In this document: piece by piece, positions 1 through 64,000 of the stretch
How positions within the stretch are numbered: position 1 is the stretch's first letter
How the letters are laid out: every line of letters begins with the position of its first letter
Assembly: GCA_965203325.1 (NCBI GenBank)
Contig: OZ241875.1
Coordinates: 1,568,001-1,632,000 of the forward strand
DNA from: a bacterium
GTDB taxonomy: Bacteria > UBA8248
DNA length: 64,000 bases
Direction of reading: 5' to 3'
Position numbers and translations under genes: made by a program
The notes under the pieces: generated by a model
What the model was told of the DNA's origin: nothing
What the model saw: the letters and a program-made list of their open reading frames with translations, nothing else
Databases searched by the model: none

Positions 1-592
1 GACACAAGGGATCACGCCGCTCGTGCGCGTGGCGTCGCTCGACCCGCACCTGAGCACGCGGATTCTGGACTCAGGCGCGCAGGGCATCGTCCTGCCGCAC
101 GTGAACAACGCGCAAGAGGCCGAGGAATTCGTCAAAATCTGCAAATTCCCGCCCGAGGGCGGACGCAGCGCGGGCGGGGGGCTGGCCCACGGCCGCTTCG
201 AGGCCATGGACCCGATGGCGCTTCTGAGCGGCATCAACGACGAGACGCTGCTCGTCGCCATGATCGAGACGCCCGAAGCAGGCGATGAGGCGGACGCCAT
301 CGCCGCCGTGGAGGGAATCGACGTGCTGCTCATCGGCACGAACGACCTGAGCCTGGGGATGGGCATCGTCGGCCAGCACGACCACCCCAAAGTCAACAAG
401 GTGTATGACCAGGTGAACGCCGCCTGTCAGAAACACGGCAAGATAGCCGGCATGGGCGGGTCCTATGATCCCAGGATGATCGAGCGCAGAATCAAGGAGG
501 GGATGCGCTTCATCCTCTCGGGCAGCGACCTGAACTTCATGAGCGCCGGCGCCAAGGCCCAGGCGGACATGATTCGAGAACTCGCGGGTTGA
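1..592 (+). CDS. HpcH/HpaI class II aldolase family protein (5' truncated by window edge)
   Basis: ILDSGAQGIVLPHV, AMIET, GIDVLLIGTNDLS motifs; frame open to window start. Confidence 0.85.
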   Translation, partial: TQGITPLVRVASLDPHLSTRILDSGAQGIVLPHVNNAQEAEEFVKICKFPPEGGRSAGGGLAHGRFEAMDPMALLSGINDETLLVAMIETPEAGDEADAIAAVEGIDVLLIGTNDLSLGMGIVGQHDHPKVNKVYDQVNAACQKHGKIAGMGGSYDPRMIERRIKEGMRFILSGSDLNFMSAGAKAQADMIRELAG

Positions 593-649
593 GTTTCCCG
601 CTCAAACTCCAATTGCCATTCGCAATTTTCATGATAACGGGGAGAAAAA

Positions 650-1492
650 ATGAAACTTTTGACTTATGAATCGGATACGGGCCCGCGCGTCGCTGTATTA
701 ACGGAAAACGGCGTGGAGGACGTCGTCCCCCAGACGGGCGACGCTGCGGAAGTCATCGCCCGGGGCGGGACGCCCGAGACCAGCGGCGAGCCGGTGGCGT
801 TCGAATCCATCAAAATGCTCCCGCCGGTGGCGAAACTCGCGCGGCCCGTCATCGCCGTGGGGCTCAACTACAAGAAACACGCCGATGAGGGTGCGCGCAA
901 ATACGGACGCCCGGTGGGCGTCTACCCCGAGATTCCGGTGTTCTTCTGCAAGTGGCCGGGTTCGCACAACAGGCCGGACGGGGAAATCATCATGCACGGG
1001 AACGTGAACGAACTCGACTATGAGTGCGAACTCGTCATCGTGATCGGCAAGGAGGGAATCAACATCTCCGTCGAAGAAGCCATGAATCACGTATACGGCT
1101 ACACCATCATGAACGAGGTATCGGCGCGGGACGTGCAGCGCGCCCACAACCAGTGGTTCAAGGGCAAGGCGCTCGACAGCTTCGGCCCCTTGGGCCCCTG
1201 GATCGTCACCAAGGACGAGGCGGGCGACGGGAACAATCTGGCCGTGATGACGCGCGTGAACGGCCGGACGCGGCAGAGCTCGAACACGAACGACATGATC
1301 TTCGATATCGCCACCGTCGTCTCTGTGCTTTCGGAGAGCTTCACGCTCGTGCCCGGCGACATGATCGCCACCGGCACGCCCGAGGGCGTGGGCTTCGCCA
1401 TGGACCCGCCGGGGCTTCTGAACGTGGGCGACGTGGTGGAGTGCGAGGTCGAGAACATCGGCGTGCTCAGGAGCACCGTCGTCGCGCCGTAA
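650..1492 (+). CDS. Fumarylacetoacetate hydrolase family protein
   Basis: VGLNY, LDYECEL, NEVSARD, GKALDSFGPLGP, GDMIATGTPEGVG motifs; RBS GGGAG. Confidence 0.92.
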   Translation: MKLLTYESDTGPRVAVLTENGVEDVVPQTGDAAEVIARGGTPETSGEPVAFESIKMLPPVAKLARPVIAVGLNYKKHADEGARKYGRPVGVYPEIPVFFCKWPGSHNRPDGEIIMHGNVNELDYECELVIVIGKEGINISVEEAMNHVYGYTIMNEVSARDVQRAHNQWFKGKALDSFGPLGPWIVTKDEAGDGNNLAVMTRVNGRTRQSSNTNDMIFDIATVVSVLSESFTLVPGDMIATGTPEGVGFAMDPPGLLNVGDVVECEVENIGVLRSTVVAP

Positions 1493-1583
1493 ACCCTTGA
1501 TGAAGGTGGGCTGATTCCGGCGATTTTGGAGATACGAGCGCACCGAGGACATTCCGTGGAACTTCGCCCCGGCGAATGGGACT

Positions 1584-2084
1584 TTACGTCAGCGTTTGCT
1601 TGAGGTAGGGCACGAGGCCGCCCGCCTTCACCATGTCCATGATGTGGTCGGGCAGGGGCTCGGCTTGTAAGGTCTGGCCCTTCGTGAGGTTCTCGACCCT
1701 GCCCGCGATGGGGTCGACGCGGACGCGGTCGCCCTGCGCTATCGATTCCGCATCGGCGCAGATGAGCACGGGCAGCCCGATGCAAAGAGAATTCCTGAAA
1801 AAATTCCGCGCGAACGTCCGCGCGATGACGGCGCCCACGCCCGCGCCCTTGATGCCGCGCGGGGCCGTCTCGCGGCTCGAGCCGCAGCCGAAGTTCCGCC
1901 CGCCGATGATGACGTCGCCCGCCTGCACGTTTTTGGGGAAATCGGGGTCGACCCCCTCCATGGCGTGCGCGCCCAGTTCCTCATCGGGCAGGCTCGCGTA
2001 TTTGGAAGGCATGATGTAACCCGTATCCACGTTGTCGCCGAACACCCAGGCGCCGCCCTCGATGGTTTGCGTCTCGCCCCTCAT
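1584..2084 (-). CDS. leuD: 3-isopropylmalate dehydratase-like small subunit
   Basis: GDNVDT, NFGCGSSRETAP, GGLVPY; ATG at 2084 overlaps the large-subunit stop (ATGA). Confidence 0.85.
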   Translation of the reverse strand: MRGETQTIEGGAWVFGDNVDTGYIMPSKYASLPDEELGAHAMEGVDPDFPKNVQAGDVIIGGRNFGCGSSRETAPRGIKGAGVGAVIARTFARNFFRNSLCIGLPVLICADAESIAQGDRVRVDPIAGRVENLTKGQTLQAEPLPDHIMDMVKAGGLVPYLKQTLT

Positions 2085-3346
2085 GAGATGAACTCCCTCG
2101 GGTCGGCCACGCGGCCCTTGACGGCGCTCGCCGCCACCGTGGCGGCCGAGGCCAGGTATATCGACGCCTCGGCGCTTCCCATGCGTCCCTTGTAGTTGCG
2201 GTTGGCCGAGGAGATGCACACCTCCCCGTCCCCGAGTTGTCCCGGCCCCCGGCCCGCGCATACCCCGCACGTGGTGGGCAGGAGCACGCCGCCCGCGTCG
2301 ATGAGCGCGCCGAGCGTTCCGTCCGCCATGGCCTTGCTCATGATGTCCTTGCTCGCGGGCGCGATGAGAAGCTGAAGCCCGTGGGCGACCCGCCTGCCCT
2401 TCAAGACGGCCGCCGCCGCCTGCAGATCGAGGAGCTTCGCGCCCGTACACGAGCCGATGTGCGCGCGATGGAGAGGCGGCGAGTCCACCTCCTCGACCGG
2501 GTAGACGTTGTCCATCCTGTGGGGACACGCCACCTGGGGCGACAGATCCGACACGTCGTAATCGTAGGAGGAAAAGTAAGTCGCATCCGCGTCTGAGCGC
2601 ACGGCCTCCCAGCCGTCCTCCACACCTGCGTCTTTGAGATATTCCGCCGTCGCCTCGTCCACGTCGATGATGGCGCTTTTGGCGCTGAACTCGGCCGCCA
2701 TGTTGGAGAGCGTCATGCGGTCCTCCACGGGCAGCGCCATGAGCGCCTCGCCCTCGAACTGGAGCACTTTATACTCCGCCCCGTCGACCTTGAGGTCCTT
2801 GAGCGCGAGCAGCGCCATGTCCTTCCCGTAAATCCCGGCGGGAACCCGGCCCTTGAAGTGGACCCGTATCGTCTCGGGCACGCGCAGCCAGACCTCGCCC
2901 TTGGCGAGCACGCCGATGCTCTCCGTCGGGCCGATGGCCACACCCAGTGCCCCCAGCGCGCCGGTGTTGGTCGTATGGCTGTCCGTGCCGGTGACGAGAA
3001 CGCCCGGGCGCACGAAGCCCTTCTCCGCCATCAAGATGTGGCAGATGCCCTCCGCGTCGTAGAAATGGGAGAGTTCCTGCTCGGCCGCCCAGGCTCTGGT
3101 GACGTTCAGCACCTTCGACTGCGAGTCGCCGGTGGGCGGGTTGTGGTGGTCGGCCGTGAGCATGAAGCGATCCTTGTTCCAGATGGGGAGGCCGAGTTCG
3201 GCGAAATCCTTCCCCATGCGGAACGGCCCCTGGTTGTCGTGCATGACGTGGGCGTCGACCTTGGCCCATACGATGTCGCCCACGTCCACGCGCTCGCGCC
3301 CGCTGGCGCGGGCCAGGATTTTCTGTGTGGCGGTATCCCCGGACAA
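2081..3346 (-). CDS. leuC: 3-isopropylmalate dehydratase/aconitase-like large subunit
   Basis: DHH, GICH, DSHT, IGSCT, CGVC, NRNYKGRMG motifs; substrate may differ from canonical LeuC. Confidence 0.85.
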   Translation of the reverse strand: MSGDTATQKILARASGRERVDVGDIVWAKVDAHVMHDNQGPFRMGKDFAELGLPIWNKDRFMLTADHHNPPTGDSQSKVLNVTRAWAAEQELSHFYDAEGICHILMAEKGFVRPGVLVTGTDSHTTNTGALGALGVAIGPTESIGVLAKGEVWLRVPETIRVHFKGRVPAGIYGKDMALLALKDLKVDGAEYKVLQFEGEALMALPVEDRMTLSNMAAEFSAKSAIIDVDEATAEYLKDAGVEDGWEAVRSDADATYFSSYDYDVSDLSPQVACPHRMDNVYPVEEVDSPPLHRAHIGSCTGAKLLDLQAAAAVLKGRRVAHGLQLLIAPASKDIMSKAMADGTLGALIDAGGVLLPTTCGVCAGRGPGQLGDGEVCISSANRNYKGRMGSAEASIYLASAATVAASAVKGRVADPREFIS

Positions 3347-3451
3347 AGACGTTCTCCTTCAAATGAGGGGATGCGAAAACGCGACAGTCTTGTATACTCG
3401 CCTTGTCGCATACTATCGGACGCGAAGCAAGACTTGAGAGGTCTTGAGCAA

Positions 3452-4057
3452 ATGGCCGAAGACAAGCAAATCGACCGCAAGGCGTTCTTCACCGAAGGCC
3501 CCCTCTCCTTCATGCGCGCTTTCATGCAGGGGGTGCACCAGGGGGAAACGAGAATCCAGCCCTCGAACCTCGAAGGACCTGTTCTGCGCCCGCCGGGCGC
3601 GGCGGCGGAAGCCGATTTCCTGGACCTCTGCACGGGCAGTGCGCAATGCGCGCTCGCGTGCCCGGCAGACGCCATCCTCATGCTCCCCCGCGAGGACGGC
3701 TCGGGCCTCGAGGCGCCCCGCATCATTCCCGTGGACGGGGCCTGCGTAGTCTGCGACGACCTCTCCTGCATGAAGGTCTGCCCCACGGGCGCGCTCACCC
3801 TCGTCCCCCGCGAGGAGATTCGGGTCGGTCTGGCCGAAGTGAACCTCGAGACGTGCTACGCCTGGAACGGGACGGATGAGGAATGCAACTTCTGCGCGAC
3901 GCGCTGCCCCATCGGCGAGAGCGCGATACGCATCGAGGAGCGAGAGGACGGGAAAGGCCCCGTCATCGGCGATACGTGCGTGGGCTGCGGCACCTGCGAG
4001 CAGCACTGCCCCGAATACCCGGGCGCCGTGCGCGTGTTCCCCATCGAATCTTCCTGA
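3452..4057 (+). CDS. Polyferredoxin, NapG/MauM-like 4Fe-4S protein
   Basis: LRPPGA motif followed by four Cys clusters (CTGSAQCALACP, CVVCDDLSCMKVCP, CNFCATRCP, CVGCGTCEQHCP). Confidence 0.8.
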   Translation: MAEDKQIDRKAFFTEGPLSFMRAFMQGVHQGETRIQPSNLEGPVLRPPGAAAEADFLDLCTGSAQCALACPADAILMLPREDGSGLEAPRIIPVDGACVVCDDLSCMKVCPTGALTLVPREEIRVGLAEVNLETCYAWNGTDEECNFCATRCPIGESAIRIEEREDGKGPVIGDTCVGCGTCEQHCPEYPGAVRVFPIESS

Positions 4058-4060
4058 AAC

Positions 4061-4322
4061 GGGGCTGCTGAAAAAGCCCCCGTCGGTCGGTTTGATTTCC
4101 CCCTCACCGGTATGAAAAGCACCCCCCCCCTACCCCCCCTTGTCAGGGGGGCAAGAAAAAGCAAAACCCCCTCGGCCCGGCGGGGGCGCATCGCCTTTTT
4201 ATACCCCCCTGACAAGGGGGGTAGGGGGGGGTGGTTTCAAAGAGGGAGGTCGAGGGTTCGCGCGAAAGCGGCCTTCCCGCTAAAGGCAATGTCCCCCCGA
4301 CGAGGGGTTTTTCAACAACCCC
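4061..4322. repeat. Composite palindromic repeat / MITE-like element, copy 1
   Basis: Ends GGGGCTGCTGAAAAA ... TTTTTCAACAACCCC; internal inverted repeat CCCCCCTACCCCCCTTGTCAGGGGGG ... CCCCCTGACAAGGGGGGTAGGGGGG. Confidence 0.85.
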
Positions 4323-4350
4323 GATTGCGCCGCAGGTGTGCGGCTTATGA

Positions 4351-4851
4351 TCAGGAAAATTCCTCTTTCAGGATTTCGTGGATGAACCGCTGGACGGCGA
4401 GGGGGTAGAACCGGATGTCCGGCGTTCGGACGACGGCGGTGTCCGTGGTCTCCAGGCGCGCGAGTTCGTTCAGCACCTTTTCCACCAGAACCTCCGGGCT
4501 CCACTCGTGGTGGGTGATCTTCAGGTGCTCGTTCTCGATGTTGAAGTTGCCCGCCGCAACGGCGGGGAACGCGAACACGCGGCCGATGAGGTCGGAATCC
4601 ATCATCTCGGAATCCTCGAAAATCTCGCCGAACGTCTTCTGCGCCTCGGCGGGCGTCCACACCAGCTTGGGAGACACCAGCAGCTTGCCGGATATCTGGA
4701 CCGAACCCGCCTGCTCTTCCACCTCCGGCCCCAGCACCCGGTAGCCGAGTTCGTGATAGCCCGAGACGATGCCCACGTAAGGCCGCTGGAGGATGCGTAT
4801 CTCCTCGCTCACCTGCCTGTGGAAATCGCGCTGCATGTCGTCGTCGAACAT
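4351..4851 (-). CDS. Hypothetical protein (~166 aa)
   Basis: Protein-like composition; ATG at 4851 preceded by GGAG; no family recognised. Confidence 0.65.
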   Translation of the reverse strand: MFDDDMQRDFHRQVSEEIRILQRPYVGIVSGYHELGYRVLGPEVEEQAGSVQISGKLLVSPKLVWTPAEAQKTFGEIFEDSEMMDSDLIGRVFAFPAVAAGNFNIENEHLKITHHEWSPEVLVEKVLNELARLETTDTAVVRTPDIRFYPLAVQRFIHEILKEEFS

Positions 4852-4976
4852 CGAAACGTCTCCGTCAGGACCGAAAACCAAAAAAACGCAAGCAGGTGTT
4901 GATACCAAATGCCGCCGCGCCGGGTCAAACAAAACGAGACCACGGACGCGCCCCGTCTCTATTCTCTTCTTTTTCC

Positions 4977-6412
4977 TCAGGAATTGATAGCCCGCAAATC
5001 GCCTAAAATCTTCTCCGCCGCATCACCCGCAGATTTCACGCAATCGGGAATCCCGACGCCCCGGTAGGCGTTGCCGGCGAGAGCGAGACCCGGCGTTGCG
5101 CTCAGTCCATCCTCTATTCTGCCCACTTTCTCCAGGTGGCCCACCAGATAATGCGGCAGGGATTCCTCGTAGCGATAAAAGACTTTTCCTTCGGGTTCTC
5201 CCGAAATCCCCAGAATCGGGCGAAGCTCCTCGATCAGCTTGCGAGTCAACTCCTCATCCGTGAGCCCGGCCCGGGAGGCGGCCTCGCCTCCGGCGAAGGC
5301 GCGGATGAGCACCTTGCCCTCGGGCGCTCTGCCCGCGAACTTGGTGCTCGAAAACGAACACGCGAGGAGCGTCTTGTTCTCTATCGCCGGTACGACGAAA
5401 CCCATGGCGTGGAGCGGATTCGCCACCTGCTCGGCCCGGTAGACGAGGTTGAGCGTCGCCAGAGAGCCGCTCGGGATGCTCATCAACTCTGCCGAAATAC
5501 CGGGCGCGGCTTTCTCCAGCATCCGCGCCGCAGCACTTGGCGGCAGGGTGACGCAGACTGCATCGGCATCTATCTCCTCTCCGTCCTCAAGACGAACGCG
5601 CCAGCTTTTTCGTTTCTTTCGAGTGATTCCGCCCGGCATCCCGTCCGAACCATAGCGCCTGAAATCTTCTCCGCCAGCGCGTCCGCCAGGGCGTCCATTC
5701 CACGCTCGAAACTCACGAACAGGCCGTACCTCGGCCCGCTCGCCGAGACGCCCTCGCCAGTTCCTCGCTTTTGCATCCGCTTCCTGAGTCCCAGGATGAG
5801 GCTCCTGTGCTCTCGCTCTATCTCGTGAAACTGCGGCATGGTGGCTTTCAGGCTCAAATGTTCGGGGTCTGCCGAATAGATGCCCGCCACCATGGGCTGC
5901 GCCATTCTTTCCAACGCCTCGCGCCCGAAGCGCCTGCGCACGAAATCGGCCAGGGATTCATCCGCATCCCCACGCCTTCCGGGCAGGAGTACGTCCATCG
6001 CCATCCGGAGCTTGCCGAGCGGGCTGAAGACGGGACTCATCAAGAACGGACCGATTTGGTATGGCGCGAGAAGGTAATATCCCTGGGGCACGGGGAGCAG
6101 TTCGTCGCCCCGCAGGACGAAGCTGCGGCGATGGCGCTCGTTCGTGCCGATGAGTTGACTTCCGAGCCCCAGTTCCTCGCAGAGTTCGACGCCTTCGGGC
6201 TTAGATGCGAGAAAGCAGTCCGGGCCTTTTTCCATCAGGACACCGTCTGAGAACTCGGTCTCGATGACGCCGCCGAGCCGGGAAGACGCCTCGATGAGAT
6301 GAATATCCAGAGAGAGATTCTGCGCCTTCGAGGCCTCAAGGAGCCGGTAACAGGCCACAAGCCCCGTAACGCCTCCGCCAAGCACGACCACCCGCCGGGT
6401 TTTTGCGGTCAA
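4977..6412 (-). CDS. hemY: Protoporphyrinogen/coproporphyrinogen oxidase (HemY type), interrupted by a 1-nt frameshift at ~5606-5610
   Basis: N-half VVVLGGGVTGL, EKGPDCF, AGIYSADP; C-half LPHYLVGH, GNAYRGVGIPDCV in a second frame; one extra A in GAAAAAG rejoins the halves. Confidence 0.85.
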
Positions 6413-7371
6413 CTTCCGCTCTCCGCCATCTTCGCGCGCACCAACTCGGAGAGCATCCCGATAAAGGCGGGGTGCGTGCCCACCGTGGGCGCACGGTAGA
6501 AGCGAAGCCCCGCCGCTTCGGCCGCTTCGCGCGCCTCGATGTCCAAGTCGAAGAGCACCTCCACGTGATCGCATATGAAACCGACCGGGACCACCAGGAC
6601 GGCCTTTGCGCCACCGGCGGCGACGCTTCCGATCACCTCCGTCACGTCCGGGCCGAGCCAGGTGCCGGGAGGAACGTCCGGGCTGCTCTGAAAGCCGACC
6701 TCGTAGCTCTCAAGACCCAGTTTTTGCGCCGCGAGAGCCGCCGTTTCCCGGAATTCCTCCTCATAAGAAGAGGCCTTGGCCATGGAAACGGGTATGGAGT
6801 GGGCCGTAAAGATGACTCTCGCCACATCCGGGCCGTCCTCTTCGGGGAGGGCCTGCCTCATCCGATCGACGACGGCGTCGATGAAGCCCGGATGCTCGTG
6901 CCAGGGTTTTTCGAGAAATTCGACTTCGGGCGCATCTTCGCCCAACTCCTCGCGCGCTGTGGCGACGGCGCCCCGATAAGCCTCCCAGCTTATTTTCGTG
7001 CGATGAGGGGCCAATATGACGCCCAGCGCGCGCCTGAGTCCGCGCCCCCCCATCTCGGCCAGCGTCTCTTCCACGTAAGGCGTCCAGAAGCGATGGCCGG
7101 TATAGACGGGAACGCCCGCACCCGCTTGTTCGAGCGCCATCTCGAGCGCGCCCGCCTGTTTCTGGGAGAAAAACGTGAAGGGCGATACGCCGCCGAAGTA
7201 TTCATAGTGCGCGGCCACCTCCCGGATGCGCTCGGGGCCGCCCGACCTCTGGCCCACGATGCCCTCCACGTAGCAATACGCCTCGCCCGGACATTCCTCG
7301 TAGCGGCGGCAGCAGCCCCGCGTGGGGCCGCCGAAGCCGATCATGATGATGGAATCGAACTTGTCCTTCAT
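6409..7371 (-). CDS. hemH: Ferrochelatase
   Basis: FTAHSIP, WLGPD, PVGFICDHVEVLFDLD; ATGA overlap with hemE. Confidence 0.92.
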   Translation of the reverse strand: MKDKFDSIIMIGFGGPTRGCCRRYEECPGEAYCYVEGIVGQRSGGPERIREVAAHYEYFGGVSPFTFFSQKQAGALEMALEQAGAGVPVYTGHRFWTPYVEETLAEMGGRGLRRALGVILAPHRTKISWEAYRGAVATAREELGEDAPEVEFLEKPWHEHPGFIDAVVDRMRQALPEEDGPDVARVIFTAHSIPVSMAKASSYEEEFRETAALAAQKLGLESYEVGFQSSPDVPPGTWLGPDVTEVIGSVAAGGAKAVLVVPVGFICDHVEVLFDLDIEAREAAEAAGLRFYRAPTVGTHPAFIGMLSELVRAKMAESGS

Positions 7372-8432
7372 TCGGCCTCCGCTTCCCATTCCTGAACGAA
7401 CCCGATGAGTCTCTTGACGTTCTCGACCGGCGTGCCCGGCAATATCCCGTGTCCCAGGTTGAATATGTGGCCCGGACGCGCAGCCCCCTGCCGCAGGACA
7501 TCCTCCGTTCGCTCATAGATACGCTCAGGCGCCGCGAACAGGACGCACGGGTCGAGGTTCCCTTGAACGCCCATATCGCCCAGCCGCTCCCTGGCGTCGG
7601 CCAGTTCCACGCGGAAATCCACCCCCGCCACGTCGCCGCCCGCCCCTGCGAACGCTTCCAGATAGGGCGCGGTTCCCGTGCCGAAGTGGATGACGGGCGC
7701 GCCCTTTTCGATTCCCGCGATCAGCGCGCGGCTGTGCGGCAGGACGAACTCCCGGAAATCAGCGGGCGAGAGGCAACCCACCCAGCTGTCGAAAATCTGC
7801 ACCGCCTGCGCGCCCGCGCGTATCTGTTCGTTCAGGTAGATGGTCAACCCGCGCACGAGCTTTTCCATCAGCGCGTGCCACGCGCCCGAATCGGCGTACA
7901 TGAACCTCTTGGTGTTCTCGAAATTGCGCGAGCCGCCGCCTTCGATCATATAAGACGCGAGCGTGAAGGGCGCGCCGCAGAAGCCGATGAGCGGAAGGGC
8001 GGGGTTCATCTGCTCCCTGGTTTTCCGGACCGCATCGAAGACAAAGCCAAGGCTCTCGCGCGGCTCCGCCTCCCGCAGGCGCTCCACGTCCGAAGCCTCC
8101 CGGACCGGGTTGTGGAGAACGGGGCCTCCCTCCGGGTATTCCAGGTCCATGCCCATGGGTTGCAAGATGAGCAGAATGTCCGAGAACAGGATGGCTGCGT
8201 CCGCCCCGATGGCGTCGAGCGCCGTTACGGCGACCTCGGCGGCCAGATCGGGCGTGCGGCAAAGCTCGATGAAGGAGACCTTCTCGCGAACGGCGCGGTA
8301 CTCGCGCATGTACCTGCCCGCCTGACGCATGAGCCAGACGGGCGTCCTCGCGTTGGGAAGCCCCCGGCAGGCGCGCATGAAGGCGGAATCCGCATACGCG
8401 GGCGCGTTTTCCACTGCTGGATGCGCCGACAT
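7368..8432 (-). CDS. hemE: Uroporphyrinogen decarboxylase
   Basis: PVWLMRQAGRY, FSDIL, QGNLDP, HIFNLGHG. Confidence 0.95.
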   Translation of the reverse strand: MSAHPAVENAPAYADSAFMRACRGLPNARTPVWLMRQAGRYMREYRAVREKVSFIELCRTPDLAAEVAVTALDAIGADAAILFSDILLILQPMGMDLEYPEGGPVLHNPVREASDVERLREAEPRESLGFVFDAVRKTREQMNPALPLIGFCGAPFTLASYMIEGGGSRNFENTKRFMYADSGAWHALMEKLVRGLTIYLNEQIRAGAQAVQIFDSWVGCLSPADFREFVLPHSRALIAGIEKGAPVIHFGTGTAPYLEAFAGAGGDVAGVDFRVELADARERLGDMGVQGNLDPCVLFAAPERIYERTEDVLRQGAARPGHIFNLGHGILPGTPVENVKRLIGFVQEWEAEAE

Positions 8433-8627
8433 GAACCCCTCCTTCAAAACATGTGAGAACCCGTCCTTCCGGGCGGGCCGGATGAAGCCAGTCTAATCCA
8501 AAAACCGCGCCCTCGCCTATCGGGCGAGCCGAATTGACACAAGAGAATGAATGCCGCTCGCTGGACAACGCCGGTTCAGGTAGGATAATAAAGATTCTTG
8601 ATTTCGGGCATCACGCCCCGACACCCC

Positions 8628-8702
8628 GGCGCCATAGCCAAGTGGTAAGGCAGAGGACTGCAAATCCTTTATTCCCCGGTTCGAATCCGGGTGGCGCCTC
8701 CA
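8628..8702 (+). tRNA. tRNA-Cys (GCA)
   Basis: GGCGCCA acceptor stem pairing with TGGCGCC, anticodon loop CTGCAAA, T-loop GGTTCGAATCC, encoded CCA. Confidence 0.95.
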
Positions 8703-8727
8703 ATATCCCCCGGAGGGAGACGATTCG

Positions 8728-9360
8728 ATGGAGCAGACGACAGCGTCCAGGATAGAAACGAAAGAAGAGCTTCGCGAGTTCTACGGCCCGGCCAACGAGC
8801 GCAGCGTCAAGAAGCAGATGGCGAAGCTCGACGAGCACGCCAGGAATTTCATCGCGCTCTCTCCTTTCATGGTCATCTCCTCCGCCACGCCGGACGGCGC
8901 GGACGCATCTCCTAAAGGGGATCCGCCCGGATTCGTCAAGGTGATCGACGAGAGCACGCTGATCATCCCCGACAGGCCGGGCAACAACCGCGTCGACACC
9001 ATGAGCAACATCGTGGAGAACAACCACGTCGGCCTCCTCTTCCTCGTACCCGGCATGTGCGAGACGCTGCGCGTGAACGGGCGGGCGCGCATCACGACGG
9101 ACCCCGAAGTCCTCGAACCGCACTCGGTGAAGGGCCGGCCCCCCCGGTCGGCGATGATCGTCGACGTGGACGACGTGTATCTCCACTGCGGAAAGGCGCT
9201 CATCCGCGCGGACCTCTGGAACGCGGAAAAACACATCGAGAGAAAGTCTTTTCCCTCGATGGGCCAGATGCTCTCCGATCAGATAGCCGAAGACGGCTAC
9301 GGCGACGGAGAGGAAATGGACAAGGGCATCCAGGAGAGGTACAAGACGGGCCTCTATTAG
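8728..9360 (+). CDS. Pyridoxamine 5'-phosphate oxidase-like flavin-binding protein (MSMEG_1061-like)
   Basis: DASPKGDPPGFV, PDRPGNNRVDT, ETLRVNG, YLHCGKALIRADLW. Confidence 0.85.
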   Translation: MEQTTASRIETKEELREFYGPANERSVKKQMAKLDEHARNFIALSPFMVISSATPDGADASPKGDPPGFVKVIDESTLIIPDRPGNNRVDTMSNIVENNHVGLLFLVPGMCETLRVNGRARITTDPEVLEPHSVKGRPPRSAMIVDVDDVYLHCGKALIRADLWNAEKHIERKSFPSMGQMLSDQIAEDGYGDGEEMDKGIQERYKTGLY

Positions 9361-9420
9361 CCACAAGCAGGGCGGACGCACGGATCCGCCTCTGATAAAA
9401 CATTGCGTTTTCGTTTCTCC

Positions 9421-9788
9421 GTAGGGGCGCTTCGCGAAGCGCCCAACCCCTCCGACAAGGGGCTGTTGAAATAGTCCTCTTCAGTTGGTATTCACCACCG
9501 TCGTCATTCCGGCAATCAATGCCGACTGAGGAGGGAGGGATTGCCCGGAATCCATTTTCAAGCAGAATGACAATACGCCGGCTTTTCATCTCCCCGTCAT
9601 TGGCGGGAACCAATCAGAAAATAAAATACAAAACCAACCCCCCCCTACCCCCCCTTGTCAGGGGGGTATGAAAAGGCGACGGCCGCCACCGGTAGAGGGG
9701 CATTTGTTTTTTCTTGCCCCCCTGACAAGGGGGGGTAGGGGGGGTTGCCTTTATCCCCTGAGGAGGGGGACTTTTTCAACAACTCCCC
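9421..9788. repeat. GTAG-REP-like hairpin plus composite MITE-like repeat, copy 2
   Basis: GTAGGGGCGCTTCGCGAAGCGCCC at 9421; GGGGCTGTTGAAA at 9459; same C/G-rich inverted core; ends TTTTTCAACAACTCCCC. Confidence 0.82.
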
Positions 9789-9802
9789 TCAGTCGGGACT
9801 GA

Positions 9803-11719
9803 CTAATGCGTTTCTCTTAGATAAACGACCGCAAGCGGCGGCAGTGTGATCTCTATCGAATAGGGCTGGTCATTCAGGGGCGCCGCCGCCGCGTGGCAGC
9901 CATCCGGATTTCCCATACCGCTGCCCCCGTAGGTTTCCGCATCGCTGTTCAGCACCTCGATCCAATCGCCGTCGGCGGGAACGCCCATCCGGTAGTGCAT
10001 CCGGGGCACGGGCGTCAGGTTCGCCGCCACGAGCAGCATGGGCTCATCCTCCGTGGCGATCCGCACGAACCCCAGCACACTGTCATCGGCCGCATCCGCC
10101 GCCACCCACTTGAAGCCGCTCGGGTCGTAATCCCTCCGGAACAGGGCGCGCTCCTGATGGTACAAGGCGTTCAGGTCGCGCACCCACTTCATCAGCCCCG
10201 CCCTCAGCGGCTCCTGGGTCAAATCCCAGTCGAGCGCGCCGTCGTGGTTCCATTCGCGCCACTGGCCGAATTCACCGCCCATGAAGAGGAGCTTCTTGCC
10301 GGGCTGGGCGAACATCAGCCCGTAGAGCGCGCGAAGGTTCGCGAATTTCCGTCCGTTATCTCCCGGCATCTTCCCGAGCAGGGAACTCTTGCCGTGCACC
10401 ACCTCGTCGTGGGAGAGCGGCAGCACGAAATTCTCGTTATAGGCATAGAGCATCCGGAACGTGAGCAGTTTGTGATGAAATTTCCGGTGGACGGGGTCTT
10501 TTTTCATGTACGCGAGCGAGTCGTGCATCCAGCCCATGTCCCACTTCATGCCGAAACCCAGGCCCCCCGTATCCACGGGTCTCGATACCATCGGCCAGGC
10601 GGTCGATTCTTCCGCGATGGTCTGCACGTCGGGAAACCGGCGATAGACCTCGGTGTTCAGCCGCCTGAGGAAAGAAATGGCATCGAGATTCTCCCGGCCC
10701 CCCTCTTCGTTGGGAAGCCACTCGCCCTCTTTCCTCGAATAATCGAGATAGAGCATCGAGGCCACGCCGTCGACGCGCAGCCCGTCGGCGTGGAAAATTT
10801 CGAGCCAGTACAGGGCGCTGTTTATCAGGAAGGCGGCGACTTCGTTACGCCCGTAATTGAAGATGTGGCTTTGCCAGTCGGGATGAAACCCCCGCCGGGG
10901 GTCGGCGTGCTCGAAGAGATGGGTCCCGTCGAAAAAGCCCAGCCCGTGCCCGTCCGTGGGAAAGTGCGAGGGCACCCAGTCGAGTATCACGCCCAGGCCG
11001 CGCTGGTGGAGATAATCGATGAGATACATCAAGTCCTGAGGCGTCCCGAAGCGGCTCGTGGGCGAGAAGTAACCCGTGATCTGATATCCCCATGAGCCGT
11101 TGAAGGGGTGTTCCATCACCGGGAGAAACTCGACGTGGGTGAACCCCATGTGGAGCATGTGCTCGGCGAGTTGGGGGGCGAGTTCCCGGTAGGTGAGCGG
11201 GCGATCTTCTTCATGCGGCGCCCGTCTCCAGGAGCCGATATGAAGCTCATAGATGGAGATGGGGGCTTCGCGGCCGTTGCACGCTCCCCGGCACTCCATC
11301 CAGTTTCCATCCCCCCATTCGTAGTCGAGGTCCCAGACGACCGAGCCGCTCTTGGGAGGAACCTCGCTGTAGAACCCGAAAGGATCCGCCTTTTCCACGC
11401 GGTAATCGCCGAACTGCGAATGAATCCGGTATTTGTAGACCTCACCCGTCCCCACGCCCGGGATGAACCCCGCCCATATTCCCGAGCTTTCCACCGGAGC
11501 CAGCGCGTGGCTCTCCTCGTCCCAGCCGTTGAAATCCCCGATGACGCTCACCGAATCCGCATTCGGCGCCCATACGGCGAAGTGAACGCCCTCCTCCCCG
11601 TCCACCGTCATCGGATGCGCGCCCATTTTTTCGTACAAGGTGAAGTGCGAGCCCTGGTTGAACAGGTAAATGTCGTAATCCGTGATGTAGGAAAGCGCGG
11701 GGTAGCGGACGACGCTCAT
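9803..11719 (-). CDS. glgB: 1,4-alpha-glucan branching enzyme
   Basis: FAVWAPNA, SWGYQ, LDWVPSHFP, DGLRVDGVASM, AEESTAWP, LSHDEVVHGK. Confidence 0.96.
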   Translation of the reverse strand: MSVVRYPALSYITDYDIYLFNQGSHFTLYEKMGAHPMTVDGEEGVHFAVWAPNADSVSVIGDFNGWDEESHALAPVESSGIWAGFIPGVGTGEVYKYRIHSQFGDYRVEKADPFGFYSEVPPKSGSVVWDLDYEWGDGNWMECRGACNGREAPISIYELHIGSWRRAPHEEDRPLTYRELAPQLAEHMLHMGFTHVEFLPVMEHPFNGSWGYQITGYFSPTSRFGTPQDLMYLIDYLHQRGLGVILDWVPSHFPTDGHGLGFFDGTHLFEHADPRRGFHPDWQSHIFNYGRNEVAAFLINSALYWLEIFHADGLRVDGVASMLYLDYSRKEGEWLPNEEGGRENLDAISFLRRLNTEVYRRFPDVQTIAEESTAWPMVSRPVDTGGLGFGMKWDMGWMHDSLAYMKKDPVHRKFHHKLLTFRMLYAYNENFVLPLSHDEVVHGKSSLLGKMPGDNGRKFANLRALYGLMFAQPGKKLLFMGGEFGQWREWNHDGALDWDLTQEPLRAGLMKWVRDLNALYHQERALFRRDYDPSGFKWVAADAADDSVLGFVRIATEDEPMLLVAANLTPVPRMHYRMGVPADGDWIEVLNSDAETYGGSGMGNPDGCHAAAAPLNDQPYSIEITLPPLAVVYLRETH

Positions 11720-13854
11720 AGGATCGTTTCCCCCTGCGCCACGGGCGATTCGTTGCGAACTCTCAGCAAGGCCAGGGTCTCTCCGGCGAGGAGGTAGGAA
11801 TCGCCCGAGTGAATCCGCCAGTTCCAGCCTTTTTCATCGACCTGAGACGTATCCATCACGACGGTCCATCTCTTCATTCTGTCTTCTTCGAGGAAAACGA
11901 AGGGTATCGCTTCATGATGGGCGTTCATGAGCACGAGGAAGGTATCACGATTCACATGCTCGTGCCGAGAAAAAAGATTTCCTTCCCGCGCTCCCCACAA
12001 CCTGAAACCCAGACACTTCATGTAATTTACATCCCACTCATTCGCTCCCAACTCATGACCCAAGTGGTGAAGCCAGACGAGCTCGGGTTTTTCCGCCTCG
12101 GCCTGGCTTTGTTGCGGGAAAAACGCCGTGCGCCGAAACGCCTGCCGGGCCCCTCTCCAACGGATGAGGTTTTTCACGAAAAAAAGCAGATTTCCGTTTT
12201 TTTCAACCAAAGCCCAGTCCACCCAGGAGGTCTCGTTGTCCTGGCAATAGGCGTTGTTGTTCCCCGACTGCGTGCGCCCGAACTCGTCTCCCGCCTGGAG
12301 CATCGGCACGCCCTGGGCGAGAAACAGGCTCGCGAGCAGATTCTTCTTGCGCCGCGCGCGCATGGTCGATACGAAGGGGTCGTCCGTCGGGCCCTCCACC
12401 CCGCCGTTCCAGCTATGGTCCTCATCCGCGCCGTCGTTGTTGCCCTCCCTGTTCGCATCATTGTGCTTGTGCTGAAAGCTCACCAGATCCTCGAGCGTGA
12501 ACCCGTCGTGACAGGCGATGAAATTGAGGCTGGCTTGCGGGGCCCGCCCGCCGGTCTCGAAAACGTCGCTGCTCCCCGTCACGCGCGTGGCGAACTCCGC
12601 CGCCTGGTCGAAATCCGCGCGCCAGAACCGGCGCGCCGCATCCCGGAACTTCCCGTTCCACTCCGTCCAGCCTTTCGGGAAATTCCCCAGTTGATAGCCC
12701 TTCTCGCCCAAATCCCAGGGTTCGGCGATGAGCTTGCGCTTCGAGAGAACAGAGTCGTCCGCGACCGCCCTGAAAAACGCGGATTCGGGGTCGAAGCCCC
12801 TCTCCGTCCGCGCGAGAGTGGGAGCGAGGTCGAACCGGAAACCGTCGACGTGAAACTCCTCCGCCCAGCAGCGCAGGCTGTCCACGATGAGGCGCAGGAC
12901 CGCCGGATGCGAGGCGTTCAGCGAATTGCCGCAGCCGGTGGTGTCGACGTAGCGGCTCCCATCCCTCGGATCCAAGCGGTAATAGGCCCTGTTGTCGAGC
13001 CCGCGAAAAGAGAGGTGCGACCCCCGGAACCCCCCCTCCCCGGTGTGGTTGTAGGCCACGTCGAGAATCACCTCGATTCCCGCGCGGTGATACGTCTTCA
13101 CCAATTCCTTGAACTCATCGACCTGCCCGCCCCGATCGCCGCGGCTGGAGAAGCGCGCATCGGGCGCGAAAAAGCCGAGCGTCGCGTACCCCCAATAATT
13201 GGAAAGCCCCAGCATCTGGAGACGCTGCTCCGAGACCCGGTGATGTACGGGCAAAAGCTCGATAGCCGTCACGCCCAGATCTTTCAGGTATTCGACCACG
13301 GACGGGTGGGCCAGGCCCGAATACGTGCCCCGGAGCTCTTCTGGCACGTCGGGATGCCGCATGGTGAAGCCCTTGACGTGCAGCTCGTATACGACGGTCT
13401 CGGACCAGGACGTCCCGGGCGGGGAGACGTCCTCCCAATCGAAGGAAGAATCCACGAGCACGCTCTTGGGCGCCGCGTGGGCGTTGTCCCTTGCATCGAA
13501 ATGGTGGATGTCGCCATCCCGGTAGGCGTACATCTCCTCGCACCAGTGAACCTCGCCCGCAATCGCCCGCGCATACGGGTCCAGCAGCACCTTGTAACCG
13601 TTGAAGCGATGCCCATGCGCGGGGTCATAAGGGCCGTGGACGCGGAATCCATAGGGCAGGCCCGCCCCCAAGCCTTCCACCTCCGCGCGCCAGACGTCGC
13701 CATGCCTTTCGAGAGGGACACGCGCCGTCTCCCTGCCGGGGTCATCCGGGTCGAACAGGCAAAGCTCGACCCCCTCCGCGTGCTCCGAGAAAAGGGAAAA
13801 CCGCACGCCCCCATCCATCCACTCGGCGCCCAGGCGCCCTTCCGGCTGACTCAT
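11716..13854 (-). CDS. glgX: Glycogen debranching enzyme
   Basis: YELHVKG, NYWGY, DGFRFDLA, AEPWD, HDGFTL, GNNNAYCQDN. Confidence 0.96.
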   Translation of the reverse strand: MSQPEGRLGAEWMDGGVRFSLFSEHAEGVELCLFDPDDPGRETARVPLERHGDVWRAEVEGLGAGLPYGFRVHGPYDPAHGHRFNGYKVLLDPYARAIAGEVHWCEEMYAYRDGDIHHFDARDNAHAAPKSVLVDSSFDWEDVSPPGTSWSETVVYELHVKGFTMRHPDVPEELRGTYSGLAHPSVVEYLKDLGVTAIELLPVHHRVSEQRLQMLGLSNYWGYATLGFFAPDARFSSRGDRGGQVDEFKELVKTYHRAGIEVILDVAYNHTGEGGFRGSHLSFRGLDNRAYYRLDPRDGSRYVDTTGCGNSLNASHPAVLRLIVDSLRCWAEEFHVDGFRFDLAPTLARTERGFDPESAFFRAVADDSVLSKRKLIAEPWDLGEKGYQLGNFPKGWTEWNGKFRDAARRFWRADFDQAAEFATRVTGSSDVFETGGRAPQASLNFIACHDGFTLEDLVSFQHKHNDANREGNNDGADEDHSWNGGVEGPTDDPFVSTMRARRKKNLLASLFLAQGVPMLQAGDEFGRTQSGNNNAYCQDNETSWVDWALVEKNGNLLFFVKNLIRWRGARQAFRRTAFFPQQSQAEAEKPELVWLHHLGHELGANEWDVNYMKCLGFRLWGAREGNLFSRHEHVNRDTFLVLMNAHHEAIPFVFLEEDRMKRWTVVMDTSQVDEKGWNWRIHSGDSYLLAGETLALLRVRNESPVAQGETIL

Positions 13855-14118
13855 CTTTCCCCCGCCTGAAAAATTTCATCCCTCACGATGCGCAAAATCG
13901 CGAGCCGTCAAACGCATTCACCATGCGAAGGATCATCATACCCGATTTTTGTTGTGGTTTTATTACACGGACCGTCAAAAACCGGGTTGAATCGCCCTTC
14001 GCCTGTTTCAAGGCTTTTGCGGCGCCCGGCTCCGCTTCACCTTTTCCCCGGATAAGCTGTAGAATCGCCGCGTCCACCGGGAGGTCGAAACGTCGAATCC
14101 ACGCCGAAGGAGAGCGCC

Positions 14119-15288
14119 TTGAAGATCATCGATATCCGCGAGACGGTGGTTCCCATTCAATCGGACCTGAGAAACGCGTTCATCGATTTTTCCCTGATGA
14201 CGGTGAGCGTCGCCGCCCTCGTCACGGACGTGGTGCGCGACGGGAGGCGCGTCGTCGGCTTCGGCTTCAACTCGAACGGACGCTACGCCCAGCAGGGGCT
14301 TTTGCGCGAGCGCTTCATCCCCAGGCTCAGAGAAGCGGCGCCCGAGTCGCTGCTGAACGAGGCGGAATCGAACTTCGAGCCCGCCAGAATCTGGGACTGC
14401 ATGATGAAGAACGAAAAGCCCGGCGGGCACGGCGACCGCTCCGTCGCCGTGGGCATCATCGACATGGCGGTCTGGGACATGGTGGCCAAAATCGAGGAAA
14501 AACCGCTCTACCGCCATCTGGCGGATACCTATCGCGACGGAGAGTGCGATGAGAAGGTATCCGTCTACGCCGCAGGCGGCTATTACTATCCGGGCAAGGA
14601 CCTGAAAGCCCTCCAGAACGAGATGCGAAGCTATCTCGATCGCGGCTACACCACGGTGAAAATGAAGATAGGCGGCGAATCGCTCGACGACGATATCCGG
14701 AGAATCGAGGCGGTGCTCGAGGTCGTGGGCGAGGGCCGGAACCTGGCGGTGGACGCCAACGGGAAATTCGATCTCGAAACCGCCGTCGCCTACGCGGAGG
14801 CGCTGGCGCCCTACAATCTGCATTGGTACGAGGAGGCGGGCGACCCGCTCGATTACGCGCTTCAGGCCGAACTCGCCAAACACTACGACAACCCCATGGC
14901 GACGGGCGAGAACCTCTTCTCCACCCAGGATGCGAGAAACCTGATCCGCTACGGGGGGATGCGGCCGGGCGTGGACATCCTGCAGTTCGACTGCGCTTTG
15001 AGCTACGGCCTGGTGGAATACCTTAGAACGCTCGATATGGCGGAGGAACACGGCTGGTCGTCCCGCTCGTTCATCCCCCACGGCGGACACCAGCTCTCGC
15101 TCAACATCGCGGGCGGGCTGGGCCTGGGAGGCAGCGAGTCCTACCCCGACGTGTTCAAGCCCTTCAACGGCTTCGCCGACTCCGTGGCGGTGGAAGACGG
15201 CTACGTCGGCTTTCCCGACCTGCCGGGCCTCGGCATCGAGGACAAGGCGGCTCTCAAGGACGTGCTGAGGGAGTTGTCTGAAACTTGA
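14119..15288 (+). CDS. Mandelate racemase/muconate lactonizing enzyme family (enolase superfamily)
   Basis: KMKIGG, VDANG, WYEE, ATGEN motifs; TTG start after AAGGAG. Confidence 0.88.
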   Translation: MKIIDIRETVVPIQSDLRNAFIDFSLMTVSVAALVTDVVRDGRRVVGFGFNSNGRYAQQGLLRERFIPRLREAAPESLLNEAESNFEPARIWDCMMKNEKPGGHGDRSVAVGIIDMAVWDMVAKIEEKPLYRHLADTYRDGECDEKVSVYAAGGYYYPGKDLKALQNEMRSYLDRGYTTVKMKIGGESLDDDIRRIEAVLEVVGEGRNLAVDANGKFDLETAVAYAEALAPYNLHWYEEAGDPLDYALQAELAKHYDNPMATGENLFSTQDARNLIRYGGMRPGVDILQFDCALSYGLVEYLRTLDMAEEHGWSSRSFIPHGGHQLSLNIAGGLGLGGSESYPDVFKPFNGFADSVAVEDGYVGFPDLPGLGIEDKAALKDVLRELSET

Positions 15289-15305
15289 ACCCGGGCATCA
15301 CCTCT

Positions 15306-16610
15306 TCACGACACACGAAGCGCGACGCGGTGCATCGTGTTGTTGAGGTATCCCCTCGGGTTCCAGTCGATGGCGTGGGGCTGCATCACCCCCGCGCTGT
15401 CCGTCGCCCGCGCCCAGATCTCGTAGTACCCGGCTTCGGGCAGCCTTACGTCGGCGCGGAAGTTCTGCCAGGCGCCGTCGTTCACGGGGGCGTCCAGCGC
15501 AGCCGGCCTCCAGGTCGCGCCGAAGTCATGGGAGAGGTCGACCGCCGCGACCGTCCGGTCTCCCGACCAGGCATGGCCGCGCACCTCTACGGCGCGCCCC
15601 GCCGCCGCTCCGTTCGCGGGGTGGGTGATCAGCGATTTGACGGGCATCCGCTCGATGATGACGAAATCTTTCTCCTCGACCTTCTCGCCCGGCTCGATCC
15701 TGTATCGCGGCACGCGGTAGGAGGCGCCGGTCATCTTGGGGCCGTCGTGCACGACGTCGCGGAGGTAGATGCGCCGCAGCCATTTCTGCGAGCACGACCC
15801 CGGCCAGCCGGGGACGACGAGCCGCAGCGGCGCCCCGTTCATCGAATGAATGGGGCCGCCGTTCTGGCCGAAGGCGATGAGCACGCCCTCCGTCATCGCC
15901 TTGGCGACCGGCACGCCGCGCGAGATGGGCAGCCTGCCCGGCTCACCGGAGAGGTCCCCGTCTGCGCCGACGTGGGCGGTGTAGACGACGCCGGGCCGCA
16001 CGCCGGCCGCCAAGAGCACGTCCTTGAGCCGTACCCCCGTCCACTGCGAACAGGCGACCGCCCCGTGGGTCCACTGGGTTCCTTTCACCGGCGGTTTGAA
16101 GAAGGCCCGCCCGTTGCCCCCGCATTCGATGACGAGGGCCTTCGTGACGACTTCGAACTTCGAGCGGAGCTCGGCGATCGACAAGGTCATGGGGCGCTCC
16201 ACGAGGCCATCGACGGTGAGGGTCCAGGCGTCCGCCGACGCTTCAGCGGGCGGAACGCCGTTGTTCCGAATGAAGTGGCGCGAAGTCGGGGTGATCGGGT
16301 CGTCGAGCAGATGCGGCGGAGTCTCGGCGTTCATCGGCCGCTCGTTCAGCAGCGTCAGGCCGTCCTTCCCGACCAGCACGCTCTCGTCAGCGAAAGCCGC
16401 CGGAATGAACCCCGCCGGCATGTTGCGGTGAAAGGGGATCGCCGCGCCCACCATCGCCGCCATGGCGGCAAGCCCTGCGCCGCGCAGAAAACCGCGCCGG
16501 TCGAGATACGACTTTCGCCCGAAGAAGGCATAATCCGCCGCCACCGGGTCCTCGGCGAAGAATTCGTGCATATCCGGGTTTTCAGAGGATGCGTATTCCT
16601 CTTTCGGCAT
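15306..16610 (-). CDS. Sulfite oxidase family molybdoenzyme (SoxC/SorA-like), Tat-exported
   Basis: DRRGFLR Tat motif, HFIRNNG, IECGGNGR, GAPLRLVVPGW; RBS GGAGG. Confidence 0.88.
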   Translation of the reverse strand: MPKEEYASSENPDMHEFFAEDPVAADYAFFGRKSYLDRRGFLRGAGLAAMAAMVGAAIPFHRNMPAGFIPAAFADESVLVGKDGLTLLNERPMNAETPPHLLDDPITPTSRHFIRNNGVPPAEASADAWTLTVDGLVERPMTLSIAELRSKFEVVTKALVIECGGNGRAFFKPPVKGTQWTHGAVACSQWTGVRLKDVLLAAGVRPGVVYTAHVGADGDLSGEPGRLPISRGVPVAKAMTEGVLIAFGQNGGPIHSMNGAPLRLVVPGWPGSCSQKWLRRIYLRDVVHDGPKMTGASYRVPRYRIEPGEKVEEKDFVIIERMPVKSLITHPANGAAAGRAVEVRGHAWSGDRTVAAVDLSHDFGATWRPAALDAPVNDGAWQNFRADVRLPEAGYYEIWARATDSAGVMQPHAIDWNPRGYLNNTMHRVALRVS

Positions 16611-16658
16611 GGCGTCCTCCTCTCGCGGACAACCGCTCAGAGAAAATCGCACTGAATT

Positions 16659-17663
16659 CTAGACGAACGCGGGCATCACCTCTTCGGCGAAGCGCTCGAG
16701 CGTCCTCAGGACGAGTTCCTGCGGCATCCCCGGCCACTGGACGCGGAACGCCATGTGGTCGACGCCCAGTTCGTCGCGGTGGCGTGCGATGTCCTCGGCC
16801 ACGTCCTCCGCCGAGCCGATGAGGAACCTGTCGGAGCGAAGCTCGTCGAGCGGCATCCGTAGCGTGTCGCTGCTCGGCAGCGCCTCGCTCTGGCCCCACT
16901 TCACGTAGACGTCGTATTTCACCGCCAGATAATCCGCGCATTCGCGAAAGGCGCTCTCCCTGTCCTCGCCGATGAACATCTCCTTGATCACTGGCATCGC
17001 ATCGGGCGCGCCTTTTCCTGCAGCTTCGCGCTCTTCGTGGAACATCTCCATCTGGCGCTTCAAGGTGTCGAAGCGCGCATGGGGGTTCAGGAACCAGGCC
17101 TCTCCCATCCTGGCCGCGCGCTTCACCGCGCCGTCGCCGTTCGCCGCTATCCAGATGGGCGGTCTGGGCCGTTGGATGGGCCGCATGGTGAGATTTACGT
17201 CTTCGAGTTGGACGACCTCGCCTTCATAATCGAGCGTCCCCTCTTCGAGCAGGCGGGTGACGGCTTCGAGTTTCTCTTCGAACGCCTTCACGCGCCAGGG
17301 TTTCGTGAGGCCGAACGCGCGGTATTCGGGCTCGCGGTAGCCCAGCCCCACGCCGAGGACGAAGCGGCCCTTCGTCATGGCGTCGAGCGTGGCGACCTGT
17401 TCGGCCACGTCCACCGGGTTGTGGAGCGCGAGCAGGAGGATGCCCGTGCCGACGGTCATATCGCCCGCGTGGGCCGCCACCTGGGCGACGCTCGGCCAGG
17501 TCTGCATCATCCACACGCCCTCGGTGAGGTAGTGCTGGCCGCACCACACGCTGTGAAATCCCAGGTCTCTAATGAGGCGTACCTGCGCGAGATGCTCCTC
17601 CCAGCGCTCTGCAGGGTCGTCCCCCAGGGCGTGCTGGTTCATGACGAACATGCCGAATTTCAT
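16659..17663 (-). CDS. LLM-class flavin/F420-dependent oxidoreductase
   Basis: MKFG start, VAEQVATLD..GRFVLGVGLGY, PRPPIWIA, LERFAEEVMP. Confidence 0.88.
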   Translation of the reverse strand: MKFGMFVMNQHALGDDPAERWEEHLAQVRLIRDLGFHSVWCGQHYLTEGVWMMQTWPSVAQVAAHAGDMTVGTGILLLALHNPVDVAEQVATLDAMTKGRFVLGVGLGYREPEYRAFGLTKPWRVKAFEEKLEAVTRLLEEGTLDYEGEVVQLEDVNLTMRPIQRPRPPIWIAANGDGAVKRAARMGEAWFLNPHARFDTLKRQMEMFHEEREAAGKGAPDAMPVIKEMFIGEDRESAFRECADYLAVKYDVYVKWGQSEALPSSDTLRMPLDELRSDRFLIGSAEDVAEDIARHRDELGVDHMAFRVQWPGMPQELVLRTLERFAEEVMPAFV

Positions 17664-17687
17664 ATCATCCTCGCTCGTGTTTACGAA

Positions 17688-18593
17688 TCAATCCTTGGTT
17701 CCGAAAGCATCGGCCAGGGCGATGACTTTCTCCGCCGCCTCGACCACCGGATAGTCGATCATGCGCCCGCCGACGGAGACGCTCGCCTCCCCGCGCGCCG
17801 TCGCCTCCTCGAATGCCACCACCACCTCGCGCGCCTTTTCGACCTCCTCCTGCGTCGGCGTGAACGCGTGGTTCACGATTTCCACCTGCCTGGGGTGGAT
17901 GCAGAACTTGCCGAACATGCCGAGCGCGCGGCATCTGTCCGCGCTGGCGGCGAGTCCCTCCTGATCGTCCAGGGCAATCCACACCGTGTCGAGCGGCTTT
18001 TCAAGGCCCGCGGAGCGCGAGGCCACCGCGATGCGTGAGCGTGGGTAGTCGAAGGTGAACTCATCGCGCGGCCACTCGACGTCCAGATCGTTGGTGTAAT
18101 CCCCCGCCCCGAAGGCGAGCTGGAATCGCCGCTCCCCCGTATCGGCGGAGGCGATGGCGAAGGCGTCCTCCACGCCCCGGGCGTTCTCGAGGATGGCGAG
18201 CAGGTGCACGCTCCCCGCTTCACAGCCCGCCTCTCTCTCCGCGTCGCGAAGCAGCCTGTCCGCCGCGAGTATCTGCCCGGCGTTCTCCGCCTTGGGCAGC
18301 ACGATTCCCCGGAGCGCCGGCCCCACGACGGCCGCGATGTCCTCTGGCCCGCAGGCGATCGAAAAACCCGTCACGTCGTCCAGAGGATTCACGCGCACGA
18401 AAACGTCCGCCCCGTCTTCTTCGGCTATCGTCTTGACCGCCGCACCGAGCGCATTCCGCGTCGATTTCTTCTCATCGGCGGGCACGGCGTCTTCCAGGTC
18501 CAGAACGACGGCGTCGGCCCCGGCCTTGCCCACCTTCGCGAGCATTCTCTCCCTGTTACCGGGAGCGAACAGAATCGTCCGGTAGAGTTTCAT
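17688..18593 (-). CDS. CitE-like CoA ester lyase (citrate lyase beta/malyl-CoA lyase family)
   Basis: LFAPGN, LDLEDAV, VRVN, GKFCIHPRQ, GRMIDYP; ATG at 18593 after GAAGGAG. Confidence 0.88.
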   Translation of the reverse strand: MKLYRTILFAPGNRERMLAKVGKAGADAVVLDLEDAVPADEKKSTRNALGAAVKTIAEEDGADVFVRVNPLDDVTGFSIACGPEDIAAVVGPALRGIVLPKAENAGQILAADRLLRDAEREAGCEAGSVHLLAILENARGVEDAFAIASADTGERRFQLAFGAGDYTNDLDVEWPRDEFTFDYPRSRIAVASRSAGLEKPLDTVWIALDDQEGLAASADRCRALGMFGKFCIHPRQVEIVNHAFTPTQEEVEKAREVVVAFEEATARGEASVSVGGRMIDYPVVEAAEKVIALADAFGTKD

Positions 18594-18789
18594 GAAAATC
18601 TCCTTCTCGTTCATCGTCTCAGGTGATGTGCTTTTACCCTTGATGGCGGCTCTTGCCAAGCGATAGAGACCGCCCCGGCACACTATGGGCGTCCGCCGCG
18701 CTTCGGGACGAACGCCCGCTTTCGTTTCGGCTCCCCTGCTACCTGGAATATAATCGCGCCAAAAATAACCCCATTTACGGAGCCTCCCC

Positions 18790-20466
18790 ATGAATCCCGA
18801 CGAACTGCTGCACCGCCCCATCACGGAACTGGCCGCCCAGATCAAAAGCGGCGAAGCGAAGCCGAGCGAGGTGCTCGAGGCCCACGTCGCCAGAATCGAG
18901 GCCGCTGACCCGACCATCAACGCTTTCATCAGGACCACCTTCGAACTCGCCGGGGAACAGGCGGAGCGGCTGGATTCCGAACTCGCCGATGGAAACTTCC
19001 GGGGGCCGCTCCACGGGATTCCCATCGCGCTCAAGGACCTGTTCGACCTGGAGGGCCACCCGACCACGGCGGGCAGCCGGATTCTAGGCAAAAGCGCGGC
19101 GAACGAAACGGCGGACTGCGTGCGCAGACTTATAAATGCGGGGGCGGTCATCATCGGGAAGACGAACTTGCAGGAATTCGCGCGCGGCGGGACCGGGGCG
19201 AACAGCGCTTTCGGCCCGGCGCGAAACCCCTGGAGCCTCGAACACACGCCCGGGGGGAGCAGCAGCGGCTCGGCCGCCTGCGTGGCGGCGGGGATGGCGG
19301 CGGCCGCGCTCGGTTCCGACACGGGCGGCTCGGTGCGCCTGCCCGCATCGTTCTGTAATCTGGTGGGCATCCGCTCCACCTATGGCCGGGTGAGCCGGGC
19401 GGGGGCTGTGCCGCTGGGACTCAGCTTCGACAACGTGGGTCCCCTCGCGCGCACAGTGGAGGACGCCGCCCTCATCCTGGGAGCCATCGCAGGCCCCGAC
19501 CCCAAAGACCCGACGACGGGCACGAAACCTGCGCCCGATTTCCTGGAAAGCGTGAACGAGGGCGTGGGCGGCATGACGCTGGGTGTTCCGACCAACCATT
19601 TCTGGCCGGGCGAGGACACAGAAGCGGAAGCGGTCGTCCGCGAGGCCATCGCGCGATACGAGAAGATGGGCGCGAGTCTTGTTGAGGTGGAAATCCCCTG
19701 GGCGAGGCTCGGCCAGGTCGCCTACGCCGCGACGGTGGGGCCCGAGGGTGCGGAATATCACCGCAAATTCCTCGAAAACCACCGGGACGGCTACGTCTCG
19801 CCCGGAGCGGATTTCTTCGAGTACAGCCTGTTCATTCCGGGCTGGCGATACGTGCAGGCGCAAAAGGCCCGCACATTCTTCATCCGCCAGGCGGCGGAGG
19901 TTTTTAGACGTGTGGACGCCGTGCTCACGCCCACCGTCGCCATTGCGCCGCCCACCATCGCGGATTGCCTCGACGGCATGAAAATGTGGCCGATAGTGAG
20001 CGACAACACGGCCGCCTTCAGCACCATCGGCAACCCCGTCCTCCAGGTCCCATGCGGGTTCACGAAAGGGTGCCTGCCCGTCGGACTACAGATTGCGGGG
20101 AGATGGGGGAATGAGGCGCGCCTGTTCCGAATCGGCAAGGCGCTGGAAGACGACAATCCGCTGTGGCAGATGAAGCCGCCCGAGGTCGACGAGCAGCCGC
20201 CTCCCGAACCATTCCCGGGCGAAGGCTCCGCTTCCTCATCCCAAGGAGGATCGGAGTCAGAAGCCGCCGCACAGGTTCTCGCCATGGCGGAAACTATGGG
20301 CTATGCGATCGACAGGAATAAAATATCACCGGAGGCGCTCGCACAAGGCGTTGCGAACATATTCGCGGGACTGGAAAAACTGGACGATCTCGACCTTGAT
20401 GACTGCGAGCGCGCCGAAACGCTGAACCTGCTGGAGATGGACTTCGACTCGATTCCGAGGCCCTAA
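18790..20466 (+). CDS. Amidase-signature family enzyme (GatA/AtzE-like) with C-terminal extension
   Basis: GPLHGIPIALKD, PGGSSSGS, LGSDTGGSVRLPA, LPVGLQI. Confidence 0.88.
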   Translation: MNPDELLHRPITELAAQIKSGEAKPSEVLEAHVARIEAADPTINAFIRTTFELAGEQAERLDSELADGNFRGPLHGIPIALKDLFDLEGHPTTAGSRILGKSAANETADCVRRLINAGAVIIGKTNLQEFARGGTGANSAFGPARNPWSLEHTPGGSSSGSAACVAAGMAAAALGSDTGGSVRLPASFCNLVGIRSTYGRVSRAGAVPLGLSFDNVGPLARTVEDAALILGAIAGPDPKDPTTGTKPAPDFLESVNEGVGGMTLGVPTNHFWPGEDTEAEAVVREAIARYEKMGASLVEVEIPWARLGQVAYAATVGPEGAEYHRKFLENHRDGYVSPGADFFEYSLFIPGWRYVQAQKARTFFIRQAAEVFRRVDAVLTPTVAIAPPTIADCLDGMKMWPIVSDNTAAFSTIGNPVLQVPCGFTKGCLPVGLQIAGRWGNEARLFRIGKALEDDNPLWQMKPPEVDEQPPPEPFPGEGSASSSQGGSESEAAAQVLAMAETMGYAIDRNKISPEALAQGVANIFAGLEKLDDLDLDDCERAETLNLLEMDFDSIPRP

Positions 20467-20486
20467 GAAAACCATTGTTAAAGGAG

Positions 20487-20640
20487 CAACCCCCCCTACC
20501 CCCCCTTGTCAGGGGGGTATAAAAAGGCGATGCACCTCCACCGGGCTGAGGGAGGTTTGCTTTTTCTTGCCCCCCTGACAAGGGGGGGTAGGGGGGGTTG
20601 CCTTAATCCCCTCAGGAGAAGGACTTTTTCAACAACCCCC
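20487..20640. repeat. Composite palindromic repeat, copy 3
   Basis: CCCCCCTACCCCCCTTGTCAGGGGGG ... CCCCCTGACAAGGGGGGGTAGGGGGG; ends TTTTTCAACAACCCC. Confidence 0.85.
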
Positions 20641-20651
20641 TCAAGAAAGAC

Positions 20652-21776
20652 CTAATCCGGCTTGAGCAGGACTTTCAGACATTCTCCCGTTCCGGTGACC
20701 TCGATGCCCGCCTGCACCTGGGAGAGGGGCAGACGGTGGGTGAAGATGTCGTCAATCGGCAGGTCCGTTCTCAGGAGCATGTCCATCGCCGGTTCGAACT
20801 GCACCTGAGGATACGCCCATGAGCCGCAGATGTCCACGTCCTTGTTGCACACTTGGTGGGGCCTGATCTCCACCCCGCCCGGGTCGCCGTAATGACCGAC
20901 TTCGACGAGTTTCCCGCCCCGGCGGACGATGTCCAGCCCCTCGGCGAAGGCCGCGGGAACGCCCGCCGCCTCGACCACCACGTCCGGCCCCACCCCGTCC
21001 GTCCAGGAGAGGATCTGCTCTTTTCTCTCCTCTTGTGTAAGCGCCGCCAGGCTCACCGTCTTCGTGGCGCCGAACTTTTTGGAGAACGCGAGTCTTTCCT
21101 CGGTCATGTCCACCGCGATGATCTCGCCCGCCCCCATCGTCTTGAGAGCGGCCACCACGAGCAGTCCGATAGGGCCCACACCCATGACGGCGCAGCGCGC
21201 CCCCACGCCGAACCCTTCCCCCGCGTAGGGGATGCCTGGCGAAAGCGAGCGGCCCGCCGCCCTCTGGGCCACCGCCAGGGGTTCGCAGAGCGTGGCCCGC
21301 TCGAGCGAGAGACCCTCGGGCAACTTCAACACGAAGGAGTTTCCGGGAATGTACATGTATTCGGAAAACGCCCCGAAAAGGTGCGGCGCCTCGGCGGAGG
21401 TGCGGAAGCCGAACACCGTGCGGTTCGGGCACAACTGGGGCCGGTGCGGCACGTGAATGCAGAACCAGCATTTTCCGCACGCCTGGCTGCCCGGCGTCAC
21501 GGTGATGGCGTCGCCCTCCTTGATGGGGCCGCCCACGACTTTCATGTTCGAATTCGCCTGTGGCCCCAACTTCTCAACGATGCCGCTGAACTCATGGCCC
21601 GGAATGACGGGCCACGCCAGATCCAAGTTGCCCCCGTACATGTGCTTGTCCGAACCACAGACGCCGACGGCGGCCACCCGCATCAAAAGGGCGTCGTCCT
21701 CAATCTCGGGCATGGGATATTCGCGCAGGGCGATTTCGCCCGGCTGTAGAATCGTGGCGGCCTGAACGGTGGACAT
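20652..21776 (-). CDS. Zinc-dependent medium-chain alcohol dehydrogenase
   Basis: GVCGSD, GHEFSG, CGKCWFC..C, GVGPIG. Confidence 0.9.
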   Translation of the reverse strand: MSTVQAATILQPGEIALREYPMPEIEDDALLMRVAAVGVCGSDKHMYGGNLDLAWPVIPGHEFSGIVEKLGPQANSNMKVVGGPIKEGDAITVTPGSQACGKCWFCIHVPHRPQLCPNRTVFGFRTSAEAPHLFGAFSEYMYIPGNSFVLKLPEGLSLERATLCEPLAVAQRAAGRSLSPGIPYAGEGFGVGARCAVMGVGPIGLLVVAALKTMGAGEIIAVDMTEERLAFSKKFGATKTVSLAALTQEERKEQILSWTDGVGPDVVVEAAGVPAAFAEGLDIVRRGGKLVEVGHYGDPGGVEIRPHQVCNKDVDICGSWAYPQVQFEPAMDMLLRTDLPIDDIFTHRLPLSQVQAGIEVTGTGECLKVLLKPD

Positions 21777-21926
21777 CGAATCCGTCTCCTCGAAATAATG
21801 GCTGTACGCTTAAGAAAAATCGGCGTGAGCCTCTCTGGATGTTGTGATGAACGCCACTTTAGCGTATCTCTGATTCGCGCCACAACGAACGCAGTGGAAG
21901 CGAACCCCGAATCTTTTGAGGAGCCC

Positions 21927-22790
21927 ATGCCGCTCGAGAAGACGCTCGCCATCTTCGGCTATCCCCTGGGGCACACGCTCTCGCCCGTCATGCACAACGC
22001 GGCGGCGCAGGCGCTGGGTCTGCCCTACCGCTTCCAGGCGTACGAGGTTCACCCGGACAAGTACGAAGAAGCGGTGCGCGGCGCGGGCGCGATGGGTTTC
22101 GCGGGCTTTTGCGTCACCATCCCCCACAAGGTGGCCACCTTCCGGCTGGTGGACGAGTTGAGCGAGGACGCGAGACTCATGGGCGCGGTGAACATGGTGA
22201 CCTTCGAGGAGGGCGGCACGCTCAAGGGCCACAACACCGACGGCGCGGGCTGGCTGCGCTCCCTGGAAGAGGAAACGGGCGTTTCGCCTGAGGGGAAAAG
22301 GTGCCTCCTTCTCGGCGCGGGCGGGGCCGCGCGGGCCATCGCCATCAAGCTCGCGCAAACAGGGGCGGCGCACGTCGAGATCAGGAACCGCACGGCGGAA
22401 AAAGCGGTGGCGCTGGCGAGCGAGGTGAAATCGCATTTCCCGGAAGTCGAAATACACGGAGACGGCCTGGAGGAGCTTGAATCCGCCGCCAGTGGGCGGG
22501 ATATTATCGTCAACACGACGAGCCTGGGGATGACCGGCGACAAGGCGCGGGAGGCGGCCTGCTGCCTGCCCGAGGAGTTCATACCGCCTGCGAGCATTTG
22601 CGCCGACGCGGTCTACAACCCGCTCGACACCCCGTTCCTGAAAGCCGCCCGCCGGAGAGGCGCGCGCGCCGTCTCGGGGGTCGGCTGGCTTTTGCACCAG
22701 GGCGCCCTGGGCTGGGAGCTTTGGACCGGCACGCAGATGCCGGTCGAGCACGTGCGCGAGAAGATGCTCGAAGCGCTTCGGAACCGATAG
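21927..22790 (+). CDS. aroE: Shikimate dehydrogenase
   Basis: GYPLGHTLSPVMHN, VTIPHK, NTDG, LGAGGAARA, NRT, NTTSLG. Confidence 0.9.
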   Translation: MPLEKTLAIFGYPLGHTLSPVMHNAAAQALGLPYRFQAYEVHPDKYEEAVRGAGAMGFAGFCVTIPHKVATFRLVDELSEDARLMGAVNMVTFEEGGTLKGHNTDGAGWLRSLEEETGVSPEGKRCLLLGAGGAARAIAIKLAQTGAAHVEIRNRTAEKAVALASEVKSHFPEVEIHGDGLEELESAASGRDIIVNTTSLGMTGDKAREAACCLPEEFIPPASICADAVYNPLDTPFLKAARRRGARAVSGVGWLLHQGALGWELWTGTQMPVEHVREKMLEALRNR

Positions 22791-22823
22791 TATCTACATA
22801 AGAAAAGGAGCCAGAGAGATTCC

Positions 22824-24014
22824 ATGAGTATGCCGCTTGAGGGGATTCGCGTCCTCGATCTTTCCAGAATACTGGCGGGGCCGTTCTGCACGATGATGCT
22901 CGGCGACATGGGGGCCGAAGTCATCAAGGTCGAAAACCCCGTCGGTGGAGACGACACACGCGGCTGGCCGCCTTTTTACGAGGGGGGCGAAAGCAGCTAT
23001 TTCCAGTCCGTGAACCGCAACAAGAAAAGCCTCACGCTGAACCTGAAAGCCGATGAAGGAAAAGAGGTTTTAAGAGCGCTCGTCGAGAAATCGGACGTCC
23101 TCATCCAGAATTTCCGGCCCGGCGCCATCGAGCGGCTCGGCTTCGACTGGGATACCTGCCACGCCCTCAACCCCCGGCTCATCTACGCCAGCGTCTCGGG
23201 CTACGGCCAGAGCGGCCCCTCCAAGGAGAGACCCGCCTACGACATTCTCTTACAAGGCGAAGGCGGACTCATGAGCATCACGGGCGCCGAGGCAGGCGGC
23301 GGCTTCAAGACGGGCATCGCCATCGCCGACCTCACCACCGCCATGTTCGCGACCCAGGGGATCCTGCTGGCCATCATCGCCCGCGAGAGGACGGGGGAGG
23401 GCCAATACGTCGACACAGCGATCCAGGACGGGCAGGCCGCGCTGATGAGCCACGCAGCGGGGAACTTCTTCGCCACGGGCACCCCGCCCGGACGCCTCGG
23501 GAACCGCCATCCGAGCATCGCGCCGTACCGCGATTTTCCCTGCTCGGACGGGGAACTCATCGTCGCGGCGGCCAACGACTCCTTGTGGCAGCGCTTCGCC
23601 CGCGCCATCGGCAGGGCAGATCTGGCGGACGACCCCAAATGGGATACGAACGCGGCGCGCGTCTCGGGGCGCGATGAACTCGAAGCCGAGATCGAGGAGA
23701 CCATGCGGGCCAGAACCCGCGCTGAGTGGGCTGAAATCGTATCGGATGCGGGCGTGCCCTGTGGGCCGGTGCGGACGATCGAGGAGTTGTGCGCGGACCC
23801 GCAGATCCATCACCGCGAGATGGTGGTCGAGATGGAGCACGCGAGGACCGGCGCCCTGAAGGTGATGGGAAACCCCATGAAGCTCTCGGACACGCCCGGC
23901 GAACTCCGCCTTCCCCCTCCCCTGCTGGGCGAGCACACCGAAGAAGTTCTCTCGGGCCTGCTCGGCAAGTCGGGCGAGGAGATCGCCGCGCTGAAAGAAA
24001 AGGGCGTCGCCTAG
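22824..24014 (+). CDS. CaiB/BaiF family (class III) CoA transferase
   Basis: LEGIRVLDLSRILAGP, NRNKKS, NFRPG, PPLLGEHT. Confidence 0.92.
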   Translation: MSMPLEGIRVLDLSRILAGPFCTMMLGDMGAEVIKVENPVGGDDTRGWPPFYEGGESSYFQSVNRNKKSLTLNLKADEGKEVLRALVEKSDVLIQNFRPGAIERLGFDWDTCHALNPRLIYASVSGYGQSGPSKERPAYDILLQGEGGLMSITGAEAGGGFKTGIAIADLTTAMFATQGILLAIIARERTGEGQYVDTAIQDGQAALMSHAAGNFFATGTPPGRLGNRHPSIAPYRDFPCSDGELIVAAANDSLWQRFARAIGRADLADDPKWDTNAARVSGRDELEAEIEETMRARTRAEWAEIVSDAGVPCGPVRTIEELCADPQIHHREMVVEMEHARTGALKVMGNPMKLSDTPGELRLPPPLLGEHTEEVLSGLLGKSGEEIAALKEKGVA

Positions 24015-24107
24015 CGTTCATGAGGAGCCAAGCCTTGTCAGACGCGGCCCTCGCCGATAGGATGCGGGAGAAATCGCGGACTTGACTCGAAAATACGGAG
24101 AAACGTC

Positions 24108-25109
24108 CTGAGAACGGTCACGTATTCATTCAACTTCACCCTGCCCATCACGAACTGGTGCGTGAACCACTGCGGCTATTGCAGCTTCCGCAGCAGCGTT
24201 CCCCTCCTGCTCTCCATGGAGGAGTGCGAGCGGCTCGCGAGGGGGGCATTCGAGCAGGGCGTCGTCGAGGCGCTCGTCATGACGGGCGAGGGAATCGACC
24301 GGCACAAGGGCCTCAAGAATCAGCTCAAAGAATGGGGGTATGACTCCTACGCCGCCTATACGGCCGAGGTATGCAGAATGTGCCTCGACGTGGGTCTGCT
24401 GCCCCACGCCAACATCGGCACGCTGGAGGAGTGGGAATACGAGATTCTAAAACCCTACAACGTCTCGATGGGCATGATGATGGAGACCGTCAGCGCAGAA
24501 GCCACACGTATCGCCCACCGGGCGGCGCCGACGAAAACGCCCGAAGTCCGGCTCGCCTCGCTCGAGGCGGCGGGCAAGCTCGGAATCGCGTTCACGACGG
24601 GAATCCTCGTCGGCATCGGGGAATCGCCCCAAGAGCGCGTCGAGACGCTGGAAGCCATCGCCGGGGTGCACAGCCGTTACGGGCACATTCAGGAGATTAT
24701 TTTGCAGCCCTTGAACCCCCAGCCCATGACCCCCATGGCCAGATGGACCCGTCCGCCGGATGAGGATATCGCGGCGCTTATCCCGGAAGTGCAAAGGCTC
24801 ATGCCGGGCGTGCACATCCAGGTGCCGCCGAACCTGGTGGACGATCTGCTCGGCCTCATCATGGCGGGGGCGGACGACATCGGCGGCATTGCGCCGGAAC
24901 CGGATCACATCAACCCGAACCGCGGCTGGCCCAAACTGGGGAATCTCGACCAGTCCCTCCACCAGGAGGACATCGCGCTGCGCCTGCGGATGCCGGTGTA
25001 CGATGAATTCATCGAGGCGGGCTGGTGCCCGCCCGAGACTATGCCCGCGCTCCGCCGGATGCTGGAGCGGCGCGAAGCGCAGGAAGCCCTGCCCGTGGAG
25101 ATCGCATGA
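24108..25109 (+). CDS. cofG: FO synthase subunit CofG (radical SAM); probable CTG start
   Basis: VTYS...TNWCVNHCGYCSF (CxxxCxxC), LPHANIG, FTTGILVGIGE, QVPPNL, DHINP..WP. Confidence 0.88.
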   Translation: MRTVTYSFNFTLPITNWCVNHCGYCSFRSSVPLLLSMEECERLARGAFEQGVVEALVMTGEGIDRHKGLKNQLKEWGYDSYAAYTAEVCRMCLDVGLLPHANIGTLEEWEYEILKPYNVSMGMMMETVSAEATRIAHRAAPTKTPEVRLASLEAAGKLGIAFTTGILVGIGESPQERVETLEAIAGVHSRYGHIQEIILQPLNPQPMTPMARWTRPPDEDIAALIPEVQRLMPGVHIQVPPNLVDDLLGLIMAGADDIGGIAPEPDHINPNRGWPKLGNLDQSLHQEDIALRLRMPVYDEFIEAGWCPPETMPALRRMLERREAQEALPVEIA

Positions 25110-26359
25110 ACGCCCTTTTCGCCCATGAAATTCTGGACGCCTTCGAGACGGGGGAGGAAATCTCGCGCGAGGGCGCGACCGCCCTGCTCGCCGAGCAGGA
25201 TGCGGAGTTCACCGAGCGTCTTTACGCGACGGCGGACGCGGAGAGGAAGAAAACCGTCGGCGATGAGGTGAGCTACGTCATCAACGCGAACGTGAACTTC
25301 ACGAACGTATGCTACACGGACTGCAAATACTGCGGTTTCTGGCGGCGGCCGAACGCGCCTGACGCCTATACGCACGACGACGACGTGCTGCGCGAAAAAT
25401 TCGAGCGCGCCAGGGACTTCGGCGTGCGCGAAATCTGCATGCAGGGGGGGCTGAACCCCCAGATATCGATCGACCGCTACGAGGAAGTGCTCCGGCTCGC
25501 GCGCGAAATCATTCCCGGCGTCCACATGCACGCCTATTCGCCCGCGGAGGTCGACCACATCCAGCGGAAAACCAGGCTGCCCCTCGAAGTGGTGCTCACG
25601 CGGCTCAAGGAAGCGGGTCTCGGCTCCGTCCCCGGAACGGCGGCGGAGATACTCGTGGAGAGGGTGAAGAAGCTCATCAGTCCGGGGAGAATCCCCGTCG
25701 AGAGGTGGTGCGAGATCATCCGGACCGCCCACGCCGTGGGCATCCCGACGACGTCCACCGTCATGTACGGCCACATCGAGAGCAGCTCCGATCTGGCCGA
25801 GCACATGGATATCCTCCGAAAAATGCAGAAAGACTCGCTCCAGACGGACGGAGAGGGCCGGTTCACGGAGTTCGTTCCCCTCCCCTTCATCCCGTACGAC
25901 AACAAGATGGGCGAGGAGTTCGGCATCGAGAAGATGGCGGACCTGGAAACCATCTTCAGGCTCCACGCCGTGGCGCGGCTGTTCTTCCGGGGGACCATCG
26001 CCAACATCCAGGTGGCGTGGCCCAAGATCGGAATCGACGCGGCCCAGAAGGCGCTCTCCCTCGGGGTGAACGACCTGGGCGGGACGCTGATCGAGGAGAA
26101 CATCTCGCGCGAGTCGGGTTCCGAATACGGGCAAAGCCTGAGCCCCAAACAGTTCAACGACGCCATCCTGGGAGCGGGGCGCACTCCCGTTCAGCGCACG
26201 ACCACCTACGACATCATCCGCGAAGACGACCCGCGTTACCGTCACCCCCGCGCGGATGACGAGGCGCTGCTTGGCGCAGGCTTCTCCGGCGGGCAAAAGG
26301 CCGGCGACTTCATCCCGGAAACCCTCTTGGGCGTCTCGAACACCGAGCGCCCCCGCTAA
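25106..26359 (+). CDS. cofH: FO synthase subunit CofH (radical SAM)
   Basis: NFTNVCYTDCKYCGF, PGTAAEIL, MYGHIE, FTEFVPLPF, NDLGGTLIEENISRESG; ATGA overlap with cofG. Confidence 0.9.
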   Translation: MNALFAHEILDAFETGEEISREGATALLAEQDAEFTERLYATADAERKKTVGDEVSYVINANVNFTNVCYTDCKYCGFWRRPNAPDAYTHDDDVLREKFERARDFGVREICMQGGLNPQISIDRYEEVLRLAREIIPGVHMHAYSPAEVDHIQRKTRLPLEVVLTRLKEAGLGSVPGTAAEILVERVKKLISPGRIPVERWCEIIRTAHAVGIPTTSTVMYGHIESSSDLAEHMDILRKMQKDSLQTDGEGRFTEFVPLPFIPYDNKMGEEFGIEKMADLETIFRLHAVARLFFRGTIANIQVAWPKIGIDAAQKALSLGVNDLGGTLIEENISRESGSEYGQSLSPKQFNDAILGAGRTPVQRTTTYDIIREDDPRYRHPRADDEALLGAGFSGGQKAGDFIPETLLGVSNTERPR

Positions 26360-26378
26360 CAGGCCGGAGAAAGAATCC

Positions 26379-27821
26379 TTGAACGAACTTCACCATCACT
26401 CCTTCAAAGACATGATGAACGACGTGGTGGACGCGGGCAGTTGCTGCGAGTGCGGAAGCTGCGTCCTCGTCTGCCCGCACAACGTCATCGAATACATCGA
26501 CGCCAAGCCCAAGCAGACGGCCAAGGCGAAGGCCGACTTCGATTTCTGCGGCATCAGCGTTGGGGTGGGCTGCGACGTATGCGCGTCGGTGTGCCCGAGG
26601 CTCTGGCCGAGGGAGAACCACCTGAAAGACGCCACCTTCGGCGAGACGAGAAGCGAGACGTACGAGGGCATCTTCGGCCCATACCAGCACATCTTCATGG
26701 CGAGGACCAAGCGCGACGACGTGATGGAGCGCGCCCAGGACGGCGGCATCGTCACGGCACTACTCGCATGGGCGCTCGAGGCCGGCGTCATCGACGGGGC
26801 GGTGGTTTCCGCCGTCGGTGAGGACGACCCGCCGTGCGACCCGAGCCCCAAGGTCGCCACGACGTATGAGGAGATTCGCGCGAGCGCAGGCAGCTGGTAC
26901 ACCTACTGCGCGAACAACCTCGCGCTCGAGGAAGTGAAAGAAAGGGATTTGAAGAAAGTTGGCTTCGTGGGCGTTCCCTGCCAGATCACGCCCATTCGCA
27001 AGATGGAGCTCATCGACCCCGCCTTTCTGGTCTCACACAAGAAAAGGCCCCAGCACATCGAGAAACAGCGCGGCTTCCTGAGAGGCTTCTCGGATCGCGT
27101 GGCGTTCCAGATCGGCCTGTTCTGCACGGAGGTCTTCACCTTCGATCTGATGACGGAAAAAATCGAAAAGGACCTCGGCATTCCCCTCACGGACGTGGCG
27201 AAGTTCAACGTGAAGGGCGAGGTGCTCGTCCACAAGAAAGACGGAGAACTCGTCACCTTCTCGCTCCAGGAGGCGATGGAGAACTACCAGCGCCCCGAAT
27301 GCCAGCACTGCGCGGATTTCTCCGCCGAACTCGCGGACATCGCCTGCGGCGGCGTGGGCACGCGGGGGTGGACCATCGTCGTCCTGCGCACCGAGAAGGG
27401 CAAGGAGATCTGGAGCGAATTCGAAAAAGAGGGCCTCGTGGAGATTCAGCCGATACAGGAGAACCGGCGGGCCTGGAACATCCTGCACATCCTGGCAAGA
27501 AGACAGCGCAACCGCGTGCCGACGATGGGAACCAGGAGCGGCACGCCGGAGGGCCTTCCCCAGTACGACCCGTTCGACGGCGCCGGTTTCGCCGCGCAAA
27601 GAATGGTCGACAGCCCCAAGACGCCCGAGGAACTGGAAGAATGCCTCGACACGGCTTACGGGGATGAGGCGCGCCCCGCCGGCGTGCGCGGTTTCCTCGC
27701 GGGCCAGCCGATTCCGGATGACCCGGGAGACCCCCCTCCCGGGGAGAAGCGCAAACTTCCACCGCCCCCGAGCCCGGCCCAGGGCGGCGCGCCGCCGGGC
27801 TGGAAGGTCCAAGAGTCATAA
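26379..27821 (+). CDS. FrhB/FdhB family F420-binding oxidoreductase with N-terminal 2x[4Fe-4S]
   Basis: CCECGSCVLVCP, CDVCASVCPR, AQDGGIVTALL, VGVPCQI, IGLFC, CQHCADFSAELADIACG; TTG start inferred. Confidence 0.85.
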   Translation: MNELHHHSFKDMMNDVVDAGSCCECGSCVLVCPHNVIEYIDAKPKQTAKAKADFDFCGISVGVGCDVCASVCPRLWPRENHLKDATFGETRSETYEGIFGPYQHIFMARTKRDDVMERAQDGGIVTALLAWALEAGVIDGAVVSAVGEDDPPCDPSPKVATTYEEIRASAGSWYTYCANNLALEEVKERDLKKVGFVGVPCQITPIRKMELIDPAFLVSHKKRPQHIEKQRGFLRGFSDRVAFQIGLFCTEVFTFDLMTEKIEKDLGIPLTDVAKFNVKGEVLVHKKDGELVTFSLQEAMENYQRPECQHCADFSAELADIACGGVGTRGWTIVVLRTEKGKEIWSEFEKEGLVEIQPIQENRRAWNILHILARRQRNRVPTMGTRSGTPEGLPQYDPFDGAGFAAQRMVDSPKTPEELEECLDTAYGDEARPAGVRGFLAGQPIPDDPGDPPPGEKRKLPPPPSPAQGGAPPGWKVQES

Positions 27822-27822
27822 G

Positions 27823-28458
27823 TTGGATACCCCCGGACTCACAGATAAAACATCGGCGCTGAGCATTCCTCTCGATGAGGCGCTGCGCAAAAGGCGCTCC
27901 ATCCGGCATTTCACGGCTGAACCCGTCCCGATGGAGATACTGAAAACCGCCCTCGCCGCCGCGTGTCTGGCCCCCAGCCCGCACGGCACGAACCCCTGGC
28001 GGTTTTGCATACTCGATTCCAAAGAGGCGAAAGAAACCCTCGCCGCCGAGATGGGCAAGGACTTTCTGCGCGACATGGAAGCGGAGGGCGTTCCCGAAGA
28101 AGAACGCCGACGCCGCCACCAGGGGAGCATCCGCCTGCTGACAGGTGCGCCCGCCCTCATCATGGCGTCGCTCTCCTTCGCGGATTTAGACGAGTACGAA
28201 GAACCCGCGAAACAGGCCAATGAATACATGATGGCCGAACACAGCCTGGGCGGCGCTCTCCAGAACCTGATGATGGCCCTAGCAGCCCAGGGGGTGGGCT
28301 CCGTGTGGCGCTGCGCTCCCCTGTTCTGCCCCGAGACGGCCCGTAAGGCCCTGGAATTGCCCACCGACTGGGTCCCCAGGGCGCTCATCGTGGCGGGTTA
28401 CCCCTCGCAGCAGCCCGCTCCCAAAGAAACACCCGAGCCGGTGCTGATCGTCCGATGA
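27823..28458 (+). CDS. Nitroreductase, FbiB C-terminal-like (dehydro-F420 reductase candidate)
   Basis: RRSIRHF, APSPHGTNPWRF, GSVWRCAPLFCP, GYP; start position approximate. Confidence 0.82.
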   Translation: MDTPGLTDKTSALSIPLDEALRKRRSIRHFTAEPVPMEILKTALAAACLAPSPHGTNPWRFCILDSKEAKETLAAEMGKDFLRDMEAEGVPEEERRRRHQGSIRLLTGAPALIMASLSFADLDEYEEPAKQANEYMMAEHSLGGALQNLMMALAAQGVGSVWRCAPLFCPETARKALELPTDWVPRALIVAGYPSQQPAPKETPEPVLIVR

Positions 28459-29411
28459 GTTTTTCCGGTCCTGTCGTTGCGCTCGCAGGCGGAGTGGGAG
28501 GCGCCAAGCTCGCCGTCGGTCTCGCCCACGAGCTGCCCGAGGGGGCGCTCACCGTCGTCGTAAACACCGCCGACGACCTGGTGCTGCACGGCCTGCACAT
28601 CAGCCCGGACATCGACACCGTGATGTACAACCTCGCGGGCATGTCCAATCCCGAGACGGGCTGGGGCATCGACGGCGACGGGACGAGTGCGCTCGATCTG
28701 CTGGGGCGCTACGGGGGGCCGACCTGGTTCCGGCTCGGCGACAAGGATCTCGCGACCCACATTCGCCGAACCCAGCGTCTGGCCGAGGGCGCGCGCCTGA
28801 CGGAAGTGACGCGCGAGCTCGCCGCCTCCCTGGGCATTAAAGCGAACATATTGCCCATGACGGATTCTTCCATCGCCACGCGCGTGAAGACGCCCGAGGG
28901 CGAACTCGAGTTTCAGGATTACTTCGTGGCCAGGGGAACGAGGCCGAGCGTGTGCGGCGTGCGCTTTCAGGGAGCGGATGAGGCGCGTGCCACGCCCGAG
29001 GTCATGCGCGCGTTCGATGAGGCGAGCGCCATCGTTTTTTGCCCGTCCAATCCGATTGTGAGCATCGGCCCCATTCTCGCGATCTCGGACATCTATGAGA
29101 GGCTCCGCAGTGCGTCCACGCCGCGCGTGGGGGTCAGCCCCATCGTCGGGGGCGCGGCCTTGAGAGGACCCGCCGCCGAGATGCTGAAAAGCCTGGGGCA
29201 TGAGGTGTCGGCTCTGGGCGTCGCCCGGATTCTCGAAGACGTGCTCGACGGGTTCGTCGTGGACACCGAGGATGAGGCGCTGGTTTCACCCATCGAAGAG
29301 ATGGGGCTTCGGAGCATCGCGCTGCCCAGCATCATGACCGACGTTGATTCCAAGAAAAAACTTGCGCAAGGCGTTTTGGCGTTCGCCTCATCGGTGCAAA
29401 AGATGGCATAA
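28455..29411 (+). CDS. cofD: 2-phospho-L-lactate/PEP transferase (F420-0 synthesis)
   Basis: LAGGVGGAKL, NTADD, SPDIDTV, WFRLGDKDLATH, FQDYFV, PSNPIVSIGPI. Confidence 0.93.
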   Translation: MSFSGPVVALAGGVGGAKLAVGLAHELPEGALTVVVNTADDLVLHGLHISPDIDTVMYNLAGMSNPETGWGIDGDGTSALDLLGRYGGPTWFRLGDKDLATHIRRTQRLAEGARLTEVTRELAASLGIKANILPMTDSSIATRVKTPEGELEFQDYFVARGTRPSVCGVRFQGADEARATPEVMRAFDEASAIVFCPSNPIVSIGPILAISDIYERLRSASTPRVGVSPIVGGAALRGPAAEMLKSLGHEVSALGVARILEDVLDGFVVDTEDEALVSPIEEMGLRSIALPSIMTDVDSKKKLAQGVLAFASSVQKMA

Positions 29412-29447
29412 GAAGTTTCAGGTATACTCAAAATAATTTATCTCTTT

Positions 29448-30119
29448 ATGACCCCGGGAAGGATGATGAGTCTTTCGAGCCACTGCGTCGCCCTGATACC
29501 GGTTCGCGATTTCAGAACCGGAAAATCGAGGCTCGCGCAGACCCTGGATGAAAACGCCAGAAACGAATTGGGCCGCTGGATGCTCGAACGCGTCCTGAAG
29601 GCGGTCGGCGCTGCGGAACGGGTCGACGAGATCGCGGTGCTGAGCGATTCCGCGGAAGTCCTGACGCTCGCCGGTGAATACGGCGCGGTGGGCTTGCTCC
29701 ACGAATCAGGCGGCCTGAACCACGATCTGGAAATCGGCCGCTCCTGGGCGAGGGGGAGAAACGCCCGTTCCTTGTTGATCGTCCACGGAGATTTGCCGTT
29801 TCTGACGACGGAAGAAGTGAATGATCTTCTCCAGGGACTCGAACCATCAAAAAACTCCGGGCGCGAGGTGCGCATCGCCCGCTCGAAGGACGGCGGCACG
29901 ACCGGGCTGTCCATTCAGCCGATCGACGCGATTCCCTTCTCCTTCGGCGAGCGGAGCTTCGAGAAGCACCGCGCCGCAGCGAGGAAATACGGCTGCGAGG
30001 CGCAATCCTGTGAATCGTTCGGATTCGCGCACGACATCGACTCGCCCGAAGACCTCGAATTCCTGCTCTCCCGCGAAAAAGAAGCGCCCGCGTGGCTCGC
30101 TTCCGCTCCCATGAGATGA
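29448..30119 (+). CDS. cofC: 2-phospho-L-lactate/PEP guanylyltransferase
   Basis: IPVR..GKSRLA, GLN, GDLP, DGGT, SFEKH, DIDSPEDL. Confidence 0.9.
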   Translation: MTPGRMMSLSSHCVALIPVRDFRTGKSRLAQTLDENARNELGRWMLERVLKAVGAAERVDEIAVLSDSAEVLTLAGEYGAVGLLHESGGLNHDLEIGRSWARGRNARSLLIVHGDLPFLTTEEVNDLLQGLEPSKNSGREVRIARSKDGGTTGLSIQPIDAIPFSFGERSFEKHRAAARKYGCEAQSCESFGFAHDIDSPEDLEFLLSREKEAPAWLASAPMR

Positions 30120-30877
30120 ACAACGTCGAAATCATCCCCGTCACCGGTTTGCCGGAAATCAAGGAGGGCGACGCGCTCGCCCCCCTGATCCTGGAAGCGA
30201 TTGAGACGGGCGGCATGAGGATCCGGGATCGGGACGTCCTCGTCCTCGCGCAAAAAATCGTCAGCAAGGCCGAAGGCAGGGTTCTGGATTTGAAAAGCGT
30301 CGAGCCGTCCCCCGAAGCGATCGATATCGCGAACCGCGACGGGCGCGACCCGAGGCTCGTGGAGGCGGTGCTCAGAGAATCGAACGAGATCGTCGTTGCG
30401 TCTGAGCGCGCGCTCATCGTGGAGCACCGCACGGGCGCGGTATGCGCCCACGCAGGCATCGATCGCTCAAACGTCGGGGGGGATGAAGACCACGTGCTGC
30501 TTCTGCCTCAGGACGCCGACGCTTCCGCCCGGAAATTTCATGATGAGATCAAGCGCACAACGGGTATGTTCGTTCCCGTCCTCATCGTCGACACGCAGGG
30601 ACGCGCCTTTCGCCGGGGTGTCGTCGGCGTGGCGATAGGGTGCGCCGGCCTGGAGCCCCTGGTGGACTTGAGGGGCGAGAAAGACCGCAGCGGCCGAATG
30701 CTTGAAATCACCGTACTCGCCCATGCGGATGAAATCGCGGCGGCGGCGAGCCTGGTGATGGGCCAGGACAAGCAGGGCGTTCCCGCCGTCCTGATTCGCG
30801 GGCTTGAGTATCACGGGGGAAACGCCCCCGCGCGCACGCTCTACCGCACGAAAGAAGAAGACTTGTTTCGCCCATGA
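30116..30877 (+). CDS. cofE: Coenzyme F420-0:L-glutamate ligase
   Basis: GLPEIKEGD, KIVSKAEGR, AGIDRSN, DTQGRAFRRG, ADEIAAAASLVMG. Confidence 0.93.
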   Translation: MNNVEIIPVTGLPEIKEGDALAPLILEAIETGGMRIRDRDVLVLAQKIVSKAEGRVLDLKSVEPSPEAIDIANRDGRDPRLVEAVLRESNEIVVASERALIVEHRTGAVCAHAGIDRSNVGGDEDHVLLLPQDADASARKFHDEIKRTTGMFVPVLIVDTQGRAFRRGVVGVAIGCAGLEPLVDLRGEKDRSGRMLEITVLAHADEIAAAASLVMGQDKQGVPAVLIRGLEYHGGNAPARTLYRTKEEDLFRP

Positions 30878-30907
30878 AACCAGGACTTTTCATATAAGGA
30901 TGCGCCC

Positions 30908-31240
30908 ATGGCCATACTCCATTGGAACGACGTCGAGGAAAGACAACTGAACAACATCATCCGGGGCAGAATCGTCAAGACGGACAACGTGATGGCGTGC
31001 CGGATCACGGCGAAGACCGGAAGCCCCATCAAGACCCACACCCACGAGTTCGACCAGATAACGCATATGATTCGGGGAAAGCTGAAGTTCCACTCGGGAG
31101 ACGAGGATTACAAAGTCGTAGAAGCAGGGGATGTCATGATCTTTCCGGCGGGCACCCCGCACGGCGGGGAAGTTCTTGAGGAAGCGGAGTACATCGACAT
31201 GTTCTCGCCGCCGAACCCGGATTTTCAGTGGGATAAATAA
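30908..31240 (+). CDS. Cupin domain protein
   Basis: HTHEFDQ...G and GDVMIFPAGTPHG cupin motifs, DMFSPP. Confidence 0.85.
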   Translation: MAILHWNDVEERQLNNIIRGRIVKTDNVMACRITAKTGSPIKTHTHEFDQITHMIRGKLKFHSGDEDYKVVEAGDVMIFPAGTPHGGEVLEEAEYIDMFSPPNPDFQWDK

Positions 31241-31294
31241 AAGGCGGGCTGGAATCGCTCTCTTTACCGGGAAGACATCAAGCGCCTGGCAAGA

Positions 31295-31330
31295 AGAGCC
31301 GGCCCTCCCCGAGTCGGGAGAGCCGGCTCT
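31295..31330. terminator. Hairpin between convergent cupin gene and phage-like tail operon
   Basis: AGAGCCGGC...GCCGGCTCT inverted repeat. Confidence 0.55.
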
Positions 31331-31537
31331 CTAGCTCTTGAACCGTCTGAGGTTCGTGCTTTTCCCCGGCTCCCGCCGGCTCATCCGCTCCAGCGCCAAG
31401 CCCGCTTCGAGCACCTCCTGGTTGAAGCGAAACTCCTCCCAGGAGCATCTGGCCAGCAGGTGCGGCGGGAGGCCATAGGTCTTCGCCTGGAAATGAATGA
31501 CCGCCAGCAGCTCCTTTCTACGCCTGCGGAAACGCAT
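31331..31537 (-). CDS. Tail assembly chaperone downstream ORF (gpT-like, probably expressed by frameshift)
   Basis: Short ORF overlapping the 3' end of the chaperone in the +1/-2 frame, ...GLPPHLLARCSWEEFRFN...; typical G/GT arrangement. Confidence 0.55.
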   Translation of the reverse strand: MRFRRRRKELLAVIHFQAKTYGLPPHLLARCSWEEFRFNQEVLEAGLALERMSRREPGKSTNLRRFKS

Positions 31538-31910
31538 CGCCTCCCGGCGCGCCCTCCCCGGAAACAGGAGCCGCCGCTTCGTTCTGCATGGCCGTGACGG
31601 CGGTGAAAATGGCGTCGGCATCCGCCGGGGCGAGTTCATGGATGCTCAGTTCATCCGGCAGGCATCGGCCCGGTTCTTTCTCCGTCATCGAGCCGCGCTC
31701 GGGTACGAAGCAGCGCCTCAGGATGCAGTGCACCCATTCCCCGGTAAGCGCATATTGCTCTTCCTCGCCCGCAGCGCCGTTAGCGGCGCCCGCGAAGAGC
31801 TTCGGATACGCCGCCATGTCCAGGAGATTCGGCGCGCGCACGAAACCCTTGAGCCCCGACGGCAGGGCGATGGGCTTGCGTCCATGGTTTCTGTATTCTG
31901 ATATTTCCAC
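31518..31910 (-). CDS. Putative phage tail assembly chaperone
   Basis: 130 aa, directly after the tail tube gene, GTG start with GGGAGG RBS; assignment by synteny. Confidence 0.6.
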   Translation of the reverse strand: MEISEYRNHGRKPIALPSGLKGFVRAPNLLDMAAYPKLFAGAANGAAGEEEQYALTGEWVHCILRRCFVPERGSMTEKEPGRCLPDELSIHELAPADADAIFTAVTAMQNEAAAPVSGEGAPGGDAFPQA

Positions 31911-31974
31911 GATTCCTCCCGTTCGTTCTCGCTGAATGAGACTTGACCAAGGTGAAGAAGAAGCCGCCTTTATT

Positions 31975-32056
31975 GGCGGCTGTTGAAAAACCCCTCGCCG
32001 GGGGCTCCGCCTTTACCCCCCTGTTAAGGGGGGTAGGGGGGCTTTTTCAACCACCC
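31975..32056. repeat. Short copy of the host composite repeat inside the phage-like operon
   Basis: GGCTGTTGAAAAACCCC...TACCCCCCTGTTAAGGGGGGTAGGGGG...TTTTTCAACCACC. Confidence 0.75.
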
Positions 32057-32068
32057 TTATGGCGGAGA

Positions 32069-33208
32069 CTAGGTGAAGACGATGGCTATCTCGTCATCGC
32101 CCGCATCGCGCGCCAGGCGGAAGGGCGCATCGTAGGTCAACAGGCCGTCACGATCCGCGAAGCCCATATCCGCGTACTGGCATTTGGGCGCGGTGATGGT
32201 GCAGATGTTCCCGGCCCTGTGGCCGACCTGCACTTTCAGGGGGAGCCTCGCGCCATCTTCCCAATCCTGGAACACGTCATCGGTGGCCTTGAGCACGGCC
32301 TCGGGATCGAAAGAACCCGAGGGCGCCCGCCCCGTCACCATGGCGTTCACGTGTCCGCCCGATGCGTTGGCGCTTTGACGCAGGACCACCTCGTTGTTCA
32401 TGGCGAAGCGGATGTTCGCCACGTCGAAATGGAAGCCTCCGAACGAAAAACCGCTCATGAGGACGGGTTCGGGCGTCTGCGCATCGTAGGACGCGCCCTC
32501 AGGGAGGGCTGCGTCGCTCACCTCGAAATCGGCCGCCTCGAACTCCCAATCCACCGTGGGAACGCCGTCCAGGGGACAATTGATCGAAAAACTCCCCATG
32601 CAGCCCAGATACATGACCCGCAAACCGTCGATGAACGCCGTCAGGCAGATTCTCGTATAGCCCGATTTATCGGATACGGGCGCATAGGCGACGGAAGCGT
32701 CCTCGACAATGGTTTCCTTCATCGCGCAGGCCTTGAACAGCAATCCATAATCCGGCGCAACGCCCGCTGCGCCTGAGCCGCGCAACTCTGTGGTGAAGGA
32801 GATCTGCGCGGAGCGTTTCCCGGGAATCGAGGGGAAGGGCGAGAGGCTCGCATCCTTCACCGCGCGCTCCAGCTGCTCCACGCTGACCTCGTGGGAGAAA
32901 TTGCCCGCCCGGAACAGTTCCGAGGCCGCCGCCGGACGATCCAGCAGATAGGCCGTTCCTGCAGCGGGGGCGGCGTCCCAGTCGTCGTCCACCGTGAGCG
33001 CCTCCGAGGCCGCGTCGAAACCGCTCACCTTTCTCCTTTGGCCGACGCCCATTCCGCGAATCGTGCGCAGCACCGAGCCGTTCCAGAAATCATCATCCTC
33101 TGAGAGCGCGGCGTCCACCAAGGTGGAGGCGTTGGCGGAATCCGCCACCAGTTCCTTCTCTTCCGTCGCGCCGATTGTCTGCCGATCCATCAAAATCGTA
33201 TCGCCCAT
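32069..33208 (-). CDS. Putative phage major tail (tube) protein
   Basis: ISFTTELRGSG..G.APDYG.L.KAC, GHRAGNICTITAPKCQY, DRDGL...GDDEI motifs typical of siphovirus-like tail tubes; synteny. Confidence 0.7.
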   Translation of the reverse strand: MGDTILMDRQTIGATEEKELVADSANASTLVDAALSEDDDFWNGSVLRTIRGMGVGQRRKVSGFDAASEALTVDDDWDAAPAAGTAYLLDRPAAASELFRAGNFSHEVSVEQLERAVKDASLSPFPSIPGKRSAQISFTTELRGSGAAGVAPDYGLLFKACAMKETIVEDASVAYAPVSDKSGYTRICLTAFIDGLRVMYLGCMGSFSINCPLDGVPTVDWEFEAADFEVSDAALPEGASYDAQTPEPVLMSGFSFGGFHFDVANIRFAMNNEVVLRQSANASGGHVNAMVTGRAPSGSFDPEAVLKATDDVFQDWEDGARLPLKVQVGHRAGNICTITAPKCQYADMGFADRDGLLTYDAPFRLARDAGDDEIAIVFT

Positions 33209-33281
33209 CCCCTGTTCTCCTCCGTCTGTTTTTAGGGGCGAAGGGGCATCCCTCGCCGGATATTGTTCCCTGATTCTCGAA

Positions 33282-33815
33282 TCAATCCCGCCGAATCCGC
33301 TCTATCGCCCGGAGCCTGATCTCGGCGTAATGGCAAAGCACGTTCCCGAATGTTCTCAGTTCAATGAGGTCCACCTGCGGAGGCTGAAGGCGCTCCAGGG
33401 AGCGGACGCGCGGGGCGCCTGATTCATCGAGGAGGCGGAGCGTCCCCTCGTCCCGGAAGCGGTCGCAAATCTCCTCGATCAGATCCTGAAAGGCCGCCTC
33501 GCTGCCCGCCGCGTCCTCGGCGCTCATGATGCCGAACAGCAAGAACGTGTGGGTTCGTCTGCTGAAGCCTGAGGGCGTGAAGCCGCCGGACGCATTCGAG
33601 CCGAGCGATGCGGCCTCCTCCCCTGCTCTCTCGCGCGTCAGCACCCAGCCCCTGATTTGGGCGAGGCCGCCGCCCGCCTCCCACCGGAACAAGTCCAGGT
33701 ATTTTCCCAGGTCGGCCGACCAGCGCTGATAGGCGTGCACCCGCCCCGCCTCCGGCAGGCTCGATATTTCCGCCAAAATGGCGTCGCCGATTTCCCTGTA
33801 TCGTGATTTAGCCAC
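33282..33815 (-). CDS. Putative tail terminator/neck protein
   Basis: GRVHAYQRW, IRGW, SEAAFQDLIEEI, FGNVLCHYAEIRL; position between gp10-like gene and tail tube; GTG start. Confidence 0.55.
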   Translation of the reverse strand: MAKSRYREIGDAILAEISSLPEAGRVHAYQRWSADLGKYLDLFRWEAGGGLAQIRGWVLTRERAGEEAASLGSNASGGFTPSGFSRRTHTFLLFGIMSAEDAAGSEAAFQDLIEEICDRFRDEGTLRLLDESGAPRVRSLERLQPPQVDLIELRTFGNVLCHYAEIRLRAIERIRRD

Positions 33816-34311
33816 CGACTCTCCTCGCAATCTCATCAAGCAGTTCACGAATGCGCTCATCGATTCGGCCCTGGTTATCCTCGAAGGCGCGCGCGAACAT
33901 GCGGCGCGCCGGTATCCCGTGCCGTGCGATTGATCTGGCAACGAGGAAGGACACCCTCTCGATAGACCCATCGGGCGGCCCCAGTTTGTAGGCAACCCAC
34001 CGGTACAGGGACGTACCCTCCCTCCAGGGCGGTATTCCGCCACCCGCCCGGCGTCCGAATTCCACGTACCCGGCGTAAGGGACGCGCGAGGCGACCACGC
34101 CGCGCAACACGCTTGGGTTCTCTCCCTTGATTTCGGTGAAAATGCTGCCCCTGAGGTTCCCGCTCGCGCCGACGGGCGTTCGCGCCATCACCTCGCGCCT
34201 GAGTATTCCGGTGATTTCGGCCACCGCCTCGTGCGCGAGGAGTAAAACCCCCTCCCAAGCGATCTGTGGCACCTCCGGCAAGGCATCAAGCGTTACACTT
34301 CGACGAAACAT
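33808..34311 (-). CDS. HK97 gp10-like phage morphogenesis protein
   Basis: TPVGASGNLRGSI, YAGYVEFGR, VARSIARHG, MFARAF. Confidence 0.75.
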   Translation of the reverse strand: MFRRSVTLDALPEVPQIAWEGVLLLAHEAVAEITGILRREVMARTPVGASGNLRGSIFTEIKGENPSVLRGVVASRVPYAGYVEFGRRAGGGIPPWREGTSLYRWVAYKLGPPDGSIERVSFLVARSIARHGIPARRMFARAFEDNQGRIDERIRELLDEIARRVGG

Positions 34312-34328
34312 TCGCCTCTCCTCTTTGC

Positions 34329-35039
34329 CTAGCGGTCCTTGGATGTGCCGTGCGTGAAGTACTCGCCGCGCGCCAGGGAGAGGAGCGCGTCCCAATCGAG
34401 AGACGCGCCCGCCGGACCCGCCACTTCGCCTTCCTTGCGGCCGAGATGGTTCTGGTATTTGCGCTCGAGTTCCCGGCCCAGGCGCGTGTACTCTCCAGAC
34501 TTGCTCTGGTAGTCCACCGAATCCGCCGCGAGGGTCGGGTTCGAGGACTGGGCGAAGCGGCGGGCCAGAAGGTGACAGCCCTCCGCGGCGGCCAGCCAGG
34601 CCACGGCGGTCAGATCGTTTTCGGGAACGCTCGTGCGCGCATCATCGGCCGTGTGCTTGATCGTGTAGAACAGGCGTAGCGTGTGGCCCATTTGAGGGAC
34701 GAAGTACATGAGCCTGAACCTCGCCGCCGGGGTTCCTTTCGCATAGATGATCCAGGCGCTCCTCCGCAGGTAGGAGGGCTTTCTCTCCCCCTGGGGATAT
34801 TCCACCTCCCGGATGAAGGAGAGGGAATCGTCCCAGTCCTCGGGCAGGGGGAAATCGAACGTCTCGCTATCGCCCGCATAATCGGCGAACGAGACGAGCG
34901 GCCTGTCCTTGCTGTAGCGCGTGAGGGCCGCGTTCACCAGATCGGCGTAGTCCGCCTCCTCGACCCCGAACTCACGGGGCAGCCCGCCCGCCTTCAACAG
35001 CACCTTCACCTCCTTGATGATCGTCTGCCTGCCGGCCAT
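34329..35039 (-). CDS. Putative head-tail connector/adaptor protein
   Basis: 236-aa ORF after the capsid; ALTRYSKDRP, VEYP, ADSVDY motifs; assignment by synteny. Confidence 0.55.
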   Translation of the reverse strand: MAGRQTIIKEVKVLLKAGGLPREFGVEEADYADLVNAALTRYSKDRPLVSFADYAGDSETFDFPLPEDWDDSLSFIREVEYPQGERKPSYLRRSAWIIYAKGTPAARFRLMYFVPQMGHTLRLFYTIKHTADDARTSVPENDLTAVAWLAAAEGCHLLARRFAQSSNPTLAADSVDYQSKSGEYTRLGRELERKYQNHLGRKEGEVAGPAGASLDWDALLSLARGEYFTHGTSKDR

Positions 35040-35082
35040 TTCTCCATTTCTCCTTTGCCTCGCTCACCCGATGCGGGTGGTC

Positions 35083-35424
35083 TCAAGTCTTGAGCGTGAG
35101 CTTGGCCTCGAACGTGAACGAAGCCCCCTCCCCGCCGACGGACCATGCGAGCCTCAGCCAAGGGCCGATGTTCGCGAGCTTGACGAGGGTTTTTCCAACC
35201 GAGGTGATTTCCGCGGATTCGGTATGGACGAAAGCCGCTTCATCGCCCGCCGGACCGGTCTGCACTTCGAAATCAAGCACCGGCGCGACGCCCGATACCG
35301 ACGTCACGTCGATGAACAAGAGCGCCTCGGTGAAGCGGCTCACCTCGAACGCCGTACTGCCTCCCGCGGCGACGCGGGCCGCGGGAGGAGCGAGAACGAT
35401 GGTGTGGGTTCGCCTGTCGGACAT
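35083..35424 (-). CDS. Small beta-rich virion protein (possible head decoration)
   Basis: 113 aa directly after the capsid gene, RBS AGAGGAG; function inferred from position. Confidence 0.5.
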   Translation of the reverse strand: MSDRRTHTIVLAPPAARVAAGGSTAFEVSRFTEALLFIDVTSVSGVAPVLDFEVQTGPAGDEAAFVHTESAEITSVGKTLVKLANIGPWLRLAWSVGGEGASFTFEAKLTLKT

Positions 35425-35456
35425 GGCTTCTCCTCTGAAGGGCAAACGCCGCGCGA

Positions 35457-37535
35457 CTACTCGGGCGCGCCGCGATAGAAGCCGCGGAAGTCCAACACGG
35501 CGCCGCCGTAGACGTGTCTGATCTTGTAGCGAATCTTGTCCGCGCTGAACCCGCTGCCGGCGGCGGGGTTGTCCTCGATGAACAGCTCGGGCTCGCGCAT
35601 GTCGTCCATGAAGCCGATCTCGATGGTGTCCATGAGGCCGGGGTCGGCGACCATGTACCAGTCGTTCGCGTCGGCGAGTTCGGGCACCCACAAGGGCTCC
35701 ACGCCCAGGCGGTTAATGACGCTCGGCTGCGTGGAATTTCCGCCCTCGACGACCTTGACGGGCGACTGGGTGACCTCGAACGCCTCTTCGAGCAACGCCG
35801 TGGGGTGGGCGAGGTATTTGGGCCGCGCCTGCGCCGCCACCTCGACGCCCTCTTCCCCGTAAAACGTCTGCTCGCCCATCGCCTTGATGGCGGCGACGGC
35901 GTTCTCGTACGTGAGCGCGTTCGTGGAGGTGTTCTTGTGGTTCGCGTGGAACAGCCCCTCCCCGTCGTAGATGTCCGCGTTGGACGCCAGGAAATCGAAC
36001 ACGAAGCCGTTCAGGGTGCGCTGGGCCGCGCGGGCGAGGCGCTGGGGGATCATGCGGATCGCGCCCATGTCGTCGTTCTGGATCATCTCCCAGGTGAGGT
36101 CTTCCACGCCGCCGCGCTTGGCAACGGCGTACGTCACCTCCTCATCCGTCGGGGAGGTAAGCGCCGGATAGGCGGCCTGCTCGGCGACCGTCTGCAGATC
36201 GCCGTAACCGCCGACGCGCACCCGGCGGTTCGTGCGGAAATCCTTGACGGGCGCTATGGAGGAGACGATCTTCTTCCACTGGTGGAACCGCTCGTCCCTG
36301 AAATCGCGCAGCATGGCGCGGCGGATCGAATCCCCGAACGCCTCGCCCCACGTGCTCGTCTGCAAGGAGGCGGAGAGGCGGCGCACGCCGTTCCAGTCCT
36401 CGGCGGCGCGGTGGTAGTGGAACGTCTCGGCGAAGAACTGGCGCGGGGTGAGGCGATGACCCGTGAAATCCTGAAACGCCTCGCTCATGAAGCGGTAGGG
36501 CCGCTCGCCGTCGAGGGCCTCCTCGCGCGAACTCCAAAGCCCGTCGAGAGCCGCCCGCTTGCGGTCCGCCTCGTCGCGCATCACCTCGGCACTCGCGCCG
36601 AAACCACGAAGCGCGCCGCTCGCCGTGAGTTTTTCCAGCGTGGCCGCCTCGACCCGGATCGCCTCTTCGATTTCCTCTTCCGTAAAGCTTCCCTCGGCGA
36701 ACCGGTCGCGCATCTTCTCCTGAACGGCTTCGGGAAGTGCCGAGGCCGTGAGTTTCCGGGCGAGCATTCCGTGGGCAGCAGCCCCGGCTTCGGTTCCATC
36801 TTCCATGGCCTTTTCTCCTTTCTTCCTCAGGTCCAGTTCGAGGCCCGCGTCTTCACAGGCCGCGAAGAACTCTTGCGGCGTCCAGGCATCGCCGAGCTTC
36901 TTGCCCGATTCGGGCGCCACGCTTTTGAGTTTCTTTCCGAGTTTCTCGAACATCTTCACCTCCGATTGAGTGGAATGATTGGCGGCGAGACCCAGAATCC
37001 CGCCCCCGAGCTTGCCTTTGTGAACGACATCGACGGAGTGGACCGCCAGAATCTTTTCGAAATGCAAAACGAACGCGTCAGCTTCCTCGCGGAACTCCGC
37101 CTGCGCGAGCACGTCGAAGGAAAAGCCAAAAGGCTCCTCGAGGCCCCGGGCCAGCGCATCGTGCGCCAGCGCCTGGAACCAGGCCGCGGAGCGCGATACC
37201 GCAAACGTGCTCAAAAGCCCCTCCTCGCCCATGCGGACTTCGCGGTGCCAGCCGACCAGGTTCTTGATGTCGGGGCCGCTCGACCCGGTATGGTTCGCAA
37301 AGGCCTGCGCGCCCTCGAACAGGGGAGCGGCCTCGCGCAGAACGTCGCGGGGCAGGAACCACTCCCCGTCCCTCGAGTAGCCGGCCCGCGCGATCAGAAC
37401 GTCGAAATCCCAGGCTTCGCCCGGCGGCTGCGCTTCTTTCGCAGCCGCGCGAATGAGGTGGCCATGCAGCCTTAAAGTATGAGAATCCTTCTGCGCCTCC
37501 GCGCGCGCCCAAATGCGGTTCATCCATTTTTTCAA
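35457..37535 (-). CDS. Prohead protease-scaffold-major capsid fusion (Mu gpT-like capsid domain)
   Basis: N-terminal FANH...LVGW...FGFSFDV protease-like domain; C-terminal DFRTNRR..GGYGDL, KRGG...TWEMIQNDDMGAI, WYMVADP, IEIGF, YKIRHVYG; TTG start with AAGGAG. Confidence 0.82.
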   Translation of the reverse strand: MKKWMNRIWARAEAQKDSHTLRLHGHLIRAAAKEAQPPGEAWDFDVLIARAGYSRDGEWFLPRDVLREAAPLFEGAQAFANHTGSSGPDIKNLVGWHREVRMGEEGLLSTFAVSRSAAWFQALAHDALARGLEEPFGFSFDVLAQAEFREEADAFVLHFEKILAVHSVDVVHKGKLGGGILGLAANHSTQSEVKMFEKLGKKLKSVAPESGKKLGDAWTPQEFFAACEDAGLELDLRKKGEKAMEDGTEAGAAAHGMLARKLTASALPEAVQEKMRDRFAEGSFTEEEIEEAIRVEAATLEKLTASGALRGFGASAEVMRDEADRKRAALDGLWSSREEALDGERPYRFMSEAFQDFTGHRLTPRQFFAETFHYHRAAEDWNGVRRLSASLQTSTWGEAFGDSIRRAMLRDFRDERFHQWKKIVSSIAPVKDFRTNRRVRVGGYGDLQTVAEQAAYPALTSPTDEEVTYAVAKRGGVEDLTWEMIQNDDMGAIRMIPQRLARAAQRTLNGFVFDFLASNADIYDGEGLFHANHKNTSTNALTYENAVAAIKAMGEQTFYGEEGVEVAAQARPKYLAHPTALLEEAFEVTQSPVKVVEGGNSTQPSVINRLGVEPLWVPELADANDWYMVADPGLMDTIEIGFMDDMREPELFIEDNPAAGSGFSADKIRYKIRHVYGGAVLDFRGFYRGAPE

Positions 37536-37631
37536 GAGAAACTCCTTTCTCGCTGTTCTTCCAGAAATTCGATTTCCGGCGAGGGGCCGGAGACCGCCGC
37601 CCGGTGAAACAGGGGCGGGCGCAACGGCGAC

Positions 37632-37684
37632 AATCTAGGACAAGGAGTCTCGAAGGCGGGCCGCGCAAATGCGGGGAAATGCGC
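37632..37684 (-). promoter_or_regulatory. Shared activator-type promoter of the head/tail operon (23-bp motif + N24 + TAGATT)
   Basis: 23-bp motif 37662-37684 identical to 50771-50793; -10-like TAGATT at 37637-37632. Confidence 0.72.
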
Positions 37685-37893
37685 ATTTGGCGTCTTTTTA
37701 TGCGGAATTTTGAATTTGCTAATTGAAAAATTTAAGAAAATGCGGTAAATTACGGAAAATTCTGGAGTTGCGGACGATGCGGGTGGTCCCGGCGTCTAAA
37801 AATTCTGGATACTTCGCCCGCCACCCAGTAAATGCCTGAATTCGCCGCGCCAAAAAGACCGCCCCTTGCACAACACGGACGAGGTTTGATCTC

Positions 37894-39189
37894 ATGTGGG
37901 GCGTTGCTCAACCGGCCTTGAATTTCATCCAGAACCTCTCCTGGAACCATATGCTCGACATCGGGATCATGTGGTTCCTCCTCTACCAGGTCTACATTCG
38001 CTTCAAGGGCACCCAGGCGATGCGCCTTCTCGTGCGCGTGTTCGCGGTGTGGCTCATCTATCTCGCCTCCCAGGCGGCGGGTCTGCACCTGACCTCGTTC
38101 CTGCTCTGGGCCATCTGGATCGCCGTGCTCATCCTGTTTCTCATCAATTTCCACGGAGAGATCCAGAAGATATTCTTTCAACTCAACCCGGTGCGCAGAA
38201 TCTCCATCCTGCTGCGCCGAGCGATGCGCATCCGCCTGCCGGACGAGAGCGTCGCCACCATCGCCGAATCCGCTTTTTCGCTCGCGGCCAAGCACATGGG
38301 CGCCATCATCGTCATGGAGCACCGGGATTTGACCGACTCCCTGCTGAGGAGCCCGGGCGAGGAGATCGAGGCGGACATCCAGCCGGCGCTTCTCGATTCC
38401 ATCTTCTTCAAGGGAGCGCCCTACCACGACGGCGCCGCCGTCGTTCGCGAGAACAAGGTCTCGCGCGTGGGATGCGTTTTGCCCCTTTCGGAGAACCGCG
38501 CCCTGCCGCCCGAGTTCGGAACGCGCCACAGGGCGGCGGTCGGCATCACGGAGCGATGCGACGCCCTGGCGATCGTCATCTCGGAAGAACGCGGAGAGGT
38601 CACCTGCGTGGAAGGCGGCAACGCAAAGGCGGTCCAAGACGAAGATGAACTCGCCTCGTGGCTCACTACGCGGCTGCGCGCGGCCCGCGAGGCGGGGCAG
38701 ACGAAAGGGCGCATCTCGTTCCGCCACGTTTTCGTGAACTGGCGGCCCAAGCTCGCCGCGCTGGCCGCCGTGATATTCCTCTGGTCGCTCGGGGGACAGG
38801 AGAACCAGAATCCGCAGAATTTCTTCCCGCAGCTCGAAAGCAAGGTGGAGGAGGAATTCCGGGTCCCGGTCCATTACTACAACGTTCCGAGCGGCGTCAC
38901 CCTTCCCGAAAATGCGGCGAAAGAAGTCAAAATCCGTATCAGGGGCAGGCGCGATCTCCTGAATTTCATCGACGCCACCCGTCTGCGCGTGAACGTGAAC
39001 CTCGCCAAAATGACGCCCGGCGCGCATTCGCGCACGCTGTCGGGCCGCGACATCGACCTGCCGAACGGCCTTGAGTTCCTGAGCGCGGAGCCCAAGGTCC
39101 TGGATTTGAATCTCGCCAAGGCGCCGTCGCCGGAGAAAATGACGAAATCGAGCGCCTCCACCGAAACGCCGGGGTCCTCGAACTTTTAA
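37894..39189 (+). CDS. cdaA: Diadenylate cyclase CdaA fused to a C-terminal YbbR (CdaR-like) domain
   Basis: 3 N-terminal TM helices, HDGA and GTRHRAA DAC motifs, SEERG; then NWRPKL..TM and a YbbR-like VPV..YNVP..VKIRIRG domain. Confidence 0.85.
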   Translation: MWGVAQPALNFIQNLSWNHMLDIGIMWFLLYQVYIRFKGTQAMRLLVRVFAVWLIYLASQAAGLHLTSFLLWAIWIAVLILFLINFHGEIQKIFFQLNPVRRISILLRRAMRIRLPDESVATIAESAFSLAAKHMGAIIVMEHRDLTDSLLRSPGEEIEADIQPALLDSIFFKGAPYHDGAAVVRENKVSRVGCVLPLSENRALPPEFGTRHRAAVGITERCDALAIVISEERGEVTCVEGGNAKAVQDEDELASWLTTRLRAAREAGQTKGRISFRHVFVNWRPKLAALAAVIFLWSLGGQENQNPQNFFPQLESKVEEEFRVPVHYYNVPSGVTLPENAAKEVKIRIRGRRDLLNFIDATRLRVNVNLAKMTPGAHSRTLSGRDIDLPNGLEFLSAEPKVLDLNLAKAPSPEKMTKSSASTETPGSSNF

Positions 39190-39259
39190 GGCCTCTCTTT
39201 TCAGTTGCTTGCGTTTTCGGCCACGCGAAAATTTGCTTTTTCAGAACAAAATACCGATA

Positions 39260-39625
39260 TTGAAGGAACTGGACTATCACCGCCGAGTCGTCCCAGGCGC
39301 CTTGACGATCGATGCGGACGAGCCATCTCAGGTGGTCCTCGGCGTCAGCCGAGTGAGGCGGTGAGGAGCCGACACAGGAAGCGGCTCCGGTCCGGTTTGC
39401 GGAGACCCTTCAACAGAAGGAGGATGCGATGATATCCACGATAAATCGCTTCAGCCGTGCGGAAACGCCATCCTCCCCGGCCCCATCGCATCAGCCGGGC
39501 GGGGAGGAAGACAAAGGCTGATGCGCTAATAAAGGCGTCACAACGCCTTTGCAGGGTGAGACGAGTTCTCACCCGAGAAAAAGCAACAAAAGAGAGCGGG
39601 ATGCAACGTCCCGCTCTTCTTTTTT
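39260..39625 (+). ncRNA. Candidate structured non-coding RNA or leader (family not recognised)
   Basis: Nested stems TTGAAGG/CCTTCAA, AACTGGACT/GGTCCGGTT, TCACCGCC/GGCGGTGA, further hairpins, ends in an intrinsic terminator. Confidence 0.4.
39593..39625 (+). terminator. Rho-independent terminator (likely bidirectional)
   Basis: AGAGCGGGA-loop-TCCCGCTCT followed by a T tract, A tract upstream. Confidence 0.75.
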
Positions 39626-39628
39626 GGG

Positions 39629-39823
39629 TTAGTCCCTAGCCTCTAGTTTACGCATCTCGATTTCGAGTTGCTGGAGCCTGTTCTTGATCATGTTGAAGTC
39701 GTACTCGAATCCCTCGGCGAGCAGCGTGAGTCCCTGGTAGAGCTGGTGCTTTTCCGGTTCTTCTTCCGCGTTCACCGAATCGAGCATCTCGGCGAAAACC
39801 TCTCTGGCATGATGAAAGCTCAA
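39629..39823 (-). CDS. Small hypothetical protein with coiled-coil C-terminus (64 aa)
   Basis: TTG start after GGGAGGG; helical, protein-like sequence. Confidence 0.55.
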   Translation of the reverse strand: MSFHHAREVFAEMLDSVNAEEEPEKHQLYQGLTLLAEGFEYDFNMIKNRLQQLEIEMRKLEARD

Positions 39824-39957
39824 AACCCTCCCCCCTTTTGGATGAGACCGCACAACAAGAATCAAGGAATCTTTTTGCGGGAAGAATCCCGCCCGCATCT
39901 TTGCTAGAATCCACCGCACCGACAAATAAACCACAACGTAATCGAGGAGTCATCTTC

Positions 39958-40455
39958 ATGCCGGAAAGACCGAACACGCCGCAAGTCATCCTCCGCCACA
40001 TCCAGGGCACGCAGCTTCAGATGTTCACCACAACGGGCAAGCACTCCTACGTGCTCGACGAGCCCGAAACCCGGGGCGGCACGGACCTCGCCGCCACGCC
40101 GTTCGAGTTCTTCATCGCAGGGCATGCGGGCTGAGGGCTCTACACGCTGCTGGGAGCAGCGAAGGCCAAGGGCATCCAGATCGACGACGTGGAAGTCCAT
40201 GCGGAGTTCAAGCGGAACATATCGCCAAAGTTTCACGCGGATTACCACGCGGACCCCGAGCGGAGAAAACTCTCCATCGGCGTCATCCGCACGAGCTATT
40301 ACATCCACGGCGACGTAACGGAAGAACAAAAGGCGGCGCTTCTGGATGAACTCGAAAACTGCCCCATCCACAACACGCTGATGACACCGCCCAAGCTCGA
40401 GGAGCGAATCGTCGTTCTGGAGAAGGACGAAACCGCGCCCAAAGAGATTTCATAA
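39958..40455 (+). CDS. OsmC-like selenoprotein (Sec at TGA 40132-40134)
   Basis: DEP..RGGTD...TPFE..AGHAG-UGA-GLYT... continues in frame to CPIHNTL; UGA sits at the conserved first Cys; hairpin just downstream. Confidence 0.82.
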
Positions 40456-40485
40456 CGACGGAGATATAGCCGCTTGCTAAGTAAG

Positions 40486-40723
40486 AGGTTGTTGAAAAAG
40501 TTCTCATCAGTCGGAATGACGGCGGGTGCAAACCCCTCGCATCGAACGCGCCGACAAGGACGGATCTGCGTTTCCGCCCCTATGGCCCGAAAGAACGAGG
40601 GCGGATTGTAGGGGCCGCATATATGCGGCCCATGACGGACGGCGAAAAAAGGCCGGGTCGCATGTATGCGACCCCTACATTCCCCTCCAATTCCCCTTTT
40701 CAGGGGGACTTTTTAAAAACCCC
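40486..40723. repeat. Composite repeat containing an inverted GTAG-REP pair
   Basis: GGTTGTTGAAAAAG end; GTAGGGGCCGCATATATGCGGCCC (40608) and GGGTCGCATGTATGCGACCCCTAC (40655); degenerate right end. Confidence 0.75.
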
Positions 40724-40810
40724 AACAATGCGAGCCTTGAACAAGGGAGAAGCTATTTTCGAATACGCCTGGACTTCGGCAGGAAAGGCAGACACCCCTC
40801 AAAATGGGTC

Positions 40811-41284
40811 CTAGTAGGAAATCTTGTCGTCCATCTGCGCCCACAGATTGAAGGATTCGAGCGCTTCATCTTTCAGGAGCCGCGTTGCTTCGAGTTTTCT
40901 TTCACTGGCAGGCAAGGCGATTTCCTTGTAGAGAAATTCATCGGAAAACCCGATCGCATCGGCCTCGACGATGGTGTTCCCGTAATACATGCGATCGATT
41001 CTCGCCCAGTAAATCGCGCTCAGGCACATGGGGCAAGGCTCGCAGCTCGTGTATATCTCACAGCCCGAAAGATCGAAATTTTTCAGTTTCGCGCTGGCCG
41101 CCCGTATGGCGAGCATCTCGGCGTGCGCGGTGGGGTCGCAAGAAGACGTCACCCGGTTCACGCCCTCGCCGATGATCTCGCCGTCCTTGACGACGACCGA
41201 CCCGAAAGGCCCGCCGAGTCCCTCCCGCACGTTTTGAGAAGCGAGCGATATCGCCCTTCTCATAAAAAATCCCCGAGTCGTCAT
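40811..41284 (-). CDS. guaD: Guanine deaminase-like nucleoside deaminase
   Basis: GGPFG, DPTAHAE, SCEPCPMCLSAIYWA, GFSDEFLY. Confidence 0.85.
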   Translation of the reverse strand: MTTRGFFMRRAISLASQNVREGLGGPFGSVVVKDGEIIGEGVNRVTSSCDPTAHAEMLAIRAASAKLKNFDLSGCEIYTSCEPCPMCLSAIYWARIDRMYYGNTIVEADAIGFSDEFLYKEIALPASERKLEATRLLKDEALESFNLWAQMDDKISY

Positions 41285-41490
41285 TTTCCCGTCTCCAGGT
41301 TGGTTCCACCTTTTCACCGCCGTTTCGTTCCGGTCGCGTAATCAGTGATTGGCGGCGTTCGCTTCATCATAGCTTGTTTTTGGAATGGATTGCATTTATT
41401 TTACAGGTTCTCCACTCATAGTCTCAAAAGTGCGGAGCCTGAAACGACCGAGATGCGATTCCGCGAAATTCGCAATCCAAAAAGGGACAG

Positions 41491-42396
41491 ATGATGAAAA
41501 TCGGATTTATCGGATTGGGAAACATGGGGGCAGGCATGGCAGCCAACCTCCAGAAGGCGGGTTATGAACTCGTCGTTCACGACATCGTCCGCGAGGCGGG
41601 GGCGGATCACATCGAGCGAGGCGCACTCTGGGCGGACACTCCCGAAGAAGTGGCCCGCGCGAGCGAGATCGTCTTCACCTCGCTGCCAGGCCCCAAGGAG
41701 GTGGAGAGCGTCGCCACGGGGCCGAACGGGATTCTTACAGGCATCAGCGCGGGGAAAGTCTACGTTGACTTGAGCACGGTATATCCCGCCGTCGTCCGGC
41801 GCATCCACGAGAAATTCGCGGAAGCCGGCGCACACATGCTCGAAGCCCCCGTGAGCGGCTCCACCATCGGCGCGAACACGGGCCGCTTGGCCATCATGGT
41901 GGGGGGTGAGAAGGAAGTATATGAACGCTGCAAGCCCCTCTTCGAAGCCTTCGGAGACCGGCCCTCCTACACGGGTCCCATCGGCACCGGCGCCGTGTGC
42001 AAGCTCGCACACAACTGCCTGAGCTACGGCATTCAAGCCATCGCGGCGGAATGCTACACCCTGGGCGTCAAGGCGGGGGCGGACCCCGCGGTCCTGGCCG
42101 AGGTGATCAAAAACAGCGCGGTGGGCCGGGCCGTGCACTTCAACTTTGTCTTCTACGAGACATTCTTCAAGGGGAAATTCGACGAGCCGCACTTTCCCAT
42201 CAAGGGCGCGGTAAAAGACGTCGGGCTCGCGCTTGAACTCGCCCGCGAACACGACGTACCCATGACGATAGGCAACATCGCCTACGGGGAGCTCATCTCA
42301 GGTCTCAACCGCGGCTGGGGGGATGATGACGCGAGGCGCGCCATGACGCTCCAGGAAGAACGCGCGGGCGGCGTGCAGGTGAGAATTTCGGAATAG
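41491..42396 (+). CDS. 3-hydroxyisobutyrate dehydrogenase-family NAD(P)-dependent oxidoreductase
   Basis: IGFIGLGNMG, APVSG, KLAHN, KDVGLA. Confidence 0.9.
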   Translation: MMKIGFIGLGNMGAGMAANLQKAGYELVVHDIVREAGADHIERGALWADTPEEVARASEIVFTSLPGPKEVESVATGPNGILTGISAGKVYVDLSTVYPAVVRRIHEKFAEAGAHMLEAPVSGSTIGANTGRLAIMVGGEKEVYERCKPLFEAFGDRPSYTGPIGTGAVCKLAHNCLSYGIQAIAAECYTLGVKAGADPAVLAEVIKNSAVGRAVHFNFVFYETFFKGKFDEPHFPIKGAVKDVGLALELAREHDVPMTIGNIAYGELISGLNRGWGDDDARRAMTLQEERAGGVQVRISE

Positions 42397-42408
42397 TAGA
42401 ATTTACGC

Positions 42409-43413
42409 ATGAAACACGGAATCGCCATGCTGCCCCCCGCGCCGGAGACCTACGCGCACTGGTGTAAGCTCTCGGAAGAAGCGGGCTTCGACGTCATCTG
42501 GGTGCCGGACTCGCAATCCCTCTACCGGGAGCTTTACGTCTCGTGCGCCATCTGCGCGGCGAACACCTCGCGCGTCCTGCTGGGCCCCAACGTCACCAAT
42601 CCGCTCACGCGCCACCCGGCGACGGCGGCGAGCGCCATCGCCACGGTGGATGAGTTCTCGGGCGGGCGCGCGCTGTTCGGAATCGCCACGGGGGACAGCG
42701 CCGTCCTGAATCTCGGCCTGCGCCCAAGCCGCGTGGACGAGGTGCGCGATTACGTTCTCGCCATGCGCGGAATGCTGGAAGAAGGCGCCGCGACCTACCG
42801 GGGAAAACCCTGCGCGCTCAACTGGCACAAAAAGCGGGTTCCTCTCTATATCGCCGCCGAAGGGCCGCGCACCATCCGCCTGGCGGGCGAGATAGCCGAC
42901 GGCGTCACCATCGGATGCGGCCTCACCCCCGAGGTGGTGGCGGATTCCCTCACCTGGCTGGAAGAGGGCGCCAGGAAATCGGGCCGTAAGGTGGGCGAGC
43001 TGGACGTCTGGTGGCTGGCGAAGGTGAACGTGCGCGAAGACGGCGAGCAAGCGCGCGAGGAGATCCGCATGGCCCTCGCCGCGAGCGCGCACCACGCCTT
43101 TCGCTTCACGACGGAGGGCAAGCGGATTCCCAAGGAACTCCTCGCCGCCGTCGAGACCCTGAAGCAAGGATACGCGTTTCACGAACACGAGATGGTGGAC
43201 AAGCAGACGAACGCGGAACTCGTGGACGGGCTCGGCCTTCGCGAATACCTGCTCGATCGCTTCGCCATCGCGGGCAACCCCGCCGAATGCAGAAAGCAGA
43301 TTGAGGCCATGAAGGCGACCGGCGTCGAGAACTTGAGGATCGCCGCCCACGTTTACGACAAGCCCGCCTTCATCCGGGCATGGGGCCGCGAAATTATCAG
43401 CCGGATCAAGTAA
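42409..43413 (+). CDS. LLM-class oxidoreductase (Mer-like, probably F420-dependent), paralog 1
   Basis: PDSQ, GPNVTNPLTRHP, GRALFGIATGDS, AAEGPRT..LAGEIADGV. Confidence 0.85.
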   Translation: MKHGIAMLPPAPETYAHWCKLSEEAGFDVIWVPDSQSLYRELYVSCAICAANTSRVLLGPNVTNPLTRHPATAASAIATVDEFSGGRALFGIATGDSAVLNLGLRPSRVDEVRDYVLAMRGMLEEGAATYRGKPCALNWHKKRVPLYIAAEGPRTIRLAGEIADGVTIGCGLTPEVVADSLTWLEEGARKSGRKVGELDVWWLAKVNVREDGEQAREEIRMALAASAHHAFRFTTEGKRIPKELLAAVETLKQGYAFHEHEMVDKQTNAELVDGLGLREYLLDRFAIAGNPAECRKQIEAMKATGVENLRIAAHVYDKPAFIRAWGREIISRIK

Positions 43414-43429
43414 CAAAGAGGATATTTGC

Positions 43430-44431
43430 ATGAGACACGGCATTTCATTCAGACCGCCCGATACGGATTCGTTCGCCCGCTGGTGCAAGTGCGCGGAAGA
43501 ACTCGGCTTCGATGCGGTATTCATCCCCGATACCCAGTCTCTTTACCGGGAGGTCTACGTCTCGTGCGCGATATGCGCGATGGAGACGAGCGAGATCATC
43601 TTCGGCCCATGCGTCACGAATCCCGTCACGCGGCACCCGGCGGTGGCCGCGAGCGCCATCGGCACCATCAGCGAGCTATCGGGCGGGCGCGCCTTCTGGG
43701 GGATCGCCACGGGTGACAGCGCGGTGCTGAACCTGGGTCTGAGGCCCGCCAAACTCGCCGAGATGCGCGAATACGTCCTCGCCGTGCGGGGCATGCTCGA
43801 AGAAGGAAGCGCGCAGTTCAAAGGGAACGACGCCCGGTTGAGCTGGCACAAATCCCACGTGCCCATCCACATCGCCGCCGAAGGCCCCAAGACGCTGCGC
43901 CTCGCGGGCGAGGTGGCCGACGGCGTCATCATCGGAACCGGCCTCATCCCCGAAGTCATCGCGGACACGCTCTCCTTCATCGACGAGGGCGCCCAAAAGT
44001 CCGGCCGAAGGGTGGAGGACCTGGACCTCTGGTGGCTGGTGGACGCCCACGTAGACGGGGACGGCGAACGGGCGCGGGAGGACATCCGCACCGCCCTCGC
44101 CGCAAGCGCGCATCATTCCTTCGCCTTCACGATGGAGAACAAGCGCATCCCCCAAGAGCTCGAATCCGGCATCCGCGCGCTGAGGGACGGGTACCAGACT
44201 TCGGAGCACGGCTTCATGGATAAATCCAACAATGCGGCGCTCGTCGATGAGTACGGCTTGAGAGACTACCTGGCCGATAGATTCGCCATCGTCGGCACGC
44301 CCGAAGAATGCCGGAAAAGACTCGAAGACCTCGAAAACCTGGGTGTCAGGGGGCTCCGCATCAACAACAACCTGCCCGACAGGACAGTCTTCATGAACGC
44401 CTGGGCGAAGGAGGTGCGGGGGATTGGGTGA
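43430..44431 (+). CDS. LLM-class oxidoreductase (Mer-like, probably F420-dependent), paralog 2
   Basis: Same motifs as the adjacent paralog (VTNPVTRHP, GIATGDSAVLNLG, AAEGPKT). Confidence 0.85.
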   Translation: MRHGISFRPPDTDSFARWCKCAEELGFDAVFIPDTQSLYREVYVSCAICAMETSEIIFGPCVTNPVTRHPAVAASAIGTISELSGGRAFWGIATGDSAVLNLGLRPAKLAEMREYVLAVRGMLEEGSAQFKGNDARLSWHKSHVPIHIAAEGPKTLRLAGEVADGVIIGTGLIPEVIADTLSFIDEGAQKSGRRVEDLDLWWLVDAHVDGDGERAREDIRTALAASAHHSFAFTMENKRIPQELESGIRALRDGYQTSEHGFMDKSNNAALVDEYGLRDYLADRFAIVGTPEECRKRLEDLENLGVRGLRINNNLPDRTVFMNAWAKEVRGIG

Positions 44432-44490
44432 TTTGCGACACCAAAGCGATGCAACAAAGCAAACCTGAGTTGTTTTCTATAGCAAATTGC

Positions 44491-44961
44491 CTATATCGGC
44501 AGAACCCCTTGGTTTGAACGTGGTTCATGAATAGGAAAACCTGTCAACGCCTCAAATTTTGAGAGCCCGGCATCATATGTATGGAACTCTTTCGCTTCTG
44601 CATAGATTGCAGTTGCCAAATGCACGGCATCCGCAGGCTTCAAGCTCCACCCACGAGAGATGCCTTCTCTCATTAGACGCCTCGCATCTCGTTGCAAGCG
44701 TTCATGTACTTCCACCAACGTAATGGTACGTCGATCCATCCACATCGAATCTATTTTCGCCTCAAGCGCGGGGTCCAGTGCTTGCTTATCCTTTTCTATC
44801 GCGCCATACGCCACCTCGGTAATAGACCACATGGATGTCACAATACGACACTCGTCTTTACGCGACCTTGAAAGCAAATCGTCTAAGGTGGGTAACCTAG
44901 TCTCTATGCCGTTGATATAGGAGAGAAAAACATCGGCATCCCAATAGTACGCATCAGCCAT
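44491..44961 (-). CDS. PIN-domain (VapC-like) protein
   Basis: YYWDADVF, SITEV, LKPADAVHLATA, FHTYD acidic PIN motifs. Confidence 0.82.
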   Translation of the reverse strand: MADAYYWDADVFLSYINGIETRLPTLDDLLSRSRKDECRIVTSMWSITEVAYGAIEKDKQALDPALEAKIDSMWMDRRTITLVEVHERLQRDARRLMREGISRGWSLKPADAVHLATAIYAEAKEFHTYDAGLSKFEALTGFPIHEPRSNQGVLPI

Positions 44962-45724
44962 CACGCAACCGCATAATAGTAACTTCCGGCAATTCTGCGT
45001 CCGGCTTCAACGGCAAAATTGCGCGCGCTTGCGTGTAGTCTCCTTCCTCCATAATTGGTGTAATTTTACTGACTTGCCGCACTGCTATAGGATGTCCATC
45101 CGTCGGATCGCGACTCACCAATCCTTCCACGATAGCGTGTTTTCCCCAAACTTCTCTCATGAGGTTTTCCTGGCCGGATTGCAAGTAACACGATACAGGT
45201 CGGTCATTCAGAGCGTCATAGAGAGTGAATCGCAACATGTTTCGCTTTGTTAATGTCTGAACTTCTCCCTCTACGGCGCCAAAGGCCACTGCAATAACAT
45301 TTTCTGGCAGATTCATCATCTTGTCCGCTACTTTCGGCTTTCGAGTTGGAGGGTTATGTAAGATGACCGTTTCCTCTTGTGTCTCAAATCGGACTCGTTT
45401 GACGCCGTTTCCGACCAAGCGCCCAAGTTTCATGGCTGGAGCGGAGACTTTCCGCCCACGATTAATCCGGACATTTTCTTTAAGTGCCCTGCCAACATCA
45501 TTGTATCCCCGAACAACCCGCTCGACCCGTTCCGATTGAGGGCTATATCCTTTAATAGTCGCTAATGCGCTCCCAGGCTGAAGATCTTCGATCCTCCACT
45601 CGATACCGCCTCCCTCCTCTACCGTCAGCGCACCGATGAGGCTGTCCAACGACTTTACCGCCGTTGCAAACGTCTCAAGAGTGACATCCCCCTCCAACAT
45701 CAGCGTAATTGTGTCAGAAGCCAT
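44954..45724 (-). CDS. Hypothetical protein coupled to the PIN gene (possible antitoxin partner)
   Basis: Overlaps the PIN start; AT-richer than flanks; C-terminal OB-like segment inferred. Confidence 0.65.
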   Translation of the reverse strand: MASDTITLMLEGDVTLETFATAVKSLDSLIGALTVEEGGGIEWRIEDLQPGSALATIKGYSPQSERVERVVRGYNDVGRALKENVRINRGRKVSAPAMKLGRLVGNGVKRVRFETQEETVILHNPPTRKPKVADKMMNLPENVIAVAFGAVEGEVQTLTKRNMLRFTLYDALNDRPVSCYLQSGQENLMREVWGKHAIVEGLVSRDPTDGHPIAVRQVSKITPIMEEGDYTQARAILPLKPDAELPEVTIMRLRDG

Positions 45725-45966
45725 GACTTGCCCTTTGGAGTCTTTGGGAGGATCCACAATTGGTAGATATCTTCAAACAAGACATCACCATGAATCAACC
45801 TAAGGCCTCCATTTGGGAGTGTCAATCACTTGCGCAGCACGCTCTGGAACACATCCAGCCGAAAAACTCCCCCTTCCCCTCTCCCCGCCGCTTCGGTTAG
45901 AATGGCTTGAAATGATCGAAACGAGTGAATTCGACCTCCCCGAAAAACCTCGTACAGGAGGATGAC

Positions 45967-46521
45967 ATGAGCGAAATGACGAAGGAAAAGGAAAAGATTC
46001 TCGTCTATGAACCCGTGGCGGAGGCGCCGGGCGCGAGCGCCGTCATGGCCGCGCGGCCCGAGAGCCTAAACGGCAAGAGCGTGGGCCTCATCAACAACAC
46101 CAAGGATTTCACGGATGAGATTTTCGACGTGATGGGCGCCGCGCTCGAAGAGCAGTTCCCCGGTGTGCGCGTCGTGCGCTACCGGAAAGAATCCGTGAGC
46201 GGCGCATCGCCCGCCTTGATGGAGCAGGTGGAAGGAGAGTGCGACGCCGTTGTTTCCGCACTCGGCGACTGAGGGTCATGCACGTCGTGGAGTATCCACG
46301 ACAGCGTCGCTTTAGAGAAAAGAGGGCTGGCCACGGTCACGGTCGTCACCGACGCCTTCGAGACCTACGCCAAGCAACTCACCAAGCTGCACAAGATGAG
46401 CGGGCTTCCCCTCGTCACGCTGCCCCACCCCATCGCGGGCAGAAAGCGCGAGGAGGTGGACGAGATGTCGGCGAGAGCGAGCGCGCATCTGGCGTCCGCC
46501 CTCACGCAGGCGAGCGCTTGA
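45967..46521 (+). CDS. UGSC-family selenoprotein (Sec at TGA 46270-46272)
   Basis: CDAVVSALGD-UGA-GSCTSWSIHD..LEKRG..T...PHPI in one frame; strong RBS; hairpin GTCGTGG-AGTAT-CCACGAC downstream. Confidence 0.88.
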
Positions 46522-46528
46522 TATCGGC

Positions 46529-47629
46529 ATGGACGCGCCAGAGCCCGCCCGCCAGATAGCGCTCGACCAAGACGCAGGCGCGATATACGAGCACTTCTAC
46601 GAGGAGGGCTGGACGGACGGGCTGCCCGTCATCCCGCCGACCGAGGAGCGCGTCGCGGAAACCTTGCGCTTCACGGACTATGCGCCGCATGACGTCATCG
46701 CCAACGTCCCGCCCAGAAACGCCCCGGCCACGGTCGAGGTCATCGCCATCAACGCCGTGATGGCGGGCTGCAGACCCGAATACCTGCCTGTTTTGATCGC
46801 CGCAGTGCAAGCCATGACGGAACCCGCCTACAACCTCTACGGCCGTCAGACGACGACGCATCCGGGCGCGCACCTGATGATCGTCCACGGGCCGGTTCGA
46901 AACGAACTCGAGGTCAACTGCCGCCAGAACGTCTTCGGCCAGGGCTGGCGCGCCAACGCGACGCTGGGCCGCGCGGTGAGGCTCCTGATGATGAACGCAG
47001 GCGGCGGCATCCCCGGCGTGACGGACATGGCCACCCACGGGCATCCGGGGAAATACGCCTACACCATCGGCGAGGACGAGGAGGGCAGCCCCTGGCCCGC
47101 CTTTCATGTGGATAGAGGCTTCGCGCCAGATACTTCCGCCGTCACCATGCTCTGCGCCGAGTCGCCCCACAACGTGAACGACCTGGTGAGCAAGACGCCC
47201 CACAAATACCTGGGCACGGCGGCTTCGGCCATGAGCCATTTAGGTGCGAACGGCGTCTACCGGAGCGGGCTTCCGAGCGAGCAAATGCTCGTCCTGACGG
47301 CAGAGGCCGCCACGTGGCTTTCGGATCAGGGGTGGTCGAAGGCCGACGTTTCGCAATTCATCTTCGAGAACGCGCGCCAGCCGATTCGCCTGATGCGCGA
47401 CCGGGGCGGCTTCGACATGACGCCACTCGCCCCTTTCGTGAATCTCGAAGAAGACGAGGACATGGCCCCCATCGTCCCGAGGCCCGAAGACATCCTCATC
47501 GTCATAGCGGGCGGCCACGGCCGCCACATGCAGGCCGTCTTGACGGCGAGCTACAACCTGAGCGTCACCAGGGCGATCACCAGAAAAGACGGAACGCCGA
47601 TTGGATCGGTAAGGGAGTTTGTGGAGTAG
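46529..47629 (+). CDS. Conserved protein typically paired with or fused to UGSC (seleno)proteins
   Basis: GWTDGLPVIPPTEERV, AINAVMAGCRPEY, RANATLGRA, GHPGKY. Confidence 0.75.
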   Translation: MDAPEPARQIALDQDAGAIYEHFYEEGWTDGLPVIPPTEERVAETLRFTDYAPHDVIANVPPRNAPATVEVIAINAVMAGCRPEYLPVLIAAVQAMTEPAYNLYGRQTTTHPGAHLMIVHGPVRNELEVNCRQNVFGQGWRANATLGRAVRLLMMNAGGGIPGVTDMATHGHPGKYAYTIGEDEEGSPWPAFHVDRGFAPDTSAVTMLCAESPHNVNDLVSKTPHKYLGTAASAMSHLGANGVYRSGLPSEQMLVLTAEAATWLSDQGWSKADVSQFIFENARQPIRLMRDRGGFDMTPLAPFVNLEEDEDMAPIVPRPEDILIVIAGGHGRHMQAVLTASYNLSVTRAITRKDGTPIGSVREFVE

Positions 47630-47637
47630 AGAGCCCC

Positions 47638-48993
47638 CTACCCCTCCAGGTTCATGCCGAACTGCCCCGCGAGGTGGGTGATGAGCTTGCCTGCGGCGTC
47701 ATCGCTCATCCAGCCGCGCGCGGTGGCCGTTTCGAGCGCCGTGCTAACGCGCAAAAGCGCCTCGGACATCTTCTCGGTGTCGCGCACGGAGATATCCGGC
47801 AGAACGGGCGAGACGCCCGAGCGCAGCGCCTCCTCGGGCAGCGCGCCCGCGCGATGGGCTTCTTCGAGCTGCTTCTCAGCCATAGCTTGCAAGATATGGC
47901 GCACGGTGCGCTGGCGGCGCGTCATCTTCTTCAAGGTGGGCTGATCCATCGACTCGGCCGACGCGCGGTTCACGTCCTCCCCCTGGGCGAACCAGTGGGA
48001 AGGAACGCCTACGCCGCCGAGCAGCAGGCCCCGCATCATCTTGGCGACCCCCTGCGCGCCGGACTCGCCTCCTTTCAAGTCGGGCGAGACGGCCCGCCAC
48101 TCCTCTTTTTCGTTGTGAACGCGCACGCTCGAGGGCTTGGGCGCGACGCCGTTCTCGGCGAGCCACTCGGCTATCTTGTCGGGGCCGGCGCCTTTCAAGG
48201 TGACGTCGTAGATGAAGCTGTTCTGCAGGCGCGCGCGCTCCACGGCATCGAAGATGAAGCGCTCATAGGTATCTATCCAGTCGATGGCGGCGAGCAAGTC
48301 CGAAGCCCCGCGCGCGGCGTCGCTCGCCTTGTTGATCTGGAACAGGAACGCCTCTCCGTCCGTGAAGCGCTCGCGCTCCCGCCGGGCGGAGGCGCTCAGA
48401 TAACCGCGCGGGTCGCCGCCCAAGACCGTCTTGATTCGCTTGCCCTTGCGCGCCGCACCGCCCGGCTCCCGGGCGCGCAGGACGACCCCTATCGGCAGGG
48501 CGCAGTTGTCCGGGTCCGTCACCACCTCTTCGATCAGGCGGGGGCTGACGTAGCCCAGCCGGACGCGCCCCTCGAAGCGCGAGACGGCGACGGGCAGCAA
48601 GAGTTCGCCGAATATGCCGAGTTCAGAGACCAGCCGCTCGAAGCGGATGTCCATCTGGTTCACGGGGTCGGCCCAGAACGCCTTCACGGCGTTTAATGCG
48701 CGCTCATCCTCCCCGTGCCAGCTCACCCCCTCGCCCACGACGTGATCCGTCACGATCTCGATGAGGCGCTGGCCCATGAGGTTCGTGAGCCATAATTCAT
48801 ACGCTAAAGCCTGCATGCGCGCGTGGGTGTAGGGAGACACCCCGCTCCGCCCCTCGCCGAGGGGCCGCCAGATTTTCTCGTCCGGATCGATCGCCGCGCT
48901 CGTTCGCCCGGTACGCTGCGCGGCCTCCCCTTTTCTCTTGAGTTCCGTCTTCCGCCCGGGAACCTTCACCCTCTTTGCACTCTCCATTCTCAT
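47638..48993 (-). CDS. Putative phage portal protein
   Basis: 451 aa after the terminase; ELGIFGEL, RGASDL, GVPSHWF...NRASA..M..PT.K...RQ; synteny. Confidence 0.72.
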   Translation of the reverse strand: MRMESAKRVKVPGRKTELKRKGEAAQRTGRTSAAIDPDEKIWRPLGEGRSGVSPYTHARMQALAYELWLTNLMGQRLIEIVTDHVVGEGVSWHGEDERALNAVKAFWADPVNQMDIRFERLVSELGIFGELLLPVAVSRFEGRVRLGYVSPRLIEEVVTDPDNCALPIGVVLRAREPGGAARKGKRIKTVLGGDPRGYLSASARRERERFTDGEAFLFQINKASDAARGASDLLAAIDWIDTYERFIFDAVERARLQNSFIYDVTLKGAGPDKIAEWLAENGVAPKPSSVRVHNEKEEWRAVSPDLKGGESGAQGVAKMMRGLLLGGVGVPSHWFAQGEDVNRASAESMDQPTLKKMTRRQRTVRHILQAMAEKQLEEAHRAGALPEEALRSGVSPVLPDISVRDTEKMSEALLRVSTALETATARGWMSDDAAGKLITHLAGQFGMNLEG

Positions 48994-49637
48994 CTCCTCT
49001 TGAGCATCCGTTTGTTAAAAGCCTGCGGCGTCACCGTTCCCCCGGCGATGGGGGCCAGCATGCCCTCGCTCTGCGCCAGGGATTCGGCCAGCCGCGCATA
49101 GGCGCAGGCGAAGCCGAAGTGGTTCTCGTTTCGCTCATACGCCAGCACCGTCTCCCCGGTGGAGCGGATGCGCGGCCTTTTCCTCAAATTCATCAGGTGG
49201 CGCTCCACCTCGGCGAGTAGCGCCTCCTCCCCGGTGTCCCTGGGACTCGGCAGCAGGACCCGCCCGGCCCCCTCGTGAAACTCCTCCACGAGGTGATCGA
49301 GCAGGTCCTCTCGGTTCATCCGCACGTGGCGGCGCTCGACGCCCAGGAACGAGACGTCCCTGGTCTGCATCTCCCCCTCGGTGTGCCGCCAGATGAAGCC
49401 GCCCTCGGGGTTCAGGTCGTAGACCGCGCGCGCTGCCTGGGTGTGGGGGCCGCCGTCTATGACGAACGCTTCCACCCCGAGACCCGAGAACACGGCGCGG
49501 CACCGCTCGATGAGGCGCTCTATCGGCGGCGCCTCGAAATAAATCCACCTGGCGGGCCGGCCCTCCTCGCGCTCGCGCACCGCGAGGGCGCAGCGGTCGC
49601 CCGTATCGATTCCACAGAAGCGATAGTTCGCGCTCAT
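48990..49637 (-). CDS. Terminase large subunit, nuclease domain (separate gene)
   Basis: FCGIDTG RNase H-like motif, VIDG, ENHFGFACAY; ATGA overlaps on both sides. Confidence 0.65.
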   Translation of the reverse strand: MSANYRFCGIDTGDRCALAVREREEGRPARWIYFEAPPIERLIERCRAVFSGLGVEAFVIDGGPHTQAARAVYDLNPEGGFIWRHTEGEMQTRDVSFLGVERRHVRMNREDLLDHLVEEFHEGAGRVLLPSPRDTGEEALLAEVERHLMNLRKRPRIRSTGETVLAYERNENHFGFACAYARLAESLAQSEGMLAPIAGGTVTPQAFNKRMLKRR

Positions 49638-50692
49638 GCCGGGACCTCCGCCAGGCGATACGGCGCGGCGTCACGCAGCTTCCTGAGCAGTTCAGGAGAG
49701 ATAGGCCGGGTATCGCCCGCATCGGGGATGGCGAGGGCCGAGCAGCGAAAGCGCGCCTTCTCACTCGGAAGAGAGGCAGCGGCCCATTTCGCCACGACCC
49801 GGTCGAGCCGAACCGCGCCGACCGCAAGCTGGGAGAGGCGATAGCTCCTGTGCCGGGGTCTCACGCACGCGGCTTTCCACCGCCCTGCTCCCTTCTCGAG
49901 CGCGCCGCCGCATTCCGGGCAGACGAGGCCATTTGCACACAGTATCTCCGGCCAGTGCTCCTCCAGCACGCTCTCGGTGCGGCACGTCGGGCATCTCACA
50001 TGCCAGCGCCTGCGGTCCCCCGCCTCGTACATGGCGTGAATGCCCGCACCGGGAGTTCTGCCGACAGCCAGGTTGAGCGTAAGAGCCAGGGGCGAGGCGT
50101 CGATGCGGTCGTTCGACCATTTGAGGTTGTCCGGCGGAAGGTCGTCCACCTCGTCGCGGACAAGCACGTCGAGCGGGATGGATATGGCGTTGCCGATGTC
50201 CCTGAGACCCAGGATGTAGAGAAAACGCGAGCCCCCGGGGCCGGGGAACTCCTTGAGACCCTTGGGGGATGCGCCACGGTACTTTCCGTCGCGCATGATC
50301 GAGGCGATACTTTCGTTTCGAATCACCGGGCGCACGCGCGTCTGGTCGAAGCGGTCCGCGAAATCCTGATCGGGCAGAAAATAGCCCACGTTCAGGCGGT
50401 GGACGATGACGCAATAGAGCGCAAAACCGATGGCGAGGGTGGTCATGCCCACCTGCGCGCCCTTCAGGACGCTGATGGTCCGATCGGGCGCCCGGCAATT
50501 TATAATCTCATCGAGCGCGGCGGCGATCTCCAGAAGCGCCTCTCTGCCTTTGAAGGTGAACGCGCCGGTGTCGGTCGACATCTCGCCCGTCAGAAACCGG
50601 GCCAGCCCGCGCGCCTCGCCCGGAAATCGCGGCGCGCCGCCGGCGGCGAGGTCCATACCGGGCACCCGGATGATTTTCAGGGACTTTCGCAC
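49634..50692 (-). CDS. Terminase large subunit, GpA-like ATPase domain
   Basis: VLKGAQVGMT (GpA-type P-loop), YFLP, VLVRDEVD (Walker B), GDRRRWHVRCPTC..CPECG zinc ribbon; GTG start. Confidence 0.8.
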   Translation of the reverse strand: MRKSLKIIRVPGMDLAAGGAPRFPGEARGLARFLTGEMSTDTGAFTFKGREALLEIAAALDEIINCRAPDRTISVLKGAQVGMTTLAIGFALYCVIVHRLNVGYFLPDQDFADRFDQTRVRPVIRNESIASIMRDGKYRGASPKGLKEFPGPGGSRFLYILGLRDIGNAISIPLDVLVRDEVDDLPPDNLKWSNDRIDASPLALTLNLAVGRTPGAGIHAMYEAGDRRRWHVRCPTCRTESVLEEHWPEILCANGLVCPECGGALEKGAGRWKAACVRPRHRSYRLSQLAVGAVRLDRVVAKWAAASLPSEKARFRCSALAIPDAGDTRPISPELLRKLRDAAPYRLAEVPA

Positions 50693-50740
50693 CGGGACTC
50701 CTCCCTCCCAAGGATGCCGCGCGCATCCTCACGAGGGAGG

Positions 50741-50793
50741 AATATAGGGGATGGGGCCTGTGAGCCATGACGCGCAAATGCGGGGAAATGCGC
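50741..50793 (-). promoter_or_regulatory. Shared activator-type promoter of the terminase/portal operon (23-bp motif + N24 + TATATT)
   Basis: 23-bp motif 50771-50793 identical to 37662-37684; -10-like TATATT at 50746-50741 at identical spacing. Confidence 0.72.
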
Positions 50794-51015
50794 GGTCTGG
50801 CTTTCATCGCGCCACTTCTCTGCAGCGCGCATCCGGAGCCATCGAGATCAAATCGCCGGGTAATTTCCCGGCACACCCCGTTGATCGCGCCCCCGACTTC
50901 CTGTAAATCCCTCCCTGAAACGAAGTCGAATGAAGGCGCAGGGATCGCCATGCCCCTCTTGTAATCGGGCGCGTGCTACACAGGCGGCGCTCATGATGAT
51001 ATAGTGGGGGCTACA

Positions 51016-51212
51016 CTCATCCAACGCCCAGGATTGCTCTGGAGACGATTGGGGGGTTTCCCCCGCGAGGAATCCCTATTTTCCTTGACTGAACGGCCGG
51101 CTTCGACGCCCTTCGGGGTGCGAGGCCACCTCAAGGAGATTGGTGTATGCGTCGCACCACGATGAGAATCAAGCCCGGAGGCGTCGGGAAAACACCGACC
51201 GGGTAAAGCGGG
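51016..51212 (+). other. Structured leader candidate upstream of amtB
   Basis: Extended -10-like TGATATAGT at ~50997-51005; stems CTCATC/GATGAG, TCCTTGA/TCAAGGA, TGGTG/CACCA, GTCGG/CCGAC. Confidence 0.35.
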
Positions 51213-51340
51213 GGCTGTGGGGGCCGCATCTACGCGGCGGAAGGCGGCATTCGAGCCGGCGGGCGGGTGAAGCCGCCGCTTCCAACCCGAACAAAAATTT
51301 TTCGGATTATTGTTTCAATTTCCAAAGGAGGTTCAAAAAG

Positions 51341-52624
<1,284 letters not shown>

Positions 52625-52692
52625 GCCGCAACGAAAAAGACCCCGGGGCGCGTCCCCGGGGTCGCTCCCTCCCGCGAACGCGCGACCTCCCG

Positions 52693-52930
52693 AGGAGGGG
52701 TTGTTGCCCCCCATCGAAAGTGTTCACCGTCCTTCCGGCGAATGCCGGAAGGACGATCCAAACCAAATCGGACAGGTCGCGACCTGTCCCTACAGACGAA
52801 CGCAACCATGCTCACGTAGGGGCGGACCTGTGTGTCCGCCCTGATTCCTGAAACGAAAAGCGGGCGGACACACAGGTCCGCCCCTACGGTAAAATCCCGA
52901 CCTAAACGCAAGAGGATTTTCAACAACCCC
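52693..52930. repeat. Composite repeat with three GTAG-REP-like hairpins
   Basis: GGACAGGTCGCGACCTGTCCCTAC (52770), GTAGGGGCGGACCTGTGTGTCCGCCC (52816), GGGCGGACACACAGGTCCGCCCCTAC (52862); ends TTTTCAACAACCCC. Confidence 0.8.
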
Positions 52931-52954
52931 GATTCGATCTGAAGCGAAATAACC

Positions 52955-54808
52955 CTACGCGCTCGACTGCGCGGCCGATTCCCTGATTCGCTCGAAATAC
53001 GCCTTGGCGTCATCGGGCAGGGAGGTGAAGCGCATCACCAGTCGGTTCCCGTCCGCCTCCACGACTTTCGCATAGACATCCGAAACATCCGCATCTTCCG
53101 CCACGCGCAGCATGAGGTTCGCGTTCCTCTCGAAGGCGACCTCCGCCACCACGTCCAGGCAATTCTCCGAGATGCGTTCGATGGCGGCGGAAACCGCCTC
53201 GTCCGACACCGTCTTGCCCTCGAGGGCGGACATCCGCACGCCGGCCGGCGAGGCGAGGTCCACGAACACTTCGGGGGCGGCTTCGGGCATTTCGCACGCA
53301 TAGGGCCCCGACATGCCCCGCACCTCGTAGACGCGAACCGGCTCCTCCATCCCCTTGAAGCGCAAATCCTGTGTATCGCCCACCTGAACGAATTCCGCCA
53401 TCTTCTGGTAGGTATCCATGCTGATGAGCACCTGCCCGCTGACGGTGTAGGACTCGATGCGGTAGGCCATGTTGATGGCCGTGCCCATCGCGCCGTACTT
53501 GGTGCGTTTCTCCGAACCGATGTTGCCGACGATCACCTCGCCCGTGTTGATGGCGATTCCCATGTGAAGGTCGGGCATGCCGCGCGCGCGCTGCTCTTGG
53601 TTGATCTCGACGAGGGCGCGCTGCATCTCCACGGCGCAGGCCACCGCCCGGGCCGAGTCGTCAGGAGCGGCGAGCGGCGCTCCGAAGAACGCGAGAATGC
53701 CGTCTCCCTGGAACTCGTCCACCGTGCCCCGGTGCCTGGTGATGATGTCCACCATCGGTTCGAGGAAGCGGTTCACCACGTCGATGACCTCATTCGGCGT
53801 CAGGCGCGAGGAGAGCGCGGTGAACCCCCGCAGGTCCGAAACCAGGAAGGTCACCTCACGCACCTCGCCGCCGAGCTTGAGGCCGTCGGGCGAGTTCAGG
53901 AGTTCATCCACGATCTCCTTGCTGATGTAGCGGCCGAAGGTGTCGCGTATGAAATCACGCTGCTTCAAACCATCGATCATGCCCTCGAACGAGGTGGCCA
54001 GACGGCCCACCTCGTCGTGGCTCCTCTTGGCGGGCACCGTGACGTCGAGATTGCCCTGGCTCACCTCTTCCGCCGCGGACGTCAGGTTCCTGATCAGGCG
54101 CAGCATCCGCGAGGAGATGACCCAGAAGAGAATGAGGCCAAGAGCGACCAGGATGATTGTGAAGCGAAGCAGCTTGAAGGTGTTCGTCGCCACCTGCTCG
54201 GCCACAGGGTTCGCGACCTTGTTGAGCATCAGGATGGCCACCACCTTGCCGTTCAACTTGAGCGGCGTGTTGAGCTGTAAGAACTGATCGAACTCGCGGT
54301 CCCCCACCTCTCCGCCGAAGAGCCGGGAGCGCATCATCTCGCCTTTGTTCCAGGTGTCGTTCGTGGCCTTGTAGGTGGCGGGAAAGACCCGGTGGAGTTG
54401 GACGTCCTGGCCGATCTGGAACCCGTCGTGCGCGGCGGCGACGTATTCGTAGCTGCCGTTCGGCCGCCTGCGCATGATGATGGCGTTGTCCACACCCGAA
54501 ACACTCTTGATGCGCCGAAGCACGGCGAGCACTTCCCTGTACTCGGCGGTTTTCTTGTCCTCGGGAATTCTCAGGCTGTGGACGGCTTCTGCGTCTATTC
54601 GGGAGGCGCCGCGCTCGGCGAAGAACTCGAGCCTGGCCGAGAGCACGTTGAGCTCGTAGTTGTAGCTCGATTGGTAGTAGCGGTAGGACATCGGAACGAT
54701 GGCGACGATGAGAATAATCAGGACAAGAATGAGGCTCTTGAAGACGATGGAGCAGTAAAACCCCTGTCGGGCCGGGGTGCTCGGTTCAGAACTGCTGGAT
54801 TGGGACAT
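52955..54808 (-). CDS. Membrane-bound class III adenylate/guanylate cyclase (sensor-HAMP-cyclase, C-terminal PilZ-like domain)
   Basis: Two TM helices, HAMP (DEVGRLA..F), SDLRGFT, DEFQGDGILA, GNIGS..RTKY..MG..IN.A.RIE. Confidence 0.9.
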   Translation of the reverse strand: MSQSSSSEPSTPARQGFYCSIVFKSLILVLIILIVAIVPMSYRYYQSSYNYELNVLSARLEFFAERGASRIDAEAVHSLRIPEDKKTAEYREVLAVLRRIKSVSGVDNAIIMRRRPNGSYEYVAAAHDGFQIGQDVQLHRVFPATYKATNDTWNKGEMMRSRLFGGEVGDREFDQFLQLNTPLKLNGKVVAILMLNKVANPVAEQVATNTFKLLRFTIILVALGLILFWVISSRMLRLIRNLTSAAEEVSQGNLDVTVPAKRSHDEVGRLATSFEGMIDGLKQRDFIRDTFGRYISKEIVDELLNSPDGLKLGGEVREVTFLVSDLRGFTALSSRLTPNEVIDVVNRFLEPMVDIITRHRGTVDEFQGDGILAFFGAPLAAPDDSARAVACAVEMQRALVEINQEQRARGMPDLHMGIAINTGEVIVGNIGSEKRTKYGAMGTAINMAYRIESYTVSGQVLISMDTYQKMAEFVQVGDTQDLRFKGMEEPVRVYEVRGMSGPYACEMPEAAPEVFVDLASPAGVRMSALEGKTVSDEAVSAAIERISENCLDVVAEVAFERNANLMLRVAEDADVSDVYAKVVEADGNRLVMRFTSLPDDAKAYFERIRESAAQSSA

Positions 54809-54987
54809 ACTCACGCCTCCGGCGGCGGCTCCAGAGGCCAGTATACACCAGCGGAGCGCAGGGAAAAGCCGAAAACGAGGGGGATATGTATCCACCGCAG
54901 GGACAGGCCGCGACCTGTGGGGCAACCCCGAGGAGGGACTGCCACTACAAAAACCGCCTCTCACCGGTCGCCTCCTCGCCTTGAAAA

Positions 54988-55180
54988 CCAACCCCCCCTA
55001 CCCCCCCTTGTCAGGGGGCAAGAAAAAGCAAAACCCCCTCAACCCGGCGAAGGCGCATCGCCTTTTTATACCCCCCTGACAAGGGGGGGTTGGTTTTATC
55101 CTCTGATAATGGGGGATGGGAGGTGAATTCCGACTGAGGAAGGAGGAATTCTTCCCAGCAAAGACCTTTCCAACAACCCC
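54988..55180. repeat. Composite palindromic repeat copy
   Basis: CCCCCCCTACCCCCCTTGTCAGGGGG...CCCCCTGACAAGGGGGGG; ends TTTCCAACAACCCC. Confidence 0.8.
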
Positions 55181-56190
55181 TACGCCGTGCGCTTTTTCCC
55201 CACGTAGTCGAGCAGGACGGCCAGAATGATGATGGCGCCCACGGCCAGCAGTTGCCAGTCGGCGGCGATGCCCAGCAGGTTCAGGCCGTTTCGGATGCAC
55301 GCGATGATGAGCGTGCCGATGACGGTGCCGATGACGCGCCCCTCGCCGCCCAGCAGCGAGGCGCCGCCGATGACGACCGCGGCGATGACGTCCATCAGGT
55401 CGAACATGCCCATGATGGCCTGGGCGGCCATGAGGCGCGAGGCCATCACCACGCCCGCGAGCGCGCCGCAGAAAGCGCTGAAGACGAGCACGAAAAGCTT
55501 GACGGCGAAGACGTTGACGCCGGCGACGCGGGCGGCCTCCTTGTTGCCGCCGACGGCGTAGATGTTCGTGCCCAAAACGGTGCGCGAGAGGATGAGGTGC
55601 GCCGCCAGAAAGACGACGCCCATGATGACGGCGGCCATGGGAAACGGACCCAGGTAGCCCTGGCCGATGACGCTGAACGCCTCGGGCAGGCCGAAGATGG
55701 ACTGCTCGCCCGTGAGGATGAGCGCGCCGCCGCGCGCGAGGCTGTCCATCGCCAGCGTGAGGATGAAGGCGGGGATCGCGAACCAGCCCACGAAGACCCC
55801 GCTCACGGCGCCCAGCGCGACACCCAGAAGCAGGGTGGCGAACACCGCGGGCACGATGGGCACGCCGTATTCCTTGAGCAGAAGCGCGACGACGACCGCG
55901 CCCATCGACTGGATGGAGGCCACCGACAGGTCGATCTCCGCGCAGATGATGACGAGCGTGAGGCCCGCCGCCATGATGCCGATGTTGGATGACTGGAGCA
56001 GGATGTTCATCATGTTCGAGACGGTGAAGAAGTTCTCCGCCGTGATCGAGAGAAAGACGATCAGCAAGATGAGCGCCAGGATAAGGCCGTATCTGGAAAA
56101 ACCCGACGCGATGAGAGAGGCGATGTCGTATCCCCCCCTCACTTCGGCGGCCGAGCCGCGCCCGGTATCGGTTTTTCCTTCGCCGCTCAT
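55180..56190 (-). CDS. CUT2 (RbsC-like) ABC transporter permease
   Basis: IDLSV, GTNIYAVGGNKEAARVAG, IAAVVIGGASLLGG. Confidence 0.92.
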   Translation of the reverse strand: MSGEGKTDTGRGSAAEVRGGYDIASLIASGFSRYGLILALILLIVFLSITAENFFTVSNMMNILLQSSNIGIMAAGLTLVIICAEIDLSVASIQSMGAVVVALLLKEYGVPIVPAVFATLLLGVALGAVSGVFVGWFAIPAFILTLAMDSLARGGALILTGEQSIFGLPEAFSVIGQGYLGPFPMAAVIMGVVFLAAHLILSRTVLGTNIYAVGGNKEAARVAGVNVFAVKLFVLVFSAFCGALAGVVMASRLMAAQAIMGMFDLMDVIAAVVIGGASLLGGEGRVIGTVIGTLIIACIRNGLNLLGIAADWQLLAVGAIIILAVLLDYVGKKRTA

Positions 56191-56215
56191 CGTCCCCTCC
56201 GTTACCGTGCGATTC

Positions 56216-57802
56216 TTACACCGCCGTGCCCGTCGCGTAGCGCATGATGGTCTCCGCGTCGGCGTCTTCTCTTAGAACCTCACCGGTGATGCAGCCCTCG
56301 TTCATCACGATGATCCGGTTGCAGATCGCCGTGACCTCGGGCAATTCCGAGGATATCACGATGATCGCCACGCCGAGCTGCGCGAGTTCCTCGAGGATGC
56401 GGTATATCTCCACCTTGGCGCCCGCGTCGACGCCCTTGGTCGGCTCATCCAGAATGACGACCCGCGCCCCGGTGGATATCCCCCGCGCGAGGAGCACCTT
56501 CTGCTGGTTTCCTCCGCTGAGCTGGGCGATCTGATCCGTGAGAGAAGCGACCTTGATGCTCAGCCGCTCCACGTAGTCGCGCGAGAGGCCGTCCGCACCC
56601 GAGCCGTTGACCCAGCCGAGCAGGCGCGTGAGCCTTCGCGAGCGGCTCTCCCGGCCGAAGTTGAACAGGGTAATCAGCAGGTTCTCCAGCACCGAGAGGA
56701 GCGGGAACACGCCCTGGTTCTTGCGGTCCTCGGTCAGGAAAGACAGCCCGTGGCGTATGGCGTCGCGGGGCTTGCGGATACTCACTGGCTCGCCGTCGAT
56801 GAGCACCTCGCCGGCATCGACCCTGTCGAGACCGAAGAGCGCGCGGAACAAGTCCGTGCGTCCCGCGCCGACCAATCCTGCAAAACCCAGGATATCACCC
56901 TGCCTGACGCGGAAACTCACGTCGCTGAAAACGCCTGCTGACGTGAAATTCCTGACTTCGAGAACCTCCTCACCGATCTCCCCCGAAATCCTGGGATAGC
57001 GTTCGCTGAATGTGCGCCCCGTCATCATGCGGATCAGTGTGTCGACCTCGGTGTTCTCGGCATCAATCGTCCCGACGTGGCGCCCGTCGCGCAGGACGGA
57101 AATGCGATCGCCGATAGCGAGGCAGTCCTCCAGCGTGTGGGAGACGTAGACGACCCCGATGCCGCGCGCCGTCAAGCGCTCGATGACCTCGAAGAGCGCT
57201 TCTTTCTCCCCGGGACCGAGGGACGAGGTGGGTTCGTCCATCAGGATGACCTTGGCGTCGAAAGCCACCGCCTTGGCGATCTCGAGAAACTGCATGTCCG
57301 ACAAACTCAGAGTCAATACCTGGGCGTTCGGGTCGACCTCGATTCCGAGCTCGGTGAATATCTCGCGGCAGCGCCGCTTCATCGCCGCCTCATCGCGCAC
57401 GCCCAGCCGCCCGAGCAGAAGGTTTTTGCTTCTCAAATCGCGGCCCAGGAAGAGGTTGCTCTTCACGTCCATCAGCCGCACGAGGCTCAGTTCCTGGTGG
57501 ATCACGCTGATGCCGAGTTCGCGCGTAAGCGCGGGGGAGCACCTCTCGATCACTTCTCCTTCGAACTCCATCTCGCCGGCGTCCTTTTCGACGACGCCCG
57601 AGATGATCTTGATCATGGTCGACTTGCCGGCCCCGTTCTCGCCCAGCAGCACGTGGACCTCGCCGGGGCGCACGCTGAAGTCCACCTCGTCCAAGGCCAC
57701 GACGCCCGGAAACCGCTTGCCGATACCGCGCATGTCGAGGATGAGGTGTTCATCCGCGGCGTCTGTGCGAGATTCGGTTGGATGGGAAGGGGATGACGTC
57801 AT
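56216..57802 (-). CDS. CUT2 (RbsA-like) double-domain ABC ATPase
   Basis: GENGAGKST, MDEPT, GLVGAGRT, LSGGNQQK, LDEPTKGVD. Confidence 0.93.
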   Translation of the reverse strand: MTSSPSHPTESRTDAADEHLILDMRGIGKRFPGVVALDEVDFSVRPGEVHVLLGENGAGKSTMIKIISGVVEKDAGEMEFEGEVIERCSPALTRELGISVIHQELSLVRLMDVKSNLFLGRDLRSKNLLLGRLGVRDEAAMKRRCREIFTELGIEVDPNAQVLTLSLSDMQFLEIAKAVAFDAKVILMDEPTSSLGPGEKEALFEVIERLTARGIGVVYVSHTLEDCLAIGDRISVLRDGRHVGTIDAENTEVDTLIRMMTGRTFSERYPRISGEIGEEVLEVRNFTSAGVFSDVSFRVRQGDILGFAGLVGAGRTDLFRALFGLDRVDAGEVLIDGEPVSIRKPRDAIRHGLSFLTEDRKNQGVFPLLSVLENLLITLFNFGRESRSRRLTRLLGWVNGSGADGLSRDYVERLSIKVASLTDQIAQLSGGNQQKVLLARGISTGARVVILDEPTKGVDAGAKVEIYRILEELAQLGVAIIVISSELPEVTAICNRIIVMNEGCITGEVLREDADAETIMRYATGTAV

Positions 57803-57842
57803 GGGCGAGTCTTCCAGTTGGAGGATCGGGCGGCGCAAAAGA

Positions 57843-58108
57843 GTCTGTTGAAAAGCCCCTGCAATGCCGGAATGATGGCCAAAACCCGAAACCGGGCGGC
57901 GGCGCAGGCTCTCACCTTAAAAACCAACCCCCCCTACCCCCCCTTGTCAGGGGGGTAAAAAAAAGAAAGCTCCCCTTGTCAGGGGGGCAAGAAAAAACAA
58001 AAGCCCCTCTACCGTTGGCGGGCGGCGCCTTTTCATACCCCCCTGACAAGGGGGGGTAGGGGGGGTTGCCTTTATCCCCTGAGGAGGAGACTTTTTCAAC
58101 AACTCCCC
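57843..58108. repeat. Composite palindromic repeat copy
   Basis: GTCTGTTGAAAAGCCCC ... core inverted repeat with a duplicated CCCCTTGTCAGGGGGG ... TTTTTCAACAACTCCCC. Confidence 0.85.
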
Positions 58109-58174
58109 AAGCGGCGCATACGCTCGCCACGTTCGCCACAGCCTTGAGCGCGAAAATCCTCCCCGCGTGGGCCG

Positions 58175-59380
58175 CTATATCTCCAGCGGCTCCTTGGGAA
58201 AGGAGGTAAAGGAGACGCCGCCGTCCTTCGTGACGTGCACCATGTCCTCGTTGCCGAACAGGTAGGTATTCTCGACGGCGATGCGCGGCTCGACGGCGAG
58301 TACCATGTTCTCCTCGAGGGGCAGCTTCTCGATCCCCATGTCGGGGCGCTCGTGGATGTCCCACCCCAGGCCGTGGCCCAGGAACCTGTCCCACAAATCG
58401 AACCCGGCATCGCGAGCCATCGCCTCGGCCGTGTCGACGAGCCTGCTCGCAACGACGCCCGGCTTCGCCTCCTCGATGACCGTCCGCTGAATATCGAGAA
58501 TCGTCTCATAGGCGCGCCGGTGTACCTCCGTCACCGGCCCCATGGCGCGCGTGCGCGAGGAGTCGACCGGATAGCCCTCGAAACGCATGCAGATGTCCCA
58601 GTGCACGACGTTGCCGCGCTCGACCGCCTTGGCCGGGCTGGGCATGTGCAAGAGCGCGCCCGCCACCGGATAGCCGCTGCAGATGAGGCTGGGCGAGCTG
58701 CTGCACGAATCCTCGTAAATCGGGTCGGCAGATCGCATCGCGTGCTCGGCGGCGCGGATGAGTTCGAGTTCGGTCGTGCCGACGCCCTCCTCACCCAGGA
58801 TGGCGGCGACGGTCTCATGCCCCAAATCCGCCACGCGGCCCGCCTTGCGCATCATCTCCAGATCGAAATCGCTCTTCACCATCCGGAGTTCCTCCACGAT
58901 GGTAGAGCGCACGATTTCGAGGTCGGGGAACGTCTCCCGCATCCCCGCGTAAAGAGGGGCGGGGAACTTGTCGAACGTCTCGACGCCGACGCGCTTCACG
59001 TCGCCCGCCTCACGGATGAGCTTCTCCAGATTCTCGACGGAGAGGCCGTCGCCCTTTTTCGCCGAAAACCCCTCCCCGGCCACGATGCGCGGTACGCACA
59101 CCTCCCTCGTCGGCATGAGGCCCGGATCGACCATGAGCGCGGGATCGTCGGTTTGCGTGATGAAGGCCGCGCCCCCGTCGACGATGGAGGTCTCCGTGGA
59201 CGTCAAGCTGATCCAGCCCGCCCGGTCGGGAAAGTAGTCGGTGAGGTAGCGCAGGCTGCCGGAGAGCTTGTTGTTGCCGTAGACGATCAAGGCGTCGTAT
59301 TCGCGCTCCGCCATCAATCGCCGGGTGTTCGCCAGCCGCCGGTCGATTTCGGCCTGGAGCACGTCGCGTGGAATGGGCAT
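58175..59380 (-). CDS. M24 family (Xaa-Pro peptidase/creatinase-like) hydrolase
   Basis: RMVKS, D....EGYPVDSSRT, GHGLG.DIHE, VEP, ED metal-ligand motifs. Confidence 0.85.
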   Translation of the reverse strand: MPIPRDVLQAEIDRRLANTRRLMAEREYDALIVYGNNKLSGSLRYLTDYFPDRAGWISLTSTETSIVDGGAAFITQTDDPALMVDPGLMPTREVCVPRIVAGEGFSAKKGDGLSVENLEKLIREAGDVKRVGVETFDKFPAPLYAGMRETFPDLEIVRSTIVEELRMVKSDFDLEMMRKAGRVADLGHETVAAILGEEGVGTTELELIRAAEHAMRSADPIYEDSCSSSPSLICSGYPVAGALLHMPSPAKAVERGNVVHWDICMRFEGYPVDSSRTRAMGPVTEVHRRAYETILDIQRTVIEEAKPGVVASRLVDTAEAMARDAGFDLWDRFLGHGLGWDIHERPDMGIEKLPLEENMVLAVEPRIAVENTYLFGNEDMVHVTKDGGVSFTSFPKEPLEI

Positions 59381-59462
59381 GTCCGTCCCCTCAGGCGAGG
59401 ACGCGCGGGGAGACGGGGAATAATAACCCCCGCCTCCGCCGCGCGGCGCCGCGTTTGAACTC

Positions 59463-60413
59463 TTACTTGATGCCGGCCTTGAGATTCTTTCCGACCGCCC
59501 GGAGCAGCCTCGTGTCTAGCGGAATCGTGCCGGTGTCGATCGTGTACTTGGATTTGTCGTCCTTATCCATCGCCACGTCGACGCCCGTGCGCACGAGCTG
59601 CTTGCCGACGGAGTCGCAGAAAGTCAGCACGGTCGCCAGCATGTTGCCGCGGTAGACTTCCTGCATCGCCTCCTCGACGCCGTTGAAGCCCGTGACGATG
59701 ATCTTGCCGAGCTTGCCGCGCGCCTTGACGGCCTGGAGCGCGCCCAGGGCCATGTCGTCGTTCACGGCGACGATGGCCGAGATGTCGGGATGCGCCGTCA
59801 GGATGTCTTCGGCTTTCTTGAGTCCCTGCGCGCGGTCCCAGTTGGCCGCCCAGACGCCGACCACCTTGATGCCCTTGTACTTGGCCAGCGTGTCCCTGGC
59901 GCCCCGCTTCCGCAGGATGCTGGACATGTTGCCCGGCACGCCTTCCATGAGCGCGACCTTGCCCTTGCCGCCCAGTTCCTCGGCGACGGCCTTGGCGACG
60001 GCGGACTGCCCGTAATACTGATCCGGCCCAACGAAGTGCCGCGCCACCTGCTTGGCCAAATCGTCGGAATGGATGAGCACGCGGATGCCGTTTTTCTGCA
60101 CCTTCTTGACCGTCTGCACCATGGCGTTCGGGTCGATGGCGCTGAAGGCGAGGACGTGCACGCGCTTCTGGATCAGGTCGTCGATCATCTTGGTGACGCC
60201 GATCAGGTCGGTGCCCAGGGCGCCGCTCAGAACGGTGAGCTTGACGTTGGGATGATTCTTGGCCTCCGCCTCGGCGGAATTCTTGAGACACGCGAAATAG
60301 GGGTTCCCCAGCGTCTCCACCACGATGCCGATCTTGATGTCCTTCGCGAACGCGGGCGTTGTGAACCCGGCGAACGCCACTGCCACGATAACGATGCCGA
60401 TCATGCGCTTCAT
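59463..60413 (-). CDS. Sugar-type (RbsB-like) ABC substrate-binding protein
   Basis: Signal peptide ending AFA, NPYF, ANWDR, NDDMALGA, GFNG. Confidence 0.9.
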   Translation of the reverse strand: MKRMIGIVIVAVAFAGFTTPAFAKDIKIGIVVETLGNPYFACLKNSAEAEAKNHPNVKLTVLSGALGTDLIGVTKMIDDLIQKRVHVLAFSAIDPNAMVQTVKKVQKNGIRVLIHSDDLAKQVARHFVGPDQYYGQSAVAKAVAEELGGKGKVALMEGVPGNMSSILRKRGARDTLAKYKGIKVVGVWAANWDRAQGLKKAEDILTAHPDISAIVAVNDDMALGALQAVKARGKLGKIIVTGFNGVEEAMQEVYRGNMLATVLTFCDSVGKQLVRTGVDVAMDKDDKSKYTIDTGTIPLDTRLLRAVGKNLKAGIK

Positions 60414-60719
60414 AGACTTTCCTCCCCGGTTAGTTCTATGGCCCAGTGTGCAATCGTATTCTCTGAAATGTGGTGATTGGGCAATCATCACACACGGGCC
60501 AGCGTGGGTCAATAAGGGAGACCGGCGGGTCGTGTCTTGCTTCAAGAACAGGGACGGTACAATGGAGAGATGTTGAACCGGTGGGTTCCGGTCTCAGCCT
60601 CCGGTGCGCTTGATGAGAATCTTTTGCCCTTCGATACGCCGCTTCGCGGCTACTCAGGGTGAGGGGGTAGTCGGGCTACCCGGGATGCAGAAAACAGCCT
60701 TTTCATCCCTGCTCGACGT

Positions 60720-60766
60720 GAACCCCACAACCCCCCCCCTTGTCAGAGGGCTTTTTCGACAGCCCC
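60720..60766. repeat. Truncated composite repeat end abutting the CocE stop
   Basis: CCCCCCCCTTGTCAGAGGGCTTTTTCGACAGCCCC. Confidence 0.6.
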
Positions 60767-62511
60767 TACTTCGGCGGAATGATCGGCAAGAGCAAGTGGG
60801 AGGGATGCTCGGGGCCAGTGTGGAGCGTCACGTCGCCGCCGAACACCTCAGGCGGCCTGTCGGCAGGGTCGTTGTGCCGGAACGGCCCCACGCCCGAGAA
60901 CACGGCGGGCATGTTCGGAAGCCCCTGGGTGACCCCGCCCGGGTAGACGTAATCACAACCGCGTACGCTGAGCGCCAGGCGGTAGCCCTTGGGCGCCACG
61001 ATGCAGGTCGGCCATATCTCGACGTCCAGTTCGTATATCTCCCCGGGCGTGAGCGGCTGCACCTCGTCGTGCGCGTGATAGGGCCGGTAGGGCAGCGTGA
61101 GCGATTCATCGAGCTTCCGGTGCGAGGCCCGGAGCCAGCCCTGGGCCACCGGGGTGTGGGGGTCGAGCGCGCCCTGGAAGGTGACTTCCCTGAAATCGGG
61201 CGTGAACAATCTCAATACCAGGAACAGGTCGGCGTCCTGGGTCTGAGACGACACCCACAGCTTGGACGCCAGGGGGCCCGTGATCTCGGTTTCGCGCTTC
61301 AAGGGAGGCGAGACGAACGTCACCCCGTCACCCAAACCAGCATAGGTGGCCGAACCCGCCTCGGCGGGCGCGGCCTCGCCGAGCTGGTGGCCTTCCGCGT
61401 GGAGATAGAGCTTCGTCCAGTTCGTGCGCGCGATGGGCCACTCATCCTCCGCGCGCTCCACGAACTTCTCGCCGGGGTGACGAATCTTGAGCAGCACCCT
61501 CGGCTGATCCTTCCAGCCGGTGTCTTCCCCCTTCAGGAAATGCCCAAAAAATTTCTTCTGGAGCGCCACGCCGTAATCGGTGTAAAACTCCGTCCAGTGC
61601 TCGATGCCGTGGCTCTCCAGCCATTTCTCCTCAGAAGCCGCTCGCATGAAGGCCTCGCAGTTCCCCCTCGGGTGAAGACCCTGCCCGCCCCAGTTGTTGG
61701 AAGACAGGAAAGGGACTTCGACCTGCGACCAATCCGGTGTTTTCGCCTTCCAGTATTCGTCATCGAGCGGGTGCGCGCGCATCTCCGCCCCCAGGCGGCA
61801 GCGGTTCGCGCCCAGTTCCTCCTCGCTCAGCGTGTCCGGCCCCGAGACCCAATCGCCCGTCACCCGGCTCTTGTAGCCGCGCTCACCGAGGCCGTGCTGT
61901 TTGGAGCGCCCCCTGTTCTGATACCAGTTCTCCGTGAAGGTGCAGTAGATGCCCCCGTGGTAGTTCATGTCGCGGTAGAAATCCGCCGCCCCCTCCCAGG
62001 CGCACATGGCGACCAGATGAGGCGGCTTCAGGCACGCGACCTGCCACTGGTTGATGGCGTAATAGGAGATGCCGTTGGCCCCCACCTTCCCGTTGCTCCA
62101 GGGCTGCGCCGCCGCCCACTCGATGCACTCGTAGAAATCGCGCGTCTCGCGATCCGAGAAGGGGTCCATATACCCCGGCGAGCGGCCCGCACCCCGCGAA
62201 TCCACGCGCACGCAGGCGTAGCCGTCCGGCACCCATTTCTCGGGGTCCACGACTTCCCAGTTCTGGTATTTGTTCGAAGAACCCAGGGCGACGTCGGGGT
62301 GCTGCTCCACCATGCGGCGCCACTGCTCGGGATAGCCGTCCTCGAAGTGGAGCCACTTCCCGTAGATGCCGTAGGTGATGATCACGGGATAGCGGCCCTC
62401 ATCAACAGGCCGGTAGACGTCGCAGCGCAGCACCAGGCCGTCGTCCATCTCGACCGGAACCTCCCAGTCGATCCGCATCCCGTCGGCAATTTCCGATTTA
62501 CGCCCTCTCAT
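60766..62511 (-). CDS. CocE/NonD family hydrolase
   Basis: DGLVLRCDVYRP, VDSRGAGRS, WSNGKVG..GISYY, GWLRASHR. Confidence 0.9.
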   Translation of the reverse strand: MRGRKSEIADGMRIDWEVPVEMDDGLVLRCDVYRPVDEGRYPVIITYGIYGKWLHFEDGYPEQWRRMVEQHPDVALGSSNKYQNWEVVDPEKWVPDGYACVRVDSRGAGRSPGYMDPFSDRETRDFYECIEWAAAQPWSNGKVGANGISYYAINQWQVACLKPPHLVAMCAWEGAADFYRDMNYHGGIYCTFTENWYQNRGRSKQHGLGERGYKSRVTGDWVSGPDTLSEEELGANRCRLGAEMRAHPLDDEYWKAKTPDWSQVEVPFLSSNNWGGQGLHPRGNCEAFMRAASEEKWLESHGIEHWTEFYTDYGVALQKKFFGHFLKGEDTGWKDQPRVLLKIRHPGEKFVERAEDEWPIARTNWTKLYLHAEGHQLGEAAPAEAGSATYAGLGDGVTFVSPPLKRETEITGPLASKLWVSSQTQDADLFLVLRLFTPDFREVTFQGALDPHTPVAQGWLRASHRKLDESLTLPYRPYHAHDEVQPLTPGEIYELDVEIWPTCIVAPKGYRLALSVRGCDYVYPGGVTQGLPNMPAVFSGVGPFRHNDPADRPPEVFGGDVTLHTGPEHPSHLLLPIIPPK

Positions 62512-62538
62512 CTCACACCTCTCGTCTTTTATTTGGAA

Positions 62539-64000
62539 TTATGCATTCTGCGGAATCACCGGCAGCAACACGTGCGATGGACACGACGGGCCGGTGTGGA
62601 GCGTCACCTTTCCGCCGAAGAGTTCCGTCGGCCTGTCCTCTTTCAAATCGTGCTTGAACGGCCCCACACCGTAGTAGACGCGGCCCGATATTTTGGGGGC
62701 GGAAGGCTCATAACCGGGCCAGACGTAATCGCGCCCCCGGACGCTGATCGCCAGGCGGTATTCCCTGGGGATGACGATGGAGGTCGGCCAGATCTCCACG
62801 TCGAGTTCGTATATCTCGCCGGGCGTGAGCGGCTGAATCTCGTCATGCGTGTGGTAGGGCCGGTAGGGCAGTGTGAGGGCCTCATCGAGTTTCCGGTGCG
62901 AGGCCCTGAGCCACCCGATGGCCACGGGCGTGTGCGGGTCGTTCGCGCCCCGGTAGACGATCTCCGTCATGTCCGGCGTGAAAACGCGCAAGGTAAGAAA
63001 CAGATCCGCATCCTCGGTATCCGAGGAGATGAACATTTTGGCCGCTACGGGGCCGGTGATCTCGGTTTCCTCGGCGAAAGGCGGCGAGATGTAGATCAAG
63101 CCGTCGCCCAGGGCGTCATAGGTTTTCGTCCGCTCGTTGCCCTGAGGTTCGGGCCGGAATGTGCCCGTGCCCGAATGGAGGTAATACTTCGTCCAGTTCG
63201 TGCGCGCGAGGGGCCACTCGTTCTCCGCGCGCGGCACGAATTTCTCGCCCGGATGCCGCACCAGGAGCTGAACTTTCGGCTGCTCCGCCCAGCCGGTGTC
63301 CTCACCCTTCAGGAAATGGCCGAAAAATTTCTTCTGGAGCGCTACGCCGTAATCGGTGTAAAACTCCGTGAAATGCTCCAGCCCGTGCATCTCCAGCCAT
63401 TTCTCCTCGGTGGCCGATTGCACGAAGCCCTCCGTGTTGCCCCTGGGGTGCAGGCCCACGCCGCCCCAGTTGCCCGAGGAAAGAAGAGGCACGTTGATTT
63501 TCGAATAATCGGGCATGCGCTCTTTCCAGTAATCATCCACGAGGGGGTGATCCAGAATATCCTGCCCGAAATCGCTCCGGTTAGAAGCGAGTTCCTCTTC
63601 GCTCAGGTTGGCGGGTCCTGAAATCCAGTCGCCGTTGATGCGGCTCTTGAAGCCGCGGTGGCCCTTGCCGTGCTGGCGGGGGACGACGGCTTCGCGGTAC
63701 CAGGTCTCGGAAAACCGGCAGGCGATGCCCCCGTGGTGGGCCAAGTCGCGGTAGAAATCGGCTGCCCCCTCCCAGACGCACATGGCCGCCAGGTGCGGCG
63801 GCTGGAGCGAGGCCACCTGCCACTGGTTCATCCCGTAGTAGGAGATGCCATTCAGACCCACCTTACCGTTGCTCCAGGGCTGCACGCCCGCCCACTCGAT
63901 GCAGTCGTAAAAATCCCTGGTCTCGCGCGGCGACCACACTTCCAGATAGCCCGGCGAGCGGCCCGCGCCGCGTGAATCCACGCGCACGCAGGCGTAGCCG
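62539..64000 (-). CDS. CocE/NonD family hydrolase, tandem paralog (5' end beyond window)
   Basis: Closely similar to the adjacent gene (GISYY, GWLRASHRKLD). Confidence 0.88.
   Translation of the reverse strand, partial: GYACVRVDSRGAGRSPGYLEVWSPRETRDFYDCIEWAGVQPWSNGKVGLNGISYYGMNQWQVASLQPPHLAAMCVWEGAADFYRDLAHHGGIACRFSETWYREAVVPRQHGKGHRGFKSRINGDWISGPANLSEEELASNRSDFGQDILDHPLVDDYWKERMPDYSKINVPLLSSGNWGGVGLHPRGNTEGFVQSATEEKWLEMHGLEHFTEFYTDYGVALQKKFFGHFLKGEDTGWAEQPKVQLLVRHPGEKFVPRAENEWPLARTNWTKYYLHSGTGTFRPEPQGNERTKTYDALGDGLIYISPPFAEETEITGPVAAKMFISSDTEDADLFLTLRVFTPDMTEIVYRGANDPHTPVAIGWLRASHRKLDEALTLPYRPYHTHDEIQPLTPGEIYELDVEIWPTSIVIPREYRLAISVRGRDYVWPGYEPSAPKISGRVYYGVGPFKHDLKEDRPTELFGGKVTLHTGPSCPSHVLLPVIPQNA

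Follow-up and report, generated by a model that had tools for sequence, protein, structure and literature searches.

What are two operons of phage-type genes doing about 10 kb apart amid ordinary host genes in a 64,000-nucleotide stretch of bacterial chromosome (hereafter the window)? Judging from gene content and conservation, we suggest that they are probably part of a siphovirus-like particle system of the gene transfer agent (GTA) type, derived from a phage, domesticated, inherited vertically and distributed over five loci.

A preliminary description of the window had listed two intact minus-strand operons of phage type, and both were found as described: locus 1 at 31331-37535, with a protease-capsid fusion gene followed by neck genes, the tail tube gene and a pair of small ORFs, and locus 2 at 47638-50692, with the two terminase genes (ATPase and nuclease) and the portal gene. 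Ordinary host genes separate and flank them, again as described. The 10 kb or so between the loci encodes cdaA, a deaminase, a dehydrogenase and two luciferase-like monooxygenases; the cof/F420 operon with a cupin gene lies on one outer side and amtB on the other. Two selenoproteins, with TGA read through, also sit between the loci. The GC content of the phage-type operons is 0.62-0.67, like that of the neighbouring genes, and RBS-like purine runs stand before the ORF starts, in agreement with the host-like composition and retained RBSs noted earlier. Within the window and around loci 3-5 we saw no integrase, att sites, lysogeny or replication modules, and no integrase, replication or repressor genes beside any of the five loci, which carries a statement first made for the two operons over to the others. 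A complete temperate prophage was considered and rejected, since the integration, lysogeny and replication modules are missing from the window and from the surroundings of loci 3-5.

Table 1. Features of the five loci and their promoter elements (window positions; positions prefixed C1 lie beyond the window)
Feature	Position	Strand	dN/dS	Basis and remarks
Locus 1 promoter element, tandem CGCATTT-N3-CGCATTT	37667-37683	-		29 nt, then TAGATT (37632-37637); start codon 37535
Protease/scaffold-major capsid fusion, 692 aa	35457-37535	-	0.12-0.21	PF25209, E 4e-44
120-aa ORF next after capsid gene	35083-35445	-	0.10-0.34	putative head-neck role, from position alone
Head/neck ORF, 236 aa	34329-35039	-	0.09-0.24	
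HK97-gp10-like tail completion/neck protein, 157 aa	33808-34281	-	0.36-0.74	PF04883, 5e-6; phrog_5 'tail completion or Neck1', 1e-15
177-aa ORF, neck-tube interval	33282-33815	-	0.16-0.34	putative terminator-like role, from position alone
Tail tube protein, 379 aa	32069-33208	-	0.09-0.19	PF18906, 1e-11; phrog_290, 2e-20
130-aa ORF, tail-chaperone position	31518-31910	-	0.10-0.19	named by position only
68-aa ORF	31331-31537	-	0.02-0.20	+1-frame overlap with end of 130-aa ORF
Locus 2 promoter element, tandem CGCATTT-N3-CGCATTT	50776-50792	-		29 nt, then TATATT (50741-50746)
Large terminase ATPase half, own ORF, 352 aa	49634-50692	-	0.19-0.25	PF05876, 4.5e-20; phrog_675, 1.7e-48, profile positions 26-345
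Large terminase nuclease half, own ORF, 215 aa	48990-49637	-	0.13-0.21	phrog_675 positions 360-550, 4.5e-12
Portal, 451 aa	47638-48993	-	0.08-0.15	phrog_10963, 3.9e-46
Locus 3	C1:1106772-1113634	+		motif, Dit-like 368 aa, 177 aa, J/TipJ-like 403 aa, 313 aa, 231 aa, 127 aa, TMP-like 559 aa
Locus 4	C1:1633736-1634836	-		motif, 110-aa ORF, TerS-like 191 aa
Locus 5	C1:1635595-1636905	-		motif variant, DUF1508 ORF, lysozyme 137 aa, holin 141 aa

The capsid fusion of locus 1 also matched phrog_29592 (E 2e-130), phrog_4523 ('major head and protease') and phrog_133. The 120-, 236- and 177-aa ORFs had no family match among the Pfam and PHROG profiles; the first and the last are kept in 10/10 relatives, and the 236-aa ORF is 32% identical to the gene 3' of the capsid region in a prophage of genome G032. 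The preliminary description had named a tail chaperone: two small ORFs do occupy the chaperone position, but the name is positional and a slippery heptamer, sought at both (31331-31910), was not found.

In locus 2, the start of the nuclease ORF overlaps the stop of the ATPase ORF as (A/G)TGA. This split is preserved in 12/12 genomes, as are the overlap and an RBS-like GGCGGAGG, in this or a closely similar form. The large terminase (TerL) is encoded as separate ATPase and nuclease polypeptides that, as read from these sequences, are translationally coupled. The ATG of the portal gene overlaps the stop of the nuclease ORF.

The remaining modules had been predicted to lie elsewhere in the genome, and candidates for the tape measure, tail tip, small terminase, holin and endolysin were all located. 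The five loci together comprise about 18 kb and 23 ORFs, spaced 10 kb to 530 kb apart and spread across 530 kb of the chromosome. The claim that no lysis, small-terminase or tape-measure gene is nearby held for the tape measure, which belongs to the tail-tip and tape-measure operon (locus 3) 461 kb away, but not for the small-terminase and holin-endolysin operons, which lie 1.7-4.7 kb past the end of the window. The TerS-like protein of locus 4 resembles Mu Gp27, and the holin of locus 5 belongs to PF11351, the Pfam family named for GTA release. In locus 3, Atlas features liken the 403-aa tail gene to clusters of the Phage-tail_3/TipJ type, which we treat as a lead, and the matches pointing to a tape measure for the 559-aa ORF are weak; several ORFs of loci 1 and 3 were left without a family assignment by the Pfam and PHROG profiles.

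The 23-nt motif GCGCATTTCCCCGCATTTGCGCG occurs in identical copies at 37662-37684 and 50771-50793 on the minus strand, so the shared motif of the preliminary description is real at both operons, but it is not private to them: its core was observed 66 times genome-wide, with 0.06 copies expected. Many of these copies precede ordinary metabolic genes and integrases; the three integrases downstream of motif copies lie elsewhere in the genome, away from the five loci. As one of a 66-site class, the motif is not GTA-specific, and we know of no named motif to which it is related. A single conserved type of promoter architecture precedes all five loci. The arrangement of motif, 29 nt and TAnnnT is kept before loci 1 and 2 in 10/10 relatives, with variable spacer sequence, before locus 3 in 11/11, locus 5 in 9/9 and locus 4 in 7/9.

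One marker gene per locus, together with the portal gene, was searched in 22 sister species. The locus markers are single-copy and were found in 18-20 of the 22, with the capsid, TerL ATPase, 403-aa tail gene and TerS each in 20 and the holin in 18; the portal gene is intact in 19, broken into three in G015, reduced to a remnant in G009 and absent from G008. None of the six searched genes was found intact in G008 and G009 (assembly completeness 99% and 95%, respectively). The cof-cupin genes directly adjoin cdaA in these two genomes; since G009 retains a 41-aa portal remnant, the absence is secondary loss. Absence is thus mostly confined to 2/22 species, both without every locus marker, and is not the patchy occurrence among close relatives that would have spoken against domestication. 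Capsid homologs were also detected in 32/41 other species of the family, with no match in nine, including all four of genus g22. The surroundings of loci 1 and 2 show one and the same gene order in 10/10 fetched genomes and locus 3 is syntenic in 11/11, placing the orthologs in conserved host neighbourhoods, as had been proposed. The arrangement recurs in independent assemblies and therefore is no misassembly.

Most genes of the system have dN/dS of about 0.03-0.27, like their host neighbours (0.08-0.25 for capsid, portal, TerL and tube versus 0.13-0.24 for cofC, cofE and cdaA), with similar values in loci 3-5. The expected dN/dS well below 1 was therefore found for most genes; three ORFs are raised, namely 33808-34281, the 231-aa ORF of locus 3 (0.26-0.77) and the DUF1508 ORF of locus 5 (0.46-0.73). 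Protein distances of phage-type and host genes correlate at r 0.95-0.98, with 0/2000 permutations as high, and the correlation also holds for unlinked gene sets. The proposed congruence with the species tree is evident in these distances and is partial in the tree topologies, which have 4-8/9 splits in common with the host tree.

In G048, a genome of a different genus, the portal, capsid, neck, tube, TMP and tail-tip genes form one contiguous run at that cof-cupin site, which we take as the ancestral state. The 52 kb examined there contain neither an integrase nor a replication gene, and a co-varying form of the motif, CGAATTT, stands at three promoters of the cluster. On balance we lean towards a new viriform lineage, an independently exapted GTA of a Nitrospinota/Tectomicrobia-labelled family, which may have dispersed from one contiguous cluster to five loci and combines a tandem-repeat promoter class common to host genes with a two-piece TerL. 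If true, the cross-genus comparison records the dispersal of a contiguous head-tail cluster into five loci.

Orthologs restricted to complete prophages were not seen. The prophage-borne relatives, inside ordinary prophages of genomes G027 and G032 from other families, are just 34-42% identical, with capsids at 36-38%; the capsid of Microcystis phage Mae-JY22 is 31% identical over 94% of the length. The portal, phrog_290-type tube and tail-tip genes are homologous to those of temperate siphoviruses with a protease-capsid fusion. The G027, G032 and Mae-JY22 elements are contiguous, whereas the present system is dispersed and has no non-structural module. In the G027 prophage the tape measure gene occupies its canonical position and is accompanied by an endolysin gene and methyltransferase genes; the G032 prophage has a methyltransferase and tail-fibre-like genes. 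In both, TerL is in one piece and of another family (phrog_2), in contrast to the split, GpA-type TerL found here.

The potential mode of action can be outlined from the gene set. A host factor may bind the tandem CGCATTT repeats, centred near -50, and switch the loci on jointly. Proheads would assemble on the portal and mature through the action of the fused protease, host DNA would be packed into the heads by the TerS-like protein with the two-piece TerL, and the tails would be built of locus 1 and locus 3 parts. The holin and endolysin would then lyse the producer cell, and the particles would carry DNA to related cells.

The domesticated multi-locus particle system of the preliminary description is supported by the conserved sites, low dN/dS, co-diversification and further modules, with transfer itself putative. 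The same evidence of domestication (presence, synteny, dN/dS and co-diversification) also fits a particle kept for a use other than transfer, such as a PBSX-like killer, regulated lysis releasing DNA or goods inside the host, or capsid and tail supply for satellites. The lysis cassette is part of the co-occurring set, as such a use would have it, and packaged DNA and delivery are putative. We nevertheless consider this reading unlikely: killing or lysis alone needs no packaging, and the purifying selection on capsid, portal, the TerS-like protein and both TerL halves argues that DNA packaging is the selected activity; for satellite supply, none of the loci had a satellite-like island next to it.

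Several genomes carry damaged copies, which might suggest that the loci are functionless debris of one or several dead prophages, scattered and retained through chance or linkage. The tube gene of G012, the closest relative, is split by a 1.78-kb IS; in G015 the portal gene is broken into three, with a TGA, and the holin search gave no match; TerS is in two frames in G003 and the TerL ATPase in two frames in G048; the portal and 403-aa tail gene searches returned only fragments in G023. The losses in G008, G009 and genus g22 and the three ORFs with raised dN/dS point the same way. Dead remains are nonetheless very improbable, since frames stay open in most species though the capsids of the family have diverged to about 70% identity, dN/dS equals host-gene values, the promoters are kept while the spacers drift, and all five unlinked locus markers are jointly missing from the same two species, which is unexpected of dead remnants. 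An active temperate phage with a merely rearranged genome, suggested by the complete structural and lysis gene set and by the relatives in G027 and G032, is scarcely credible, given loci up to 530 kb apart (a geometry that contradicts it), integrase, repressor and replication genes absent beside every locus, positions fixed in 10/10 and 11/11 species, single-copy genes co-diversifying with the host and no close relative in IMG/VR with the capsid query.

The GTA-type reading can be set against the criteria for GTAs and viriforms, which in PMC9662315 comprise a caudovirion-like particle, endogenization (often at several loci), mostly vertical inheritance with co-diversification, a gene set too large for one particle, a cargo of mostly random host DNA fragments, delivery of that DNA to other cells and production controlled by the host. 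Proteins of caudovirus type that could build such a particle are capsid, portal, TerL, TerS-like, neck, tube, TMP-like, tail tip, holin and lysozyme. They are endogenized at five loci over 530 kb, each amid conserved host genes, and the same sites in 10/10 and 11/11 genomes, the cof-cupin site in another genus and the distance correlation (r 0.95-0.98) point to vertical inheritance with co-diversification, though tree agreement is partial (4-8/9 splits). With distances of up to 530 kb between loci, the whole system would probably not fit into a single ordinary head. Host control of production is putative; the promoter class of the five loci recurs at about 60 further genome sites.

RcGTA-like GTAs of Alphaproteobacteria (Rhodogtaviriformidae) are described as siphovirus-like, dispersed over loci, with a separate lysis cassette, vertically inherited and lost in some lineages (PMC9662315). 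The present system has in common with RcGTA a siphovirus-like head-tail set without integration or replication genes, several loci, a separate lysis cassette, vertical inheritance and loss in some lineages. Its host lineage differs, the closest proteins being labelled Nitrospinae, Nitrospinota or Tectomicrobia. RcGTA uses other families for its capsid, TerL and TerS, and is not known to have PF25209, PF05876 or PF18906. Here we find the PF25209 protease-capsid fusion, a GpA-type two-ORF TerL and a Mu Gp27-like TerS, and PF11351 (holin) is the only Pfam family in common with RcGTA, as its families are generally known. We infer an independent origin.

BaGTA (Bartonella), BhGTA/VSH-1 (Brachyspira), Dd1 and VTA are other independently exapted GTAs that follow the logic proposed here, being caudovirus-derived, endogenized, vertically inherited and at more than one locus (PMC9662315). 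Their hosts differ, and none of them was reported from this lineage in the literature searched. PBSX-type defective prophages package host DNA and lyse the producer cell, and have one contiguous locus, their own repressor and a contractile tail. The chromosomally fixed phage-like particle, here a predicted one, is common to both, but the present system has five loci and no repressor was seen beside them, and a non-contractile tail is suggested by its tube and TMP-like genes.

The closest proteins are labelled Nitrospinae, Nitrospinota or Tectomicrobia by their sources, and near-identical DNA occurs in sequencing runs labelled sponge metagenome.

We verified the two phage-type operons of the window (loci 1 and 2) by ORF listing, a codon-usage gene call and Pfam and PHROGs scans. 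They are flanked and separated by ordinary host genes, as the preliminary description had noted; these are the F420 (cof) operon and amtB, a cupin gene, cdaA, two luciferase-like monooxygenase genes and the genes of a deaminase and a dehydrogenase. The window's genome (G000) is one contig (C1) of 4.39 Mb with 60.4% GC, of which the window is C1:1568001-1632000, and the additional modules that had been expected elsewhere in it were found: tape-measure-like, tail-tip, small-terminase (TerS), holin and lysozyme genes (loci 3 to 5). The five loci of the system span 530 kb and together hold 23 ORFs in about 18 kb. The called ORFs of the window include no integrase, repressor or replication gene, and the three genes of locus 2 are joined through ATGA stop-start overlaps. 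A programmed frameshift in the chaperone-position ORFs of locus 1 was considered and rejected; no slippery heptamer was found and the second ORF lies in the +1 frame, so we make no G/GT claim for them.

Features of the particle loci and of their surroundings (window positions, or positions on contig C1 or on the sequence stretches L038 and L070 where marked)
Feature	Position	Strand	Content or match	dN/dS
Locus 1	31331-37535	-	capsid fusion, four neck-region ORFs, tube, two small ORFs	
Protease/scaffold-capsid fusion, 692 aa	locus 1	-	PF25209 E 4e-44; phrog_29592 E 2e-130	0.12-0.21
HK97-gp10-like, one of four neck-region ORFs	locus 1	-	PF04883; phrog_5 'tail completion or Neck1'	
Tail tube	locus 1	-	PF18906; phrog_290	0.09-0.19
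Two small ORFs	locus 1	-	chaperone position	
Locus 2	47638-50692	-	terminase ATPase, terminase nuclease-half ORF, portal	
Terminase (TerL) ATPase, GpA-type	locus 2	-	PF05876 4.5e-20	0.19-0.25
Separate terminase (nuclease) ORF	locus 2	-	C-terminal half of phrog_675, a PHROG also matched by the ATPase	0.13-0.21
Portal	locus 2	-	phrog_10963 3.9e-46	0.08-0.15
Locus 3	C1:1106772-1113634	+	seven ORFs; 461 kb from locus 1	0.08-0.27 (231-aa ORF higher)
First (368 aa) and third (403 aa) ORFs	locus 3	+	homologous to G027/G032 prophage tail-tip genes	
Last ORF, 559 aa, Ala/Gly-rich	locus 3	+	weak matches to C-terminal parts of tape-measure PHROGs	
Locus 4	C1:1633736-1634640		110-aa ORF and small-terminase-like ORF	
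Small-terminase-like ORF	locus 4		phrog_426 3.5e-9; Mu Gp27 PF11985	0.10-0.18
Locus 5	C1:1635595-1636741		DUF1508 ORF, phage lysozyme, 3-TM holin	
Phage lysozyme	locus 5		PF00959	0.15-0.22
3-TM holin	locus 5		PF11351 'GTA_holin_3TM'; phrog_3427 2.9e-24	0.03-0.16
Host genes cofC, cofE, cdaA				0.13-0.24
Promoter 23-mer, identical copies	37662-37684; 50771-50793		upstream of loci 1 and 2	
YajQ-like ORF	50814-50936	-	first 41 DUF520 (YajQ) positions only, E 6.5e-7	
366-aa gene	46529-47629	+	convergent with portal; no family match	0.04-0.11
Selenoprotein gene	39955-40455	+	OsmC-like (GHAGUGLYT), in-frame TGA read-through	
Selenoprotein gene	45925-46520	+	UGSC-family (GDUGSC), in-frame TGA read-through	
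tRNA-Sec gene	L070:1911-2003 (C1:1876711-1876803)		Rfam 75.9 bits	
Low-GC island	44431-45925		PIN-domain ORF (44491-44964) and overlapping 267-aa ORF without family match	
Long ORF at window's end	60805-63975	+	no family match	
Long ORF at window's end	L038:539-2317	-	grouped with the preceding row	

Locus 3 was recovered by searching the proteins of prophages in two other species (G027 and G032) against the whole genome. Its last ORF is read as a putative tape measure (TMP-like) gene. Searches of the genome with PF10145 and phrog_991 matched nothing; the gene was reached via the gene cluster of G048, a complete genome of another genus. There a 485-aa ORF, flanked by the chaperone-position ORFs and the Dit-like gene, shares 34% identity (E 4e-6) with the C-terminus of the 559-aa protein. 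By Atlas features the 403-aa protein resembles TipJ/Phage-tail_3 clusters, which is a lead only. For this protein and the Dit-like one, profiles from 13-row alignments gave nothing meaningful against PDB sequences (best E 0.35), and the AlphaFold models of the two (mean pLDDT 42 and 37) were too poor for a fold search. In five species (G007, G022, G014, G001, G006) the TMP-like gene stands 0.1-2 kb farther away from the 127-aa gene, with a promoter-motif copy of its own, and thus appears to be transcribed as a separate unit in part of the genus. Loci 4 and 5, both just beyond the window's end, were located by tracing the promoter motif.

The motif described as shared by both window operons is indeed present as an identical 23-mer upstream of each, but the particle loci are not its only sites. 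The genome has 66 copies of its core, CGCAWTT-N3-CGCAWTT, where 0.06 would be expected. A TAnnnT hexamer lies 28-30 nt downstream of 33 of them, a spacing that puts the tandem repeat between about -42 and -58, as for an activator site; at the five loci, transcription would begin about 7 nt past the hexamer. Ordinary genes (among them acyl-CoA dehydrogenase, mnmA, MFS transporter, acetyl-CoA synthetase) and three integrases stand behind many copies, and the regulon extends beyond the particle system. The element is present at all five loci and is kept while the 29-nt spacer drifts, from which we infer, with good support, that the loci are co-regulated by a host factor. Among relatives it is retained at loci 1 and 2 (10/10), locus 3 (11/11), locus 5 (9/9) and locus 4 (7/9; not found within 3 mismatches in G001 or G006). 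Three promoters of the G048 cluster carry a co-varying CGAATTT-N3-CGAATTT, followed by 29 nt and TAnATT. The exact repeat has 7 copies in that genome, where the motif exposed no further loci and no TerS or lysis homologs were detected beside the other motif sites.

The motif class often occurs in repeated contexts (e.g., C1:867633, 1414043, 1875290 and 3432474; also window 37700-37790 and C1:1113634-1113720). These include a recurrent downstream sequence of ~60 nt beginning TATCGTGCGCGCG, without Rfam match, AT-rich 'TATCGAAATTTATCGAATT' stretches, and CCCCGCAWWT arrays of 3-5 units, which follow the TMP-like gene and also precede the capsid promoter. Rfam scans of the window, five motif-carrying regions and a conserved stretch beyond the window's end returned tRNA-Cys, tRNA-Sec and two miRNA matches below threshold, and nothing else. 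In one metatranscriptome library (X23), contigs 85-99% alike cover 21 of 30 locus 1 bins. Libraries of this type may contain DNA and contigs carry no level of expression, so we do not take this as a sign that the locus is expressed; the bins left uncovered are uninformative.

Conserved host neighbourhoods were found for the loci. The cofD-to-amtB order, including the roughly 8-12 kb of host DNA that separates capsid from portal, is the same in all ten fetched genomes of the genus, and locus 3 is syntenic in 11/11, with a hexapeptide transferase gene (with or without an M23 peptidase gene) on one side and variable DNA on the other. In G048 the portal, capsid, neck, tube, chaperone-position, TMP-like, Dit-like, 177-aa and 403-aa genes are contiguous, a few kb from the same cof-cupin genes, while TerL lies 10 kb from the cluster, surrounded by an IS remnant and genes of host type; the 52 kb examined contain no integrase or replication genes. 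In the simplest history, a single ancient insertion next to the cof operon would have lost every non-structural module, and its remaining modules would later have been scattered in the line leading to the window's genus.

Capsid, TerL ATPase, 403-aa tail gene and TerS are present as one copy each in 20 of the 22 other species of the genus, and the holin in 18; 19 species have an intact portal, G015 has it in three pieces, G009 keeps a remnant and G008 has none. The capsid was found in 34 of 44 genomes of the order (G000 counted) and in 32 of 41 other species of the family, including 3/5 of genus g2 and 0/4 of genus g22 (genomes of about 2 Mb). Its database homologs form a block at 50-97% identity, labelled Nitrospinae, Nitrospinota or Tectomicrobia, and then fall to <=39%. 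Sponge-metagenome-labelled runs contain 24-50% of the sampled words of locus 1.

G008 and G009 (99% and 95% complete) lack intact copies of all six markers, and in both cdaA directly adjoins the cof-cupin genes, the terminase-portal block being missing. Since a 41-aa portal remnant persists in G009, and its host proteins are as near to those of G000 as the proteins of system-carrying species are, the whole set has been lost secondarily. Individual genes are damaged in further lineages: the tube gene of the closest relative, G012, is interrupted by a 1.78-kb IS with a 498-aa transposase-like ORF, G015 has a TGA in its three-piece portal and no holin match, TerS of G003 and the TerL ATPase of G048 are in two frames, and G023 has fragments only. 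Assembly errors may account for some of this damage. Taken with the losses of the whole set, it shows that the particle system is dispensable.

Selection was estimated by the Nei-Gojobori method between G000 and eight relatives for window genes (seven for TerS, holin and lysozyme). The dN/dS well below 1 that a domesticated system should have was found for most genes, in the host-like range, but three ORFs are raised: 33808-34281 (0.36-0.74), the 231-aa ORF of locus 3 (0.26-0.77) and the DUF1508 ORF (0.46-0.73). Two ORFs, 39904-40371(-) and 46312-46488(-), have dN/dS >1 at very low dS and were rejected as antisense artefacts of the selenoprotein genes.

Congruence with the host tree held for distances and only in part for topologies. 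Protein distances were compared with those of nine host genes in the 66 pairs from 12 genomes: the correlation r is 0.98 for locus 1, 0.95 for locus 2 and 0.97 for locus 3, and 0/2000 permutations reached such values. Unlinked comparisons gave 0.965 (locus 3 vs host genes of loci 1-2) and 0.935 (locus 1 vs host genes of locus 3), compared with 0.925 for host vs host, and relative to host genes the mean rate was 1.06 for locus 1, 0.95 for locus 2 and 1.45 for locus 3. The FastTree topology of locus 2 has 8/9 splits in common with the host tree, that of locus 1 has 5/9 and that of locus 3 has 4/9, the conflicts being the attachment of the long G019/G001/G006 branch and a few short internal branches. 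Given these conflicts, the congruence is broad but incomplete, and some between-species exchange of particle genes may have occurred.

The large terminase is naturally split. In 12/12 genomes the stop codon of the ATPase ORF overlaps the start codon of the nuclease ORF as (A/G)TGA, with the RBS-like GGCGGAGG or a closely similar sequence ahead of the overlap, and the halves are likewise separate ORFs in G048; the related PHROG profile is a single protein of 576 positions. We take the Walker-type motifs and the nuclease 'GIDTGD' segment to be recognisable in these sequences.

The G027 and G032 prophages differ in being ordinary and contiguous, and their capsid and portal are class-level relatives at 34-42% identity. 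In both, TerL is in one piece and belongs to another family. The G027 prophage also carries methyltransferases, a tape measure and an endolysin, and that of G032 one methyltransferase and tail-fibre-like genes. Within the phage collection, the nearest viral capsid shares 31% identity. Because of this distance, and because the gene families of RcGTA, the alphaproteobacterial gene transfer agent (GTA), are presumably unlike those found here, with only the holin family (PF11351) in common, we read the system as a probable independent domestication.

Sequence comparison, as far as it reaches, supports the GTA-like interpretation originally proposed, and we consider a functional, host-regulated, GTA-like particle system the probable explanation. 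Few independent GTA origins are recognised. PMC9662315 classifies three GTA groups and gives the features that define a GTA; caudovirus-like proteins, multi-locus endogenization and vertical, co-diversifying inheritance were all found here. With the loci spread over 530 kb, the whole gene set would be too widespread to be packaged together. From the gene content, any particles would be expected to be tailed, the tail being non-contractile. A domesticated particle system with another use is unlikely. Dead remnants or an active phage are, even jointly, a very improbable source of the loci.

A literature search for gene transfer agents with Tectomicrobia found nothing; with 'Nitrospin' it gave, by title and abstract, incidental mentions only, and with sponge symbionts this lineage was absent, by title and abstract, among the matches listed. 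Each new GTA origin tests whether the domestication of a phage into a host-run DNA-exchange device recurs in evolution. The GTA-like system described here offers an unusually clear comparative series: a contiguous fixed-site cluster in one genus, five-locus dispersal in another and joint whole-set loss in some species. The conserved promoter element could point to the regulator, and the split terminase may bear on relaxation of packaging specificity. If the particles move DNA among uncultured symbionts, this would be a route of gene flow not described there before.

Several other observations concern the surroundings of the loci. The YajQ-like ORF that lies immediately upstream of the terminase promoter may be what is left of a host gene cut short as the terminase-portal block arrived or moved. 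The strongly conserved 366-aa gene was not found in the fetched G006 and G008 regions; it is retained in G009, which lost the particle genes, and is therefore probably a host gene outside the system. The low-GC island (about 52% vs about 63%) looks like a variable toxin-antitoxin-type insertion: among ten fetched carriers both its ORFs occur in G012 only and the 267-aa ORF also in G014, while G009 has both, the PIN ORF fragmented. The long plus-strand ORFs at the window's end are probably high-GC artefacts. Substitution phase in relatives places the real gene on the minus strand, at least over about 63550-64100; its translation is presumably CocE/NonD-type hydrolase-like, and ORF 63658-63975(+), antisense to it, was rejected as a gene. 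Both selenoprotein genes lie between loci 1 and 2, and the tRNA-Sec gene is consistent with them.

Follow-up and report, generated by a model that had tools for sequence, protein, structure and literature searches.

The tandem repeat found upstream of two phage-like operons probably marks a special class of promoters that have a -10 hexamer and lack a -35 box, with a predicted activator on the repeats, a core regulon resembling a gene transfer agent (GTA) and a promoter module amplified on seemingly mobile units. The window, which denotes the whole 64,000-nucleotide stretch of DNA analysed, contained an identical plus-strand 23-mer at 37662-37684 and 50771-50793. No other copy was found in the window, even at up to 3 mismatches, and 100 dinucleotide-preserving shuffles of the window yielded no match. 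Read on the minus strand, the 23-mer is GCGCATTTCCCCGCATTTGCGCG, a tandem CGCATTT with a 10-bp period, that is, a direct repeat without a dyad. The motif unit is CGCATTTSCC, arranged head-to-tail in two and sometimes three copies, and it is G+C-rich outside the ATTT cores. The initial annotation had claimed two identical 23-bp copies, each a fixed 24 nt from a -10-like hexamer and with differing spacers between them. Exact matching bore out both copies; the distance was exactly 24 nt at TAGATT (37637-37632) and at TATATT (50746-50741), and the two spacers were unrelated in sequence.

The first promoter (P1) consists of the motif at 37662..37684, a 24-nt spacer at 37638..37661 and the -10 hexamer TAGATT at 37632..37637, all on the minus strand. 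The spacer contains no -35-like hexamer; at the 17-bp position it reads cccgcc, which matches TTGACA at 1 of 6 positions. P1 precedes a minus-strand operon at 31331..37535, which was assigned by Pfam (PF25209, PF04883, PF18906) and PHROGs (29592/133/4523, 5, 290). According to a rough ORF-based caller, its genes encode, in order, a protease-capsid fusion (692 aa, 35457-37535), proteins of 113 and 236 aa, a Neck1/gp10-like protein (167 aa), a 192-aa protein, a tail-tube-like protein (379 aa, 32069-33208) and proteins of 130 and 68 aa; gene positions outside the annotated operons likewise come from a crude ORF caller. A motif-like sequence occupied the same place in 19 of 20 congener loci, of which 17 matched a relaxed tandem pattern and two (G015 and G019) were recognized by eye, with substitutions; G018 had another sequence there. 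The -10 hexamer was TAGATT, TAGTTT or TAAATT in 20/20 congener loci, and the spacer was constant in length and divergent in sequence. Upstream of P1 on the minus strand lies a conserved A+T-rich stretch (37694..37745) with degenerate repeats inside, namely CGCATAA at 37704-37698, which precedes the first P1 repeat by 21 nt, and CGCATTT at 37744-37738, the latter being the extra half-site that had been reported near 37738. By eye, this stretch was visibly kept in most of the 20 congener loci, the exceptions being G018, G015, G001 and G006, and it may be part of a divergent dacA promoter.

The second promoter (P2) carries the same 23-mer at 50771..50793 by exact match and the -10 hexamer TATATT at 50741..50746, which was supported by its sequence and by conservation in 21 genomes (minus strand). 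A motif or near-motif was present upstream of the terminase orthologue in 21/21 genomes, with sequence conservation starting at the motif, and CTATATTCCT at the -10 position was kept in 21/21 loci, preceded by C in 19 of them. The leader at 50693..50740 (minus strand) contains a hairpin in which CCUCCC, just past the -10 hexamer, pairs with the ribosome-binding site GGGAGG. Its RNAalifold score was -14.65 for 21 sequences, and one pair (alignment columns 16/26) was U-A in 17, C-G in 2 and U-G in 2 sequences. The downstream operon (47638..50692, minus strand) encodes the ATPase part (352 aa, 49634-50692) and the nuclease part (215 aa, 48990-49637) of the large terminase and, as its third gene, the portal (449 aa, 47638-48987). 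These assignments were based on Pfam PF05876 and on PHROGs 675 for the two parts of the terminase and 10963 for the portal.

The initial annotation had predicted that the motif would also be found before other virion or lysis genes. The genome scan found it before a small-terminase, an endolysin-holin and a tail-tip-like operon, so that five operons in all are headed by the motif: P1 and P2 in the window, P3 and P4 3-5 kb past the window end, and P5 460 kb off. P3 comprises a 110-aa winged-helix protein and a small terminase that is Mu gp27-like (PF11985), and P4 comprises an endolysin and a holin, the latter matching PF11351 (GTA_holin_3TM). In P5, the neighbours that a language model gave for a 403-aa protein belong to viral, TipJ-like and Phage-tail_3 clusters (0.95-0.98), and this neighbour list is the single source of the tail-tip-like label. 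The P5 proteins had no Pfam matches, and the PHROG search returned two unannotated matches, for the G000 127-aa protein and for the G015 orthologue of gene 1. Tape-measure and Phage-tail_3 families (PF10145, PF06791, PF13550) had no match in the genome. Promoter conservation extended to these operons, with the lysis promoter (P4) kept in 18/19 loci, the small-terminase promoter (P3) in 15/19 loci within reach and the P5 promoter in 21/21 loci. The proposed check in relatives thus came out in favour of all five promoters, whose spacers drift at fixed length.

Conservation was then considered for the gene set as a whole. In as many as 21 genomes of this genus, the orthologous operons kept motif, -10 hexamer and spacer length, and the spacer sequence and upstream flank drifted. 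Capsid, terminase and P5 gene 1 were each present in 20/22 congeners and the endolysin in 18/22. The reading frames were intact in most congeners, but in G005, G015 and G018 P5 gene 1 fell into two matches. For capsid and terminase there was one match per genome, at 73-96% identity, and the two lay 11-16 kb apart in every genome that had both on one contig; in this genome, the genes between the operons are host genes. G008 and G009 had neither capsid, terminase and P5 gene 1 nor a strict motif, and at up to 3 mismatches G009 had 13 motif-like matches against 3 in the control. At the same threshold, G015 and G019 had only 4 and 9 matches, and these included the capsid, terminase, lysis and P5 promoters. 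At family level, the capsid gene was found in 33/41 genomes. In G043, which belongs to another genus, CGAAATT-N3-CGAAATT stood at the same distance from the capsid gene's -10 hexamer and occurred 11 times genome-wide, against 0 in the reversed control. As is characteristic of a GTA, the head, packaging, tail and lysis genes are conserved, intact and syntenic, and no integrase, replication or repressor modules adjoin them. The set therefore looks like a domesticated, GTA-like element of the Nitrospinota, as judged by gene content and conservation rather than by particles. The conserved core of the regulon would be these five separate operons of a domesticated head-tail-lysis set, presumably inherited vertically in this genus.

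Coupling between the motif and the -10 hexamer was evident beyond the five operons. Among the strict sites of this genome, A at +47 occurred in 36/54 and T at +51 in 37/54. The pattern nAnnnT started at +46 in 62/123 site clusters and at +45 to +47 in 78/123, a share that rose to 71/91 among clusters scoring at least 24 bits; about 45/123 clusters had no -10 hexamer at +45 to +47, so that roughly 60% of the genome's ~123 sites are coupled. When independent downstream sequence classes were counted instead, nAnnnT started at +46 in 23/68 and at +45 to +47 in 34/68, with no other offset exceeding 4. Strict motifs with both A(+47) and T(+51) were frequent in the congeners G006 (28/33), G020 (33/40), G010 (35/55) and G007 (20/32), against about 4% by chance; the exception was G001, in which just 3/24 strict motifs showed the coupling. 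At the -35 position, TTGACA at 17-bp spacing was matched at 1, 0, 3, 0 and 2 of 6 positions in P1-P5. The 16S rRNA promoter of this genome reads TTGACA-17 nt-TATATT, with an A/T-rich upstream tract and no CGCATTT motif. Since this promoter has a perfect -35 box, ordinary promoters are in use here and the motif promoters form a special class. Judged by sequence, the motif is a genuine promoter element of promoters without a -35 box. Its most plausible role would be that of an upstream element of a special sigma-70-type promoter class with a -10 hexamer and no -35. Transcription starting about 7 nt past the -10 hexamer would put the repeats at about -58 to -37, centred near -48.

The motif was far more abundant in the genome than expected. 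There were 38 occurrences of GCATTT-N4-GCATTT where base composition predicts 0.17, and a weight-matrix scan at 12 bits or more gave 152 matches against 2 in a reversed-sequence control. These correspond to ~123 site clusters in the 4.39-Mb genome, ~118 of them beyond the five operons. Most sites lie on a multicopy unit family of ~300-450 bp, both ends of which carry the motif, in direct orientation ~335 bp apart in ~20 copies and inverted ~300 bp apart in ~12 copies. Besides the five operons, nearly all promoter-type sites are on these units and not before ordinary host genes, and where host genes adjoin a site, that site is mostly the far-end motif cluster of a unit, which has no promoter. 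Many of the predicted unit promoters form convergent pairs over a conserved A+T-rich core. One unit was absent from the orthologous place in 4 congeners, in each of which its parts matched ~50 other places. Elements with a tyrosine-recombinase pair were inserted in units, starting at the A+T-rich core ~180 nt past the motif. Among the sites with annotated neighbours, none had a transposase gene next to it. In multiplicity, in positions that vary between relatives and in terminal repeats, the units resemble miniature mobile repeats, unlike the five operon promoters, which are unique sequence at orthologous positions. From these sequence comparisons the unit family seems mobile. With 20-80 strict motif copies in most congeners, the promoter module would have been multiplied on the unit family in most species of the genus. 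The proposed regulon of dispersed modules was thus upheld in that the motif links all five operons, but not in its extent, given ~118 further clusters, mostly on multicopy units. The initial annotation had also named frequent occurrence within an unrelated repeat family as grounds against its reading. Taken to the letter, such frequency was found; the repeats, however, carry the same motif-to-(-10) layout and so are not unrelated to the motif.

The site was then compared with those of known systems. Mu C and Mor are small phage activators bound just upstream of, and overlapping, the -35 region of sigma-70 promoters that have a -10 but a poor -35, at a dyad-symmetric site centred near -43.5. 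The promoters described here are alike in having a sigma-70-type -10 hexamer with a poor or absent -35 (0-3/6 in P1-P5 vs 6/6 in the rRNA promoter), and the small terminase is likewise Mu-like, but their site, centred near -48, consists of direct repeats. The Mor/C family (Pfam PF08765) had no match in the whole genome in six frames at E up to 0.1, and the Ogr/Delta zinc-finger family (PF04606) had no genome match at E up to 0.1. The analogy to Mu C/Mor drawn by the initial annotation therefore failed as a class membership: neither a Mor/C nor an Ogr/Delta protein was found, and the site has no dyad. Late operons controlled by P2 Ogr or P4 Delta share an activator site at about -55, a partial dyad that satellites copy; the fixed distance of the site is alike, and the zinc-finger activator is absent here. 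Pho boxes and the other tandem sites of OmpR/PhoB-type response regulators are direct repeats placed head to tail, with a period of 10-11 bp, and take the place of the -35 in sigma-70 promoters. Pho boxes lie ~10 bp upstream of the -10, whereas the repeats here end 24-29 nt before it. Mobile promoters are miniature mobile repeats that carry a promoter; the module is similar in standing before unrelated sequences at dozens of places that vary between relatives, and differs in that it is also fixed, at orthologous positions, ahead of five conserved operons that serve a single functional system.

The comparison was extended to GTA activators. GafA is a direct activator of a domesticated phage set with dispersed loci, the head-tail cluster and the lysis genes lying apart, and we know of no shared cis motif for it. 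For the Rhodobacter capsulatus GTA, the available text of the reports names the omega subunit of RNA polymerase as the route by which GafA acts (PMC6363796, PMC9638019). A precedent for the proposed activator comes from Caulobacter crescentus, where, as described in the available text, GafY(Z) joins the main cluster and ~18 scattered accessory loci under one activator, in a tightly off regulon that spans lysis; GafY binds ~20 promoters at the main and accessory GTA loci and, where the -35 is degenerate, makes contact with domains 3-4 of sigma-70 (PMC11150451). By the same text, GafY sits far upstream and needs IHF-induced bending, and no consensus GafY motif could be derived, whereas the site here abuts the -35 position and is a sharp tandem repeat (PMC11150451). 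Compared with the Caulobacter GTA as far as that text describes it, the present set belongs to a different phylum, has unrelated structural genes (capsid PF25209, Mu gp27-like small terminase) and has its site amplified on multicopy units too.

With regard to the binding protein, no regulator gene was found in or beside the five operons, nor at the locus in the other genus. Within the regulon, the 110-aa winged-helix protein alone has a DNA-binding fold. It is an unlikely binder, being absent from G001, where the promoters keep the motif, and having helix 3 and the wing almost invariant in G043 despite the differing motif there. A sequence-specific activator would most likely dock on the repeats side by side on one helix face, and the bound activator might then recruit RNA polymerase, standing in for the absent -35 contact.

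A general host regulator, for example a direct-repeat response regulator, could act at the site instead, the phage-derived operons having been wired in with no dedicated activator, much as CtrA controls RcGTA. Winged-helix response regulators typically bind direct repeats that recur every 10 bp, and this fits such a regulator, as do the ~123 clusters here, the 20-80 strict copies in most congeners and the lack of a regulator encoded in or beside the five operons or at the other-genus locus. We nevertheless regard it as unlikely: outside the five operons, promoter-type sites lie nearly all on units and not at ordinary host genes, G015 and G019 have almost only phage-like promoters, and G008 and G009, which are without phage-like genes, are also without the strict motif, although G009 keeps 13 loose matches against 3 in the control. 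Another reading takes the motif to be primarily a mobile-element end, recognized by a transposase or recombinase, with the five promoters being fossil ends with an inward promoter. At the five operons, however, conservation across the genus is confined to motif, spacing and -10, with no further likeness to units, which is the signature of selection for promoter function; the -10 coupling recurs in 34/68 unrelated downstream classes, the recombinase elements begin not at the motif but ~180 nt past it, in the A+T-rich core, and no transposase gene was seen adjoining sites with annotated neighbours. These observations make it quite improbable, even though the units bear the motif at both ends, direct (~20 copies) or inverted (~12), one unit is absent at the orthologous place in 4 congeners with parts at ~50 places each, and paired-tyrosine-recombinase elements sit in units. 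Because most sites are on units and ~45/123 clusters lack a -10, binding by a recombination or transposition protein is nonetheless conceivable.

RNA polymerase might also read the motif directly, either as an unusual UP element contacted by its alpha C-terminal domains or through an alternative sigma factor whose upstream element lies atypically far off. UP elements are A/T-rich tracts at about -59 to -38 of strong housekeeping promoters; the ATTT cores near -54 and -44 fall close to the distal and proximal UP subsites, and the -10 hexamers are sigma-70-like. The position fits, but the motif is G+C-rich outside these cores and the rRNA promoter has an ordinary A/T-rich tract and a perfect -35 without the motif, so membership among UP elements was rejected. 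Furthermore, RNA polymerase is conserved, whereas the motif differs from genus to genus, as CGAAATT in G043 shows, and the 29-nt gap from the second repeat to the -10 matches no known sigma spacing. Direct reading by the polymerase accordingly appears highly improbable.

Returning to a special -10-only promoter class with a predicted activator, a bolder form of this reading is possible, if doubtful: a family-wide, undescribed Nitrospinota GTA, whose five operons are fired by one predicted activator through the tandem operator, the operator having been copied in one genus onto mobile units. In that case, switching on the particle genes would set off ~60 extra promoters as well, which might serve the activator as a built-in decoy or threshold, or might be hitch-hikers on particle production. 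The Nitrospinota comprise nitrite oxidisers and sponge symbionts, and the host is a marine bacterium of this phylum. To our knowledge, experimentally established GTAs are few, namely the alphaproteobacterial RcGTA-like elements and BaGTA, with one case each in Desulfovibrio, Brachyspira and Methanococcus, and we found no published description of a GTA-like element in the Nitrospinota. A conserved, dispersed and co-regulated head-tail-lysis set among them would mean that domestication took place independently in a further phylum. The 17-20-bp operator with its fixed geometry would provide a handle for activator fishing, heterologous reporters and regulon prediction per species. It is unusual for a lysis-linked operator to be amplified on dozens of units that seem mobile, and this bears on how regulons grow and on how mobile DNA may tap host or phage switches.

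The 23-mer CGCGCAAATGCGGGGAAATGCGC was found in the window at 37662-37684 and 50771-50793; no third copy was detected there even at up to three mismatches, and 0 of 100 dinucleotide-preserving shuffles matched it. On the minus strand it reads GCGCATTTCCCCGCATTTGCGCG and is followed, after exactly 24 nt, by a -10-like hexamer, TAGATT (37637-37632) or TATATT (50746-50741). The two 24-nt spacers were unrelated in sequence, and an extra half-site, CGCATTT, was located at 37744-37738. The window search thus confirmed as written what the initial annotation had observed, namely the two 23-mers, their 24-nt spacing to a -10 and the extra half-site. In the source genome, a single contig of 4,392,711 bp in which the window covers positions 1,568,001-1,632,000, the exact 23-mer occurred only at these two sites, and 4, 12, 31, 59 and 101 matches were obtained at one, two, three, four and five mismatches, respectively. 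The pattern GCATTT-N4-GCATTT was present in 38 copies versus 0.17 expected from base composition, and CGCAWTTSCCCGCAWTT in 54 copies. A scan with a weight matrix built from the matches returned 152 positions of at least 12 bits, compared with 2 in the reversed sequence. These positions merged into 123 site clusters, 112 of which were intergenic according to a crude ORF-based gene call (3803 genes) that is rough outside the annotated operons. The motif consensus was CGCATTT(C/G)CCCGCATTTGC(C/G)G, which consists of two, sometimes three, head-to-tail 10-bp units.

With the C of the first CGCATTT set as position 0, the -10-like signal fell at +46 to +51: among the 54 strict sites, T was present at +46 in 30, A at +47 in 36, and T at +51 in 37. 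As many sites have homologous downstream sequence in common, the 123 clusters were merged into 68 classes with mutually unrelated downstream sequence. The pattern nAnnnT started at +46 in 23 classes and at +45 to +47 in 34, and every other offset from +32 to +62 showed it in at most 4 of the 68. When all clusters were counted, it was found at +46 in 62/123 and at +45 to +47 in 78/123; the latter figure was 71/91 for clusters of at least 24 bits. The -10 hexamers varied among classes (TATCGT, CAGAAT, TATGAT, TATGCT, GAGAAT, TAGATT and TATATT), and what the classes had in common was the motif, its fixed phase and distance, and the A/T skeleton of the -10. The motif promoters have no -35 element. 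At 17-bp spacing, the promoters of the five phage-derived operons described below (P1-P5) matched TTGACA at 1, 0, 3, 0 and 2 of 6 positions, in that order. Upstream of the 16S rRNA gene in this genome stand TTGACA and TATATT, separated by 17 nt, together with an A/T-rich upstream tract and no motif; the organism therefore has sigma-70 promoters of the ordinary kind, and the motif sets a special class apart. With a transcription start about 7 nt past the -10, the repeats would cover about -58 to -37. The single-repeat pattern CGCAWTT-N29-TAnnnT gave 37 matches in the genome, of which 32 lay inside tandem sites and 5 elsewhere (2 in the control), and no additional operons were revealed.

Five operons of phage origin were found behind the motif. 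P1 (window 37684, minus strand) precedes genes for a 692-aa protease-capsid fusion (PF25209), proteins of 113 and 236 aa, a Neck1/gp10-like protein, a 192-aa protein, a 379-aa tail-tube-like protein (PF18906), and proteins of 130 and 68 aa. P2 (window 50793, minus strand) precedes the ATPase part (352 aa) and the nuclease part (215 aa) of the large terminase and the portal (449 aa). The motif had been predicted to stand before other virion or lysis genes, and the genome scan yielded two such operons. P3 (genome 1,634,836, about 2.8 kb past the window end, -10 TATATT) drives a 110-aa protein and a Mu gp27-like small terminase (PF11985), and P4 (genome 1,636,905, -10 TAGAAT, three phased repeats) drives a 53-aa membrane protein, a DUF1508 protein, a phage lysozyme and a PF11351 holin (GTA_holin_3TM). 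P5 was traced through the few motif copies in species without the multicopy repeat units that carry most copies elsewhere. It lies 460 kb from the window on the plus strand (locus L153:173-5184, genome 1106772-1111783), with its promoter at 1,106,772, a -10 of TATATT, and six genes of about 359, 177, 403, 313, 231 and 127 aa. None of the six had a Pfam match, and the only PHROG match was between the 127-aa protein and an unannotated family. The nearest language-model neighbours of the 403-aa protein were viral clusters, with Phage-tail_3 and TipJ-like host-specificity clusters at 0.95-0.98. The assignment of P5 to the tail, made from these neighbours, is a lead only; tape-measure and Phage-tail_3 families had no match in the genome. 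Genes 2 and 3 of P5 have an LDGS..LDGSLLLGEG-like segment in common.

Host genes are interspersed between these operons: diadenylate cyclase, the F420 biosynthesis genes CofD, CofC and F420 ligase, luciferase-like oxidoreductases, an ammonium transporter, adenylate cyclase and ABC transporter parts. The two large terminase genes (window 48990-50692, minus strand) share a 4-nt overlap. In 15/21 genomes the ATPase part has an open frame of 357-365 aa, so the terminase split looks conserved rather than a recent break. Between the P1 and P2 operons, the G+C content of window 44000-46000 was 50-54% versus about 63% around it; this stretch encodes a PIN-domain protein (44491-44964) and a 267-aa protein without annotation (44954-45757) and probably represents a small insertion of foreign DNA. 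A weak HicA-like ORF (105 aa) and a 120-aa partner, located downstream of the small terminase (L031:510-1200, genome 1632510-1633200, minus strand), may represent a toxin-antitoxin pair lodged in that operon.

The initial annotation had proposed checking conservation in relatives, and phylogenetic footprints were observed at all five operon promoters across the other species of the genus (congeners). Among the 22 congeners, which are related, so that the counts are not independent events, the capsid gene was found in 20 (single copy each, 77-96% identity, open frame), the terminase ATPase in 20, the endolysin in 18, the first P5 gene in 20 and the 110-aa gene in 19. Two genomes, G008 (99% complete) and G009 (95% complete), lacked all five of these genes, and the strict motif was absent from both. 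In every genome with both genes on one contig, capsid and terminase kept their relative order at a distance of 11-16 kb, and therefore the split arrangement is old. At the capsid promoter, a motif-like sequence was present in 19/20 congener loci and the -10 in 20/20; G018 had another sequence in place of the motif, and G015 and G019 carried one or two substitutions in it. Visual comparison of the alignments indicated that the spacer of this promoter diverged in sequence and kept its 24-nt length. Conservation at the terminase promoter started at the motif in 21/21 genomes. The lysis promoter was kept in 18/19 loci (the G021 locus is truncated where its contig ends), the small-terminase promoter in 15/19 within the fetched flank, and the P5 promoter in 21/21, including G001, G015 and G019. 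The strict motif occurred in 19/22 congeners, 18 of which had 21-79 copies, and in 0/18 genomes outside the genus; the reversed-pattern control gave 0 everywhere. The capsid gene extends further, to 33/41 family genomes and 38/51 class genomes, and the repeat at its promoter varies among genera. In G043, a member of another genus, CGAAATTGCACGAAATT stands at the same distance from TACATT (L112, G043:C17:8551-9000), with CGAAATT-N3-CGAAATT instead of CGCATTT-N3-CGCATTT. This variant was present in 11 copies in its genome (control 0) and in at most 2 in any other family genome. In G046, G055 and G024, a single CG(C/A)A(A/T)TT was found 36 nt before a -10-like hexamer. Judged from these sites, the capsid promoter in other genera looks related, not identical. 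Homologues came from sources named 'Nitrospinota bacterium' and 'Nitrospinaceae bacterium', and sponge metagenomes were among the DNA datasets containing the source sequence. For window 31300-41000, the listed datasets included no RNA run.

Conservation at P2 also included the leader (window 50693-50740, minus strand), in which CCUCCC directly past the -10 can pair with the ribosome-binding site GGGAGG. The hairpin was conserved across 21 genomes, in which one of its base pairs shows a compensatory change, and may provide a second, translational control layer. On the other side of the P2 motif the species differed: many had a yajQ 3' end there, and the source genome had a truncated yajQ. The region upstream of the motif has thus been rearranged, and the promoter has remained in place. 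In the source genome, the yajQ-like start (MAIPAPSFDFVS…; window 50800-50951, minus strand) ends at the motif.

Most of the motif copies belong to multicopy units. When the 500 nt downstream of each site were clustered, we obtained families of 49 and 18 sites, four small families and 45 singletons, and the operon promoters were among the singletons. The units are about 300-450 bp long and are sited in intergenic gaps of 400-1400 bp; one example (L001:133-575, genome 867633-868075) has about 57-65 further copies genome-wide, e.g., L005 and L006. Their conserved core is an A+T-rich stretch of about 65 nt (…GATAAATTCACGGGGTTTTTCGATAAATT…) that occurs 57-65 times; the genome as a whole has 60% G+C. 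In about 20 copies, one-sided motif promoters pointed toward the core and a promoter-less cluster of motif repeats lay about 335 nt downstream; about 12 others had a convergent pair of promoters, spaced about 300 bp, that pointed toward the core from both sides. No Rfam family was detected in 12 unit loci at E <=0.1, and none of the 56 tRNA/tmRNA genes (ARAGORN) lay within 700 nt downstream of a site. A small protein gene in the core was considered, as unit families A, C and F contain an ATG in frame with it, along with a ribosome-binding site; a stop at most 24 nt upstream in frame in about 20/57 cores, together with radical substitutions, made its coding doubtful. The integrases found near some motifs were likewise considered as motif-regulated cargo. 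They belong to a multicopy element of two tyrosine recombinases in tandem (394 and 389 aa; Arm-DNA-bind_3 and Phage_integrase) and an approximately 950-aa gene on the opposite strand, with copies at genome 1219785-1226000, 971505-978000, 3830738-3838000 and 740121-735400 (loci L014, L015 and L025 contain the first integrase genes). Four copies were at least 90% identical and about ten were about 75% identical. The cargo interpretation was rejected because the element begins at the unit core, about 180 nt beyond the motif, where the four close copies are inserted in the A+T-rich sequence.

The units differed among lineages. Unit L001 was absent from the orthologous place in four congeners, where the flanking gene was 83-95% identical, and pieces of it matched about 50 other places in each of the four. 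A different multicopy family stood behind the same motif in G006. Strict motifs with A(+47) and T(+51) numbered 28/33 in G006, 33/40 in G020, 35/55 in G010 and 20/32 in G007, and only 3/24 in G001. In G015 and G019, 4 and 9 motif matches were found at up to three mismatches, with almost none beyond the operon promoters. From these comparisons, we read the system as five operons forming a conserved core regulon, whose promoter module was later multiplied, in a lineage-specific manner, on units that would be mobile or turn over fast.

In the proposed mechanism, a sequence-specific protein would bind the repeats head to tail and recruit RNA polymerase with the housekeeping sigma factor. No member of the Mor/C and Ogr/Delta families was found in the genome. 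The 110-aa protein that heads the small-terminase operon (L031:2308-2640, genome 1634308-1634640, minus strand) was examined as the activator. Its model was a confident winged helix (pLDDT 92.5), and its best Foldseek matches were TubR, MarR and PadR chains at E of about 1e-3; a profile search against solved structures gave only E 0.7-1.5. It has no Pfam family and was found in 29/41 family genomes; all its other occurrences were in assemblies of Nitrospinota type. Its absence from G001, where the motif is kept, and its near invariance where the motif differs spoke against this role, leaving it a weak candidate that might just as well serve as an accessory in packaging. In another genus (G048), no regulator was seen in the equivalent 40-kb locus, where only receiver-domain and TPR proteins were detected.

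The initial annotation had compared these sites with Mu C/Mor-activated promoters. The likeness holds for the promoter logic, a -10 without a -35 and a putative activator adjoining the -35 position, and fails for membership, as the genome encodes no Mor family protein and the site consists of direct repeats instead of a dyad. Nothing on a gene transfer agent (GTA) or the motif in Nitrospinota was found in the literature, as judged from search listings. Among other GTAs, the Rhodobacter system reportedly uses GafA, and the Bartonella BaGTA is said to follow an antitermination scheme. The closest functional precedent is the Caulobacter GTA. In that system, GafY binds the promoters of the main cluster, gafYZ and about 18 accessory loci; where the -35 is degenerate, it contacts domains 3-4 of sigma-70, acting from a distant upstream position together with IHF (PMC11150451). 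The earlier proposal of promoters that define a regulon with a dedicated activator was supported in its promoter and regulon parts, which now cover five operons instead of two; the 'dedicated' and 'Mu-like' parts were not supported as stated. Collectively, the genes and their conservation, known here from sequence alone, point to a predicted activator-dependent regulon of a domesticated phage, and the unusual feature of this regulon is that its operator has been amplified on multicopy units.
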